This document shows, one piece after another, positions 1 to 64,000 of a stretch of DNA of 64,000 nt. Position 1 is the first letter of the stretch; each line of letters starts with the position of its first letter. Below the pieces are notes generated by a model. That model had not been told where the DNA came from. It ran no database searches and saw only the letters and a program-made list of their open reading frames with translations. The position numbers were made by a program, and so were the translations under genes. Source of the stretch: Rhizophagus irregularis (lineage: Eukaryota); the NCBI RefSeq assembly GCF_026210795.1, contig NC_089432.1:5208001-5272000 (forward strand). The letters are read 5' to 3'.

Positions 1-470
1 ATAATCCAACTTATCCAATATTTTAATCTTTATTTTTAAAAAAAATTGAGAAAGTATTAATATTTTACCTAATAAAAATTTTGTGGAGCGTATAAATTAA
101 ATTTTTACAAAATAAATAAATTTTAAAAGTATACCATTTTCTTTTTTTTTTTGTTTATTAAAATGAATGAAACCCTGTAGTGAAACCTATTCAGTGTGAT
201 GTTAAATATTGCACTTATTTAATTTATCAATTTATTTACGTCTATCATTCACATGTTTTTGCATATCATATTATCATTTTTTTTTCGTTATCATTTCTTT
301 AATAAAATAAATGTCATATGTGCAATAAGTAAAGTTGATCATCTAGTTCTACTCTAAAAATTCTAAAAAGGATTTATTAAATAAAGATTTTAAATAGGAA
401 GTGCAACATAAATATTGTAGCGATCGATTGATCACGTGACCAAAATTCAACTTAATCACGAGATGACGAT

Positions 471-550
471 CAATGTTTCGAATGTTTCGAATGTTTCAAA
501 TGTTTGATGTGTTAAATATGTCAAACATGTCCAATATGTCAAACATAGTA
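471..550. repeat. Short 9-10 bp tandem repeats (AATGTTTCG x3-4, then ATGTCAAAC/ATGTCCAAT x3-4), roughly in foldback arrangement
   Basis: Seen directly; the second block approximates the reverse complement of the first. Confidence 0.5.
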
Positions 551-1299
551 AATATGTATTATATATTAGATATAATTAATTAGAGTAAAATAATTATAAA
601 TAGTGAAGCATTTGTAGCAGAACGAAAGTATTAAAGTTCAATGGAGTTTTCTAATAAAAAAGTGATTTTTGTTTAATTCTTTATTCGTGTTGGGAGTATA
701 ATTATGCCGACGTAAAGTGCTATACCACACGTCTGATTGGATTGTTTATTAAGTATTTTTACATATAGTTTATTTATTGATTGTACACACATATCTAAAT
801 ACCTTCTGCTTACCCTTCTCCTTTTGTTTACGTTTGTAAACGATAAAGAAGTAAAGAACTGGCTTAACAATATTGTTTATCGTGTCATTGTGTAATTTGC
901 CGATCATTTGTTGATCATTATCAAATTTAACCCTCATATCAAATAATTCGATTATAGATTTTTTTGTACCGAAATGTTGATCATATCCTGGAATGCATTA
1001 GATCATTGACAATCATTTGTTAAAATGAAAATTTATGGATTAGATTTTGCATTTAATCTAACCACAAATTTGGATGAAAAAGTCTCAACTAATTTTATAT
1101 AATGTTAGTTAGTATTGCGAAGCTAACGTTTTTTGCCATTTTTGTTTTACCCTTTTCTCTTTTTTATTTTTGATCTACCTTTTTTTCTTTCATAAAAATA
1201 TATAATTAATAATTTAATTTTTTATTAATAATCTATATAATTAATATAAATTAATTTGAATTGGCTGATTCGTATTTTTTATGGTTAAGACCCGATTGA

Positions 1300-2230
1300 T
1301 TGGCAAGTCATGTTGCACATTTAATTAATCGGAATTTTTTTTTTCAAATATTTATTTTTTTTTTCAATTTCTTTGGTTTTTTCTTTTTTTCAAATTTTGT
1401 CATTTCTCTTTCGAAACACCTTTTCTTTTCCTTTTTTTTTCTTTTTTTAAAAATTTTTCGTTTTTTTTTCTCTTTTTGTTTTTTTTTTATTTTTTCTTGG
1501 TTTTTTTTCCAAAACCGAAAAATTATTATTATTTTTTTTTATTAAATAACTTGTATTATTTTTTTTGATCTTTCATTATTTTTCCCCAATTTTTTTTTCT
1601 TTTTCTTTTCAAGTTTTTTTTTTTTCTTTCCTTTTCCTTTTCGGTTCCCAATTTTTCTTTTTGCCCCTCCTCACAATTTTTTTTTTCAGTTTTTTCGAAT
1701 TCTTTAAACCTTTTTCTTTTTTCAGGTTGGCTTTGGCTTTTTTTCTAATCTGAAAAAATTTTTTCACCTTTCTTTTTTCGGGTTGGCATTTTTTTTTAAA
1801 CCGAATTTTTCACCATTAGGTTTGGATCGGGTGATCAGATCGGTGCTGCAGGCAACAGTAAGCACCTTTTTTTTGTTTCTTTTTTCTTAGCTGTTAGGAT
1901 TTTTTTTTTACTAATACTTTTTACCCTTAATGTTTTTTTTTTATTAACGAAAACTTTATTAGTACTGAACCAATTACATTGTAATCAAACCCATATTCAC
2001 CATATATACATATAGTATGTCAACAAAGTTCTATTAAATTTATACTAAATAAGATCTAGCTAATATGAAACTTGTAATTACTAAAATTATTTTATATAAA
2101 TTTCATTTCCAGTCCTATTCCGAACTTTAAAAAAAAATTTTTTCAACCCATTTTTTTTTATTTGTTTTTTTTAAACAAATTTTTTTTGTTCTTTCAAGTA
2201 ATATAATCAAATAAATGATTTTTTTTATTT
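1300..2230. repeat. T-rich low-complexity tract, probably an internal remnant of a non-autonomous element
   Basis: Long T runs; the Phe-rich ORFs here are compositional artefacts. Confidence 0.5.
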
Positions 2231-2449
2231 GAAAAAACATGTTTTGCATGATTTTTTAGTTAGGATAAATAAATATTTTTATTTAGTAAAAATAAAATTA
2301 GTTAAATTGAAAATTAATAAATTATAATGTTTAAATTACAAAATGATTAGTATAATATTTTTTTAATATTGTTTATTTTTTTTATTAATAAAAAGTTATA
2401 TATTTAGTTTCCTCTTTTAAATAGTTCTTACTACAACGAAATAAAATCA

Positions 2450-2749
2450 AATGGCAGCTCCCCTGCTAATAAGTCAATTTCTTGTTAATTTACTAAATTT
2501 TTAATAAAAAATCTTTTAGGATAATGTAGTGTAAACCCACGCATAATCACTATCGCAAAAGCTTTGATTACAATGCTATATGTTATTATAATTGATGATA
2601 TACTGTAAATATTGAATGTTTAAATCTTTAATGTTGCAACGAAAAAAAAGTACTTTCTTTTATTTTACATTTTTAAATATAGCAAGTGATTAACTACAAT
2701 ATAAAATTAATAGTGTTATGCAATATCAGTGCAATTAATTATAAACTAG
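2450..2749 (-). ncRNA. Conserved 3' block downstream of the orphan ORF (dispersed motif family, copy B)
   Basis: Motifs read on +: TGGCA..CCC..GCTA (2452), ATACTGTAA-N5-GAATGTTT (2600-2621), AACGAAAAAA (2638), collinear with 33902-34242; TATAGCAAG..TTA..AC (2678-2697) matches the reverse complement of 4376-4395. Confidence 0.5.
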
Positions 2750-3694
2750 TTAATAGCGAAACAAACCTATTTTCCTATTTTTCTTTTGATACTTTTTCTT
2801 ATAATATTTATCCTTTTTCCTACGTCCTTTTTTATTATATTTTGCAAGAATTTTAGCATAAACTTGTTGTGCTAAAAGGTACACTCTTTCCTTAACATAA
2901 TTTTCTCGTTTTTCTATAATTGTTTGTTCTTTTATATCAACAAACTTATCATGTAAAATTGAGAAATTTTTAATTTGTTTATCAATATCTGCAAGAGGTA
3001 CCCTATTGCCTATCATATTATTTATAAAAACAAATCTATTACATTGAGCTAAAAAATTATCAAATTGATCATTAATATTTTCAAAAAGTCTTGGAGGTTC
3101 ATATTTTGATTCAATAAGTATATAATTAGAAATTTCCAAATATTTGTTTTTAATACCATTACTTTTAGGAAACTTATGATCTGGTTCAGAAATAATCTGA
3201 CAAGAACCATTTACTTGTCGATTATTAAAGGATAATTTATCAGGAATTTCATAATTTATAAAATCATTAGTTAAACTTTCATGATTTTTAGAACCACTTG
3301 CAGGAGTTTCAGAGTTTAAAGGACTATTAGCGTGAGTTTCATATTTTATAGATACACCGCAATTATTGCCAGTAGGAGTTCTTAGAAAATTTTCAGGAGG
3401 TTTAAATTTTCTAAAACCGCTGACTTGATCTTGTTTTCTCGAACTAGTGCTTCCATTTTGTTCTTGATTATCATAGGAAAATTTATCTTCATCAATACTG
3501 ACAAGATTTTCATATTTTCTAGTATACTCTTTTAAAAAGTTGGAAAGTCCATTAAATTGGTGGTTCATTTTTTTTTCTACGTATTGAGTCGTCAAAAAGT
3601 CGATGTATATATTTGATATCATGTTGTACAATAAATTATTTACGCTGATTACGCCAATTACGTGATTAGTCTGATTTCGGTGATTATTACTCAT
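2750..3694 (-). CDS. Intronless orphan protein (314 aa; true start may be the downstream MNHQF), basic C-terminus
   Basis: 945-bp open frame in very AT-rich DNA; no recognisable domain; followed by a 3' block sharing motifs with other loci in the window. Confidence 0.6.
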   Translation of the reverse strand: MSNNHRNQTNHVIGVISVNNLLYNMISNIYIDFLTTQYVEKKMNHQFNGLSNFLKEYTRKYENLVSIDEDKFSYDNQEQNGSTSSRKQDQVSGFRKFKPPENFLRTPTGNNCGVSIKYETHANSPLNSETPASGSKNHESLTNDFINYEIPDKLSFNNRQVNGSCQIISEPDHKFPKSNGIKNKYLEISNYILIESKYEPPRLFENINDQFDNFLAQCNRFVFINNMIGNRVPLADIDKQIKNFSILHDKFVDIKEQTIIEKRENYVKERVYLLAQQVYAKILAKYNKKGRRKKDKYYKKKYQKKNRKIGLFRY

Positions 3695-4350
3695 TACTTA
3701 TTGATTGCTAGTCCCGTGATGTAACAATTATGTGATTTAATATGTAATTTGATTATAGGAACGCGAAGTATATTTTTTTTTCGTTCTGCCTGTCTAAATT
3801 ATTAATATAAAACTGAAGCAATAAATTATCAACGTTAACCTTTTCTTCACGACACAAATAAAGGTTATAATTATCGGAAAATTTGGACACTTACCATAAA
3901 GGTTAAAATAAAATAAAATATACAAATCGCGTCTCATACAAACAAACCAGATTTACTTTAAGCGGACCTTGATATTATGCACATGCGCAAAATTTTATGC
4001 ATGATCATATGATCAATAATCATGAGCCAGTCATTTCTTCATGACGCGATTTTTGATTTTTTTATACTCTGACTATAGCAAACTCCGTGGAAAAAAAAAC
4101 TTTTGCATGACATTTTAAATTTATATAAGATGCCTCTCCATCCGAAAATTTTTTTTAAAAAAAATTCCATCCTTCTCTTCTCCCTCTTTCCAGTATTACA
4201 CCCATAGTAACCTATCTTTTTATTTCTACATCGTAGTTTTCTTATCCTTTTGGCGTTTCAAACACTACGCAAAGCCACGAAAGATATTTTTCAAAGTTTC
4301 TCTCTTAAAAATTATTTTATTTTTATTTAACTTTATTTTGTTTATATATA

Positions 4351-4790
4351 AGATACCTCACTCACACACTTTAGTGTGGTATAAGCCTTGCTATAAGTAA
4401 ACTCGTTCTTAGTATGATGTATGGGTGGAAGTAAAAGGAGGTAAGAGACCTGTTCCTTACTGTTAACACACGCGTCATCTCAGGATACCGAATCATTATA
4501 ATTTAATGGTTAAATTATAATGAGGGTGCCGCAAAATCTTCTCTTACACGGCAGGACCATGATAAGGATCCTCATACGCATACTTTATTGGAGGTTGGAG
4601 GAAAGTATGTTAAGTGGGGGTGGTTGTATCTGATTGGCGGTCCCTAATAAGGGTGACGTTAAATTCCTTAATTCCTATTCATTTTCTTGATAAACTATTT
4701 TATGAATTTCCTTTTGCTAATTAATCGTTACAGTGATCCGTGTTACTCATACATCGGTGCTCTTTAATTTTATAGGTATTCTCAGTCAAT
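4351..4790 (+). ncRNA. Candidate large structured non-coding RNA (copy A)
   Basis: Nested helices: 4416-28/4743-55, 4430-40/4708-18, 4441-48/4540-47, 4493-4506/4510-23, 4569-75/4614-20, 4578-86/4602-10, 4554-58/4639-43. Their non-Watson-Crick pairs are G-U on the + strand. No ORF. Confidence 0.6.
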
Positions 4791-5199
4791 TTCAGATCAA
4801 TAATATGATTGATAAGTCAATAATTTTATTATATTTTAATTTTATTTATTGTTTCTGAAAGCACACAGTTTCAGCATTTTTAGCAAAAGATGTACAGTAT
4901 ATTAATAAAATTGCTAGAGAAAATTTGCTTTGTTCAAGATTCTAAATAAATATACAAAAATAATTTGATAAGTATACTTGATATAATCACTTGAATTTTT
5001 ATATAAATAAATTAAATCGTATAGTCCAAATTATAAATAATTTCTACTATGTTATGAATATAACTCAATATTTTGAGTAATAATTTCATTCTAAAACTAA
5101 AATCAGATAAACTTAGTAAAATGTAAAATTAAACAATTAAATCGAAAAATATTTTATACAGTTAAATTATATTTGGTCGTACTGTACCATTTCCAACAC

Positions 5200-5935
5200 A
5201 AATACATTATCACGAGTATATAGTAAATTAGTACTGTACGGTAATACAAATTAGTACGGACGTTCAAAAAAAAAATTTTAATTTTTCCGTACTCAGACGG
5301 ACCTTTAAAAATAAATTTGATTTTTTCGTACTAATATTTTACATTGTAACATCATGTGATCAAATTTTTGAGATGAATATGTTGTACACAATATTTGAGT
5401 AATATAATAATTGTGTAATGATCAATCTGATTAATTTATGAATTTATATAATGATTTTAACGTTCTATCATCGTAAATATCTCTTTTAATTTTTTACTTC
5501 TTTGCCACATAATACCAAAAATTATATTTTGTAAATGCTAAATATGGTTGTCTAATTTATATATAAAAATATGATAAAGAATTGAAAAAATTAATTATAA
5601 ATAAACTAATAAAATTTAATTATTATTTTAATGGCCAGTTTTATTATTATGGAGCTGAATATATTAAAGGAATGAAAATTTATTAGCTTATCTTCAAAGA
5701 ATTTTTTTAATTTTATAATTTAACATTTAATTTTATAAGATATTTTGTTAAAAACAATATGTCAAAGTTGCACAAAAATACAAAAATGCAAAGTCGTACG
5801 ATTGTACGAAAACTTAAATTAGTACGAAAATTTTAAAACTTTCGTACGTACTAGTACAAAAAAATTGATTAGCTGTAAATGTACGTACGAACAAAAAAAA
5901 CACACGTACGTACCAAGTTGCGTTAGCGTACAGTC
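5200..5935. mobile_element. Degenerate MITE-like element with GTACG subterminal motif clusters
   Basis: GTACG/CGTAC clusters at 5178-5330 and 5793-5930 around an AT core; TIR and TSD not resolved. Confidence 0.3.
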
Positions 5936-7228
5936 ATATTTTACTCAATACCTCATTATCACTCAAGTACTTTCTGGATCAAATCGTCCCCATCAAGTTG
6001 ATCGTTCTAATAAATATGATGTTTTTATGAAAAGAACACTTTTTTTTGCATTAAAACCTTTTTTTTTAAAAAAAAAAAGTATGAATATTTCTCTTTTTTT
6101 TAAATATGGTAAAAAAAGGGTCTTTACATAGTATAAAAAATTTCACTAATTTTTCGCATGTAAAATAATCTTGTTTCTCTTATTAGGTGTATAATGACCG
6201 ACACAACCAAAGTTTCCTAGGGATACAGACATTTGAAACTTTATGGTTATTAATATAGGAAATATAGGCGTTATCTGTCTCGAATGAGTCTAAAGCCTGT
6301 AGGTTGCTCAATACTTTATATGTGTCTTTTTAACAAAATATTTAATAAATTAATAAATATATCATGTACTGTACATAATATGTAACAATCTCTTAACAAG
6401 ATGATCATTGAGAACGGAAATCTTGATTTTTAATTTAATAATGTTAATTTTAATTTTATTTCTATTTTTATTTTACATTAATTAAGTATTAAGCTTAGTC
6501 CCGGGCCCCAAAGTAGAAATTCTGGAATTGTAGTTGTAGAAGCTCTTGCTTGATAGATTAATAACCTAATATAAATTAAATAAAAAAGATTAACATACAA
6601 ATAAATATCTTAAAAATTTATAAATTATTTTTATCAAAATTACTTTTTTACCAGATTTGCATGCCACAAACAAGTTTTTTTGAAGGCTGTTGTAAGGAAA
6701 GGTACCATAATTGAAACCTCATTCGGAATCAATAGACCTTATATCAAGTCCAACAAGAAAGGCTTGAAGTAACAAGAAATACTGGTAAAATAACTATAAT
6801 ACATTTCTAACTACTGTGCTCGGAGACGTATTCGTGTAAACTTTACTGATACTCTTTCAAGTAATTGTCGGCAATACGATCCTTATCTCCAGAACCTTAC
6901 ATAATAAAATAAATAAAAAACTTTTCTGTAACAATAATAAAATAAATGTATTTAAAAATTACAAAATACTTAGCTTATGAATGATATTTTCTTATTAAAC
7001 AATTATACAGGTTTCATAAAAGAGATTTTCATAAAAGAGAGAGTGAAGAAAAATTTTCGCGTATTAATCGTGAGAAAAAAAATTTATCCACATGATTCAC
7101 ATGACTATCAATATTGACTATTACCTTGTTATAATTGTTTATATAATCAGCTAGGCACAAAAATATGAGTACCGTAAATCACAGTTCACGAAATATATAT
7201 ATATATTTTTTTTCTGATATATATAAAC

Positions 7229-8080
7229 TAGTGCTCCGCAAAATTCGGGTCTAACCCGGATAATTCAATCCGAGTAAATTTTAAATCGGGTCGGTACTAA
7301 CAATTTTAATAACCCGTGACCCGCATGACCCGACCCGTCAGGTCGGGTCATTCATTTCCTTGACTCGAGTTTTGACCCGAATTAGACCCGGATGATCATT
7401 AAAATCACTGATCACATATCGATTACGCATTAATATTGATTACGTTATATAATTTTGTTAGATAAATGTATGAGGTAGTATATCCTCACTTAGCGAAAAT
7501 TGCTAGAGACACCTCGCAATTTTGGGTATGTGTATGAATTATTATTTTAATTATTAACATTACATTAACTAATAAGTTGATTTTGATGATTAATAAAGCA
7601 ACCAGCATTCCAATAGTTTCCAGTTGAACCGATTTGATAGCTGCAATCTTAAAGCAGATAGAATTAGAGCATGCATGTGTTTAAAGTCCTGGCAGATATA
7701 AAGTATAGTCAAATTTCTGTTAAAGCAAGTGATATAATTTCGATTTTATAGTTCAAATATAAAGCAATAAATAAACAGGAAATTGAAGATATCTTTAAAT
7801 TCGTGCTTAGCTTTAGTTTTAATAACAAAAAGTTGTGTAACCTATATGATCATCTTGTAGATCAATTACCTTGAGTTATTGAAAAAATTATATTTGAAAA
7901 AATATTTTTGATATATTACTAAGCATACAGTATATTATCCAATGAAAATTTCGGGTCTAACCCGGGTTATTCGAATTAAATATACTCGGGTCGGGTTAAA
8001 ATCGGATCATTTCTATTTTTGCCGGGTCGAGTCGGATATATTCTCCAAACCCGACCGAATCCGACCCGGTAGGAGCACTA
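7229..8080 (+). mobile_element. Non-autonomous hAT element with remnant of the transposase dimerisation domain
   Basis: TIR TAGTGCTCC/GGAGCACTA; 8-bp TSD ATATAAAC (7221-7228, 8081-8088); CCCGA/TCGGG subterminal repeats; relic YPHLAKIARD-LAI (7481) and IRACMCLKSW (7663-7692). Confidence 0.92.
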
Positions 8081-8959
8081 ATATAAACTAAATATATATA
8101 ATATAGACGCAAGTTTATAAGTCATCTTTTTATTGCTTCAATTTGTCAACTTATTAATAAGAGCATTAAATAGCATTATTAAGTACCCAAGAATTATTAC
8201 TTATTTTGTCATTATGATTTATGAATAGTTAATCAAAAATGGCAAGTGATAAAGAAACACATTTTTGATTTCATTCAATCAAAAAAAAAACATGTACGAA
8301 AGAATTTAATTTTGACGTTCTTTTGAGAGTAAAGAATATAACAAGTTAGGAGTAAATGATTACAGGTATGTTCTAATATTGTATAAATAAACCATAGTTC
8401 AACTTTATAACACTTTTTTTTTATGATTTTAATCCTCAAAATAAATGTATAATTATTTTGTCATCACAGCAACCATTTTTTAACGAACTGATAAGAATTG
8501 AAATGTTTTAGAGTCCTAATATAATATTTTAGTCTTGCAAAACCTTTTTGTGAATTTCTATTTATAAACATTTATTTTAAATATTTTATATTATAGGTTA
8601 TCAGTATGGATTCTTTCCATTAAAGAAATCGAATTATGACAAAAATTCAAGATACAGTAGATGACCATATTTTTAATTCCAGTCAAATCTAGTTATTATC
8701 AATGAAGTCACATGCAGTTTAATATTTATCTTGCTTTGTTGAAGACTTTAAGAAAACTTTGATTTGAAGATTAGAGTTTTTTAGTTTCTTTATCAGATTA
8801 ATTACTAGGAAAACGGAAACCGTTGAGGGTCCGTCGTTTAAAGTGATAAAATGTCTAAAAATAAAGCGTTAAAAAAAATGTGATACAAAACATAAAAGGA
8901 AATAAGCAGGGGTTAAATTATAGTGACGTAGGTGGAAGGAAGGAAAAATACATGGGATA

Positions 8960-9185
8960 AACCGGTACTACAAATTTATCTAGTTCTGTACAATAAATAG
9001 TCATTTGCTACGCTCTTGACAATAACGTTTTCAATTCCTTTAGATACAGTATGTTTTCTTTCAACACAAGAAAAGTTATCACAGGAAGAGAGGAAGCGTT
9101 TGACATATAGGTTGGATAAAAAAAAAGAATGTTGTTATATCATATGACTGTTTTATATACTAGGAAGCAGCGAAAAAAGATAAAC
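8960..9185 (-). ncRNA. Conserved block of the dispersed motif family (copy C), no adjacent ORF
   Basis: Collinear blocks shared with 34014-34243: TCTGTAC, CTACGCT, AGAT-C-GTAT-TTT-CTTTCAAC-CAAG, GTT-TA-CATATGA, CGAAAAAAGA. Confidence 0.6.
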
Positions 9186-9339
9186 CTCGATTTTATTGGA
9201 TGACGTAACGTCGTCACATTAGGAGATAGGATGATCGATCATTTTTCATAATGTGTAGAGCTGTAGACATATATAATCTCCGGACAATAATTATGCTGAA
9301 ATGTGATTAAAAAATGAAGTAACAGGAAATATATTTTCT

Positions 9340-9575
9340 AGTAGTTAAATTAAAAAATTATATTCATTAAAAAAAATTAGTTTTTTTTGTGAACATTCCG
9401 CAAATCTGCAACTATTCTGCAATCCCGCAAATATTCTGCAATTGAATCGCGGTACTTTAGATATTTGTGGATTTGTGGAATATTTGTGAGATTGCGGATA
9501 ATTGCAAGTTGCGGTTCTGCAGATTTTAGATTTGCAAAAGTCCAAATTTTTACTTACGTAAAAGTTCAACTGGGA
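9340..9575. mobile_element. Degenerate small element with inverted CCGCAA/TTGCGG motif arrays
   Basis: CCGCAA/CTGCAA on the left, TTGCGG/TTGCAA on the right, ending CAACTGGG; left terminus not recognisable. Confidence 0.3.
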
Positions 9576-9807
9576 GTGTTTCTGTTTATTTTTATGTTTT
9601 TATAATAAATTTTTTTTATTAATACAAAAATATGTAATTTATAATTACACAAATGAATAATATTTAATTCTTTCATAAAAAAAACATATGCTACAAGCAA
9701 TCATAAAAATGTATAAATATTAAAATTTCTCTAAAAGTTAAAGGTTACAACGTCTTTATGCACACAAATATATTGTTATTTCTAATCATTATGACAAATA
9801 ATATTAT

Positions 9808-11217
9808 CTATATATCCTTTACGATATCTGGCCATGTAATTTCATGATTCCAAAAATCATCATCATAATAATTACATTCAATTATACCTTCTATTTTATA
9901 TTTTTTAATAAAATTATGCACTTCAACAAAACGATGATATAAATGCAAAGTTTTTTTACCTTTACAATTCCAATTATTAAAAAATAATTTTAAAGATTCT
10001 TTATTAAAATACCTAAATCGATCAATGTGAATTTTGTATAAAGGGAGTGGTGCCAATTCAATCAACAAATCCAGAAATTTATCACGATATTTTTCCAAAA
10101 TTAACTCATCTATATCTATTGCTACCAAGTATTGACACTTGATGAAAATATTCTTTAATTCTTCCAAAGTTTCATCTCTGTTTAAAAATACTGTTGCATA
10201 TTTTATATTTGGACAATATCTGTAGATTGTCTGATTATATTCTTTTGCTTGATCATAACTAGGAATTCTAATTTTAATTTTCCAAAGATTTCCATTGGTA
10301 TTTTGTATAATATTAATTACAATATAAAGTGATATTTTATATAACTCAAGTATTTGAAGTTTATAATAACTTGCATCCATTGCGTATTCCTCAAATTTTT
10401 TAATTGGTTCATAATTATTAATATTATCCCCATTACGTATTCTTATGAATTGTAAATTTGTTAATTTTGGAAAGAGAAAATATAAAAAAGATGTATACTT
10501 AGTTGATACCAAATAAATAATTGAATTTACATGTTTTTCTAAAGCCTGAGCAATCTTTTGGCATTCACAATATCCTTCTATATATAAGTATTTAATATGT
10601 TTTTGCATTTCAATTAATTCAACAATTCCAGAAAGATCATAATCATCAAGTTCTATATAAAGTTTTTCTATTGATCTACATATTTGTGCCAATTCATGAT
10701 AAAAATTTTGTTCTCTTATATTACAATATAATTCATATAAATTTGAAAGAGAAATATTTGCTCCTGGATATTGAAATATTGGATAATATATCATATTTAA
10801 ACTTAAACATTTTATAGAACATTCACTAATAAAAAGTTTATAAATTTCTTTCTTTAATATTGAATCATTTGGTAAAACCTTATGAATATCATTAAGATTT
10901 TTACAAAATTTAATATAATTAAATGAAAGTTTTTGCTTTTGAAAATTTGATTTGATGATATAATTATTTTTCAAAAGTTTAATTGAATTATCTGATAAAT
11001 GTGAAATGATAATATTAAAAAATAATTCTTTTTTACAAATATATTTATATGGAGAACTCCATAATATTGGTATCATAATTTCACACCAAAGTTTATTAAC
11101 TAATAAACAATAAAATAGAGATTTTCTATATTTTTTGTTATTGTTTAAATTCATATTAGTGAAATCAATTAGATCTTGAAAAATATAAAAAATGATGTCC
11201 CTATTTAATTTTGACAT
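9808..11217 (-). CDS. F-box domain / LRR-like protein (expanded Glomeromycotina family), 469 aa
   Basis: MSKLNRDIIFYIF...SLFYCLLVNKLWCEIMIPILWSSP F-box signature followed by LRR-like repeats; intact single exon. Confidence 0.9.
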   Translation of the reverse strand: MSKLNRDIIFYIFQDLIDFTNMNLNNNKKYRKSLFYCLLVNKLWCEIMIPILWSSPYKYICKKELFFNIIISHLSDNSIKLLKNNYIIKSNFQKQKLSFNYIKFCKNLNDIHKVLPNDSILKKEIYKLFISECSIKCLSLNMIYYPIFQYPGANISLSNLYELYCNIREQNFYHELAQICRSIEKLYIELDDYDLSGIVELIEMQKHIKYLYIEGYCECQKIAQALEKHVNSIIYLVSTKYTSFLYFLFPKLTNLQFIRIRNGDNINNYEPIKKFEEYAMDASYYKLQILELYKISLYIVINIIQNTNGNLWKIKIRIPSYDQAKEYNQTIYRYCPNIKYATVFLNRDETLEELKNIFIKCQYLVAIDIDELILEKYRDKFLDLLIELAPLPLYKIHIDRFRYFNKESLKLFFNNWNCKGKKTLHLYHRFVEVHNFIKKYKIEGIIECNYYDDDFWNHEITWPDIVKDI

Positions 11218-11599
11218 CTTTTTTTTTTTAGTAAAGAAAATTTACCAATAGTTGAATGCATGATTAATGTATTTTATATAAAAAACATAAAATGTAATGA
11301 ATCTAACACAACTGTAGACCAAATCTGAATATAAATGTAAAAACCAAATATAATGAAACTTGAAAAATTAGTCAAACTGATAAGAATGATCTAGCACAAA
11401 TAATAGTCTAATAATGGCGTATTAGATTATATATAATTAGTTTATATGAATGTGGAATTATCTATGGATAAAAATTACTCATGTGATATATAAATTGTCA
11501 TATCAGCAGTCATATAAAAAAAATTCACCTCAAAATGACCAACATAGTTTTTCGCACTGGATCACGTGCAAGTGCTAGCAAACCATTTATTTTATAATA

Positions 11600-12470
11600 T
11601 TCATTAAAAAAAAAAATAATTAATTTACAAATTTATTAAAATTGTAATAAATTTTCCAGTAAATTTTTATGAAAAGAAAAAAAGATCTCTAACGAAATTC
11701 TTTATTATTTCAAACCAAAATTCTCAATTCCCTCATTAAAAAAATTATTTTCAATAAAATTTTCTATTAAGACTTTCCAAACTAAATTCAAAAAAAGACT
11801 CACCTATAAAAAACTTTTCAACTAACAAAATTATCAAAAAATATCTCCTATTAAAGAAATAATTTCTAACGAAAATCTTTCATCAAAAAAAAAAACAAAT
11901 TTCCTATATAAAAAAAAATTCAAAAAAAAATTTTTACCCATTAAAATAAATCTCAAAAGAATTTCCATATCAAAAAAACTTTCCTTCTATTAAAAAGAAA
12001 ATTCTTTACCGAAATTTTCTATCAAGTTAAAAAATTTACTAACGAAATGATCTATTCAAAAAATATTTTTACCCATTAAAAAAAATTCTCAAAGAAATTC
12101 TTTAAAGAAATTATCTACCAAGAAAAAAAATACCTCTATTAAAAAAGAAATTCCTCTATTAATAAAAAAAATTTACTACCGAAATTTTTTATTAAAAAAA
12201 AAATTTTTCTATTAAAAAAAATGTTCCAAAGAAATCCTATCAAAAAAAAAGCTTTACCTATTAAAAAAAAATCTATCAAAAAATTTTATTTTATAATAAA
12301 AAATAGAAAAAAAATTCTCCACGAAAAATTTTCTATAAATAAAATTTAAAACAAAAAATTTTTAACTAAAAACCTGCTGACAATTTTCTGCCGCCGATCT
12401 GTCAGCAACTCAGTTCTGATTTGTCAACTCGGTGGCAGTCGGTGCTGATCTTTAATTCATGTCACGTAAT
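11600..12470. repeat. A-rich degenerate tandem repeat (AAAT(T/C)TCTATTAAAA-like units) ending in a GC-richer terminal block
   Basis: Many CTATTAAAA/CTATCAAAA units seen directly. Confidence 0.5.
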
Positions 12471-13528
12471 ACATTTTATACATTTTGCATAAATTATACT
12501 GTGTAATCAATCCACACCGGTTTTAAAAACTATTTTACATTATCTTTTTCATTAGGGAGAACTTTGATATAATTATATAGTAATGGCTCACAGTGATGAT
12601 AAAGGTAAAAAGCTTGTAACATGAATATTTAATATAAATTAAATTTAATATTCTAAAACTTTTAATCAAATTGTCAAATAGCGTCAAGGTAAATACGTTT
12701 CTCAAATTTCGATTCTAAAATTTGATTTTCGATTAATCATTTCTAATCAATTGTGCATCATTAAATTTGTGGCAGGAAAATTTCCAATGATCACAAATTT
12801 AACAATATAATCATTTGATTATTGAATTTTATGATTTCGCATTTAAAATTGCACGAATAATCAGGGATCGGCAGTAACTCTGGCCAAGCTTATAATTCCG
12901 GCCAGAATTAAAACTTTAGTGTGACACAAATCACAATTCAAAATTTCGCATTAACGCAAAGATCCAATGTCACGTGATTTATAATTTCGTAATTCTGGCC
13001 AGCACTATAGTTTCGATTTTTTTTTTTATTCGACAATCATTTCGATTCGATTTTGGCAGAATCGATTTCTCAACAAATCAATGGTGATTAAAATAGTTTG
13101 GATTTACAGGTCACATTTTTAAGGAGTTGATCACATGGCTGACTGCAGCTATTTTACGTAACAAACAATATTGCATCATTTTTTTTTTTAATGAAAGATT
13201 GAGCTTCGAAATATGAAGTACAACAGAAGGATATTTAATATGATAATTAGATAATTTATAATTTATGTAAAATCAAAAAATTTTTATTTTTAATGAATAA
13301 GTAAAACTATACACAAATATAATAAATATATTCAAAATTACAAATAAAATTTAAATTACAAAGATATTTTTTTTTATGATACATGTTAATATAAAGAAAT
13401 TTAATAAAAATAATAGCGCCAGGCCATTTTGTAATGAATAGTAGCTACGTCATTAGGGTTAAAATTGGTCTTCATAGGTTTTGCCATGTAATAACCAAAA
13501 TCGTAAAGTCGTTGAAAGAATTTTCCAT

Positions 13529-13630
13529 TTACATTATAGAACATGAGTTTGTAGGATTACCATCAGGGTTTTCAGTTATTTCGGAAGCAACAATAACAAT
13601 TGGTTTAAAGGTAATAGTTGTTGGATTCAT
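13529..13630 (-). CDS. Putative farnesylated (CAAX) lipopeptide pheromone precursor, 33 aa: MNPTTITFKPIVIVASEITENPDGNPTNSCSIM
   Basis: Manual translation; CSIM directly before the stop; AAAA before ATG; A/C-rich leader; TATAAATA box ~140 bp upstream; decayed paralog at 14.5 kb. Confidence 0.75.
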   Translation of the reverse strand: MNPTTITFKPIVIVASEITENPDGNPTNSCSIM

Positions 13631-13767
13631 TTTTGATTGAGTTTACTTGAGAAAAAATCTTGAGAATTTGATATTTGTTTGATTTCTTTGATTAATTTGA
13701 TTAATTGATTTTTTTTGTTCTTTGAACTCTTTTCTTTTGATGGGATTTTACAAGGAGAAGCCAAGCG

Positions 13768-13920
13768 TATTTATAATAAATCAAACAAACAAAATTTTAG
13801 GCTTTTAAAATATCTATTATCATCATAGAAAATTGGAATTTTACATACTTTACATTGTTTTCTTATTATTTCCTCCCCCCATGCATTGTATTGTTTTGTT
13901 TTTGATATTCTCCCTTTATG
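13768..13920 (-). promoter_or_regulatory. TATA box and HMG-box-like sites upstream of the CAAX peptide gene
   Basis: TATTTATA on + at 13768-13775; CATTGTT 13853, CATTGTATTGTTTTGTT 13884-13900, TCCCTTTAT 13911. Confidence 0.4.
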
Positions 13921-14487
13921 TTTCAAAATTGTTCAGGTCATATCGGGTATATCCTTTTTAGAAATTATTTAAAGATTGGTATAAATCTATTATCTGTTAT
14001 AGTAATAATATTCATGCGTTACATTAGCCACAAATAAATCGACCGCTGCACAAATTAATATTCTTCGTTAGAAAACATTTTTAGGATTTTTTAAATTTAA
14101 CTTTATTTGTAAATGTTTGTGCATAATTTGAAACTAATATTCTTTCATTGTCACGATACATCTCGCTGTGTGATAACGATAATAATTTATCTATAATATA
14201 TTTAAATTAAATTTTACAAACTGAAATTCTATTATTTTCATATATTATAATAATATGTTCAAATATATTCAATAATTTTTTTTTTTGTTAATTGATATTC
14301 TGACGCTATGTAAAAGTGAAAATCATAATACTTTTGGTTAAGCAGCTTAAGACAATATTTATTTGAGATAACGTACAATAAAATGAAAAAATAAATTTCC
14401 ATCGGATAAGTTATTCCAGCAGCAAGAAAATTTAAAATCTTCATTATAACGCTAAGTCAATGTAAATAAATTTCATAGTATTAGTGT

Positions 14488-14578
14488 TTAATATTATATA
14501 AACATTAATTTGTAGAATTAATGTTATTTCAAAAGCAACAATCGTTACTAGCTTGACAGTGATGATTGTTTGATTAAT
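14488..14578 (-). pseudogene. Decayed paralog of the CAAX peptide gene
   Basis: (ATT)NQTIITVKLVTIVAFEIT-[deletion]-NSTN*C aligns to MNPTTITFKPIVIVASEIT...NPTNSC; the 5' flank is also similar. Confidence 0.7.
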
Positions 14579-17017
14579 TTTGATTGTTGTTTGAACAATT
14601 TTTAAAAATGAGTTAATTGACTTTTTTGTTTTTATTTGAGAAGGAATTGATTTATTATTATTATTCGATTAGGGACTTACAAGTATTACAAATATTACGT
14701 AATATTCAGTTTAATAGCTTATCTAATATAAGCTTACCCCTTGTTAATTACGTAATATGTGTAAGTCTTATTGATTATCATAACTTCTTAACAATGATTC
14801 TTATTTATCTATAGCTTATTTCTCTCTGTGTAAATCTTCCCCTTAACGTCCATTTTTAGAATGTATGTGATAATAGGGTGTAAAATATCACGTGATTGCT
14901 AATCATTGTTTTGTACCTTTTATACACAAAAAGAAAAGTGCGTTCTAGATCCAGATTGTATCACTTACGTGGATTTTTTACAGAAAATTGTGTAGCAGGT
15001 AGTACTCAAATGACAATACATTCGTAAGGATTTTATTCCTGATATAAAGTTATTTATAAACAAATAAATAAATATTATTCTTGAAAATTTTCATAAAATA
15101 TTTGCAAATTAAAAAAGGGTTGTAAAAAAAAAAATGACGTGCAGTAGTTGTCTTTTCCTAACTTGATAATAAACAAAATATTTTGGCGGACCTAAATACT
15201 AGAAAATTATAATTATGAGCTGGTTTCATATTTTTAATTAACCAATTTGATCAATAATTGGCATCCGATTTATATTTTGTATAACATTTGTAAAAAAAAC
15301 TTCCAATTTAATTGTTCATTCTATCGTATGCAATACCCTTATAGGTGTTGTAACTCAATAAAAACCTATCAATTTATTCCAAAGTTAATTTTGAAAAATA
15401 ATGGATTCAATTTTTATTTTAATCAAGTCGTAATAAGGCATATGATTACATGGCGCGCACTAATTTATCTCAATGAAGTAAAATATTAATATTATTAGAG
15501 CTCAAAGAATTATATGTTCGTTTATCAATACGTATGTATAAAACATATTTTTTATTTATTTAATGTATTCATTTCTACGAGATGGACACTTTTAGTTTCA
15601 AGAAATCTTATGAATTCGCCCGTCATTTTAAATATTAGCAGCGTCTTATTAATTATGTGGAGATTACTTTGATAATTCATTATAATCTTAAACCTCAGGA
15701 TAAAATGATCTTAAGAGAATTAAATAAAATATAACAATCACCTTTAAGTCGAAAATAAAGTGAATCCATTTCTATTTTTCTGGAATCAATCAAGAAACTT
15801 TAACTGGCATATAGATCTTTACCAAATAATTTAGTTGCTCAATTTAATTTTTTTTTTTTTAAAAATTAGTAACGTGCGTGCTTATTAATTATGATTTATC
15901 AAGAAAGAAACATAATTATACAAACACCTAGAAAATAATATAAATAAATTATATTATCATTTATTTTATGCAGACATACAATAATCCATATATGATCATA
16001 CGATAATTTAAGTTAGTAGAATAAAAAAATAAAACAATCACTTAAAATAAACTTATTTATACATTTATATAAATTTTTTAAACTTTTATATAATAAACTT
16101 TTTTTAATCTTTTATCATATAATTTTTTTTTAAAACTAATACATAAACTTTTAAACTTTTTTGACTCTCAATATGAACTAAAAAAAGCTAAACGATAATA
16201 TAATTATTATATGTGATATACTTAACAATAGGATAAAATGGCTGCCAATGATGCTTGTTGTTTTGTTGATTTTCTTGGAGTTTTGTGTGTTTTTAAAAAT
16301 TTCCAAGCAATGTTTATATCCTTTTCTAGATACATTTTGATAACTTCTTTTCTTCTCGTTAAATATCGCTATGTAAACTAATTTCTTATCTATATTCGCT
16401 CATCGTTGCTAATCCCATCTCTCTGCACAGTACTTGTTCATAACGTATATGTCAGTCAATTACCTACCATTTATATTTTCATCAATAGTTAATCAGCGTA
16501 CAATATTGAAACGATAAATATTTACTTGAGATATCTGCATGCTGCAATATTCATTGTAAAGTTTCATTTATAGATCAATCAACTAAATTTCTATTATTCA
16601 TGAATTAATTTCTAGCAGTAAGAGTAAAAGAAAGAGTTTAATTAATAAATACAGTAGTTCTATGTAAACATGATCTGCGTTAACATTTGATGTTACCTCG
16701 TGACATTATAAACCAATATAAATACAACACTATAAAGTACAGTACGTATTAAATTGCACTGACATAGTACAGTACAATTTCCAACGGTCCATTGATATAT
16801 TAAATAACATCCAAAGATTATTAACTAGCGGATCTAAAATTTATTGAGATTTCCTTTGATTAAATTCGCATTTATTCACTCGTTTTATTCATAAGAAATT
16901 AATAATATAATGATATTCTTTATTACATCTTTCAAAATCTAATTGACTTAATTAATACCAACCTAAATAATAAATAAAATATAGTGTCAGCCAAACTTTA
17001 GTCTGAACTGTTGCACT

Positions 17018-17539
17018 TAGGGATGCCAAAAGTTTGGTTATAACCGATTATAACCGGTTTTTATCGGTTCGGTTACGGTTCGGTTTCAGTCCAAGACCGA
17101 CCGGTTAACCGTCGGTTTTATATATAAAAAAACCGACAAAAAAACCGATCAGTTAATCATATATTCCAAAAGAAAAGAATGTTTATTATATTGAGAATAC
17201 TATTAAAAATTATGATTTTGGTGTTTATTTATATATATAGTATTCTTATTTTTGAAATAATAAGAAAATTTTTTACGCGTCGATCACGTGATTTTTTGTT
17301 CCGCTGAAAAAAATCGCAAAATTGACATTATTATCGTAAAAAAAATTATAATTTTAAGGAATATTATCAAATAAAATTATAATTAACACTTTCTAACATT
17401 AGTTCATTCAATTTTGCAGTAATTTTGCGATCAGTTTTGCAATTCGGTTTTATCGGTCGGTTTTGCGGTCAGTTCGGTTTCAGCTGAAAACCGCGGTTTT
17501 AAAACCGAAACCGAACCGAACCGACCGTTGGCATCCCTA
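17018..17539. mobile_element. hAT-type MITE
   Basis: TIR TAGGGATGCCAA/TTGGCATCCCTA; 8-bp TSD GTTGCACT (17010-17017, 17540-17547); AACCG/CGGTT subterminal repeats. Confidence 0.93.
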
Positions 17540-18044
17540 GTTGCACTCTTAACTGGTTACACAAGTAAAATTAATCATTTAATTAAGATGGTTAGAGCAT
17601 CTCTAAAATCAAGTTAAAATGTGCGATGCGAATCGCCTTAAATTTCTCATTTACATATCGAAAAAATAAAATTTCAATTATAATTTTAATTTATTAAAAA
17701 AATATCTGATATACAATTTTTGAAAATGAATTTCTGAATCAAAATTGTAACAACTTATGGTTTAAAAATTGCGTTAAGGTTTGTTTCAAATAAAGTTTAA
17801 GAATATTATTATCATCATTATTTTTATTAAATAACCTTTATTAATATTGTAATATTCACGTTATGTAATTTATTACAATGTAGACGCTTCTAGAACATCC
17901 GCTAAATAAAGCATTTATCTAGTAGATTGAAATTGTGAACACGCTAAACTAAACACATCAAAAAATAAAAAAAATAAAAAAACAAAAAGAAAAAAATTTA
18001 AAAATTGTAAAATCAAGAAAGTAATATACTGAAAGTATAACGCC

Positions 18045-18995
18045 TATTTGATTTCCGTCTGACAGAAATGTTTTTTTGCTAGCCAAAAATGTCTTCTTTT
18101 GTTTGACTAAAATAATCTTCACACCCTTTTCCAACGAAAATAAAATACAACCTTATTTATCAAATTTGTTTACTTTATTGAACGTTTATTCGCTATCAGA
18201 GTTGTCTCTTCGTCCCTGAACTGTCGCTACGCTTTGTTATTTTCGTTCAATTGTTCGATTTCTGATTCCACAACTTTTCCTCTTTCTTTACCTTTGCTGG
18301 CTGAGTCTTCTTTCCCACTAATATTTTCGATACGGTTACTAAAGTCTGAATTTAATTGATTAAATTTATCGACTACTTCTTTACTCGTTAACGCATCTAC
18401 AAATTGTTAGCCCTCCAAAAGAATCTGTGCGTTGTTTGTAAGTGTCTTTTGATATCTCAGCTTTTTGAAACCCATCTTTTCCTATAAGTTCATTTTGTTT
18501 TTTTATCTGAAGTCCTTTACTTAAATCTTTGTTCATTGCTGAGTCATATGTGGCCTTAAATAATTCTTGTTCATCATTAAAATACATTAAAATATATTTC
18601 ACTGTGTTAATTTTAATGATTTTAGCAAAATGCCGATGGCCATCATATTTTTTTATGCAGTCCTTAATAATTGTATATTCATTCTTTTCATTTTCTTGAT
18701 CATTTAACTTTTTGACCGCCTGGTAACTATATCTTTTTTTAATATTCCTAGATGAAATCTTTGTGTCAAACATTCTAAAAAAAAATAAACGTCCCTTTTT
18801 TTGTTATTTTTATATTAGATCTGCCCTTTATGAAAACTGATTCCATATCATTTGTTAAGCGGATTTTTGTTTAGATAATTTATATTTGTAATTTCGTTTG
18901 ACCATTAGTTGATCCACGTAGCCAGATTTTCTGATTCGCTATGTATATATCTGAAAAATCATTAATAAAGTTTCGCCAAATTTAAGCATTTGCAT
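18045..18995 (-). pseudogene. Frameshifted intronless orphan ORF, possibly retroelement-associated; includes track ORF 18381-18773
   Basis: Coding-like sequence continues on both sides of the 130-aa ORF through frameshifts and stops. Confidence 0.4.
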
Positions 18996-19650
18996 CAAAA
19001 ATTTTTTCATGAAATAGTGATAGGTGTTACAAATTGTAACGTACAACAAAGTGATATCTCTGTATTCAGGGGTCCTTGACCTAGGCCTAAATCATGTAAC
19101 GGCTGTGAAAATTGTGATCAGGATGATCGTTGTAAGTTGTGACATCTAAGCCCGTGATAAGTCACGTTGCCACCTTAGATATTAACAAAATAATACTTTA
19201 TTAATAATATAAATAAATACAATAATATGCTTGGTTTAATAATATTTAAATATTTATCCTAAAATTTCTTTTTATTTTCAAGATTCGTATCCTGATTTTT
19301 GGGGAGATCGAATTGATCTGTTATTTAAAAGTAGTACTAAAATTACTGCGTATCCTTCATTGAGTAACCAATTAAATTATCATCCAATTTTATATCATGA
19401 TCTAACAAATTAACCACCTGATATCTTAATATATCGGACCAATAACCTAACATCCTAATTTAACGTCATTGCGGACTATTAAAATACAATTTTAAACTAC
19501 TAAAAATTTATATACTGATTTTAAATATAATACTGCGCCTCACAATTAATTAATTTACTAGGTGAGTTACGGCATTACATCGTCATAAAAAATCGCGTAT
19601 AATCATCGCTTACTGTCTTTTTTTTTCACCAAAAAAAAATTGCTTGTCGA

Positions 19651-21230
19651 TATGCTAAAGGAGGTACGTTCAAAGCTGAAATATTCAGGTGAATATACAC
19701 TCCGTTCTTATTTTTATTGGTCAGAATGTTGAGAAATATAAATTTGGCTGTTATAGATTACTGGGACAAGGATCCCAATGACTGGGAAGACGTAAACGAA
19801 TGGGATATCTATTGAATTGAGAATCAACCACGTTCAACATTAATTACCAAGCAAAATTCATATACGGCCTTAGCTGAGGAGCTGAAGTGCTTGAACAAAA
19901 TATACATGGGAATATATCCAGCTTGTAAAATAATCTCTGGATTGCAGAACGAATTAAAGGAAAGTATAGTTATTTATAAACCTCATACAATCAATAGGTG
20001 GTATCAGCGCACTCCTTGGCTCATCCGGCAACAGTATGTTGAAAAGGTTTTCCAGTATGTAAAACTGACGAGTAACACAGTATGTGTGTGGCCAAGGAAA
20101 CGTTGTGCCGGTCTATAGTGTCTGGATAAGAAACTCCTTCTAAGCTAAACTCATGGTCCGTAGTGTCACTGAGGGAGGGCCGTAGTGCCTGTGGTTTATT
20201 TTGAACTTTCTTCCCACCTATTTTTTTTGTCTCGGAGTGTATTATCTGATTTTATCATATTATTATTAATTTCCTTATTTTTATATATAGGGTATTGCCA
20301 AGAGTGATGAAAATAAGAAAATTTGGGATACAAAGTATCAGATCGCATCATTAGCGATGGAATCTGAATTGACCAGCAAGGAATTAGAAGTTGAAAGGGC
20401 AAGTATTTATTAATTTCTTTGATGCATTTCTTATTCAGTTCTTGTTGAACTTTGTTATGACAGGAAAGGGGAAGGCAATCTATCCATAAGATAACCCTGT
20501 AAAAAAAAAATGTCCGGAAATTGTAGCTAAAAACATCCGGAAGATGTCCGTGTGTCCGGAAAACGTCCAGAAAATTGCAATATTCCGGACACTTTCTGGA
20601 CGCTGGGTCTGAACCCTCCTAGACATTTTCTGGACATTTTCCGGAAAATGGAAATTTTCCAACGTCCGGAATATTGCAATATTCCGGACATATTCCAGAC
20701 AAATAAACATTTTCCGGACGTTTTCAGCTACAATTTCCGGACATTCTTTTTTTATAGGGTAACACAACAGGGATTTCAAATTGCACAGCAAGGACTTCAG
20801 TAATGCGCTGATGCTGAGTTTGTTGCAATGAACAAGAAAGGAAAAGGATCAAAACAAGTATGTTTGGCTTAAATTATTTGAGATACTGGCTACCACTACA
20901 AAGTTGCTTATTGCTAAATATCTCAAGAAGTTCCTCCTTTACGTGCAGTCCCTCCTCCCCCTTTTCAACTTTCATAGGCTCAGCTACGAACTTCGGAAAA
21001 TAAGGTAGTTGTATTTTTCAACTGTGTTTTTACGCAACAAAAAATGTCTTCTGATCTTTCGAATATGCGCACAGATCAGAAGTACCACCGGTGAGACAGA
21101 AGTGAAATCGACCTATAGCGATTTAACGTTCAGTGAAGTATCATCATCATCTATTCCTCTTACGAACGACTTCTCCGAAACTTCTTTTAATCAGTCTTTC
21201 TTGTTTTTTGGTTATTTTTTAACCAGCTTT
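19651..21230 (+). pseudogene. Multi-exon gene relic (YWDKDPNDWEDVNEWDIY* N-terminal motif) interrupted by a CACTA-type MITE
   Basis: ATG ~19651, GT-AG introns, in-frame TGA, MITE insertion. Confidence 0.45.
20495..20759. mobile_element. CACTA/CMC-type MITE
   Basis: Termini CCCTGTAAAAAA...TTTTTTATAGGG with ~45-bp inverted repeats; 3-bp TSD TAA; internal TCCGGA repeats. Confidence 0.85.
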
Positions 21231-21279
21231 ATTTAACAATTTTTGATGCTAAAAAAAATTAATTTATTAATATATCTAG

Positions 21280-22380
21280 CAAGTTCCTGATGAAAACTTA
21301 TAAAGAATATTATAATAGAAAGGTTTGGCAATACAAAAATTATTTGGATATAGAATGTTTTTTGATTTACTTGATAACCTTATTCCAGCAACCCTGGATA
21401 TCTATACGGTTCTTTTTCGAAATAATAAATTTAATGAATATGTTGATACAATATTTCATCTATGGTGTATGATGAGAAGGTTCCAAAGACATAATTACGA
21501 TAAATTCTTTTTACCTTTTTGTCTGATGTGTATTATTAGCAATCAATCAACCATCCCATCATCGAAACCTTAAAAAATAATTTGATGAGTATGTTATTGA
21601 AAATTTTAAGTCTTTTACAAAGACATACCATAGCAAAAGTTTCTTCAAGTAAATCCCTTAGACGTGATGCTCTATTTATTGATAAAAATTTATTTGCTAC
21701 ATCATTTGTACCGAAAAGAGACTATCCATATAAAAAAAAATATTTAGATGAAATGATTAAAAGAACTGCTCTTATTTTTATTGAACTTTTTTGATGAGAT
21801 CTGGAAAAATAATGGAAAAGTAGAAAAAAAATGGAGGGAAAAAGAAATTAAAAACCTCATTATTATTTTACATCCATTCCTACAAGTTTTCCATTGGATG
21901 CTTTACCTCTTGGATACCATTCTCCTATACCTCCAAATATGAAAAAGTTTTGTGATAAAAACTTTTGCAGAAATTCAACAAACAAAGGGGTGAAGTTTTG
22001 ATATGTGGACATGCATATTATGAAGAATGTTTAGGTTTAAAGTGTGAACATTACTATAAATACTTAGATAAATCTATTGATGAATTAACAAACCATATAA
22101 TCAGAGATTGCACTTAGAAGAAACTCAAATAGAATCGGATATTAATGAAGAAATGGATGAAGATAGTTGCAAACTTGAAAAGACTGATAATTATAAATCA
22201 AAAAAAGTTGAGACCGATTCTGAAAAAAGGATCTTGGGTAATGTTTAAAAACATTAAAAGTATTATATTAAATTTTTTTACTAATAATAATATTTTTTAG
22301 AGTTTACAAATCAAACTCTCTTCACAAATTCATGTCAAACATTACTAGATATTCAGTACTAATTTTCCAAACGTCTACTT
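21280..22380 (+). pseudogene. Fragmented relic of a repetitive Glomeromycotina protein family (LLDNLIPATLDIY..LFR..F.EYV.TIF..W....R.NY.K), possibly transposon-derived
   Basis: Consecutive frameshifted ORF fragments ending in a CGH.Y.EEC-like Cys/His region. Confidence 0.45.
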
Positions 22381-22703
22381 GTATTATTATATTGTAATAA
22401 AAAAAATATATTTTTAGTTGAAATTTTATTGGCCAGTGAATGTTGATCGTTACGTGAAAATAAACCAATAAGTGGATTCTATCAAATGACATTAAAATGA
22501 CATCAAATGATGTCAGAAATGACCAAGATTTCTCGTTTATTTAACTCCTTACTTTCCTTATTGAAAGAGCTAACAGAATATTTTATATATTTTTCTTTAT
22601 CGATTCCCAGGAAAAAAAGTGAGTAGCACGTGATGACATGACGTTTACCAACCGCTAACCTGATTTTGCCCCAATAATAGTTTTTCTACTTGGTTCCCAA
22701 AAG

Positions 22704-23905
22704 ATGAATGAAACAAGATTTTCTCATTCCTATTTTCCACAGCACTTTGCCAACCGAAGTGAAGAAAGTAAATGGCAAAAAAGTAAAGAAAATGATATAT
22801 ATGAGCTTGAACGCGCTTTATTTCCTATGGAGCTTCTATGTCAATCTTCTCATCAAGAAAGTAATTTTCAAGAGACAAAGGGAATATCTCTCATGGAACC
22901 TGGTAGTTTTGAAGAGACAGTTCATAAAGATAGAACTAAGAAAAGCATTCCGTCCATTTATGATAAACCTTACACACAACAAAATAAAGAGATTCAGGCC
23001 CAGAGCTTCAGTTTACCTATCACCAGCGAAACTGCCAGAAATAACGAGATTAAATGTAAAAGAACTAAAAGCGGTAGCAAAGATGAGGTCAGAGAATATG
23101 ATGATATTTTAAGGGATAACTCGTGCCCTAACAGAGCAAGAATTGAGTCTATACAAGCATCTATGGGGAAATTATGCAGAATCGGTGTCGTGGGAAGCGA
23201 TGAAAGGACAAAATGGGTATCATGCCGATTTGTACAGCCATGCTATAGAATTGGAAGAGATTGTACTGAGATACCTTTGCATAATGTGTCAGAGGGTCAT
23301 GAATGTTGCAACAATTCATCCATGGTAATCGAAATTATTGCGAGTGAATCCAACCGTCACCAACTTGCAGAATCTGTTAATCAAGGGCCCTGTGAAGTAT
23401 CAAGTCTTACCGAGTGTATGAGGGTAAAAATGGGTTATGGACCAGATCTTTACGATGTTCGAAATTTTGGCTTTAACCATATCATACTTATTGGGAAGCG
23501 AGAATATGGAATAATGTTTTTAGATTGCTATGGTCGAGTTTTTGAGTTAGACAGGATGTCTGATGCACTGTGGCCACTTGGGAATTCTTTGGAAGAGGCG
23601 GCAACAAAACCCTGGACTGGCGAGGTGGCATGGGATGTTGATGAAGATGGGGTTGTTTTTGAATGGGAGTATTGTATGTGTACAAATCTTATTTTTTTAA
23701 CATAATTTTGTATTAACTTTTCTTCTCTCTTTCAGATACTGAAGCTGAACGTACTACACATGATTTTAAACGTGCGGATGATAAGAAACCCTGGAAACTT
23801 GAGGGAGTCTATAAAGAAATCCCGGACAAGAACAAAAGTAAAAAAAAGAAAAGCAAGAAAAGCAAGAAAAGCAAGAAAAACAAGAAAAACAGCACGATTT
23901 TTTAA
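22704..23905 (+). CDS. Two-exon protein with a C-terminal SUKH/US22-like domain and Lys-rich tail (exons 22704-23673, 23736-23905)
   Basis: 333-codon ORF; GTATGT donor at 23674, AG acceptor at 23735; exon 2 in frame; motif IMFLDCYGRVFELD...LWPLGNSLEEA. Confidence 0.6.
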
Positions 23906-24337
23906 TTTTATAAACTTCTATAATCACAATTTTACATATTTTTCTTTATTATTAGCTCTTACAGATTTTTATGTAAAATACATCTTTTTCACTTTACCTT
24001 TAACCCTACGCAATATCACTTTTAGTATTTACTTTACAAATAATTTATAATTTGCAGATCTCTAGCTTATGCTAAATTTTTCACTATCTTTACACATGCC
24101 TATAATGTTTCTATGATTTTAAATCAATTTCTGTATTTAAAATTTGATTACCTCCAAAAAAAAAAGATTTGATATAATACAACAAAGTGAACACATTTAC
24201 AAAAAATGGCACATAAACAATAATTTATTTTTTTTGGTGTACTGCAACTTTATCAATTTTTCAGTAAAAAAAGTGGAGGTAGCGAATGGGACAGATAACA
24301 AAAATAATTAGTTTACTGTTATCTTAATATGCATATA

Positions 24338-24900
24338 CAGTGGTGAGCAAAATTTTTTGGAAAATTTCACGTGACTTCAGTCACGTGTAGTGACTTGTAA
24401 AAAAATTTGCAGATCAAATTGCAATATACTTAATACATCTCAAAATAAATATTCTTTCTTTACTAAAAGATTTTATTGAAAAATGATAGCAAAAAATAAA
24501 TTTATGATTATGGGTCAAAGAAGTGCAGTATTTGAGTGAAATTTAACTTCACACTATCGTGAGGATGGGAAGATATGGCTTAAAAACAAAAACCTAGTAA
24601 AAATCAACTAAAAATGACACAAATATCGCAAAAAATATTATAGGCCAAGGAATTCGGGAATGTTGAACGTTAAGGAATGAAAATTTTATTTCTAATAAAG
24701 ATACAAATATTTTATTAAATTAATAAAATTAAGTTATGAGGAAATTATTAGGGTAAAGGGAGAGAGGATAATTTTTTAATTGTATATAGTTTAAATCTCA
24801 TGACATTGCACTTTAAATATATTAAACTATTTGCAAATGTAATCACCGGTTGTTGAGTAAATTCACTTTAAAGTTTTCCAAATAATTTTGCTCACCACTG
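24338..24900. mobile_element. Tc1/mariner-type MITE
   Basis: ~30-bp TIR CAGTGGTGAGCAAAATT(T/A)TTTGGAAAA; TA on both sides. Confidence 0.92.
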
Positions 24901-25199
24901 TATTAAAATCACTGACGGTATCACATGGCGTAATGTTTAGAATACCTATATAATAAACTTTAAATTGTGTAACACAGTTTTCATTGGCCAAAATATCATG
25001 TGATATTACACAATATCTAAAAAAGGCAATTTTATCAACTTGGAAAAAATCGATTTTAGGATCACAAAAAGAAAATTAATTTACTGATTACTCAGATTGA
25101 CCAAAGCTATATATCATCACGTGGCATTACACAAATCCATTTTTTTTTGAAATTTGGATTACGCAAAAATACAAAAAAGATTTGCAGAAATCACCTGTA

Positions 25200-27200
25200 T
25201 CTAATCAAGAACTAGAAGATACGGAAATGATTCCTCCGATAATTATAAATGAAGTAAATGAACAAGTTATAGAAATGATGAGGCGTTAAAACCGATATGT
25301 TTTTTCGCCTTCTAATGACTAACCTAATCTATATGCAGGATGGGATATCGTGACTGACAAAAAAATGATTCGTGATGCATATATTAAAGTTCGTCAGGAT
25401 CCATCCTTCACAAAAGGATTTAAGTTTACCACGAATCCGCATCAGTTTCAGGAAAAAATTATCAAGCCCTTTTAGTGGTTTATTGAAGGCTTAATGTCCC
25501 GCAAATATCAATCTAGCGGTTGGCGAAACTTTTCTCTTTTCGTCAGACTGTAAGCGATCTTGTAAGTATAGATTGATTTTATTGATTTTACAATTTCAGG
25601 ATGTGACGTCTGATTATCTAACAAATCCCTATAAAAAAATTGGATACGTTTTTTATAAAGTTTTTATACGATTTTTTTTCCTTAGAAATAACGTATCATA
25701 ATAGGATACGGAAAAATGCACAATTCCGTATCACTAAAAATATGGTTTGGATACGGAATTTGCACGGGATTTATATGGAATTTACATGATTTGATCACTG
25801 ATTTTATCACGAAATTTATACGATTTGGTCACTGAATTTACTATTTGTATTACAGTTTACTATAATTGTACTTACATAAATCTAATTTTACTTTATTAAA
25901 TTAATAAAAAATAAAAAATAAACAAAGTACAAATACATTATGAAAATTCCTTCCTTATTAAAACCACCTATTGCAACCAAAATTATCTATAAGTTCAGGT
26001 TCATTTGGAGTCAAACAACCTAAAAGAACAAAAAAAAATATTGGAAACAAAACACCCCCTCATATAGTATCTGCAATCGTCCAAGTCACCAAAGGTCAGC
26101 ATTCCTACAAAAAAAGAAGACTCTGAAGCAACAAAACTGAAACAACCTACAAAAAGAAAAGAATCTGAACCCAACTTACAAAAAAACAAGAAAATTTGAA
26201 CTGACCTAAAAAAAGAAAAAAATCCTGAATCATCCTACAAAAAGAAAAGGACTCCCAAACTGATCTACAAAAAAGAAAAAGAAACTGAATATTCTCACAA
26301 AAAAAATCTGCTGGCCTATGAAATTAAATATAAATAAAGAAGAAAGGGGAATAAAGAATAAACCAAAAAAAATATTTTTTTAAAAAGAGAGATAACGAAG
26401 TTAGAAAAGTTAAAAAAAATTTTTTTTTTAAAGAGAGGACGTCAAAGTTAGAAAAATAAAAAATTTTTTATAAAGAGGAAATAGAAATAGAAAGAAGAAA
26501 TTTTTTTTAAAAAAAAAGAAGAGTGGAATAAAAGAAAAAATTTTTTTTTAAGGGAGTGACGAAAAAAAATTTTTTTTCGAAGGAGAGTGACGAAAAAAAA
26601 ATTTTTTAAAGTGAGGTACGAAAAAAAAATTATTTTTAAAAGGGGAAAGAAGAAAAATTTAGAAAAAATACCAAAAATAAGACAAGAGAAAGAGAAAGGA
26701 AAGGAAAGACAGAAAGGAAGATCGGAAGATCAAACTCATCAAAGTAAGGGTTTATATAAAAAACAAAAAACGTATCATAACAAAACGATAAACAATCATG
26801 TGATCTCGTGTTATGATACGGAATTTTTGTAAAATTATCTTCTAAAAATATTAAGTTTAAAAATTCCGTATACATTCCGCATGATTTTCCGTATACATTT
26901 CTTATACATTAGTTTTTTTAAAAAATGTTCAAAAATGAATTGCTTATTAAATATACGGAAATTGTATACGGAATCTATAGAAACGTACATAAAATGTATA
27001 CAAAACGTATCCTTTCCGTATACATATTTCTTATAGGGAATCCTTTTTATTACAGGTCCCTTCACATATTATGTTTATTGGTTTGACGACAATGAAAAAA
27101 CCATTGTATTTAGATATAGATGATGATCAAAAATGGCGTGTTTCTATATGTCAACTAAAGCAATCTTTTTTTTTTGTTTGCTATCCAGTGTCGTATTGAT
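25200..27200 (+). pseudogene. Gene relic with stops, split by the CACTA-type insertion
   Basis: Coding-like segments at 25200-25560 and 27056-27160 with premature stops. Confidence 0.3.
25627..27038. mobile_element. Non-autonomous CACTA/CMC-type element (1.4 kb)
   Basis: Termini CCCTATAA...TTATAGGG; 3-bp TSD AAT; GATACGG/CCGTAT subterminal repeats; A-rich core. Confidence 0.88.
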
Positions 27201-27659
27201 AGTTTTTATTCCAACGAAAATAATAAGGGATTATCCAGTAAGATTTATGATATTTCTCCTTGTCATAATAGCTTCTCTTGTTATCCAATAATCACACCAA
27301 AGGCACGCCTGGATCCTTGAATCACATGCCCAAAAGATCGGCCAGAATTATGCTATAGTGCTGACCAAATTTAAATGTGAATTTACATCAAATTACTACG
27401 CTACCCGACACAATATTTTTTTTTGCAGTGAAAAGTAAAATAAAAAGCGCCAACATACAACCAACTTCTTGGCAATAAAATGGGGTGTAAACTGTAAAGA
27501 AATGCTAACAGATGTTCAACAACCCAAAGTTCTAATTGCTACAGACTACCACCAACAAGCAGACATCTATTTAAAAATCAAACAATCATGGATATCCACC
27601 AGCGCAAATTATATTAGAAAACATTTATCAACACACAGCACGTAATAAAAATAGATACA

Positions 27660-27915
27660 TTCAGATTATTTAGACATAGTCATATTTAGGTTATTTAATC
27701 ATGTAATCATAAAAAATAAATAGGAAAAAGGTGATTTCAAAGGTAAGGAATATAGTAGGAAAAATAAGAATTAGATCATTTAGTCATATCCAGATTATTA
27801 ACAATAATTAACTTTAGATTATTTAGTTATATTTAAACTATTTAGTTACATCTAGTTTATTTAGTTATATTTAGATTATTTAGACTAAATAATATATTAT
27901 ATTATTTAGTCATAA
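27660..27915. repeat. Degenerate minisatellite (TTTAGTCATA/TTTAGATTAT ~10-bp units)
   Basis: Seen directly. Confidence 0.55.
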
Positions 27916-28139
27916 TTGGCTTTTTTTTTCTTTTTTAAATGATAGCTGCTGATCAGCGAACGATTGCCTCACTAATTCATCACACGTGATTAAAGTCAAT
28001 CTGTGTTACTGTGTAATTTTATGTATTACACAATCATGCTGTGTAAATTTAATGAATTAAATAAACTTTTTTTTTCCTCTTCTTTTCGTAATTGAATAAA
28101 TATAACTTTTTCCGTAACAATATTATATATATATTCAAA

Positions 28140-30167
28140 ATGTCAGAAATGAATGAATGGTTTAAGTGGATTGAAGAAGCTATTGCTAAAAAGCATATTA
28201 AATATTACGAGTATAAATATTTTAAAAATATTCAAGAAATTGGTATCGGTAGTTTTGGTAAAGTTTATCGTGCTAAATGGAAAGATTTGCCTAAATATTT
28301 TGCATTAAAATCTCTTCTTAATATTGATGAAGAAGCTATTAAAGAACTTATTAATGAGGTGATTATAAAATATGTATCATAATATAATTTATAATGTTAT
28401 TTTACTTAAATTTTTTATCGTCAATATGTAGATTGAACTTAAACGTGAACTTATTTCTCATGATAATATTATTAATTTTTATGGGATTACTATTTCAGAT
28501 CAAGGTAATAAATAAAACATTATTTTGTATTATTAGTACAATAAATTGATGAAAGTAATAAATTCTTTATTTATTTAGAGAATCAAAGTGATGACATTAA
28601 GAAATATCATTTAGTGATGGAGTACGCTGACAGTGGTTCTCTTAACAATTATTTAAAAGAAAATTTTGAGAAACTTGTATGGGAAGATAAACTTAAATTT
28701 GCTTACCAGTTAGCTAGTGCCGTATCATGCTTGCATGATGAAGACATAATACATCGTGATTTGGTAATTTATTAAATTTATTGATAAAATAATTATTATA
28801 TTAATTATATTATTTTATTATAACTATTTATATTTTATTTCTTTTATTATAGCATTCTAATAGTGTATTAGTCAATCAAGATACTATTAAATTGGCGGAT
28901 TTTGGATTGTCAAAGAGAATCGAAGCGTCAACTAAAAAGAAAAAAGATTTATTTGGTGTAGTTCCTTATATTGATCCAAAAAAATTCAGTAATAAATCAT
29001 ATTCTTTAAATAAGAAGAGTGATGTATACAGTATAGGCGTACTTTTGTGGGAGATATCAAGTGGCAAACCACCTTTTTATTTAGAAGAAGAGTCATATGA
29101 TGATTGTTTATCTGTGCAAATTATGCAAGGTCATAGAGAAACTACTGTTCCTGATACTCCCATTGAATATGTTAAGCTTTATACTGGTAAGTTTAACATT
29201 TTATTTATTTATTTATGAAAATACTATTATACATTAATTGAAAATTTTGATTTTTTTTTTAGAATGTTGGAATGACAACCCAGATAATCGGCCATCTATT
29301 CAAGAAGTTGTTGAAAGATTAGATTGTATAATTAGTAATCAAAAAAACGAAACTATTGATAAGAAAACTGATCAAATGACAAATAAAGATATAGTTTTAA
29401 ATAGTATTGAAGAATCATCACATAGAGAATTATCTCAAATTATTCAAGAATTCAATAAGGTGAATATAAAAGAAATAATGGGATCTATGACATCAATAAG
29501 TGATGAAATTACTTGTTTACCTGAAAATGATTTAAGTGTAATAATTAATAATATTACAGAATTTATTTTTGAAGTGATGAATAAGAGTAATAATCTTAAT
29601 TTATACCAGAAATTTCTTGTATATTTAATTAATCAAAATATAGATCCACAAGAAATTTATGATTGGTTATCTAATAATCAAAATTATAATTCAAATTCAA
29701 TTTTTTTACTTGGATTTTTTAATTATTATGGAATTGAAACAAGTGAAAATAAAAAGTTGGCTTTTGATTTATTTATTAATGCTTCTGAACTAGATCATAT
29801 ATTGGCACAATACTTTGTTGGTTATTGTTATCTGTTTGCAGTTGGAACTTCACCAAACAATTCATTAGCTTTTAAGTATTTTGAAAAAATAGCTAATAAA
29901 GATTGTGCAATAGGACAGGTGTTTACTGGGTGTTGTTATGGTAATGGATATGGCATAAATGAAGAACAAAAACTTGCTTTTCATTGGAATGAAAAGGCTG
30001 CAAATAATGGAAATATAATTGGTATGAGTAATCTTGGATATTATTATAGCATAGGAAGTGGCGTTGAAAAAGATATAGATAAAGCAATTTATTGGTATAA
30101 AAAATCCGCGGAACAAGGGTATGAAAGTGCTCAAAAAAAAGTAGAAGAATTAATGAAAACTGAGTAA
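28140..30167 (+). CDS. Tyrosine-kinase-like protein kinase with C-terminal Sel1 repeats; exons 28140-28358, 28432-28504, 28579-28763, 28853-29186, 29263-30167
   Basis: GxGSFGKV, ALK, HRDLH, DFGLS, SDVYSIG motifs; GT-AG introns keep frame; Sel1 repeats (NLGYYYSIGSGVEKDIDKAIYWYKKSAEQG). Confidence 0.93.
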
Positions 30168-33100
30168 TTTATGTAAACTTAATTGTATAAACCTGTAATC
30201 AATCTATATAAATATAGTGTATACATGTATATATCTTGAAATGTTAATTTACAACTATATTAAATTAATTTACAGATAAATTTCTATGAATCAGCATTAA
30301 TTAATATTATTAAAATTTCTTGTAATGTGGCATTAAATGTTATTTTATGCATTTAAGATGGGTAAAATCATCATGTTCTAATATTCAGTTTATAGTCTTT
30401 AAAGAACTTACATTTTTTATAGTTAGATTATTATACATTCCTTAATTAGTAAAATATTAGAAAATTTACATTTACTTAATTAAATTAAGGACGAAATTAA
30501 CTATAAATACAATACTTATCTTTTTTTTATTCAATTTACAGTAAATTAAATTCATTAACAGAACATTTGATTTTAAACTATTTATTTGCATAAATAAGTC
30601 AACAAATTTTATATCACGAGTAACTCAGTTCATCATCTGACAATATGATCAAAGACGTATGGTCGCATGGTAAAGAGCACTTGGTAGCAATATATATAAA
30701 TGAAAAAATTAGAATTGTCGATAAATTGCTAGGTTTATTGATTGAATTAGTTCCACTCACTTTATTCACATTGTTTTGTTAAAGATTTTAATGAATCTTT
30801 AAAATTATTTCTTAATAGAAGTTATCGTAGTTTATTAATAATATTGATTCTATAATTTTCATCTAATTTTCAACTTTAATCTTTCAAGTTTGACAAAATG
30901 GATAAATAAATAGTACTAGCAATATTTTTTCTTTACTATCATTTGGCTCTAATAACCGTCCATTTCTCCAAATAAAAAATAAATGATTTTTGCTTTCAAA
31001 CGATGGCACTATCACAATAAATATTTTGCCTCATTACTTTGTTTATTTCTTAAAATTTTATAAAAACTAACAATTAAATTGAAATGATTAATACTTATTA
31101 TTGTAACATAATAAAAATGGAACTTACAAATGTAAATGATGGAAATTCTTTTGATCAACATCAAAATTGAAATCTAGTCCTGTATTCCCTGTTGAGAAGG
31201 ATAACAACAAATAAATCTGATAATAACACGTATTTGGACGTATATTTATTCACAAAGGACAAGGACACAAACATGAAATAAGTAAAATAAAAGTATTACA
31301 GAAAATTCAAGATTGCTGCAAAAATTGTTTGATAATATTAGCTTTTATACAAATAATCGTTGATTATGATCACCTGAGTTTTGTTTGTTTTACACGATTA
31401 CACAAAAACGCATATACATATTATAATGGAAATTCAAATCTAATATTTTGGACGTATAGATAGAATCAACTCTGACTAAAAATATTATTGCAATTTTTTA
31501 TTTACAATGGTGGAAATTAGACCTTAAGTATTCATAATTTTTATCGGGTATAGATATTGTTCAACAACAAATATTATTATTGTAATAACATTGCAAAAAA
31601 TGTAAATGATATCATATCACAAAGATTAACAGTGATAGTGATTTGGATGATTTTCTTATTAGTATAAGATATAATCCATTAAAAATAGCTAAATTTGCTG
31701 AGTCCAAGTGTATTGAAGGAAGTTCTCCATTTAAAACTGATAATGTAAAAATATCGATAAATATTTCATTCCATCCAAAATATGAAATGATCCAATATCA
31801 GGTTTATATCAGTAAGGAATTTTGATGAAATATATATCATATTCTATTTACAAATGTAAAAGAAATAACAGAAGGATGACTTAATATTGTACAGTAAATC
31901 AAGCAACTTTATTAGCTGATTTCAAATATTTAACGAATTATGATGAATATTGCACGAGAAAAACTCTCAATATGTTATTAAATTAATAATAAATATATTT
32001 ACCTCTACAAATAAATATTTTTTATCTTAAAAAAAGATGTAATTTTAATCTTAAAATTTATAGTTAGAATCAAATCTACAGTGTACCGTTTGGATGAAAA
32101 GTGCCAAAATTTCGAAAAATTGATTTTTCGAATTTTTGAATTTTAAAATCTCCTTATAAGGAGATTCTCCTTATAAGGAAAATCTCCTTTTATGGCAATG
32201 TAACGTTACACAAATGTCCAAATAAGGAAGTTTGTATTACCAAATTTCCTTTTTTGGACGTTTTGTGTAACGTAGATCTATCCTATAAAAGGAAAATTTC
32301 CTTATAAGGCGATTTTAAAGTTCAAAATTTCGAAATTTCGAAATTTCAAAAAAAAATTACCATAAAAGGAAATTTTTTTTAAGATTTTTGAAATTTTGAA
32401 ATTTCGAAATTTTGAATTTGAAAATCGCCTTTTAAGGAAATTTTCCTTTTATGTAAGGGATCTACGTCGCACAATATTTAATTTATAGTGCCAGCCAGAA
32501 TTATAATCTCCTTATACAGAAATTTTGTTTAAAAATATTTTTTTAACAAATCTGGTGGCTAAACTATTTACCCGAATTCCGAAATCATGTGTTAATATTT
32601 ATTTTTACCAAAAATTGGAGTAATCCTGGCCGGATTTAAGAAAAATATTAATGTAACGTTACACAAATTTCCAAAAAAGGAAATTTTGCTTCTCGCAAAA
32701 AATTGGAAATTTGGTTTCACAAATACTCCAAAAAAGGAAATTTACATGGCGATCACTTAATTCCGGCCAGCATTATAAATTTTTTATATTCTTTATTAAT
32801 TAAAAAAATTTAATTTTTTTTAATAAACTTTTAATTTTTTTTTAATGATCTATATATACTTTATTAATATTAAGTTCATATACCATATAAACAAATTATC
32901 ATAAGCTATATCCATCCAATAGAATGCAATCATCAAAATAATAAACTTTTAATAAACTTTAACTTTTTAATTTTTTTTAATAATAATAATAATTATTATT
33001 ATTATTATTAGCATTATATTAATTTTTTAATTATGCAAAATAATTATCAATTTTACCAATGGCTGGTATCTTCTAATATTTGTATTTGAATAATACATAT

Positions 33101-33879
33101 TTTTAATGAAGAAAAAGCAATATATGATAAAATTTATATTAATAAAATTTTTAATAATTTTTATTTTTTTTTGTTTTTTTATCAAATTTTCAATTATACA
33201 AAATAAATATTTATATTTAAGTGATGTATTAAATATGTTTTTAATGAAAAGAAAACAATATATAATGAATTTATTTAATATTCTTTTTAATAAATTTTTT
33301 TATAATTTTTATATTTTTATTTTTTAATTTTTCTTAAAAAACTTTTTAACTTTTAACTTTTCTTAATTTTTTTGTTTTCTTTTATCAAATTATTTTCAAT
33401 TATACAAAATAATTATCAATTTTACTAATGGCTAGCATTTTCCAATATCTGTATTTAAGCGATATATTAATGTTTTTAATGAAAAGAAAGCAATATATGA
33501 TAAAACTTATATAATATTCTTTTTAATAAATTTTTAATAATTTTTATGTTTTTTTTTAATAAACTTTTTTTATAAACTTTTTAATTTTTCTTAATAAACA
33601 TTTTAATTTTTTTTAATAAGCTTTTTAATTTTTTTTAATTTTTTTTGTTAATTTTTTTATCAAATTTTCAATTATACAAAATAATTATTACTGATTTTAT
33701 TAATAACTCAATATTTGTATTTAAGTGATATATTAAACATATTTTTAATGAAAAGAAAACAATATATAATAAACTTATTTAATATTCTTTTTAATAAAAT
33801 TTTTTATAATTTTTATAGGAATATGTTTTTTTTTCACCTGCAATATGTCACATCTTCCTTTTTTTTATTTTATTTATTT

Positions 33880-34317
33880 ATTTATTTTATTACTAAAAGA
33901 GTGGCAAAACCCAGGCTATTACAAATAGAAGGAGAAAGAATTCGAAAAAACTTAAGACTAATATATGTGTATAGACCTTTGTTCGTCATCCCCTACGGGA
34001 CCTCACTCTTTGATCTGTACTATTTGATAAAGTAGGACTACGCTAATAAATCAAATGGGAACCATAAAAAAAACTATCCGAGAGACTAGCGGCTATCTAA
34101 AAAAAGAAAGTTAAAGGCAATCAAAATATAAAAATTAAGATCCGTATTTTCCTTTCAACCAAGGTTGCCACCTGTGAATACTGTAAGAGGTGGAATGTTT
34201 CACACTATTTTAAGTTGTGTTATACATATGATAACGAAAAAAGAACCGAAAATGTAGATTAAACTACTAGATAAATGTAAAAACTCCAAATAAAAGAGTA
34301 CTAATATATATATATAA
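33880..34317 (-). ncRNA. Conserved structured 3' block (copy D)
   Basis: Sense-strand pairings TTCGTTATC/GATGACGAA, CCACCT/AGGTGG, ATTTGAT/ATCAAAT, AAAGAGTG/CACTCTTT; motifs shared with copies A, B and C. Confidence 0.55.
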
Positions 34318-35137
34318 TTAATTAAACTGTCTTAGAACTTGAAGGTCCTGGTACCAGGGAGTCATCGGTAGTATCTGGTGAAGGACGTAGTCTTTGCATG
34401 TTATAATTTTGAAATGAGAAATAATGATTCTCGTTATTAATATTATCACGTTTGTTGGGCCGATATTCGACCTCTGCTGTATCATCTGATACATCAATAT
34501 ATTGAACGAGAAATTGAAGAAGGTTTTCGTTGTTGTATTCTTATTGTTGATTTTTTGTTCACGTGATTTGATAAACGTGATTCTATCTAATAATTTTTGG
34601 CGTATCATATTAAAATATTTTTTTTTGAATACAGCGTGGAAAAACTCGTTGGGCAGAAAAAAAATGCTGAAGCTGTTTGCTAATTTGAAATTTGGCGCTT
34701 GGTAGTGCACTTGTGGAATGATACTGAATAGGGGTAGTTGACATGAGATAGTCATTTGTGTGTATCCTTAAGTGAATTTGATTGGTGTCTAAATTATGAT
34801 CAACAATCTCAAAAAAGAAACTTTTTGAACGTCTGAATTCATAGATCTTGTTGTAACCGGCTTTGTGTATTCTGGTCACGTGAAATTTTGTGAAAGAAAT
34901 GAGAAAAGAATTATTTTCGCACGAAGGCAGTGAAAGGCATAAAGGAGTGTGGACATGTATAGTCGAGAATAAAGTATCCTGTAGTTGTATATTTGTATCT
35001 AAAACATTATTTTCAGCAGGTCCGTCTTCAGCAATATTACTTCTGATATCGGAAATAGCGTCCAACTGTCTATAAGATTTCAGAGACTCGTATGATACCG
35101 AGGAAAAATCTATCTCAATAAAGTTTGAAGAAGTCAT
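34318..35137 (-). pseudogene. Frameshifted intronless orphan ORF in the retroposed cassette
   Basis: Overlapping ORFs 34610-35137 and 34318-34755 look like one protein broken near 34750. Confidence 0.55.
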
Positions 35138-35906
35138 ATCCCTAATATATGGGCATTAATAAGAACAAAAACCTTATACTGTGACCGAAGCGCCCTACAG
35201 GGCCTCTTATCCCTTTGGGTGTTTCAAATAGAAACGAAAAAAAACCTTGCGCTAAATTACTGCGGAAAACTAACAAAATTAAAAAAGGGGGAAAGAGTTT
35301 TTTTTTTTCATCTTCCTTTTTTTTGGTAATTTTTATATATTAATTATGTTGATCATTTTGATCACATAACTTTGTTAAGATTTTCCATTTTTTTAAAAAA
35401 TCCTGGTGTGAAACCTTATGCACTTATTATGTACTATAAGAAACCTTATACTATATGTATTTTTGACCGCTCTGCAAGTTTTCTTAATATATCAAAAGAG
35501 ATTTAGATTGTCATTTTGACTTTTATATGTAATATGTTATAGGAATGCGACATAACACAGGTATGATAAAAAATAAAACCCATTTTTATTTTTTTATTTT
35601 TTTATTTTTTAATTTTTCTTAAAAAACTTTTTTTTCTTTTAACTTTTCTTAATAAACTTTTTAATTTTTTTTGTTTTTTTTTGTCAAATTATTTTCAATT
35701 ATACAAAATGATTAAATATTTGTATTTAAACGATATATTAATATTTTTAATAGTGAGAAAGCAATATATGATAAAACTTATATAATATTCTTTTTAAATA
35801 ATTTTTATATTTTTTTTAATAAATTACAATAAACTTTTTTTATAAACTTTTTAATTTTTCTTAATGAACATTTTAATTTTTTTTTTTTTTATCAAATTTT
35901 CAATTA

Positions 35907-36061
35907 CAATCAACCCTTGTTATAACGAACCCTAGATTCCAGACCTCAACTTCACTATATAGTTATAGTAAAGATTTTAAGAAATTTAATTGGTTAATTC
36001 ATTATAACAAGGGGAAATTTATTATAGTTGTCTGAAAATTCACTATATCAAAAGTTGACTG
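35907..36061. mobile_element. pogo/Tigger-type MITE (155 bp)
   Basis: Degenerate TIR CAATCAACCCTTGTTATAACGAA / CAGTCAACTTTTGATATAGTGAA; TA duplication; the empty site CAATTATACAAAA is seen in sibling repeat units. Confidence 0.8.
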
Positions 36062-36715
36062 TATACAAAATAATTATCAATTTTACTAATAGCTAGCATT
36101 TCCAATATCTGTATTTAAGCGATATATTAATGTTTTTAATGAAAAGAAAGCAATATATAATAAAACTTATATAATATTTTTTTTAAATAATTTTTATATT
36201 TTTTTTAATAAATTATAATAAACTTTTTTTATAAACTTTTTAATTTTTCTTAATAAACATTTTAATTTTTTTTTAATAAGCTTTTTAATTTTTTTAATAA
36301 ACATTTTAATTTTTTTTTTTTAACAAATTTTTAATTATACAAAATAATTATTAATTTTACTAATGGCTTAATATTTGTATTTAAGTAATATATTAAAGAG
36401 AAAATTTATTCATCGCACGTGCGATGACATCGCTACCCCCCATTTTATTTATCACGTGATAAATCCAATTAAAATATAGCACGATTATTGTGTTACAATA
36501 AATATAAACAATTTTATAGCTTCGTCAATAGTTTTTTTTTCTAACACTCTTTTTAAATAAAAAAAACAACCTGTTTTTTTGCTTAAAAACGCGTTAAAGT
36601 TGCTTCTTAACATTTAAAAATACTTTTATGTACTAGTAAAGTAGCTCAAAAACTTTAATTGTTCAATTATCATAAAGAAATTGGGTTACACGGCTCAAGC
36701 AGTGATTCGTGAAAC

Positions 36716-39713
36716 ATGGAAAATGATAACACTCCACAGGTTAGTCAATTGCGCACATTTTTTTTTTGTGAAATACTACTGAAATACTATTGAAAGTGCT
36801 TAAAAAAAATTAATTTGGGGTAAACGGCATATGGTATAGAGTTTTAATAGCGTTAATTTCTTAACAATTAACATCAATAGCATTATTTATTAGTTAGATA
36901 GCGTTAAATGTACATTATTTATTAGTTAGGTGACGTTAAATAGCGTTAGATATATATTAATTAACGTCACAAAGCATTATATTATTGCGCATTAATTTAT
37001 TGGTATTAAATAGCATTACTTTAATGTGCTTAACAGCTAACTTATTTATTAATCTATTAAATAGCAAGAAATTGAAACTGAAGTTGAAATTCCCGTAGAA
37101 ATTATTCTTGGTTCAGAATTAGAAAGTCTTGACTCTACAAATTATCCTTCATTAACACATCCTATAGAATTATCTGTTAATTCAAAATTTAGTTCGTGGG
37201 AAATTGCTGAACATTATCTAAAGGAATATGGAAGGCAAAAGGGATTTGTAGTTAATAAATACCGAGTTGAATATATTCAATTATCAAACTCAACTGTTCA
37301 AATTCCCAGAAGAAGAACATTTGCTTGTGAATATGCTGGAAAGTACAAACCTAACTATAAGTCTAAGCAAATTGATCAACAACGTAATAAAGGGTCAAAA
37401 AAAACTGATTGTAAATGGCGGGTTCACTTGAGTAAAACTATAAATAATAATTTCATTCATGTAACGTCTATCCATCTTGAACACAACCACAAAATACTTG
37501 CTGATAATACACAATTTGCTACAACATTCCGAAAATTTAATCAATCTATAATGAATGAAATTGAACATGCAGTTATACATGGACGTTGTGATGCATATAC
37601 TATAAGAAATCTATTACAACCATTATTTCCTGACCAGCTTTTTCTTACACAAGATCTTTCAAATGCAATTCAAAAAATTAAACGTGAAAAAAAAATAGCT
37701 GGAACAGATGCTTCTCATTTGTTAAAATTTCTCCTTGAACGACAAAAAGAAGAACCTATGATGTTTGTTCAACCTTTAATAAATGCGGATAGTGATAGAC
37801 TGTGTGGTATATTTTGGATGACGGAAAATCAAATTATTTTGTGGACGCGTTATTCAGATGTTATTTTACACGATAATACCTCTAGAACTAATAGATATAA
37901 CTGTCCATTATCTCTATTTATACTTGTTGATAATGATGGTAAATCACGTTTAGGAGCACAAGCTTTTTTAAATGATGAAACTCAGGAAAGTTATGAGTGG
38001 ATTTTACAACAAACGCTAAATGCAACAGGAATTGAACCAAAAGTTATAATCACTGATATGGATCCTGCAATGGATGTGGCATGTCAAACTACGTACAAAA
38101 ATGCGTATCACATACATTGCATTTGGCATATGACCTAAAATTTACCTAAACGTCTCAAAAATAAACTTGGTGCTGCAGATTTTAAGATATTTTTTCATGA
38201 TTTTTGGAAAACTCGCAATTCACTATGTGCAGAGGTTTTTGAACAACGATTTCAAGCTTTATTAAATAACTTTCCCAGTGGCAGTGATTATTTACATGAC
38301 CCAATATATTCAACACGCCATTCATGGGCACGAGCATTTACAAACAGAATATTTACAGCTGGTATACAGTCAACACAGCGTGTGGAGTCAATAAATGCCA
38401 TTATTCATAAAGTTGTTAATTCTAGCTCTACAATGGCAGAAGTAGCTGAGGCATTAGATTCTCGAATGCAAAAAGAAGAAATAAACAAGAATTTTATAGC
38501 ATGGAAATACAAATCAACAATATATCATCAGCCATTTGTTGTGGAAAATTTTTTTAGTAACGTTAATAATATAGTTCAAAAATATTTTTCACCAAGAATT
38601 GTTGGGGAAATACATAAACAAATGTGCGAATCAATAATTTACAAATGTGAAAAACTAGATATTAAAGATGCATTTGAGTTTATTGAGGATCAACTGGTGA
38701 GTAAAAAATTAAAATTATAGTAGAATGATATAATAAATGTTTAACTAGTACTATTATGTATATATTTTTAGGATCAAAATGAAATTCCCGAAAATCAAGA
38801 AAGCCAAGGAACGTCAAATGATCAAGAAGAAACCAATAATATTGAAGATTATTACGATTTTCGCCAGACATACTTAAAATCATTGTTAAATTCAGTACCA
38901 AAAGAAATGATTAAAGAAGTATGGCGTATCATTCCATATATGGTGCCAAGTTCATATCAGCATATTATTATTCTTAACGATGGAACCCATTTATGTACAT
39001 GCTTGTTATTGGTTTCATATGGAATTATTTGTCGTCATTATTTTAAATTAATGATTGAAAATCCAAACGCATTATTCCATATAATGCTAATGCCAACAAG
39101 ATGGCTTCTGGATGACGCTTGGAATCACATTGACTCTATTTTTAATGAAGCTTTTATCGGAACATCATCTAAAAATTTAAAGCCAATTCATGATGATAAT
39201 ATTGATCAAAGGATTTATCTTAATCCTAGGCATATTAATCACGTTCAAGAAGTAGAAATTTGTTATTATACACAAAAAAAAGTAGATTATGGTCGAATTA
39301 TGGGACATTTTAAGAAAGCACTAAACTATTCATTTGATAATAACGATCAAAAAAATTTAGATGATATTATACTAGCTTACATTGCGGAAAAAGAAACTAT
39401 TATGACTCAATTAGAAAGGGGAAATGTTCTTAAAGACAATAATACAAATAATCAATTAAAGTTGTCTGATGGTCGTACATATGATGTAGATGATATTGGA
39501 AATCCATTAAAACGTCAAGGAAAAGGGAGACCTGCTACTAAGCGATTAAAAGCTTGTAATGAACAAAAAAATAAGGCGAGTACGACACAAAAATCACAAA
39601 AAGAGAATGTACTATATGAAGAAAATATTGAAAATTCAAATGGGCGTAAATGTGGTTTGTGTCATAAAATGGGTCATTATGCTCCCAAGTGTCCCAATAA
39701 GAAAAACGTATAA
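36716..39713 (+). pseudogene. FAR1/MULE transposase with SWIM and CCHC knuckle; exons 36716-36739, 37065-38696, 38772-39713; one premature TAA at 38136-38138
   Basis: FAR1 DNA-binding domain (SKKTDCKW), MULE DDE core (HDNTSRTN, IITDMD, HCIWH, TQRVES), CTC...CRH SWIM, CGLCHKMGHYAPKC. Confidence 0.9.
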
Positions 39714-39819
39714 TATTTTAACAATTAAATAAAGTAATAATTTTTACTGTGTATAAATAATAATTTTTTAGTACATGTAAGCTAATTTATTAAGAGTTGA
39801 ACAATATACAAATACAATT

Positions 39820-40841
39820 CTGAATTTCTAATATTTAAACTAACCTATAAAGGATATAATCCCACGAAAATCCTTATCATAAAACACTATTCATACCCTT
39901 CGTTGATTTATAAAATAGTGTGTTGAATTTCATTTTGTTTATTTCTGTATAAGCAAGGCTGTACGTCTAATCTTTACATTATGTTAATATCTAAATAAAA
40001 ATTGGGCATTAGTTTGCGAGTTCAGAATTTCATTGCAAATGCACAACCACGACTAAAATATTCATACTTGTTTGTATAAATACCTCTTTCTATACTCCTC
40101 TTTCAAACACTTCGGATGCAATAAAAGGTGGCTTATCTATTATATGTGGTCGCACAGATCTGTTGTGCATTTATTCCAAAATAAATCTCAAAAATATCAA
40201 GTGTTTCCTGATGAAAAGTTTTGCCATTATCATATAAAAGAAAAGCAAAAACTAATTCTTTAAATTGAAGTATAAAAACGTATATACTTTTAATAAAAAA
40301 AAGAATTTGTTTGATTGCTACTTGATTAAACTAATGAATTATATAAGAAAAATGATTAAAATCCAAGTTAATTTAAGTTATTAAAATTGATGAATAAAGA
40401 GAAATTTTACCTTCTTAAGCCACTGAAAAACACATCTAGATTCTTTAAAAGCAAAATCCATTAAAGATATTTGACAGAATTGCGTATCTTAGGAAATTCT
40501 TGCTATTTAATAGATTAATAAATAAGTTAGCTGTTGAGCACAATAAAGTAATACTATTTAACACCAATAAACTAATGCGCAATAATATAATGCTTTGTGA
40601 CGTTAATTAATATACATCTAACGCTATTTAACGTCACCTAACTAATAAATAATGTACATTTAACGCTATCTAACATCACCTAACTAATAAATAATGCTAT
40701 TGACGTTAATTGTTAAGAAATTAACGCTATTAAAACTCCAAATTAATTTTTTTTAAGCACTTTCAATAGTATTTCAGTAGTATTTCACAAAAAAAAAATG
40801 TGCGCAATTGACTAACCTGTGGAGTGTTATCATTTTCCATG
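39820..40841 (-). pseudogene. Eroded second (convergent) MULE gene starting in the right TIR
   Basis: The right TIR has the same ATG exon MENDNTPQ and intron, followed by further exon-like segments with stops. Confidence 0.4.
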
Positions 40842-43800
40842 TTTCACGAATCACTGCTTGAGCCGTGTAACCCAATTTCTTTATGATAATTGAACAATTA
40901 AAGTTTTTGAGCTACTTTACTAGTACATAAAAGTATTTTTAAATGTTAAGAAGCAACTTTAACGCGTTTTTAAGCAAAAAAACAGGTTGTTTTTTTTATT
41001 TAAAAAGAGTGTTAGAAAAAAAAACTATCGACGAAGCTATAAAATTGTTTATATTTATTGTAACACAATAATCGTGCTATATTTTAATTGGATTTATCAC
41101 GTGATAAATAAAATGGGGGGTAGCGATGTCATCGCACGTGCGATGAATAAATTTTCTCTATATTAAATATGTTTTTAATAAAAAGAAAACAATATATACA
41201 ATATATAATGAACTTATTTAATATTCTTTTTAATAAATTTTTTTATAATTATTATATTTTATCTTTTAATTTTTCTTAAAAAACTTTTTAACTTTTTTCT
41301 TAATAAACTTTTTAATTTTTTTTTGTTTTTTTTGTCAAATTATTTTCAATTATACAAAATGATTTTCAATTTTACTAATGGCTAGCATTTTCCAATATCT
41401 GTATTTAAGCGATATATTAATATTTTTAATAAAGAAAAAGCAATATATGATAAAACTTATATAATATTCTTTTTAATAAATTTTTTAATAAATATTCTTT
41501 TTAATTAATATTCTTTTCTTTTTAATAAATTGTTTTAATAAATATTCTTTTTTTTATAAATTAAAATTAATATAAATTTGAAAATCATAAAATAAGCATA
41601 TCTTAATCTGTTTTATAAGTTTACTTAAAGAAAAAAAATAGTTTTTAAATACTATTTTTAACTTTATATTTAAACGAAGATTTTGCTAATTATATCCAAA
41701 AATAGAAAAACAAGAAAATGGCATTTAAAACCTCATTTTGTATTTTAAGTAAACTTATAGAGCAGATTAAAATAGTACATTTAATATATTGTATATGTTT
41801 AAAAGATTGTATTATTTTATATATATGGTGAAAATTTTATTTATAAAAAAATTTTTTTTTGAAATTATATAATTTACTTCTACTTTAGACATTTTTCAAA
41901 AAGGAAAGTGTAATGCATTATATATGTAATGAATAAATTTACTTATAATAAAATAATATAAAAAGGATATTAAAGGCAAATATTGGAGAGACTTATTGGA
42001 AAAAATATAAAAAATTTATTAAAAAAAAAATTTTATTAATTTGCATTTTAGGTAAAATTATCTAAAATAAAATTTAGCAGTTTAAACAATTGTTAAAATT
42101 TAGCCTACAACATTACCACTAGCTAATAATAAATAATAACAGATTAATTATTGAAAATAAAAAATAGAAAGTATAATGTCTGTAATAAATAGCTTTTTTA
42201 GTATTATTACAAAATTTTTCTTATATAATCATAGCAAAAATTTATCACCTTATATAATAAATACTTTAAATACTCTTCACATTTCCATTTTTATAAGTAT
42301 TCTAAAAACAGAATTTTTTCAGTAATTAAAATCTATTTATTATGATCTTATTTATCATATGGTTCATAATGTTAGCCAAAAAATCATGAAAAAAAAATTT
42401 TGTAGTAATACTACTAATAAATTAAATAAAAATTAAAGAATATAAAAGAATATTAAAAAGAATATTAAAAAAATTATCACACTATAATTAAGCTATAATG
42501 CTGGCCGGAATTAAGTGATCGCCATATAAATTTCCTTTTTTGGAGTATTTGTGAAACCAATTTTCCAATTTTTGCGAGAAGTAAAATTTCCTTTTTTGGA
42601 AATTTGTGTAACGTTACATTAATAATTTTCTTAAATCCGCCCAGGATTACTCCAATTTTTGGTAGAAATTAAATATTTCCTTTTTTGAAAAATTGATCAC
42701 AAGTAATTGTAAAATTAATAAAATCAATTATAATTCCGGCCAGAATTACAATCACATGATTTCGGAATTCGGGTAAATAGTTTAGCCACCAGATTTGTTA
42801 AAAAAATATTTTTAAACAAAATTTCCGTATAAGGAGATTATAATTCTGGCTGGCACTATAAATTAAATATTGTGCAACGTAGATCCCTTACATAAAAGGA
42901 AAATTTCCTTAAAAGGCGATTTTCAAATTCAAATTTCGAAATTTCAAAAATCTTAAAAAAAATTCCCTTTTATGGTAATTTTTTTTTGAAATTTCGAAAT
43001 TTTGAAATTTTGAACTTTTAAAATCGCCTTATAAGGAAATTTTCCTTTTATAGGATAGATCTACGTTACACAAAACGTCCAAAAAAGGAAATTTGGTAAC
43101 ACTAACTTCCTTATTTGGACATTTGTGTAACGTTACATTGCCATAAAAGGAGATTTTCCTTATAAGGAGAATCTCCTTATAAGGAGATTTTGAAAATTCA
43201 AAAATCGAAAAATCAATTTTTCGAAATTTTGGCACTTTTCGTTCAAACGGTACACCGTACAAATCATCATTGTTACAAATTAATTTTGATATTATTAAAA
43301 CCCTTAGTTTACAAAAAATCCAAAATTAGATGATTATATATTAGTTATAGAATATGCATCGGAGAATCGGAAGGAGATTTACATAAATATTTTACAAAAG
43401 AAATTTGTAGAAATTAATTGGCAACGAAAATATTTATTCTAACTAAATTATTAATGTATATATAATTATATTAAGCTATTAATCTTCTTATTATTTTAGG
43501 CTTCTGCATCTGTATCATGAAATTTCTAAGTAGATTATCGATCCATGTAATTTCAAATGGATTAGTTCGGAGATATGTGAAATTCAATACATTCCCATAT
43601 CTATGCCGAAAATACCACGTGTTTTGCCACAAACTATCAGAACTATTCAGATTTCCAATATATTAGTAGATTATTCAATTAAAGATTTGAATCTTGTAAA
43701 ATTGGGAACTTATAACAGGTTGTTTTACTAACGTTGAACATTATTATTAAATCATTGATGAAAATTGAGCTAATTTAATGAAAAGTTGTTAGTAATCCTG

Positions 43801-44375
43801 ATCCTAAAAAAGACTTGTTAGCCATGGTTTTAATCAAATTAGACTTTCAATTTTATATTAATAGTAGACTTAGTGTAATCGGAAATAAGCGAAATATTGA
43901 ATAATTCTTGTAAAAATAATGGTAAATATTTATTGAATCGATTATACATTTTTTATTTATTATTATTTTTTTTTTAATTTGAAAACACATTAAAATTAAT
44001 TCAAAGACTTCTTTCACAACTCTCAAAACAATAATGAAAAAATAAGAAGCTGCAAAAACAAATAACTTAAATTTGTTTATAAGGCGCAGTAAAAGTAATT
44101 AATAAACGTCGGCAGACTTAACAGGTTCATTAAATCATAAACTTGAAACTATTTACTAACTGAGTTTTTTGAAAGAATTGTTTAATATGATAATTAAAAT
44201 TAAACTTCAACTCATTTATAAGCCGCATGAAAAATGTACCGATTTTGCAATGATAGAAATTCAAATCAATGATTTTTATTTGCCGATAATATAGTATGTT
44301 TTAAAAAAACTCATGGAGTTACATTTAAACATTCGAATTTAATATAAGCTAATGAAAAATTATTCATTTTTCTTA

Positions 44376-44770
44376 TTGAACGTGTTTTTCTGGTTATATT
44401 TTTCAAGATTTTCTTTACTCAATTTATACCAACTCAAATAATAAAAACAGATATAAAAAATCTTTACATTAGTTAATAAACTATGGTGTGAAGTCATGAT
44501 TCCAATTTTATGGAGTAATCCTTATAAATATGATTATAAAGAAAAATTATTATTCAATATTATCATTTCGCACTTATCAGATAATTCAATTTGAATTTTT
44601 GAAAGATAAAAACATCATTAAAACAAATTTTCAAAAGCAAAAACTTATGTTTAGATTTTTCAAATATCTTAATGGTATTCATTTTATTTATTCAAAGTTA
44701 TTGAAGAAGAAATTTATAAGCTTTCTATTAGTGAATTTTCATCTATAAAAAATTTAAATTATCATAAGTT
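44376..44770 (+). pseudogene. F-box gene relic paralogous to 9808-11217
   Basis: LVNKLWCEVMIPILWSNPYKY and SHLSDNSI...NFQKQKL in broken frames. Confidence 0.8.
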
Positions 44771-45867
44771 TATTCTATGCAAGACATAATAAGCTTAGAA
44801 CAAAAAGTTTTAAAATGAATAAAATCATAATTTCAACAAACAACTTTTTGAAAAATGATTTACCATTATTAACTTATTCCTTGCCTTTTTTTTAAAAAAA
44901 AAACAATTCCTTTTTCAAAAAAGAATGGAGGATTATAACGAAAAATACTAGAGAGAATAAATCAAAAAAGATATTCCATAATGTTTATATATAATATACT
45001 CTTCAACATTGATAAGCAATATATTAAGTATACATGTAACAGCAACTTAATGCATAGTTTCAATTAAAGGACCAACAATTAATTATAAGAATTGTAAAAC
45101 TATATTACTACTTAATGATACAAATATTTAGAATCAAAATCCAAATGTATTAAAACATTTAGAAATATATCAAGAATTTCAAATGCAATAAAACAATTGT
45201 CATCTTCCTTCCATTTTGTGCAATGATTTCATATATTTGTTCCAGATTCTAGATGAATTGATAATCTCTAATTTCATGTATCCAAAAGCCTATATATATT
45301 TTTATTTTTATTTTAAGACAAGAAACAGAAGTAAGAATTATTCATTACCATATCCTAAAGTAATTTGCCATGCCTGTTATTATATTTTATTTTACTCTAA
45401 CTACTGAAACTCATATAGGCTTATCAGCTAGAGTTTCCATCAAAATAAAAAGAAAGTAAAAAAAACAACTATTTATATGGGACAAAATAAGAACTAATTT
45501 TTTGACTAAAATATAAACATAATAAAATCTGTATATTTGATAGTATAAAGAATATAATCCATTTTACAACAATATTATATTTCCTCACAAAATATTTAGA
45601 AAAGCCCAATTAAATTAACTTTAATTCTATTGCTACACTATTTTTCACATAAATAAAGAATTAAGAATTTAATGTAAATTATCAATTCCTAATTATTTTA
45701 AAAATTTATAAAATAAAGTTATTATTTAACCATAGAGGTTTTGGTAATGATGATGGACAATCTGTTATTTTATGTAAACTTGTCCTCTAACATTGAAACT
45801 GCAGTTTCTCCTTATATATTATATAGAAATATACTCATAAATCCATATATAATTTACCCTCTTTTTT

Positions 45868-46260
45868 ACAGTAACTGTAATTCAATATTATTCATTTATA
45901 TTTTTATATATGGAATTAATTTGTTGAAATACTACTCAATGTAAATTATTGAGTATCTATTATATACTAAATAGCTAAGGTTTACTTCAAATGAATACTT
46001 TGGATTCATCTAAACTTATAGAAGACATCATAATAATATTTCATTAATTCCAGGAAAGATAAAAAAAAATGAAAAAAAATAACAGTAACTGTAATTTAAT
46101 ATTATTCATTTATATGTTTATATGGAATTAATTTGTTGAAACACTAATTATTGAGTATAGATTATATACTAAATAGCTAAGGTTTTACTTCAAATGAATA
46201 CTTTGGATCCATCTAAACTTATAGAAGACATTATAATAATAATATTTTAATTAATTCCAT
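45868..46260. repeat. Tandem duplication of ~180 bp
   Basis: ACAGTAACTGTAATT...CTTATAGAAGACAT at ~45868 and ~46082. Confidence 0.85.
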
Positions 46261-48451
46261 AATATTAACGTTAAACCGAAAAAAGAAAATATGATAAGAA
46301 AATATGGTTTAAAAAATTTTCTGAAAACAATTTTTATATATAACAAAAAAAAGTAAAAATATTTCATGATTGGCTTTTTTAATATGCTTCACATGCCTTT
46401 AACACATTCTAACAATACTTCTAACGTGTTTTTACATGTTGCTAATAATTTGTGAAGAATTATTTTGCAGTAAATAATATCAAATACCTAAATAAGAGCC
46501 AAAGAAACAATACATCTTTGTAGATTACTTTTGTTTACCAGTTCTAAATTTTATTCAGAAAAGTTTGTTCAAAGGATGCAAATGATGAGTCAGTTAATTT
46601 CCTTTTCATTGAAAGTAATACCATAATTCTTCAAAAAAAATTTTGCAACTAATTTATTTCTTCTAATCATATATTCTCCCTTTTGTTAATTGGTTCACAT
46701 TTTCTTCCAATCTTTCATTTTAATCATTGCTTTGTTTTATCAGTAATTAATGACAGTATGCATCTTTTCATTACATTTAAGGAGATGATATGCAGAAACT
46801 TCAATTTTCTTTGTCCTCTTCCCAATCTTTATTTTATTTCTTTTGCCAAGTTTATTCTGTTGTTCTAGCTTTTCATCAATTCATATTTACAATCTTGTAT
46901 AGAGGTTTTTATATTTAATACAGTTTTGAAAATTTGGTTCAGTTCATCTGCATATCCTAGCTTATCACTGTATATATTATATTATCAAAATCATTTATTT
47001 CCAAATGTTGCTTCTTATATGTTTTTATAATAGTTCAGTTCCAAAAATATTTCTATTAAGGTTAATCTTTTTATAATATAAACAATTAATAATATAATTA
47101 GTGTAGTGAAAGGGTCTATTCTTAGTAATGTTAATAATATTACTAACTTATGTATTACTATTAGCAATATATTATAAATGCATACCAATGTTTTCAGCTA
47201 TAATTATAAATATTATTATTTTTGTTAAAGGGTGATGTCAGAAAATTTAAGGTCGAAATATTCGAGTCCCTTTTCAGTAGAGCATATTTTAGAATCCCAT
47301 CCTTCCTCTGTTTTTTTGTAACAAATCATTTCAAAGAATTGAGTAAAAAGAATAATGCATGTTGACAGAAAATAGGATCTCCATTAAATCTATAACCATA
47401 AAGATATGTTTCTACCTGTGTCTTAAATTTTTTACTATATTAGAGTTATCGCTTAGAACCATGTTTGCCATAGGATCTCACCACATTAGCAACATTCGCA
47501 CAGTGAGCACCTCTTTTTCCTTTAGTGTATGGAACTGTGACTACTTTGAAATAGTGCTAGTAATACATTCATTATTGTTGATTAATATAACCAATGATAA
47601 AAATAAAGATTTTTCAAAATTTCTCAAGTTTTATAATTTATAGTTTTACTTATAAAATGGATGAGTATAGGTCTGAATATTTTAATAAATTATTGTCTAC
47701 TGAAAATATCAAAAAAAGATGGGAAATATATAATTAAGAAACCAACTCCCTAATAACCAAAATAAGATAAAAAATAAATATTTCTTCTCAAGTATTTGAC
47801 TAGGTAAAGGACATTTCATCTTTTACTAATGCATTTGCAACATTTCAAAATCTTTCATAATTATTCTTAATCATAATAAATACACTCAAATATATATTAA
47901 ACTTGTTGGTTTTGTATGTATTATCATTTAATACTATCATCACAACTGTTGATAGCCCAAAAAATTAAAATCAATTAAGTTGATCTAAAGTTTTAAAAGA
48001 AAATCGACCATTCATTAAATAAAAAAATTGGAACTTTGGTTATTTGGAAGGGTGTTACATTAGTTTGTTCTATAAAATTCAGAATAAAGGTAATGTATAT
48101 ATATAGTACACACCCACAGGTAGTTTCTTATAAAGACAATCTAAATTTGCTTGATGCAATTTTTTGAATAAAAAAAAGGTTTATATATGCCTCTATTCTG
48201 GTTATTTAATTAAACGAGGCAGAGCGATGGGTAGTCATAATGAAAATATATATTATATTAACTATAAAGGATTATAAAAGTTATGAGTAAAATTTGTAAC
48301 AATGAAACAGTAAAGAGAGAAAAAGAACCAAATGAACTTATAATCTATTTATATTTATTAAACTAAAGTAATAAAATGTATCAAATGTACTTAAGTATTA
48401 AAAGTTAATATCATCAGTGAACCTTAAATGATATTAAAACAATAAAAAATA

Positions 48452-48710
48452 CACCACCAGGCGAACCAGAATATGAATAAATTTTTTTAAAAAAATATGC
48501 CACAAGGCAAACCAGAAATTTTTTTTAAATGCATTTTTTAAAAAAATAATACGCCACAAGGCGAACCAGAAATTTTTTTAAATGTATTTTTTTAAAAAAA
48601 TAATACGCCACAAGGCGAACCAGAACTTTTTTTTTAAAAAAAATGCGCCATAAGGTGAACCAGAAATTTTTTTAAATGTATTTTTTTTAGGAAGAAATAT
48701 GCCACAATGC
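48452..48710. repeat. Minisatellite, 5-6 units of ~45-55 bp with core CGCCACAAGGCGAACCAGAA
   Basis: Seen directly; each unit has a CGCC/GGCG mini-hairpin. Confidence 0.85.
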
Positions 48711-51167
48711 TTATGACAATAAAAATTAATAATTAACAAGTACAATCCATCATTACTCTTCCTTTAATCAAAATTTAAATGTGGTGAAATTTAATTCTCT
48801 GATATCTAGTTTGTGTATAAGCCTTGAAGTCATTTTTGATTGCAAAATAAATATTCATTATTCAATAAAACAAAAAAAAAAGATTATTAAAAATGCAATC
48901 TGTGTTGGCCTTTTTCCAAAATGCATTCCATATATTTGTTAATATATTTTTATTTAACCATAATTGTTGAAGTTTTCAAATCCTTGAACAAGTAATTTTT
49001 CCAAGTTCAGTATAAATTATAGGTTGAGCCTTGTGAATTTACAGCAATTTGGCAAACTTCTGGCAATAACTCATCATCTGTGACAAATATGTTGGTATAA
49101 TAATAAAGTTATTCAACATATTTTGATCATATATATTGGCTTAGTTTTTACTGTTGATCTTTGATAAACTGATGTCTATTTTGTTGTTTATACAATTAAA
49201 TCCAATTTCAATTTTAACTTGATAATCTTTTAATCTTTTAACATACATTGATTATCTTTTTTGAATAATTATATTATATGAAATTTGTGCTGAATAATCT
49301 TTTCTTTGATATTTAAACTTTTTAAAAGTCAATGTTTGAATTTTTGTAAGACTCTATTCAATTACAGACATAGGAAGAATCTTTAGAGATAACCAACAGA
49401 TACAATCCACACAAAAGGCAAAGATCTGTCACGCCAGAGTCAGTTCAGAACACCAGTGAAATGACCTTGAACGACAAATCATAAATCTTGTGTATAGATC
49501 TATGGAAAACAATTTTTAAATATATCAATTATATAAATTGAATGATATGCATATTCTTAACATTTTTAGTTTGATATTCATTGCAAAAATCACAGACCAG
49601 GCTTTTTTAAAAGTTCTACATACATATCCTTTTTAAATTATTAAAACTGATTGTGTCTTTGATATAGATAATCTTTCTTTTTAAGAGTTGAACTATAAAT
49701 TGTAAATATTGCATTGCAGATATCCAACATAATTTGAAATAGTAACAATGAAATTGTTGATGCGTCAAGAAGCCAGTGAACCCCCATTTTATTAGAATAT
49801 TATTCTTTGAGTATTTCATTTTGAGATTTCAGTTCATTGATTACTTTTTGATTCATACAAATCTAATAATATTTAAAAATAAAATTTATAATAATTAAAA
49901 AAATTGGCTTTTAGTTAAATTTTGCCATTAACATCCATGATGTAGTGCATCACGTGCAAATTCATTTGCACTGTTAATTTTAGATAAATGTATAAGAAGT
50001 ATCGATCAATACTTCCTATTTTTGTATTGGATTATTTGTAGGAGGAGTAGTATATATAAACTATTGAAATTATTGAAATGTTGAAGTGTTGTAGTGTTGA
50101 AGTGTCTGATTTACATTTAAATTTCTGATAATATATTCTAAAGTGATAATCAAGACATTAAACTAAATTAAAGAAATAAAAATAGAAATTTGTTTTTGAG
50201 TTTAAAATGTGATTTTTGTTTTCTTGCATAAATACTATATCTAATAAAGAAAATCAGCCTCTCTGAAAAAAAAATAGCCTCCCGTGAAGGAAGGAAAAAA
50301 AGCCTCCTATGATCAAGTCTTCAAAGTTAGAATTCTTGTGAATGATTTTATTTTATATTAATGTCTGACAAAACAATTGGTCCAATATTTTCCATCTGAT
50401 AATTGAAATTTTGTATTCTTCTTTAATAGAATCTATGGACAATTTAAGATCCAGTGGCCTTGATACTTTTTTTTAAATTTTAAAGTAAAATCATTATAAT
50501 TCAAAATTTTTTGAATTCATAACTAATAATCTCTTATTATTTTTCAAAATTGCTCTCAGTCTTCCAAATTCAGGTATTATTGCAATTTTTTTCAATTTCC
50601 TGTTTTCAATATGTATTATGCTGATTTACTTATAGTGTAAAGAATTGACCTGATTTATTTCATTTGTATTTATTTCCTTTGATGATAAAATATTAAATTG
50701 GAATTTAAACTATCTTTTTTAACATTGTTTTTCATAAAAGTATTGTATTCGTATAATCTTTTTTTTGTTTTTCAATAGATATATAAAATCAATGAATCTC
50801 TACATTTGTAGCATTTTTTCTTTAAGTAAAAACAATCAATAAAATTCATCAAGTGCCATTTTTCTAATTGTATATATTTTGTTAATGATATTCAACTTTC
50901 TTTAATGAAAGTTGAGAAATTTTGAGAATTAGACCAAACAATACTTCTGGCTAATCTGCAATAATAGTAAAACTTGAGAATAATTCATTAGTGAGTAATT
51001 ATGGTTTTTGCATAATGGTATCTTGTAATATATATAATTGGTTGGACCTTTAAATACTCAAAACACTCCATTTCTTATAAAATATTTTGATACTAATTTC
51101 TTCTTTATATGTAATATGTGCATGTCTATATATGTCTTTAAGTCAACACATGAAATTTTTTGAATGT

Positions 51168-51758
51168 TAATAAATTAATTTTTTATATTCATTCCAAAAA
51201 TTTTGCAATTATAAATTAAAGTGTGTACTAAGCAAATTAATAGAATAAAATATTTGAATTTAATTTGAATAATTAGAGAATATATTTCATAAGTAAACTT
51301 TTCCAATGGACAAATCCAAAGTTTTCTTTTATATAAAATAAGTAAACGATTAAAAGATCTGTGGTTTGTGGAAATATTTTGTAGTTTCACTGATATCATT
51401 AAATCCATAAATGGTTTTGAGAGGTTAAAATTAAAAATTGTATTAAGTGGGAGGCCAAAGGGTTATTAATTTGCGCATTTAAAAGTGAAGCTTGGGCTCT
51501 TAATTGAGAGTCCCATATGTTTAAAATATTTGGGTATATAGGATTGTGGATACTAAAATTATTTAAACCAGAAATGTCATATATTAATTAATATATTAAT
51601 GTTTTTATATTCATTCCAAAAATTTTGCAATTATAAATTAAAGTATGTACTAAGCAAATTAATAGAATAAAATATTTGAATTTAATTTGAATAATTAGGG
51701 AAGATATTTCATAAGTAAACTTTAAATCCAAAGTTTTCTTTTATATAAAATAAGTAAT
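51168..51758. repeat. Direct duplication of ~170 bp (51168-51345 and 51590-51758)
   Basis: TTTTTATATTCATTCCAAAAA...ATAAAATAAGTAA present twice. Confidence 0.85.
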
Positions 51759-51779
51759 TTTATGTCAGAGCCACAAGAA

Positions 51780-52700
51780 TCATTTTGAACGAATAAATCC
51801 CACTCTCATAAAATGTATCTGGTACATTTAATAGCAAATTAATAATGATTATTCTTTAGTTCATCTATAGAATGAAAGTTTATTTTTATCCTCATCTTGT
51901 AATATGATAACAATTTGTAATAAGTTGAAATATCTTTTTGAATAAAGAATTGTGCTTTTGATAAGCAGATCATTATTGTAAATTAGAGGATTAAAAAAAG
52001 TGACATGTTTTCTTTTCATCTTGAATACATGCCTCTTTCCATTTGTTATCTTCATAATATTGAAGCTTAAAGCAAAGATCAATCACTATTAAAATTAAAT
52101 TACAATATGTAAGGCAGCTTGGTGTACCAAAATGATCACAACTCACTTTAAAATGTGTAAATACAGTATCAGCTCGATTGTTATTACTACAATGCAAATA
52201 AGTAATAACTCTAGAAAATCCATCAATCCCAGCTTGAATAACAAATTTCCAGCGAATTAGTTTGTGATTTCCAATTTGCAACCATAAATAATGTCCATTA
52301 TTTAATATCAGTGACAAAATAATATGAAATATATTTCTCATAGTCAGCCTTGATAATTAAAGTTTGAATGTTTTATTTCTAATCCACACTATGGGAATTT
52401 ATCCATAAGTGCCATTCTTTTCGAAGGTTATCTTTGAATGGCTTATTAATCACAATATCAAACAGCTGACAAATGCTAGTCAGCCGTATTTGAACTACAT
52501 ATATTCATGTTATACATTTTATATATTAATTGGTTTTTTTTAAAAGCTAATAGTTGCATATTTTTTTTTTGCACTAAGATTGTAATATGTAAATTCCACC
52601 ATTGTAAGGGGTCAGTTTTAAAATTAACTATCAGTTTTTTAAGGTATTCTTCCAGTTCATCATTGTTAAATGCATCATTACCAATTTTAAACTTGGCCCA
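51780..52700 (-). pseudogene. Decayed integrase-core (DDE, IS3EU/rve-like) transposase
   Basis: LWLQIGNHKLIRWKFVIQAGIDGFSRVITYLHCSNNNRADTV resembles the WHIDGNHKLIRW..VIHGGIDG.SR motif; broken frames. Confidence 0.75.
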
Positions 52701-55700
52701 CTAATCATGGCAAATAAGTAAACTGATACAATCTGGCATTATTCCATCCATTTGCAGCTGCTACTAAATTGCTAAATTAAACTTGAATAGCCATGTCACA
52801 AGGGTCTAGATTCCCTCCAGAAAAGGTGAGTATGGTCATCAGAACCAGCTTCATAAAATTTTTTGATTTTTGAATGTGTGTGGAATGATAAGTGATAAAA
52901 TAATTATTTTTTTTGACTTTAAACTGTTCATTTTATTTTCTTTTTAGACGCTTTTTAAGACTTTTGAATATTATAGTACTTCATATTTTCTAATATCATC
53001 TAATTTTAGTTTGAAATGGAGTATAGCAGTAAATATTAGAAATGACTTTAATTCAATAATAGAGTGAGATATACTGCATGTCAATTCAATAACAACTTCT
53101 AACTTATTTAATTGTTAATGCTCCCTTAGTGCATTATGCTAAGAAATGTTGAATATGTGTGAGGGTTCTCTCTTTGTTACATATTCCATATTTGCAGTGT
53201 ACTCTATTGATTGTGAAATATAAACTATAAGTTGAATCTATCTACGAGGATATTTGTTTCTCTATCATAGCATTAGTTGCTTATTACTGATAATTTAATT
53301 AATATTAATGTTATAATTAGTTGTAATGCATACAGATATTTTGTCTCTTGAATTATGCTTAATGAACTACTATAAGGGATATATATATTGTACACCTTGT
53401 AATTTTAACTCTTAATTTTTTAATTTTATTCTGTTGTCATTACTCAAGTCACTGAAAAAATACGCCGGCAGATCACATGTTTTAAGAATAAAAGTTATAT
53501 AAATTAAAAGATTTCGTAATTGGACTTCAGTAAACACAGTAGGGTCATCTCTTAAAGTATAGAGTATGTAAGAATTCTTTTTTCAACAATTTTGTGAAAA
53601 TTGGTGAAATAAATCTGGAAAGGACCGATTAAAAAAAAATATATTTTATATAAATATTAAAACTTTTAGATTCAATTGAATAATCATCTGGCCAATTGCA
53701 AAAATTTTTTTTAAAATTCCATATGTGGTTGAATCATCTAAGATTGCTAATACCTCATTTGAATCTATAAAAATTCTATATAATTATTATAATAAATTAA
53801 TTTCCATTATATGAATATATTTTTAATAAAAAGTTTAAAGGTAACAAGTTCAATGAATTTATTAGGAACATAGAATTTTTCAAATAAAAATACATTTTAT
53901 ATTAGTAATAGATTTTCTTTCTAAGAATATCTTATAATAAAGTATAAATATATTACAATTCTGTAAGTGAGAGTGAGACACCACATGTGATATTATTGCA
54001 TCATCTCTTTAATTCGGCAGGAAGATCAAACATTGCTCTCTGCGGGTACAGATGGGGAATAATTTTCAAGTTGTTCATCTGATTCTGTATGATACTGGAC
54101 AAGTTGTTAGGAAGAATTTGACTAAATGAACCATCGATCAAGTATTGGGAATTATGTCAATTTTAAGAAAGAATTTTTTTTTTTAAAAAAAAAAGGGGGT
54201 GTTTAAATATGTGATAATATTCCTGTGGCAGTGTAAAAAGAATAATTTTTTTTAATAATTTACAAAGCCACTTCTAAACTGGATTTGGGCTTTAAAAATC
54301 AAACAAAGCATTGCCACATAGTACCAATTACAAAAGCATTTGATTATATTATGATTATAAGTAGATAATTATTAAATCAGTTCAATAATTTACCTATTAT
54401 GTTTAGTTTGTACCTCCGAAAAATTTTATAAAGATCAATATTAATTGATATCATACAGATAATAAGTGTGGCTAATATTGTTTAGACAGAAAATAATCTT
54501 TTTAAATACAAATAATTATTGGTGAATAAGAATATTAATTGTAAAAGGAAATCAACGTCGGGTAGTTATACTGAAGTCTATCATATTATCAATAAAAACA
54601 TTTTTTGAAATCACATACAGAACTATAGTTGTGCTGTAGGCTCAGATATGTATGTAGAAATATTGAGAGAAAGACTCTCATAATTTTATGTAAATAATTT
54701 TTTCTGACTTACCAATTAATTGAAAAACAGCCACTCAAATATATTTTGGAATTACCTTAATTAACATCTTAAAGAGAAGTATGGCTCAGTAGGAATCCTG
54801 ATGAAAACTACAAAGTACAAATATGATAATAAATACTATAGATACTAAGCCATGTTCCCTCTTATTGAATAAACACATGGTCTTAACTTTTATGTGAAAA
54901 AAGTCACAATCAATTTTTTTATTTTTGTTTAGTTAATAATTCTAATGACTATATTGGCTTCTCTCATATAATAAATTGTTTATTAATAAAATTGTTACAC
55001 AATTTAGGATAGAAATATAATATTTACAATTCAATTATTTTAGGGCTTAGAGCCGATAAGCCATAACTGGTAAATAACTCGTTTATCTAGCGTTTTAACA
55101 GGTAATAATCTCTAAGCAATTTACTACTAGCTATAAGCCGCTTGCTATGAAGAAACAAACCATTTTTTATATATTATTTATTAGTTAATTTAATGATATT
55201 TATCTATATAAAGCTATCACACGATTTACAGGATTTTATGAAAATTGATTTAAAATAATCCAAAATACAATTATATTTTTATGCGGATTACTTTATTTTA
55301 TAAAAGGAAAAGAAAATTAATAATTTAATACTTCAATCAATTTCCTTATTAAGTGATTGGTCGTAAAAATATAATTACGATAATATTTTTTCAAAAATTT
55401 GTGTAACATTTATGTAATATCACGGGTGCCAATAAAAGAATGCCCATAAAATATATAATACGTAAGTCGGTAAGTAAGCAATTTATTTTGTAATATCAGA
55501 ATAAAACCGTTGTTTGATAAAAAAGGGAAGTAAATCTGCAAGAATATGAAAAACTAATAACTAAATATATAAAATTTTTTTTCATTTAGATGGATAAGAT
55601 ACATCAGTATGGAATGCCATGATATTTTTTTTTTTTACATAAATTCATATTTTAAAAATTTAGTAATCAAGTAGAAAATCTTGAATTTAAAGTCACATGA

Positions 55701-56736
55701 TCAATATTTAGTTACAGGTAAATTGATCAGCGACTAAACCATAACGAGCCTATAATGAACGCTGGAAGATCTGATTTTAATCCAAATTTATTGAAAACTT
55801 TTCTTGAATGGATTACAGTGAATTTGTTATTATATCAATTGATAATTTAGTTAATTAATAAGTCTGTAAAATGGAAATAATGAACAATCCATACTAAATT
55901 AAATATTAAACCATACATTTCGTACTGTAAATAGTAAACTGTGTCATACACTCTTGATTTTGGTTATAAATAATCGTTCACAATATAAAATATTAAAAGG
56001 ATTTCCTATAGTTGCTAATCTATAGTAATGGCGATAATTTAGTATAATGAATAATAAGATTAATTAGAATCCGATTATTTCAGTCGAATCCAAAGGTAAA
56101 TTCGTCATCTATTTTAAGATTAATTAATTGTTTTGATAATAAATAATTATAATATTTCTGTTTTCTAACTCATTGATTTTGGTAAATCAAAATGTCGATG
56201 GTGATAATCAAAATCTGTATTTTTTATTTATTTATTTTTTTTTCATTTTATAATATAAGTAATTATATCTAACTTTTAACAATTAAAATTTTCCTTTAAT
56301 GGATATATTTAGATTAATTACCGATTAACCAAAAATGTGAATGTACCACATGATGATTCAACAATTCAGTAAATCATTTCACCGCTTTCATTTATTTTAC
56401 TACGGTTAAATTTTTTTTTTTTTTGAACTATTGATCCTTTTTTCTTTTATTCTTGAATCAAAAAAGTATAAATTTAATAAAAGTTTCATTCTATAAAATT
56501 GGTATGAATGAAAAGTTTAATTCATAAAATGGATAACCATTATTTCTTAAAAAAATTCAATCAGTATAATAAAAAGCAATTGTCGATTTTTCATTTTCTT
56601 TTCTATTTCAAAAAAAAAAAAATTATCAATTATTTGAAAATTTTTTCTTTTTTCTTGCCTATGACTGAAATTAAAATTTTATTTTATTTTATTTTCTTCT
56701 TTATTACCGATTTTTAAACGAATTAATTCATTTAAT

Positions 56737-59700
56737 ATGGATCATGATAACAATATCGGCGATATTCAGGTCGAAATTTCAAAAAAAAATATTTTGGATG
56801 AATTTACTGGTCAAGAAGATATCGCGCAAGAAATAATCAAAGTAGTATCCGTGTTAATGCAATTGGGACATTTTGATTACAGAAAGTTCGAAAATGAATT
56901 AATAGGAACAGATAAAATGAAAGATTATTTAAAATTCTTAAAGAATGAGCTCAAAAACTGGTAAGTAATTATTTATACTCCCCTTATTTATTTTTCGCAA
57001 GAAAGATTTTTAACGAACTACGTTTCTACCAATTCTAGGCAAACTATAGTTGATCACGCACAAGAACAGTGTTATTATTTAACGTTCTTCCCTGCTCGTC
57101 ATATTTTGGCATTCCATGATTATTTCACATCGGAAAAACCAGATAAAGAAAATGAAGAAGAATGTAAAACATTGGTTAGATTTGTGAACAACAAAGCTAA
57201 ATTACCATCTCGTAAGGATATTCAAGGAATTTCACGTGGATCTAAAGATTATCGCAAGATTCTATGCGAGATTGGAAATGAATTAGAAAAAATTTTTAAA
57301 AGTATTCCAAAACAATCACGCGGCGGACTTAAAGCTGCTGAGGTTTCCGGACAACGCACAACGCTGAATATTGTTAAAAAGGGTAAATTATTTATTGCTG
57401 CTTGTGCTGACAAAACAAGAGTTCCAAACATTATTATGTCATTATATGTCAATAATGGAAATTATCCGGAACCGTGGCAACTCTTAATATGTACTACTTC
57501 AACTACGATGGAGGAATTAACTATCTTCATAAAAAGGAGTTTCTTTGCATCAAAAAATGGATATGAAAATCACTTATTTTGTATTGCAAATTTAGAATTA
57601 TTAGACTTTGAATTACAATATGATTTAGTTAATCAAATTAGATCAATGAGAGATCAAAAAGATTTTCTTCTAGCGCTTATTTGTTACAGAGAAAATGGAA
57701 TTCATCATCACATTTTAGATCAATTTTCTTCAGATGTCGTCGTGACTGATGGATTAAACAATGAAGCTATGAGGGAAGTTTATAGGGAATTGTGTCAGAA
57801 TGTTATTCGTGTTTCTTCCGACTTATCGGGACAAGGCAAAACTGAATGGATTAAAGAGGATAGTTTCAATAAAAAGAGATTCCCACGTAGCTTTTTAATA
57901 AGTGATGATATGGAATTTGGCAGACTTGTACGTCAATTTAAAGAATGTAAACTCCAACCGGTAGAAAGTTTACATATCAATATAGTATCATCTAACTACC
58001 CCGAAGACGTCAATATGTTTTTATTTGAATTATTAACTTTGGGTATAGCCTCTACTAATGTTGATGTAGCTTGCCTACCTCCTTCGGAAACACCTATATA
58101 TATATTTGTCGAAATAGCTTCAACTACTGAACAGTATTTACTTAATTCTCTTCCTATGGCAGGATATTTATTGTCCAAACATTTAACTTGGGATATTAAA
58201 AGTTTGAAAATCTCTCAAGATATTACTAGTCCAATTCAGATTACTTGTAATTATTTGAATTTATTAGATCTTGATGAGATAGATGCAAAAGAAATCCTTT
58301 TTCGGACCGATAATGCAATTAAAGAACCGTTACCCGTGGAACGTTGTCAAAATCTTATCGAGAAATATTTTTTTAACGAAAACAACAAAGACATTTCCTC
58401 ATTTAGATTTGTTGAAATATTTGTTAATGTTCTAGCAGATCAATTGGTTCGATTTTCATCAAGTCAATTCTTTACAGTAGATAATTTGAAATTAATGGTA
58501 AAAGAAACTAATATCAGAAAACTTATATTAAAAACCTTAATGGATGGTTCAAAAGATTTTGCAACTAGATCTATTAAAACAAGAGAGGCACAATTGGAAT
58601 CTACAAATACTGAAGATGAAAACGCTCGTCTTGGTACAATTGTTCAATGGGACGACTCAGATCAACCTATAGTATTCTTCAATTCTCAAACTCCCAATAC
58701 AATATCTGCCTTATATCGTGACAGAACTAAAGTTCACGAAAATGTTAAGACTTTATTAAAAAGTCAAGTTATTGGAAATAGAACAAAATGGGAGTTAGAT
58801 GATTATAATTCGATGTCTACGGATGCACTTCTTGTGAAGTTAGAGTATTTAGCGCAAAGTTCGACAGAAAAATTAAATCTTCCTGAATACGCTTTATCTG
58901 GTGATAATCTAATAAAAATGGCCTTAATTCTTTTAAGAGCACGCGCGAATATTCCAGTTATAATTTGTGGTGAAGCAGGCTGTGGCAAGGTGATTATTAT
59001 ATTTCGTTGTTATTTATTTTCATTATCACTTTTTTTTAAATATTTTACTTGAATTTTATATCTTTTATAGACAAGTTTGATTGCCTACTTGGCTTTGATG
59101 GTTGAAGTTCAATTCCAGTCTCTTAACCTTCATGCTGGAATTGATGAAAAAACTATTATGATGTTTATGGATGATTCTCAAAAGAAAGCAGAAAAAGGCG
59201 AGATTTGGTTATTCTTTGATGGGATCAATACTTGCAATTATATAGGTCTACTTGCTGATTTAATATCTTATCAAATGTTTAATGGAAAATTAATACATCC
59301 AAATATTCGTTTATTCTCCGCTTGCAATCCATACCGCCTTCGTACAAAATCCCAAAGTGAAGCTGGTTTAACAAATAGGGTTAAAAAATTTGAAGAACGA
59401 AGTAATCTTGTTTATCAAGTAAAACCACTTCCTGATCAAATTTTAGATTATGTTTGGGACTATGGTATTTTAAAATCAAAAGATGAACGTAGATATATTC
59501 AAATTATGGTAGAAAAAGAACTGAAAAATTTAGCACTTCCCGTATTTGTGGAACTTTTATTTGCTTCTCAAAATTTTATTCGAAAAGTTGAAGAACCATA
59601 TAGTGTGAGTCTACGTGATGTCAAGCGAGCTATGAAATTGGTGATATTCTTTTATAAATCTCTTCAGAATCGTCCTGCTTATAGAAATGGACATGTATAT

Positions 59701-62700
59701 CCACCGCCTGGAAATCCAACCATATTGATTAGATCTTATGTCCTGGCACTTAGTCTTTGTTATCATTCTCGGTTATATGAACAAGATTTACGTAGACAAT
59801 ATCGTTATGAAATGGAACGAATATTGCAGGACCACAAAGCATATGTAGAGGAAAATATGTTTGTTAAAATTATTCGTGAAGAACAAGAAGATTATATTAA
59901 GAGGATGCAATGTCCACCTAATACAGCATATAATGAAGCTTTATTAGAAAATGTTTTAGTTACGATCGTATGCATTTTGACAAAAATTCCTCTGTTCCTT
60001 ATAGGAGCACCAGGCTCTTCAAAATCTTTAGCAATTCATCTTATAAGCTTGAATTTACGTGGAGCCGATTCATATGATAAATATTTTAGGGAATTACCAC
60101 AGATTAATTTAATTCCACATCAAGGTTCTTCATTTTCAACTTCTGATGGTATTATCAAAGTTTTTGATAAAGCGAATAGGTTTCAGGAAACAACTTCCAG
60201 TCAATTTCCTGTTATTAGTGTTGTTTTACTTGATGAAGGTAGTTTCATTTATATTTAATATACACTATTACTAAGTTTTTCGACATTATTTATTATTTAT
60301 AATATTTTCTGTTTGTCATAATTTTCTTTTCTCATGTGTCATTCTATAGTTGGTTTAGCTGAAACAAGTCCTTACAATCCATTAAATGTGCTTCATTCCT
60401 TACTTGAACCAAGTTATCCAGCTACAGGGCCAACTGTTTCAGTGATAGGAATATCTAATTGGCGCTTAGATAACAGTAAAAGTAGTCGTGCACTACTTGT
60501 TCAGAGGTACATTTAAGTAACAATTGTTGTATAATTTACAATTTCACTATGTAGTATGTACACTTATATTTTCTTACGTTTTTTGCAGACCACAATTTGA
60601 TTTGGATGATTTAGTTGATACAGCTGAACGTTTATTAAATAAAAGAGTTGTTAGATGTCAAAGAGGGGCTTTAAGACCTTTAGCTGAAGCATACTTGAAT
60701 TACGAAAAACATGGACAATCTTTGCCTAATTTCCACGGTCTTCGTGATTATTATGCGTTGGTTAAGCGACTTTCATTATGTGAAATGACTCCAGAGAATA
60801 TTCAAATGGAATTAGCCCGTAATTTTGGAGGGACAGAAAACCACGTTAAATTATGTGAAAAGTATTTTGGGAATGTTCTAAAAATGTTTAATAATCATAA
60901 GCCGTGGTTATATAAACAAATTCCAATTGAACAATTAATCGCTTCAAATTTAGATGATTCTGATGCGCGTCATTTAATGGTTATCGGTAAAAGTGATTCA
61001 ATTATAAATTTATTAACTTATCAGTTAAGAATGAGAGACTTGGATCCTGTTGTGATTTTAGGATCCCAATTTCCCGATGATCGGGATGATTATTATTACA
61101 GTGTTTTGAAGAGAATCATGGTAATAATTTATGAGAAATATTCTTTCTTTTACTTATATTATATATAAACATAATTTTATAATTTTAGATGTGCGTTGAA
61201 GCAGGCAGACCATTGATTCTAACAGATTTGGAAATAATTTATGGTAATTCTTTTATTTGTTATCTTAAGTATAATAATTACATTAAATAATTTTTTATAA
61301 TTTAATAGGGAGTCTTTATGATTTATGGAATCAAAATCATATCGTTGTGGGAAGTAAAGAAAATGTCAAATACTTTACGAGGGTTGCACTTGGAGCATAT
61401 TCTAATCCTATGCTGTAAGTAAATCTATTAAATTTATCGTATATATATTTTTTATTTTATTTTAAAGTATTTTAAATAATAATGAATTTTAGTTACGTTT
61501 CGCCGAATTTTAAATGTATTCTTGTCATGGATGAGAAAAATGTGGCTTCAGCTGATCCTCCACTTCTTAATCGGTTTGAAAAGCAAAAAATGTCAATTAA
61601 TGACACTCTTAATAATAAACAAAAATTACTTGTTGAAAATATAGGTGATTGGACAAGAAAAATGTCGACTCTGATTGGAGTTACTCAATTACGTAATAAA
61701 TTCACCCAGAAGAATCTATTCATTGGATTTGATAAAGATGAAACCTTACAAAGTCTAATTATTGACATCACAAAGAATAATCCAGAAGCAGATAATGATG
61801 AAATTTTAGAAAAATGCAAGGAATGTTTAATCGCAACAGCATCTTCTGACGGAGTTGTAAGAGCCGAACAATCAGCTTTAGAAAAAGATGAAGTTGATCG
61901 ATGGAAACAGGTTTATTTCCGCAAACAGCATCACAATAGTCTTTATGATTATTTTGCTAATCAAGAAGATACGTTATCGGATCCTAATGGACATTTAGTG
62001 ATTATAAATACATTTTCTAATATCAATACGGATGTTAAGTCTTGCTTACAAGAACTTGCAAGTTGTCAAGTAGATAAATTGTCGATTTTCAAAACTGAAG
62101 CTCAACTTTCAAATCGGGTAAGTTAAAGCAATGATTTAATAAGTTAATACATGCTTTCTTAGGTAACTTATTATAACTCCATATTTATAGGTAAAACACT
62201 TCTGGTCAGAATCAACCGATCAAATGTTAATTCTTCAATGTGATTTAACTACCGTTAATACTGGATGTATTAAACTAGCCAAATTCATTATTGAACAATT
62301 TCGAAATGAATATATATCAAAGAGAGATCAAATGGAACGGGAAATGCCTACGAAACATGCATGTATCATTCTTCATATTCATCGAGATCAAGAATCCACT
62401 TTTACATCTTTTAATTTCATGTGCGGTTGGAAACAAATGACTATTGAAACATTATCAGGAAGTGACGTTCCTACATCAGGTCTCCTAGATGAATCGTTAA
62501 CTCGTATTGTTAATTCAACTTATCCATTCGAAAAAATTTTACAACAAGAACTCTTATGGTGTTTATCGTGTATGAAATATCCATCGAACGACGAGTCAAT
62601 CAATTATATAAAGTAAGCGATATTATTTATTTGTATGATATTTAATAATTATATTTATTAAGAATTTTTTTGCATTAAATTATTTTTTAGGACATTAAAC

Positions 62701-64000
62701 GAAAAAATTCTAAAACATCCAAATTTTATTGAATGTTTGAAAAAAAGAGTCCTTGTATGGGTTGAAGAGAATTCTACAAGTGACTGGCAATATAAGATAG
62801 CATCAAATAAACAAAATTTATATCCATACCCTTCATTTTCTGCAGCATTACAAGCTCACGTTAGAACACTTTTTAGAGAACCGATAGCGCGGATTTTATA
62901 CGCTTTAGAAAGATTATCGGCGATAAAAACATTTTTCTATGTTTCTGATCAAACAAAGTCAAAAAAAGGAAACTATGAGAAATTACTTAAATTTTGGGAA
63001 CAAATTTTTATGGATAACAAAATTGTCAAAATTGATGATATACCAAATCCAAAACCTGATGGATATAATATGCCGGCGGAAAGTTTACTCGATCTTGAAT
63101 TTCCTTTTTCATTTTATTATATGAAACAAATTGATAGTTTTAAAAGACATTATGAAGAAGAAATATTGATATTACAAAGGGATGATGACAAAATTGACGA
63201 CGAAACTAATGAACTTTACGATTATGTGATTGAAGATCATTTAAAAGAGTTTAAAAATAATCTTCTTACGTCGATTCCGCAATTAAAAAATTCACCTCTT
63301 GAATGGGAATGGGCTTCCGAATTATATTTTAAAGATTTTGTAACCGTTATTGTGTCAAAAGATGGAGAGACAAAGAATAAAAAAATGTTAACAATAATTT
63401 TAAGATTACTCATCGGTACCGATAAAGTGCGTCAACCAATTTTCCTTCACTCATATTGGTGGAGGAATGCTAACGAAGTTTTAGCTCTATTACAATTAGC
63501 TCAAATGTCTCCCATAATAATTAAAAATATTGAAATTCAAGGAAATGCTATTATTAGAGGAAGTTTGGAAAAATATCTAGTTAAAGAAGTGACAAAACTA
63601 ATGTTACAGCGAATTTGTGGAAATTTTGAAGTCGCAGAAAATGCTCATTTGATCGATAAATGGCAGCATGATGTTACAAAAGTATTATCTCTCGTTAATA
63701 AAATAACTAGAGCAAAGAATTTACCAGATCTTCAATTGTTACGTATTGTAAACGATCTAGTTGCAGCAAAGACCATTCCTTTAGATAGCATTAAAGAAAT
63801 TGTTCAACTTGGATTAAGTTTAGACGAGCAAGAAGTTCTTTCCGAAGAATTTATCAACACCGTATTTGATAAGCTGGATAAACTAGAACAAAATGAGAAA
63901 AATATAATTCCAAAAAGAACATTTATCATGAGATGCCTTGCATTGATTCCTATCAAATCAGATACTCTACTAAGTTTTTATAAAAAATTATTCTCGAATG
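56737..64000 (+). CDS. RNF213/mysterin-like multi-AAA+ ATPase (putative E3 ligase), 3'-incomplete; exons 56737-56960, 57039-58989, 59071-60238, 60350-60506, 60589-61120, 61189-61243, 61309-61414, 61493-62117, 62191-62612, 62691->64000
   Basis: GEAGCGKT, ACNPYR, LVYQVKPLP, SVSLRDVKR, GAPGSSKS, LLDEVGLAE, ISNWRLD..KSSR, HGLRDYY, SLYDLWNQ and PLLNRFEK follow the RNF213 AAA-module order; GT-AG introns. Confidence 0.88.

What the first reader, a model, noticed from the sequence alone, without database searches (positions are those of the whole stretch)
2450..34317. Dispersed family of conserved structured RNA blocks attached to unrelated orphan ORFs
Seen: four non-coding loci share short collinear motifs with diverged spacers. 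C (8985-9180) and D (34014-34243) share five blocks. B (2452-2697) and D share TGGCA..CCC..GCTA, ATACTGTAA-N5/6-GAATGTTT, AACGAAAAAA and GATTAA(A)CTAC. A (4376-4660, opposite strand) shares CTTGCTATA with B and GGTCCC-loop-GGG(A)TGACG with D. B and D lie directly 3' of different intronless orphan ORFs, D is in a TSD-flanked A-tailed cassette, and A and C have no ORF. Inference: a cis-acting RNA module (RT recognition signal, ribozyme or packaging signal) shared by a multipartite retroelement- or virus-like system mobilised in trans. I cannot assign it to a known family.
Basis: partly seen in the sequence, partly recalled or inferred. Interest (0 to 1): 0.78.

Follow-up and report, generated by a model that had tools for sequence, protein, structure and literature searches.

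The report
Fungal orphan gene is a retroposon
In this mycorrhizal fungus a broken copy of a very large family of unexplained genes (DUF8211) sits between duplicated target sequences and ends in an A-rich tail, so it was likely pasted in through RNA by another element's enzyme, and short motifs that recur in its flanks and at three other places likely belong to a folded RNA signal for that copying.

Summary
The window is Rhizophagus DNA. D is a 1,442-bp insertion with a 16-bp target-site duplication and A-rich tail. It carries a chimeric, frameshifted DUF8211 gene (588 clusters at 50% identity, highly basic, confident model without fold match, no RT), and the same deleted form is on record on three contigs of one strain. 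A three-block core recurs in D's 3' UTR, in D's own 5' leader (new), after a decayed ORF1-like frame (E, new), and at B and C (4 found against 0.03-0.09 expected, patterns chosen after the fact). Pairwise the similarities are within chance, whole-region folding is no better than shuffles, and covariation could not be tested. D's 3' UTR does hold two strong crossing helices. A is unsupported. B's ORF looks like a single-copy host gene. Best reading: a non-autonomous, protein-coding retroposon family with a cis RNA signal, built like Dictyostelium TRE5-A.2. A multipartite system is not shown.

The parts
33867..35308 (-). D cassette, 1,442 bp: non-autonomous retro-insertion (5' leader, chimeric DUF8211 pseudogene, 3' UTR, A-rich tail)
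33851..33866 (.). target-site duplication, copy behind the A-rich tail (16 bp, ends in T8 on + strand)
35309..35324 (.). target-site duplication, copy before the 5' end
35138..35308 (-). D5: 171-nt leader, begins with an A11 run, holds the core blocks (35240, 35225, 35182) and a GC hairpin (35204-35193) like that of the 3' UTR
34507..35137 (-). N-terminal part of DUF8211 (about 210 codons, one frameshift in an A-run near 34616-34626), 86-95% identical to the P0206/P0010 subfamily
34322..34504 (-). C-terminal 60 codons of a different DUF8211 subfamily (92% to P0024; 41% over 34 aa to P0206); junction near 34505
33897..34321 (-). D3: 425-nt 3' UTR with the blocks at 34267, 34240, 34201, 34184, 34159, 34044, 34022, 34002, 33918
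33975..34243 (-). predicted long-range helix 1: 34243-34228 with 33991-33975 (-14.3 kcal/mol; core partner as good in 0 of 60 shuffles)
33899..34172 (-). predicted long-range helix 2: 34172-34152 with 33921-33899 (-20.6 kcal/mol; 0 of 60 shuffles); crosses helix 1 (pseudoknot-like)
33867..33896 (-). A-rich tail (TAAA repeats and A-run)
33818..35582 (.). host of the insertion: about 307-bp MITE-like element with degenerate inverted ends (33818-33866 plus 35325-35582)
   Evidence: high depth over 35275-35547
17880..18142 (-). E (new): module copy with blocks at 18140, 18072, 18032, 17945; spacing from first block to AGCGT 181 nt against 182 in D3
18150..18803 (-). decayed reading frame in front of E; ORF1-like by a weak lead only (Atlas 0.88 and 0.87 to unnamed Mucoromycota clusters, 0.80 to a cluster with zf-CCHC 21% and RRM 19%)
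8985..9180 (-). C: probable decayed module copy (five blocks collinear with D3); no TSD, no ORF of its own
2452..2697 (-). B: possible decayed module copy, 53 nt behind the stop of a host-like gene; no TSD
2750..3694 (-). 314-aa ORF, about one per strain, orthologs in R. diaphanus (87%) and R. clarus (51%): likely host gene, not part of the element
4376..4660 (+). A: GC-richer (41%) non-coding stretch with a 14-bp perfect hairpin (4493-4523); link to the module unsupported

Best explanation
D is a 1,442-bp insertion with a 16-bp target-site duplication, an A-rich tail and a chimeric DUF8211 gene but no reverse transcriptase, so it was likely copied in by target-primed reverse transcription using a LINE enzyme in trans, and the recurring blocks are likely remnants of a cis RNA signal in the UTRs of this retroposon family. 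Shown: TSD, tail, T-rich target, no RT, two parent subfamilies joined, same deleted form on record more than once, 3' blocks shared by many contigs. Inferred: (1) DUF8211 units (leader, one basic ORF, 3' UTR, A tail) are transcribed on their own; (2) the basic protein coats or chaperones the RNA as ORF1 proteins do; (3) a LINE RT/endonuclease recognises the folded 3' UTR (two crossing helices predicted in D), nicks a T-run and primes on the tail; (4) D arose when RT began on one subfamily's 3' end and jumped to another's RNA near 34505, and the chimera then went on moving; (5) C, E and perhaps B are older, decayed copies of the same signal; A is unrelated.
For: TSD, tail and T8 target. N-part 86-95% to P0206-type and 60-62% to P0024, C-part 92% to P0024 and 41% over 34 aa to P0206. 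Gene models of the same deleted form: 3 accessions on 3 contigs under one strain name and 2 under another. Family size 588 clusters at E<=0.001, best 150 all <=697 aa. No RT, RNase H or endonuclease family in 180 members scanned (115, 65) and no fused form at 1450-4140 aa (weak evidence by the tool's own note). Core pI 9.9-10.6, net charge +39 to +50 in 7 of 7 proteins examined, conserved C..C and C..H, AF2 pLDDT 83 and 89 for the N-domain. In 4 of 4 runs laid (of 24 listed), the 3' blocks are far deeper than the variable ORF interior (X6 1459-3764 against 77-86; X3 337-564 against 49-52; X15 714-1550 against 44-73; X1 3336-4043 against 1004-1043), and 6-19 contigs per run carry another letter at 34198 against 1 at 34929 (depth is not copy number). 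Precedents: TRE5-A.2 (PMC3159450), stringent 3' recognition (PMC3747384), fungal template-switch chimeras with TSD (PMC2104539).
Against: No RT-coding element with the block was seen (none available). Pairwise similarities of B, C, E with D are within chance in all-pairs tests. The helices of D are not significant in B (5-6 of 60), C (16 of 60), E (17 of 60) or D5 (42 of 60), and MAFFT does not align the copies. Block 2 is not invariant: T>G at 34198 makes up 26-42% of depth in the four runs, and other copies diverge just upstream of 34218. No joint that skips exactly the cassette (empty site) is among those listed (tables cut). The three same-strain gene models could be segmental duplicates. 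RNA binding is inferred from charge only.
Confidence: 0.5

Rival explanations
1. DUF8211 is the last ORF of a large autonomous LINE. D is a 5'-truncated, template-switched piece of it, D5 is the spacer behind the upstream ORF, and B, C, E are ordinary decayed UTR fragments of such LINEs.
For: 5' truncation with TSD is the normal LINE product (established knowledge). R. irregularis has many LINE families (PMC11075540, passages and supplement). E follows an ORF1-like frame (lead only). D5 resembling D3 would fit a module behind each ORF.
Against: No DUF8211 gene model with an RT-type domain in 180 scanned nor at 1450-4140 aa, although models in this genus do join neighbours (P0006-P0009, P0047). 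D begins with an A-run then a pyrimidine-rich start, which looks like a unit boundary (inference).
Confidence: 0.2
2. Multipartite system: ORF1-like, DUF8211 and RT units are separate or polycistronic RNAs, each marked or cut by the same pseudoknotted module, possibly an undescribed self-cleaving ribozyme, as hammerheads punctuate Terminons.
For: Core on both sides of D's ORF and behind a different, ORF1-like frame. Crossing helices in D3. Terminon precedent (PMC6431247, passages).
Against: No Rfam ribozyme match at E<=10. No conserved fold across copies. D5's core starts about 65 nt inside the 5' end, not at it. No RT unit seen.
Confidence: 0.13
3. Only D is a real element; B, C, E and A resemble it by chance in 75% A+T DNA, and D was moved by relaxed poly(A) recognition like a processed pseudogene of a host gene family.
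For: All-pairs tests; fold z-scores; 119 of 119 metagenome matches to the 17-base two-block pattern showed no DUF8211 or window homology, so such short motifs arise by chance.
Against: Multi-block recurrence 4 against 0.03-0.09; D5 found blind above all 40 shuffles; D3-E spacing 182 against 181 nt; 3' blocks deeper than even the most conserved ORF bin in all four runs.
Confidence: 0.11
4. DUF8211 units are segments of an RNA virus or viroid-like agent (DUF8211 as nucleocapsid) that LINE machinery has written into the genome many times.
For: Basic protein of unmatched fold, extreme family diversity.
Against: No match in viral structure predictions (best E 0.13 and 0.47) or IMG/VR; all named relatives are Rhizophagus chromosomal gene models.
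Confidence: 0.06

Closest known systems
Dictyostelium TRE5-A.2 (non-autonomous AB-ORF1-BC derivative of TRE5-A.1; PMC3159450, passages read)
   Same: One ORF and no RT, large internal loss, mobilised in trans, a module present in both 5' and 3' UTR, structured 3' end proposed as RT signal.
   Different: ORF is DUF8211 with no shown relation to ORF1; hundreds of diverged families rather than one derivative; autonomous partner unknown; no tRNA gene nearby; predicted structure is a long-range pseudoknot, not a 54-nt terminal hairpin.
Stringent LINE/SINE pairs sharing a 3' tail (e.g. Mg-SINE/MgL, SINE2-1_BG/Tad1; PMC3747384, passages)
   Same: Conserved 3' sequence on non-autonomous elements, TPRT hallmarks.
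   Different: No tRNA-derived head, protein-coding, blocks spread over about 350 nt, sharing with an RT-coding LINE not shown.
Chimeric retrogenes of Magnaporthe grisea (PMC2104539, abstract and outline only)
   Same: Two different RNAs fused, flanked by one TSD (14 bp there, 16 bp here).
   Different: Both parts come from one protein family, and the chimera appears more than once.
Terminons / Penelope-like elements of bdelloid rotifers (PMC6431247, passages)
   Same: Unusual ORFs punctuated by a recurring RNA motif.
   Different: No hammerhead, no telomeric repeat, has TSD and A-rich tail, interstitial.

Membership tests
TPRT-mobilised non-autonomous non-LTR retroposon | target-site duplication of about 7-20 bp | tested here: met
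   16 bp, exact, abutting both ends
TPRT-mobilised non-autonomous non-LTR retroposon | 3' A-rich or simple-repeat tail and T-rich target | tested here: met
   TAAA repeats and A-run; target ends in T8
TPRT-mobilised non-autonomous non-LTR retroposon | no RT of its own | tested here: met
   cassette fully accounted for by DUF8211 pieces and UTRs
TPRT-mobilised non-autonomous non-LTR retroposon | dispersed copies with different flanks, empty site | tested here: inconclusive
   3 + 2 gene models of the same form, flanks not available; no exact empty-site joint listed
TRE5-A.2-like ORF1-only derivative | ORF homologous to the partner LINE's ORF1 | tested here: inconclusive
   no Pfam, PDB or fold match
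TRE5-A.2-like ORF1-only derivative | module duplicated in 5' and 3' UTR | tested here: met
   weakly: D5-D3 matched or beaten by 3-9 of about 1000 segments; blind hit above 40 shuffles
TRE5-A.2-like ORF1-only derivative | 3' end shared with an autonomous RT-coding element | not testable with these tools
   no genome or AM-fungal loci obtainable
SINE | tRNA/5S/7SL-derived head, non-coding | tested here: not met
   ARAGORN 0, Rfam nothing at A-E, carries an ORF
Stringent LINE 3' recognition element | covarying stem-loop across family members | tested here: inconclusive
   helices significant in D only; copies too few and not alignable
Terminon / Penelope-like | hammerhead ribozyme at unit ends | tested here: not met
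   no Rfam match at E<=10
Terminon / Penelope-like | 3' telomeric-repeat complement | tested here: not met
   D ends in an A-rich tail
Known small self-cleaving ribozymes (HDV-like, twister, hairpin) | family fold and catalytic core | tested here: inconclusive
   no Rfam match; by-eye fits to recalled consensus folds failed; diverged forms not excluded
Fanzor/TnpB with omega RNA | RuvC fold | tested here: inconclusive
   no such row in fold searches
Fanzor/TnpB with omega RNA | DNA-transposon ends | tested here: not met
   long TSD plus A-rich tail

The most novel reading that the evidence does not exclude
Arbuscular mycorrhizal fungi host a split retroelement system: a new-fold RNA-binding protein (DUF8211), an ORF1-like protein and an RT travel as separate units, each tagged, and perhaps cut out, by one pseudoknotted RNA module of an undescribed class; this would explain hundreds of 'orphan genes' and part of the unclassified repeats.
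Probability: 0.17. Interest if true: 0.85.

Novelty: new variant of a known kind. Interest (0 to 1): 0.52.

Why it matters
About two-thirds of R. irregularis repeats are unclassified and many high-copy genes are orphans (PMC11075540, PMC8647823, passages). If D is typical, one of the large orphan families is mobile-element cargo rather than host genes, its product is a confidently modelled basic protein without a known fold, and its 3' UTR gives a direct handle on how AM-fungal LINE enzymes choose their RNA. 'DUF8211' is in 0 papers of the library; Rhizophagus with non-LTR retrotransposon and ribozyme, and Glomeromycota with self-cleaving ribozyme, also gave 0. The curated TE library of PMC11075540 was not in its supplement and was not seen, so the element may be listed there as LINE, SINE or unknown.

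Tried and rejected
No genome held. Rfam at E<=10: 9 weak rows, none at B, C, D or E, and none inside A. DUF8211 loci in viral contigs and GTDB: none. Sequencing runs: no RNA holder listed, so expression was not tested; only D (33000-35700) was laid, on 4 of 24 runs, so copy number of A, B, C and E is unknown. Atlas for P0024 200-600: no usable hit; the Atlas look-up for B's ORF did not complete. Fold searches of the 436-aa model: PDB best E 1.3, BFVD 0.13, VIA best Z 3.1, rmsd 3.5, 74 aligned; N-domain: BFVD 0.47, VIA not run. Absence of a match does not prove a new fold. PDB sequence search 0, NCBIfam nothing useful. MAFFT of five copies gave no usable alignment, so no covariance model was built. 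Resemblances to U6, U3 box B/C, hammerhead, hairpin, HDV, twister, group I and RNase P/MRP consensus (all recalled) were tried by eye and did not fit. A second 5' helix upstream of the core was not better than shuffles in any of 5 copies. Sliding fold z-scores: isolated windows at -2 to -3.2 among about 110, several on the opposite strand, not taken as evidence. Earlier notes of the scan: nothing on this genome, motif or protein.
Full report
Setting. The window is about 75% A+T and its proteins have their named relatives in Rhizophagus: an arbuscular mycorrhizal fungus. No genome is held and no related locus could be fetched from viral, prokaryotic or metagenome collections. The analysis therefore rests on the window, protein relatives, and contigs of four sequencing runs laid on D.

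Observation. Pair by pair they are not more than chance gives in such DNA: in all-against-all chain tests no A-D, B-D or C-D pair passed the shuffle background (B-D rank 1692 of 3000). Against real segments C-D was matched by 1-10 of 986, B-D by 31-66, A-D by 69-86. As a recurring set they do stand out. A model of three blocks taken from B and D found, blind, the 171-nt leader of D itself (33.9, best of 40 shuffled windows 29.8); E and C scored 27.5 and 24.1, inside the shuffle range. A four-block model ranked D3, B, E, D5, C as its first five (58.4, 47.7, 36.3, 34.5, 34.5; shuffle best 35.4). Two-, three- and distance-bound patterns occur 4, 4 and 3 times against 0.09, 0.03 and 0.10 expected; these patterns were written after seeing the copies, and I had noticed E by eye before the pattern was relaxed to hold it. 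D3 and E keep the same spacing from the first block to AGCGT (182 and 181 nt). A shares only a GC hairpin motif with D and is in no model's top list.

Structure. No region folds better than its shuffles as a whole. They cross, which a nested fold cannot score. The matching helices in B, C, E and D5 are not significant (5-42 of 60), and the copies do not align, so conservation of structure is untested. Rfam has nothing here.

What D is. D spans 33867-35308 between exact 16-bp repeats, ends in an A-rich tail, and sits at a T8 run inside a roughly 307-bp MITE-like element. These are the marks of target-primed reverse transcription (established knowledge). Its ORF is not an orphan but DUF8211 (PF26638 as precomputed; the local Pfam copy gave no such hit). 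It is a chimera: about 210 codons 86-95% identical to one subfamily, with a frameshift, joined to 60 codons 92% identical to another subfamily, while each parent is only 60-62% or 41% like the other half. That fits an RT template jump, as described for Magnaporthe (PMC2104539, abstract). Gene models of the same deleted form are on record three times on three contigs under one strain name and twice under another; flanks are unknown. In all four runs laid, the 3' blocks are much deeper than the variable ORF interior and deeper than the best-conserved ORF bin, and many more contigs overlap them. The tool warns that depth is not copy number, and the same table shows that block 2 varies at 34198 and that other copies diverge upstream of 34218. 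No exact empty-site joint was listed.

The protein. DUF8211 has 588 clusters at 50% identity; the best 150 are at most 697 aa. None of 180 members scanned carries an RT, RNase H or endonuclease family and no fused form was found at 1450-4140 aa (weak). The 350-aa core has pI near 10 and net charge +39 to +50, conserved Cys/His, and models with pLDDT 83 and 89 for the N-domain, yet matches nothing in PDB or BFVD. RNA binding is my inference from charge and setting.

The other loci. B's ORF occurs about once per strain and has orthologs in R. diaphanus and R. clarus; no TSD bounds it. It looks like a host gene with a possible old insertion behind it. C has no ORF or TSD of its own and lies 628 nt behind a 469-aa ORF. 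E follows a decayed frame whose only lead is ORF1-like (Atlas scores under 0.9). A is a GC-richer stretch with a 14-bp hairpin and is left unexplained.

Mechanism. Most likely (0.5) DUF8211 units are non-autonomous, protein-coding retroposons; the protein packs the RNA, a LINE RT recognises the folded 3' UTR and inserts at T-runs; C, E and perhaps B are decayed copies of the signal. Shown: insertion hallmarks, lack of RT, chimerism, recurrence of the core. Inferred: stand-alone transcription, protein role, RT recognition, structure. Rivals: terminal ORF of an ordinary large LINE (0.2), multipartite or ribozyme-cut system (0.13), chance plus relaxed retroposition (0.11), endogenised virus segment (0.06).

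Comparison. The closest plan is Dictyostelium TRE5-A.2: one ORF, no RT, moved in trans, a module in both UTRs, an essential 3' hairpin (PMC3159450, passages). D works like it but is not a member: different protein, unknown partner, no tRNA target. It is not a SINE, not a Terminon (PMC6431247, passages) and matches no Rfam ribozyme. Stringent 3' recognition is reviewed in PMC3747384 (passages). R. irregularis TE papers (PMC11075540, passages and its one supplement; PMC8647823, passages) list LINE and SINE families and much unclassified repeat; the passages seen do not describe this element, and their libraries were not seen. Searches that found no description: (0 papers) and the listings.

Verdict. 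Observation partly confirmed, interpretation partly supported. A new variant of a known kind, interest 0.52; the split-system reading remains open at about 0.17.

Noticed in passing
window 32081-43255 and 36397-41159: Nested DNA transposons: a MULE with long inverted ends (MULE domain E 2.7e-19) inside a TIR element with an AT-rich repeated interior, which also holds the MITE and D.
   Followed up: partly
window 25950-26750 (-), similar decayed stretch near 1300-1900: T-rich element whose translation resembles the odd C-terminal read-through of DUF8211 model P0016: possibly a second kind of DUF8211 3' trailer or a SINE-like family.
   Followed up: no
window 35142, 34301, 33958: A 15-nt motif (CTAATATAT... 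on +) lies just before D's start codon, just after its stop and near its 3' end.
   Followed up: no
proteins P0006-P0009: Gene models that join a piece of B's ORF to sequence that looks like LINE pol (one is named RNase H type-1 by UniRef): a second, disrupted copy of B's gene beside a LINE.
   Followed up: no
window 4376-4660: A is 41% GC with a perfect 14-bp hairpin and no ORF; may be a separate ncRNA or repeat.
   Followed up: partly
window 9808-11217 and about 44394-44750: 469-aa intronless ORF (looks F-box/RNI-like, recalled; no Pfam hit) with a decayed inverted paralog.
   Followed up: no
window 28092-30167; 51994-52341; 56665-64000; 22704-23705: Kinase plus Sel1-repeat gene; integrase-core fragment; large multi-exon gene without Pfam hit (RNF213-like by recall); 333-aa ORF without family.
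   Followed up: no
L026, L057, L081: Chance matches of the motif that lie between CRISPR-like repeats in metagenome contigs; unrelated.
   Followed up: no

Follow-up and report, generated by a model that had tools for sequence, protein, structure and literature searches.

The window analysed here, a 64,000-nucleotide stretch of Rhizophagus irregularis contig NC_089432.1, is AT-rich fungal DNA with open reading frames (ORFs) of Sel1, kinase, and MULE/FAR1 type. An ORF at 2750–3694 (−), divergent from the element described below, encodes a 314-aa orphan with a very basic C-terminus, for which a Pfam search returned no family above cut-off. Its named relatives are restricted to Rhizophagus (the genus is named in six of nine matches), the R. 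diaphanus relative has 87% identity, and a few paralogous pieces occur in sequencing run X7. Elsewhere in the window, the MULE/FAR1 transposase at 37065–39713 (+) is broken by a stop at 38136–38138. By eye, 7228–8080 has inverted ends (CTAGTGCTCC near 7229, GGAGCACTA near 8062) and many GACCCG/CGGGTC words, and looks like a small non-autonomous DNA transposon. GTACG/CGTAC words cluster on both strands at 5160–5340 and 5780–5935 (by eye), possibly the subterminal repeats of a decayed transposon. A CCGCAA/TTGCGG cluster at 9390–9540, just downstream of a 469-aa ORF (9808–11217), is probably another small repeat (by eye), and a short tandem repeat with a 9-bp period lies at 497–564.

The element itself lies outside any protein-coding gene. 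A sequence-only reading had described it as an ORF-free RNA of ~430 nt with a multi-branched fold; no ORF of 80 aa overlaps it, and the spliced form of the window copy would hold a 15-codon ORF. Its parts and the DNA upstream are as follows.

3970–4110, no strand: promoter-like block rich in ApT motifs, between ORF 2750–3694 (−) and the element; several paralogous copies
4122–4128, +: TATATAA, which may be the TATA box for the host transcript; a TATA-like word stands at the matching place in one paralog
4345–4351, +: second TATATAA, then AG at 4351–52; putative alternative 3′ splice site or second promoter
4353–4440, +: leader, putative non-coding 5′ exon; diverges among copies clearly more than the core
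4415–4428, +: leader strand of the outer helix, covering the branch-like site; pairs with 4743–4756; poorly retained in the listed paralog variants
4430–4440, +: last 11 nt before the donor, an exon-binding-like contact; pairs with core loop 4708–4718
4441–4775, +: conserved multicopy core (4439–4765) and its 3′ tail, together a putative spliceosomal intron of 335 nt and 37% GC
4441–4446, +: consensus-type 5′ splice donor, AG/GTAAGA, at the 5′ edge of conservation
4443–4764, +: P0 (4443–4450/4756–4764), which closes the core on itself; no substitutions among those listed
4457–4736, +: Pa (4457–4467/4727–4736), 10 bp with a bulge at 4463; the first pseudoknot of the sequence-only reading
4472–4659, +: Pb (4472–4480/4651–4659), 9 bp; the second pseudoknot of that reading; no substitutions among those listed
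4493–4523, +: perfect 14-bp AU-rich hairpin (4493–4506/4510–23); no substitutions among those listed
4553–4644, +: variable domain, a long hairpin in the window copy, shortened or replaced in paralogs
4746–4750, +: putative branch site, a branch-point-like CTCAT that sits in a small 3′ hairpin loop and precedes the acceptor by 26 nt
4773–4775, +: candidate 3′ acceptor, TAG/G, after a U-rich tract, assigned by sequence

The 5′ limit of the leader (4353) is taken from the length of an RNA-library record in run X15. Upstream, the 3970–4110 block contains five CATG words against 0.31 expected, and its summed depth in X7 is 697–1582 against ~240 in the flank; 6mA at ApT has been found in genes and promoters (PMC8298701). 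The block may act as a promoter. The TATATAA at 4122 that had been proposed as part of the promoter is present, and its TATA block is retained by a paralog; the surrounding upstream DNA (3900–4250) is also several-copy. A short, imperfect direct repeat (4121–4137 and 4344–4360, ~223 nt apart, by eye) contains the two TATATAA boxes and may mark an old promoter duplication.

Part of 4150–4900 was present in 20 of 24 listed runs, and seven of these were compared, two DNA-type (X1, X7) and five RNA; the comparison left out X20 (share 0.04) and 12 further runs, of DNA or unknown type, with the element. Summed contig depth over 4400–4750 was 154–602 in X1 against a flank of 37.6 (4–16×) and 3861–16,582 in X7 against ~240 (16–69×), with one 180-nt X7 contig at a depth of 3031 alone; such sums overcount and are not a copy number, and we read them as a family of several to tens of copies. 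Record 2 of X1 joins 4400–4455, with eight differing letters, to 2174 other letters, and the copies are therefore dispersed. Their upstream flanks are related to each other, while the two 3′ flanks observed are unrelated. The variable domain is shortened in one paralog, which retains the base of the hairpin (by eye), and is replaced by 558 unaligned letters in X16 record 3 and by ~1130 in X1 record 3. What these long forms have in common with the window copy is limited to the 5′ half or to the 3′ end. At 4549, where the window copy has C, all X1 and X7 depth shows T; the window letter is therefore private or an error.

Conservation has defined edges. Alignments of X15 and of X1 record 4 begin at 4439, where conservation falls sharply at the donor despite a homologous leader: the X15 copy differs at 9 of 320 core letters, its adjacent leader fails alignment at 80%, and its letters before 4439 resemble leader 4409–4438 by eye. 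The 7-mer AGGTAAG occurs twice in the 64 kb, both strands counted together (four expected). At the other end, TAG/G lies no more than 10 nt past the core edge at 4765 in the window copy, and X16 record 5, which has an unrelated 3′ flank, carries TAG then G within 6–7 letters of 4765. Four host introns identified by eye are 73–120 nt long, one at 11% GC, against 335 nt and 37% GC for the candidate. A GT stands directly 3′ of the candidate acceptor (4776); 4776–4869 could be a second host-sized intron, or the GT could be a back-splicing donor. The element is a multicopy family bounded by splice signals, a property that a reading from the letters alone could not reveal. It is real, unannotated, and probably transcribed.

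That reading had proposed a single RNA closed by 4416–28/4743–55 (13 bp with 3 G–U, 14 bp when extended) and 4430–40/4708–18 (11 bp), with possible crossing pairings at 4457–67/4727–36 (10 bp, one bulge required at 4463) and 4472–80/4651–59 (9 bp). All of these pairings, and the perfect 14-bp hairpin, exist as described. Their arrangement fared less well, with a conserved unit of 4439–4765 and closing helices that are poorly kept among copies. The helices said to close its two inner domains have pair probabilities of 0.19 and ≤0.01. Crossing depends on the model: Pb is nested within the minimum-energy fold (pair probability 0.68–0.69), and Pa is an ordinary nested helix (~0.6) when the leader is absent, crossing only if 4430–40/4708–18 forms.

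The global folding energy of the region and of the core is no better than that of shuffles, a result that the sequence-only reading had itself named as counting against it (4351–4790: z −0.87 on + and −0.57 on −; 4416–4755: −1.82 and −1.71; conserved core: −0.42, or 0.0 with the 3′ tail). Its argument that the G–U bias on + implies RNA-level selection is weak and survives only in the count of long stems: stems of at least 13 bp number three on + against one on −, and three such stems were matched in 0 of 200 shuffles of 4411–4760 and 1 of 200 of 4351–4790, but energy z values are equal on the two strands.

In isolation the core folds into a structure closed by P0 (probability 0.68–0.93), and this closure coincides with both edges of conservation. 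The core fold leaves 4710–26 and 4744–50 open (4710–4718 unpaired 73–97%, 4744–4750 unpaired 62–95%), and these are the loops paired by the leader. The two closing helices of the sequence-only reading are leader-to-core pairings into loops of the core fold. The pairing of leader 4415–4428 with 4743–4756 (−17.2 kcal/mol) was equalled in 4 of 500 shuffles; that of 4430–4440 with 4708–4718 (−12.7 kcal/mol), which reaches the last base before the donor, was equalled in none of 500, and 36 of 2761 other 11-mers in the window pair equally well with 4708–4718. Leader–core pairing beats shuffles in the window copy and is partial in X15 (by eye). In the window copy, the fold has an energy of −92.2 kcal/mol with the leader bound and −73.9 kcal/mol without it, a difference of 18 kcal/mol in favour of the former. 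The most plausible view of the helices is that they reflect two states of the leader and the core, the latter bounded by splice sites.

The 13 core substitutions listed all lie outside the 82 sites that make up P0, Pa, Pb, and the 14-bp hairpin, where 3.3 would be expected (P = 0.022, post hoc); four leader rows at 4419–4425 were counted apart, and four rows at 4620–4625, read as one deletion and one insertion, were left out. A further 14 substitution rows and 23 indel rows, together with some differences in individual records, lie outside this set. The commonest paralog change, T4463A, carried by 11 X7 contigs, falls on the Pa bulge (U or A). C4573T and C4583T in the variable hairpin retain pairing as U–G, and G4704A and T4709C break one core-fold helix. 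No two-sided compensatory change occurs among the listed substitutions. Under the fold of the sequence-only reading, four of six paired-site changes retain pairing against 56% expected for transitions, which is no better than chance. The four leader substitutions would break the outer helix if their partners are unchanged, and the X15 copy retains only ~5 and 6+2 pairs of the two closing helices (by eye).

The core was present in all five RNA runs compared, from five studies and mostly at 95%–99% identity; strand, ends, and level are not readable from these contigs, which may be DNA carry-over, likeliest for a high-copy repeat. Four of the seven RNA records lie wholly within 4441–4775 (starts at 4443, 4445, 4455, and 4567). 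Two of them, the contigs of X17 and X18, end at 4443 and 4445 with no loose ends, at places where the DNA runs continue, which is a weak hint. The other three records extend beyond the splice sites (X15 record 2, X16 records 3 and 5). Assembled RNA contigs, which come from copies with other flanks, contained no spliced joint. The flanks and ORF 2750–3694 were uncovered in the RNA runs save for one spurious 36-nt X15 match, and this was not weighed as evidence because the RNA copies have other flanks. A haplotype with C4583T and T4588A occurred in four of the five RNA runs and in neither DNA run compared (X1, X7). X15 record 2 (430 letters) is circularly permuted, with 4738–4765 followed by 83 unaligned letters, the last 30 of which resemble the leader by eye, and then 4439–4758; it implies a 408-nt unit of core plus leader and is the only permuted record of the seven, from one run. 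Transcription, which the sequence-only reading had assumed, is upheld to the extent that all five RNA runs contain the core, but their contigs could be DNA and show no spliced joint.

We tentatively interpret the element as a member of a Rhizophagus family, apparently multicopy, in which the core of ~330 nt may be a structured, introner-like spliceosomal intron that is released as a stable RNA, a reading to which we give somewhat less than even weight. It is favoured because the 5′ edge of conservation is AG/GTAAGA, TAG/G lies past the 3′ edge, the core self-closes, and the core is present in RNA libraries. Against it stand the related upstream flanks among copies, unlike introner-like elements in unrelated genes, and the ~83 non-core letters in the circularly permuted X15 record, for which neither a plain lariat nor an intron circle accounts. 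The permuted contig fits an intron badly unless it is artefactual, derives from a tandem array, or represents a circle made by back-splicing that still contains the intron.

The analysis shows a conserved core with splice-type ends, helices that can form, occurrence in RNA libraries, and raised DNA depth; splicing, stability, and mobility are inferred. A TATA promoter near 4122 would drive a Pol II transcript without a useful ORF. In this precursor the last 25 nt of the leader would pair with two core loops, one pairing covering the branch site. Splicing at 4440/4441 and 4775/4776 would let the core refold, and the excised core may then close its own ends (P0) around the branch point, slowing debranching and decay. 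Copies would multiply partly by DNA duplication together with the promoter and partly by RNA-mediated re-insertion, as proposed for fungal introner-like elements, in which case leader–core pairing might act as target recognition during re-insertion.

Introner-like elements are long, structured, high-copy introns (PMC3609843; reviewed in PMC11282704), and spliceosomal retrohoming has been proposed, not shown, for those of fungi (PMC3609843, PMC11146597). The element shares with them the donor AG/GTAAGA (4439–46), CTCAT (4746–50), a U-rich tract, and TAG/G (4773–76) at the sequence level, as well as many near-identical copies and a predicted structure. It is likewise longer than regular introns (335 vs 73–120 nt in four host introns by eye); introner-like elements are described as ~2× regular intron length (PMC3609843), and the element is 3–4.5× that of the host introns. 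It differs in its swappable internal domain, its pairing with the 5′ flank, and its presence in RNA libraries. The introner-like test of a structure with compensatory changes gave z −0.42, 0 of 13 changes in the four helices, and no two-sided change. Introner-like elements sit in unrelated genes, whereas the window copy lies outside a coding gene and its upstream flank has relatives; we do not file the element as an introner-like element because the unrelated-genes test failed. Excised introns can persist in linear or circular form (PMC11146597), but those come from ordinary genes and the element is a conserved, multicopy, structured family. The element also differs from stable intron circles in that its one circular contig includes flank. 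A bioRxiv study (10.1101/426049) reportedly deals with stable intronic RNAs and intron circles made by the spliceosome.

A lesser and rather doubtful possibility is that the family consists of multicopy genes encoding a stand-alone RNA of ~410 nt (about 4356–4765), linear or circular, with the fold of the sequence-only reading and an outline like that of RNase P/MRP RNA; a circle could arise by back-splicing from AG 4351–52 to a donor just past 4765. The greater stability of the leader-bound fold in the window copy, the TATA block retained in paralogs, and the absence of a run of five T between 4340 and 4876 all fit such an RNA, as does the 408-nt unit implied by X15, since a back-spliced exon of 4353–4775 would be 423 nt. 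The leader-bound helix order also mimics P1, P2, P3, a crossing one-bulge P4, and a variable distal domain, as described for RNase P/MRP RNA in PMC2996960. But the outer helices are poorly retained in X15 and in the listed paralog variants, some copies carry at least 558 unrelated letters mid-element, and the permuted contig is one record from one run that may be a tandem array or a library artefact. RNase P/MRP identity was rejected: consensus CR-I and CR-V patterns are unmatched at the crossing helix, Rfam gives no match, the bulge letter varies (U or A), the outer helices are unconserved, and there are many copies.

It is unlikely that the family is a non-autonomous DNA repeat, for instance an internally deleted derivative of a longer element, with an incidental fold and with RNA contigs that stem from read-through or DNA carry-over. 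Folding energies equal to shuffles agree with this, as do long forms with similarity restricted to the 5′ half or the 3′ end, RNA-library contigs that may be DNA, and a genome of which 24% is unclassified repeat (PMC8647823). Such a repeat does not account for the sharp fall of conservation at the donor beside a homologous leader, for substitutions that avoid four helices (P = 0.022), for three long stems on + against one on −, for non-random leader–core pairing, or for a shortened paralog that retains the base of its variable hairpin (by eye).

Still less probable is a selfish RNA resembling retrozymes, which would be cut by a ribozyme of undescribed class into a ~410-nt circle and reverse-transcribed into new loci. 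Retrozymes are non-coding, have dozens or more genomic copies, and form RNA circles of a few hundred bases (PMC7761336). The element is also non-coding and multicopy, with high DNA depth, dispersed copies, and one circularly permuted RNA record, and one haplotype in four of five RNA runs and neither of two DNA runs is expected if few copies are active (PMC7761336). Several copies share upstream promoter-like DNA, whereas retrozymes are described as promoterless (PMC7761336). The window copy has no paired terminal repeats: tandem ribozyme copies or LTRs were absent among the best 20 of at least 60 direct-repeat families, and the window holds no terminal direct repeat or second copy. Rfam found no ribozyme, the consensus hammerhead core pattern was absent from both strands of 4300–4900, and consensus hairpin and twister patterns were also absent. 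Hatchet ribozymes have C20–A22 after P1, U28–G31 after P2, G63–G66, and nested P1–P4 (PMC6561176); 4737–39 and 4473–76 lack the required residues by eye, and Rfam gave no match. Pistol and HDV ribozymes, with hairpin and twister, were dropped partly by eye on consensus patterns.

Group II introns bind exons through EBS–IBS pairing and retrohome. The core loops of the element likewise pair with the end of the 5′ flank as far as the junction, and the element too exists both with a large insert (long forms) and without one (short forms), but its ends are GU–AG; Rfam found no group II domain V or VI, a consensus domain V pattern is absent, and no reverse transcriptase was seen in the 30 letters read of each long insert. 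It is very improbable that the element is a nuclear mobile intron between group II and spliceosomal introns, which would have GU–AG ends, borrow the spliceosome, read the last 25 target-exon bases with its loops, reverse splice, and draw a protein from the long-form insert.

Other identities found no support; the sequence-only reading had likewise noted no clear RNase P/MRP, SRP, U snRNA, group I/II, or hammerhead consensus. Rfam gave nothing across the whole window at gathering thresholds and nothing credible locally at E up to 10; sucA (E 0.52–1.5) and U6atac at 4094–4177 (E 0.16) are far below threshold. The m1 and m2 motifs of snR30 belong to its 3′ hairpin and precede the ACA box by 7 nt (PMC2664660). 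An snR30/U17 H/ACA RNA was rejected: there is no m1 at one mismatch, and an m2-like word at 4692, which differs in most copies, has its next ACA 31 nt away. The R. irregularis telomere repeat is TTAGGG (PMC10234402), and no 1.5-repeat TTAGGG template was found at one mismatch on either strand of 4100–4900, which argues against telomerase RNA. For a group I intron, Rfam found none, and with consensus patterns the S element was absent at two mismatches and R-like words were unpaired with it. C/D snoRNA was rejected on C and D words altered in paralogs, and SRP RNA was considered and dropped. A small peptide across the splice junction loses its frame in X15 (by eye). A mitochondrial origin fits poorly with the dispersed flanks, which are of nuclear type. 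No tRNA was found, an A box is absent, B-box words occur only with one mismatch, and a sigma-70 scan was at chance level and irrelevant. Pattern scans gave one metagenome locus (a chance match in a bacterial ORF), no matches in two scans of genome contigs, and 0, 1, and 0 in viral contigs, the single match being two collinear short matches in phage-like coding DNA without the other helices (by eye). Plasmid and phage BLAST returned only matches of 34–47 nt (E 0.1–0.4).

Searches of full-text literature turned up no published description of the family; it may exist in supplements or repeat libraries as an unclassified repeat. The element bears on the open question of how new spliceosomal introns originate. 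Even under the alternative explanations, it would be an RNA family, so far unannotated, in a major plant symbiont whose genome is one-quarter unclassified repeat. If the intron interpretation is true, spliceosomal retrohoming could be tested on a young, multicopy, structured GU–AG element able to pair with its own 5′ flank, by comparing filled and empty sites across many Rhizophagus assemblies.

What the first reader, a model, noticed from the sequence alone, without database searches (positions are those of the whole stretch)
13529..13630. Hidden a-factor-like lipopeptide pheromone gene (CAAX CSIM) in a probable arbuscular mycorrhizal fungus
Seen: a 33-codon ORF below the track cutoff, MNPTTITFKPIVIVASEITENPDGNPTNSCSIM*, with a terminal CAAX box, AAAA-ATG context, an A/C-rich leader and a TATAAATA box. 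Established: yeast a-factor and basidiomycete pheromones (Ustilago Mfa1, Cryptococcus MFalpha) are 30-45 aa precursors with a Thr/Ser-rich pro-region, a charged processing site 10-15 residues before the Cys, a Gly/Pro-rich mature part and CAAX (X=M favours farnesylation). Inference: this encodes a farnesylated peptide of about 12-14 aa (e.g. NPDGNPTNSC), a mating or hyphal-recognition signal in a lineage with no observed sexual cycle and, to my knowledge, no established peptide pheromone.
Basis: partly seen in the sequence, partly recalled or inferred. Interest (0 to 1): 0.9.

Follow-up and report, generated by a model that had tools for sequence, protein, structure and literature searches.

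The report
Mycorrhizal fungal lipopeptide pheromone gene family
A tiny 33-codon gene in an arbuscular mycorrhizal fungus belongs to an unnamed, multi-copy, heavily transcribed family kept across several families of these root symbionts, and it likely makes a lipid-tagged, secreted peptide signal like yeast a-factor, the pheromone that earlier work predicted in these fungi but did not find.

Summary
The ORF is real (minus strand, 13630..13529, ends CSIM-stop). The motif alone is weak, but the gene belongs to a multi-copy family. Family reads make up 620-1,150 per million in three polyA RNA-seq runs, piled on the coding stretch, running through the stop codon and then splitting into at least three 3' ends. 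In codons 24-34, 7 of 7 listed variants are silent, including the Cys codon. Profile searches find relatives in Rhizophagus, Acaulospora, Diversispora, Gigaspora, Dentiscutata and weakly Entrophospora, all 'hypothetical' or unnamed. They share T-E-x-P...N-x-C-S-I-M with a lineage-specific middle; 18 of 78 carry two tandem units. A decayed copy lies about 950 bp upstream. Halary 2013 reported STE3 and STE6 orthologs in these fungi but no pheromone gene; ten paper searches found no description. Best reading: an a-factor-class farnesylated lipopeptide signal, more likely for species or self recognition than mating-type-specific. Farnesylation, export and receptor activation are untested.

The parts
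13529..13630 (-). Coding sequence of the 33-aa CAAX precursor (stop included)
   Evidence: family reads pile on this stretch
13529..13543 (-). CAAX box (CSIM) and stop; predicted farnesylation signal
   Evidence: sequence; only silent variants; CSIM in 68 of 86 family units; reads run through the stop (98% of depth kept)
13541..13573 (-). Predicted mature-peptide region, Glu20 to Cys30 (start inferred from the invariant T-E-x-P motif)
   Evidence: T-E-x-P invariant or nearly so in alignments A3 and A4; Glu-to-Cys length 9-13 in 86 of 86 matched units; Glu followed by Lys or Arg in 65 of 86, but by Asn in this copy
13574..13630 (-). Pro-region (Thr/Ile/Val-rich, short hydrophobic patch, no signal-peptide-length segment)
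   Evidence: best 19-residue Kyte-Doolittle mean 0.8; codons 1-22 carry 12 silent and 16 mostly conservative amino-acid variants
13768..13775 (-). TATAAATA box
   Evidence: read ends of a close paralogue cluster at 13715-13724, 44-53 nt below it (table 6)
13631..13724 (-). Likely 5' leader, A-rich, no upstream ATG
   Evidence: covered by reads of close paralogues at depth about 100-200
13317..13528 (-). Likely 3' untranslated region; part is shared with a moderately expressed paralogue
   Evidence: depth about 40-260 at 13317-13471 with many other letters, about 10 at 13472-13502, zero at 13100-13161
14493..14578 (-). Decayed tandem paralogue (start codon lost, frame-shifting deletion, in-frame stop just before the Cys codon)
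   Evidence: 64 of 85 aligned bases identical; local score 62.5 against a maximum of 49 in 40 simulated windows

Best explanation
This ORF is one copy of a multi-copy, heavily transcribed Glomeromycotina micro-gene family whose products are likely farnesylated, trimmed and exported as a-factor-class lipopeptides that would act through the fungal STE3 receptor as a species-level or self-recognition signal between hyphae. Shown: the ORF, the family, its transcription, retention of CAAX-stop in the RNA, purifying selection on the C-terminal ten residues, and a constant T-E-x-P...N-x-C-S-I-M frame with a lineage-specific middle. Inferred from established a-factor biology: farnesyltransferase adds farnesyl to the Cys, Rce1/Ste24-type proteases remove SIM, Ste14 methylates, an N-terminal cut at or near the T-E-K-P motif frees a peptide of about 9-13 residues, the Ste6 ortholog exports it, and STE3 with the G-protein/MAPK cascade responds (chemotropism, fusion or density sensing, possibly upstream of mating). 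Two-unit precursors would need an extra cut after the internal CSIM. This window's copy has lost the Glu-Lys pair and may be a weak or fading member.
For: Transcription: 6,891 and 8,478 of 11,053,536 reads read in X21 and X22 and 12,662 of 11,053,536 in X23, i.e. 623, 767 and 1,146 per million; depth falls from thousands to about ten just past the stop, with at least three different loose 3' consensus ends. Selection: 7 of 7 listed variants in codons 24-34 are silent (22 of 99 possible changes are silent; binomial p 2.7e-5), against 12 silent and 16 changing in codons 1-22. Family: 8 hits in 1.84e9 representatives; 46 of 477, 61 of 2,097 and 59 of 2,106 candidates in three profile rounds; named hits in Glomerales, Diversisporales and weakly Entrophosporales. 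45 of 78 proteins end Cys-x-x-x, 42 in CSIM; 18 of 78 have two units. These are the filters used to find a-factor genes: short CAAX ORF, several copies, strongest conservation at the mature end (bioRxiv 10.1101/2021.09.28.462209, passages and section 5). An acid-basic pair about 10-15 residues before CAAX marks basidiomycete pheromones (PMC5473757, PMC3068285, passages); the family has E-K/R in 65 of 86 units. Tandem units separated by CAAX-like spacers are described for rhodotorucine A. One STE3 and a STE6 ortholog, and no pheromone gene, were reported in Rhizophagus and Glomus (PMC3834313, passages and Table S1).
Against: No biochemical evidence: translation, farnesylation, export and receptor activation were not testable. 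I could not check STE3, STE6 or the processing enzymes in this genome (none held); the receptor claim rests on one 2013 paper. No Pfam family matches at better than E 0.036, so there is no sequence link to any known pheromone. The Asn cleavage rule for ascomycete a-factors fits poorly: the invariant Asn is two residues before the Cys. CAAX is not exclusive to pheromones (PMC10569646). The three deep RNA runs come from one study with unknown conditions and appear unstranded; X24, from another study, gave only 205 of 11,514,100 reads (fungal share unknown). Reads had to be at least 80% alike, transition bias was not modelled, and 2 of 42 variant rows were not shown. This copy's residue-21 letter is in at most 0.7% of X23 reads and its own 3' flank has depth about 10. 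About 10 of 78 relatives lack a complete unit, several without the Cys.
Confidence: 0.62

Rival explanations
1. It is a strict mating-type-specific sex pheromone: different MAT types express different family members or alleles that trigger mating in a compatible partner.
For: Same anatomy as Dikarya mating pheromones; at least two mature-region classes (with and without Asp23) occur within one species label, and proteins labelled R. irregularis show a further class (P0006, P0032); a putative mating response was seen on co-inoculation (PMC7490403, passages).
Against: Only one STE3 copy was reported; both mature classes are abundant in the same RNA run; no receptor or homeodomain hit among the 11 of 21 long window ORFs scanned; the co-inoculation study found no upregulated pheromone genes, though these ORFs were mostly missing from its annotation.
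Confidence: 0.18
2. It is a prenylated micro-protein with another job: a membrane-anchored intracellular peptide, or a lipopeptide aimed at the plant host or at hyphosphere bacteria rather than at a fungal STE3.
For: Very high transcript level in runs of unknown, probably non-mating, condition; no similarity to known pheromones; the pro-region is also under constraint (crude pN/pS 0.4).
Against: Internal CSIM repeats in 18 of 78 relatives make sense only if units are cut apart; the constant processing-like motif with a fungal-lineage-specific middle fits a ligand read by the fungus's own receptor; an orphan STE3/STE6 pair is reported.
Confidence: 0.17
3. The ORF is chance, or part of a repeat or non-coding RNA, or the first exon of the longer 'hypothetical' proteins in public annotation.
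For: CAAX small ORFs arise by chance; public gene models P0002, P0003, P0005 run past the CAAX; the last codon and stop contain a GT-AA donor-like site.
Against: Silent-only variation; protein-level conservation across two or three orders; 98% of read depth continues through the stop codon and no joint at that site is listed; the tails of the longer models are unrelated to each other.
Confidence: 0.03

Closest known systems
a-factor-class precursors of ascomycete yeasts (S. cerevisiae MFA1/MFA2 pathway: Ram1/Ram2, Rce1/Ste24, Ste14, Axl1/Ste23, Ste6, Ste3)
   Same: Short cytosolic precursor without signal peptide, terminal CAAX, several gene copies, strongest conservation at the C-terminal end (for the definition; here).
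   Different: No sequence similarity detected; the Asn cleavage rule fits poorly; many more copies with distinct 3' ends; found in Glomeromycotina, outside Dikarya; no evidence of mating-type-limited expression.
Basidiomycete B-locus / P/R pheromone precursors (Coprinopsis, Rhizopogon Phb type)
   Same: Acid-basic pair about ten residues before CAAX (E-K/R in 65 of 86 units; definition); missed by gene callers.
   Different: Not seen beside a STE3 receptor cluster in this window; only one STE3 reported for the host lineage; this copy has Glu-Asn instead of the pair.
Tandem CAAX precursors: rhodotorucine A (RHA) of Rhodosporidium and h-type HPP1 of Hypocreales
   Same: Units separated by internal CAAX-like spacers; 18 of 78 relatives here have two units.
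   Different: Two units, not three or more; this window's copy has one; no Kex2 dibasic site follows the internal CSIM; unrelated sequence.
KEX2-processed repeat proteins (alpha-factor-like) predicted in R. irregularis (PMC6339444)
   Same: Candidate peptide signals in the same fungus (passages).
   Different: Those have signal peptides and KR sites and no CAAX; this family has neither signal peptide nor KR sites.

Membership tests
a-factor-class lipopeptide pheromone precursors | Short (<100 aa) ORF without signal peptide | tested here: met
   33 aa; best 19-residue hydropathy 0.8; a hydropathy scan only, no signal-peptide predictor
a-factor-class lipopeptide pheromone precursors | Terminal CAAX/CPAX box present in the mRNA | tested here: met
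   CSIM-stop; 98% of depth runs through the stop; 42 of 78 relatives end CSIM
a-factor-class lipopeptide pheromone precursors | Several gene copies, conservation strongest in the mature region | tested here: met
   at least three 3' ends in RNA, 49 contigs laid from X17; 7 of 7 silent in codons 24-34
a-factor-class lipopeptide pheromone precursors | Ascomycete Axl1-type Asn cleavage site 5-20 residues before the Cys | tested here: inconclusive
   Asn25 fits formally in this copy but is not kept in most relatives; Asn21 is private to this copy; the invariant Asn is 2 before the Cys
Basidiomycete pheromone precursors | Acid-basic dipeptide about 10-15 residues before CAAX | tested here: inconclusive
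   met by the family (E-K/R in 65 of 86 units, Glu-to-Cys 9-13), not met by this copy (E-N)
a-factor-class lipopeptide pheromone precursors | Farnesylation and carboxymethylation of the Cys | not testable with these tools
   needs biochemistry or LC-MS
a-factor-class lipopeptide pheromone precursors | Export by a Ste6-type ABC transporter | not testable with these tools
   ortholog reported in PMC3834313; no genome held to check
a-factor-class lipopeptide pheromone precursors | Activation of a STE3-type receptor | not testable with these tools
   one ortholog reported; STE3 family said to be generally conserved across fungi (bioRxiv 10.1101/546531, passage)
Mating pheromones in the strict sense | Mating-type-dependent expression or linkage to a MAT / P/R locus | tested here: inconclusive
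   no receptor or homeodomain hit in 11 of 21 long ORFs scanned; MAT type and condition of the RNA runs unknown
Tandem CAAX precursors (RHA / h-type) | Repeated units with internal CAAX-like spacers | tested here: not met
   this copy has one unit; 18 of 78 relatives have two, none three

The most novel reading that the evidence does not exclude
This family is the missing ligand of the arbuscular mycorrhizal STE3 receptor: the first a-factor-class lipopeptide pheromones outside Dikarya, kept across Glomerales, Diversisporales and Entrophosporales with species-specific mature peptides, steering hyphal recognition, fusion or cryptic sex. The lipopeptide-STE3 system would then predate the split of Dikarya from Glomeromycotina, and a 10-11-residue synthetic lipopeptide would give the first direct handle on mating or fusion in these fungi.
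Probability: 0.55. Interest if true: 0.95.

Novelty: new variant of a known kind. Interest (0 to 1): 0.86.

Why it matters
Whether and how arbuscular mycorrhizal fungi recognise partners and have sex is a long-standing open question. A receptor and exporter were reported in 2013 with no ligand. This family supplies concrete, synthesisable candidate ligands with species-specific sequences, testable in a yeast receptor assay and on germinating spores without transforming the fungus. It also shows that a very abundant transcript class (about 600-1,100 reads per million in three runs) is missing or mis-modelled in public annotation, so published expression studies could not have scored it properly.

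Tried and rejected
No whole genome was held, so copy number, STE3, STE6 and processing enzymes could not be checked here. The 33-aa peptide was below the size limit of two search tools. A degenerate-pattern scan of metagenome contigs gave 19 loci; 0 of 19 resembled the family upstream of the motif: chance matches. The exact peptide is not in the 15-billion collection. Pfam: no hit for the peptide; best E 0.036 among 19 members. PDB sequences: one match at E 1.1. The ESM Atlas did not complete. The run index listed no RNA holder on record; raw-read runs were laid instead. A TGAAACA element 295 nt upstream is not enriched (16 in the window, 19.7 expected) and was not used. P0069 (E 9) was dropped as chance before the counts. 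No structure or complex prediction was run: a 33-residue precursor without the receptor sequence would not be informative. Ten paper searches, including peptide strings and accession numbers, found no description; one supplement search for two accessions found none in the files read, one file not searched. Subscription papers and bioRxiv supplements were not visible and could hold a prior report. Earlier-findings look-ups by sequence, place and two word sets were blank.

Full report
Observation. The stated peptide is encoded on the minus strand at 13630..13529 (the plus frame is closed). AAAA precedes the ATG, TATAAATA starts 145 nt upstream, and the leader is A-rich with no upstream ATG. The window is AT-rich with kinase, Sel1 and MULE genes. 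The motif alone is only mildly unusual: 2 of 357 small ORFs fit a strict CAAX pattern against 0.35 simulated, and the narrowest pattern arises 0.07 times per simulated window.

Transcription. The run index listed no holder on record as RNA, so I laid raw polyA reads of the same species label. X21 and X22 gave 6,891 and 8,478 of 11,053,536 reads read on 13100-14000, 94% of them running on into unlike sequence; depth is in the thousands over the coding stretch and zero at 13100-13161 and beyond 13875. X24, another study, gave 205 of 11,514,100. On 13505-13650 at 80% likeness, X23 gave 12,662 of 11,053,536, 1,146 per million. Reads pass through the stop (98% of depth kept) and then split into at least three loose 3' consensus ends, so this is a multi-copy family; X17 (kind unknown, probably DNA) laid 49 contigs. 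Read ends of a close paralogue cluster at 13715-13724, 44-53 nt below the TATA box. The libraries look unstranded, and the three deep runs are one study. This copy itself is minor: depth about 10 on its own 3' flank, and its residue-21 letter in at most 0.7% of X23 reads. Its own expression is therefore only weakly shown.

Selection. Of 40 variant rows shown (2 more not shown), 35 lie in the ORF. In codons 24-34, 7 of 7 are silent, including the Cys codon (22 of 99 possible changes are silent; p 2.7e-5). In codons 1-22, 12 are silent and 16 change the residue, mostly conservatively. The listed indels are whole codons or sum to three. Caveats: variants are unphased, transition bias was not modelled, and copies under 80% alike are unseen.

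Family. phmmer over 1.84e9 representatives gave 8 hits; four are R. irregularis 'hypothetical' models, three of which run past the CAAX into unrelated tails, most likely false splicing at the donor-like GT-AA formed by the last codon and stop (inference; the reads do not splice there). Three profile rounds gave 46 of 477, 61 of 2,097 and 59 of 2,106 candidates, reaching R. clarus, Acaulospora, Diversispora, Gigaspora, Dentiscutata and, weakly (E 0.14 and 9.6), Entrophospora: Glomerales, Diversisporales and Entrophosporales (Dentiscutata not looked up). No named hit lay outside Glomeromycotina, but word-based search and gene callers that skip tiny ORFs make that no proof of absence. Among 78 proteins (P0069 dropped; includes this peptide and cluster members), 45 end Cys-x-x-x, 42 in CSIM; 50 have one unit, 18 two, 10 none by my pattern. 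In 86 units Glu is followed by Lys or Arg in 65, and Glu-to-Cys spans 9-13 residues; the middle differs by lineage. No Pfam or PDB match. A decayed copy lies at 14578..14493 on the same strand (64 of 85 bases; score 62.5 against at most 49 in 40 simulations), which fits birth-and-death evolution.

Mechanism. Shown: gene, family, transcription, CAAX-stop in RNA, purifying selection. Inferred from a-factor biology (bioRxiv 10.1101/2021.09.28.462209, section 5 and passages): farnesylation, AAX removal, methylation, N-terminal trimming, ABC export and STE3 signalling. The acid-basic pair about ten residues before CAAX matches basidiomycete precursors (PMC5473757, PMC3068285, passages), and tandem units with CAAX-like spacers match rhodotorucine A. 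Halary 2013 found one STE3 and a STE6 ortholog in Rhizophagus and Glomus but no pheromone gene (passages and Table S1). One receptor, co-expression of two mature classes in one run, and very high levels point more to species-level or autocrine recognition than to a mating-type-specific signal. Autocrine pheromone signalling in Fusarium is known to me by recall and by a reference title only. I put 0.62 on this reading, 0.18 on a strict mating pheromone, 0.17 on another prenylated role and 0.03 on artefact.

Known versus new. It works like an a-factor-class precursor; membership is met on all sequence-level features except the processing site, and untested on chemistry and receptor. Ten searches found no description. 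Papers seen as passages: PMC3834313 (plus supplements), PMC7490403 (plus a supplement search), PMC8778642, PMC8401276, PMC6339444, 10.1101/546531, PMC5473757, PMC10569646, 10.1101/2025.09.11.675505, PMC6455062, PMC3068285; PMC5871698 gave no matching passage; none was read whole. Closed journals and bioRxiv supplements may hold a prior report. Labels 'F-box-like' and 'RNF213-like' for neighbours, and the promoter motifs tried, are recalled, not tool results.

Verdict. A real, previously unnamed micro-gene family and a strong candidate for the missing lipopeptide ligand of arbuscular mycorrhizal fungi; a new variant of a known kind; interest 0.86.

Noticed in passing
window 14493-14578 (-): Decayed tandem copy of the gene about 950 bp upstream: start lost, frameshift, stop.
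   Followed up: yes
P0002, P0003, P0005, P0034, P0055, P0063, P0070: Public gene models run past the CAAX, often ending CSII plus an unrelated tail, probably false splicing at the GT-AA formed by the last codon and stop; reads here do not splice there.
   Followed up: partly
P0004, P0011-P0017, P0049-P0052, P0056, P0071 (unnamed contigs); P0035, P0055, P0063, P0070 (Diversisporales): Two-unit precursors; in Gigaspora the two units differ, so one gene would give two peptides.
   Followed up: partly
P0017, P0047, P0058, P0059, P0064, P0076: Relatives that have lost the Cys or look frame-shifted near the end: likely pseudogenes.
   Followed up: no
window 13730-13858: Many contigs of run X2 lie on the upstream region (summed depth up to about 500), so the promoter seems shared among paralogues. 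A TGAAACA and an adjacent ATAAAGGGA lie at 13925-13911 (-); not enriched.
   Followed up: partly
window 36334-41222: MULE transposase ORFs (37551-39713) between 488-nt inverted repeats, nested in further inverted repeats at 32055-43281.
   Followed up: no
window 57436-62616 (+): Run of long ORFs that look like exons of a very large AAA-type protein (RNF213-like label recalled; only a weak MoxR hit, E 0.014). A second strict-CAAX small ORF at 58647-58721 lies inside it in another frame and is probably chance.
   Followed up: no
window 9808-11217 (-) and 28140-30167 (+): A 469-aa F-box-like ORF with no Pfam hit (label recalled) and a kinase plus Sel1-repeat gene, typical expanded families of this lineage.
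   Followed up: no
L001 2001-2027 (+): A 60% GC metagenome contig has an open frame ending in CLIM-stop with no Met in the preceding 59 codons; unlike the family upstream, probably chance.
   Followed up: no
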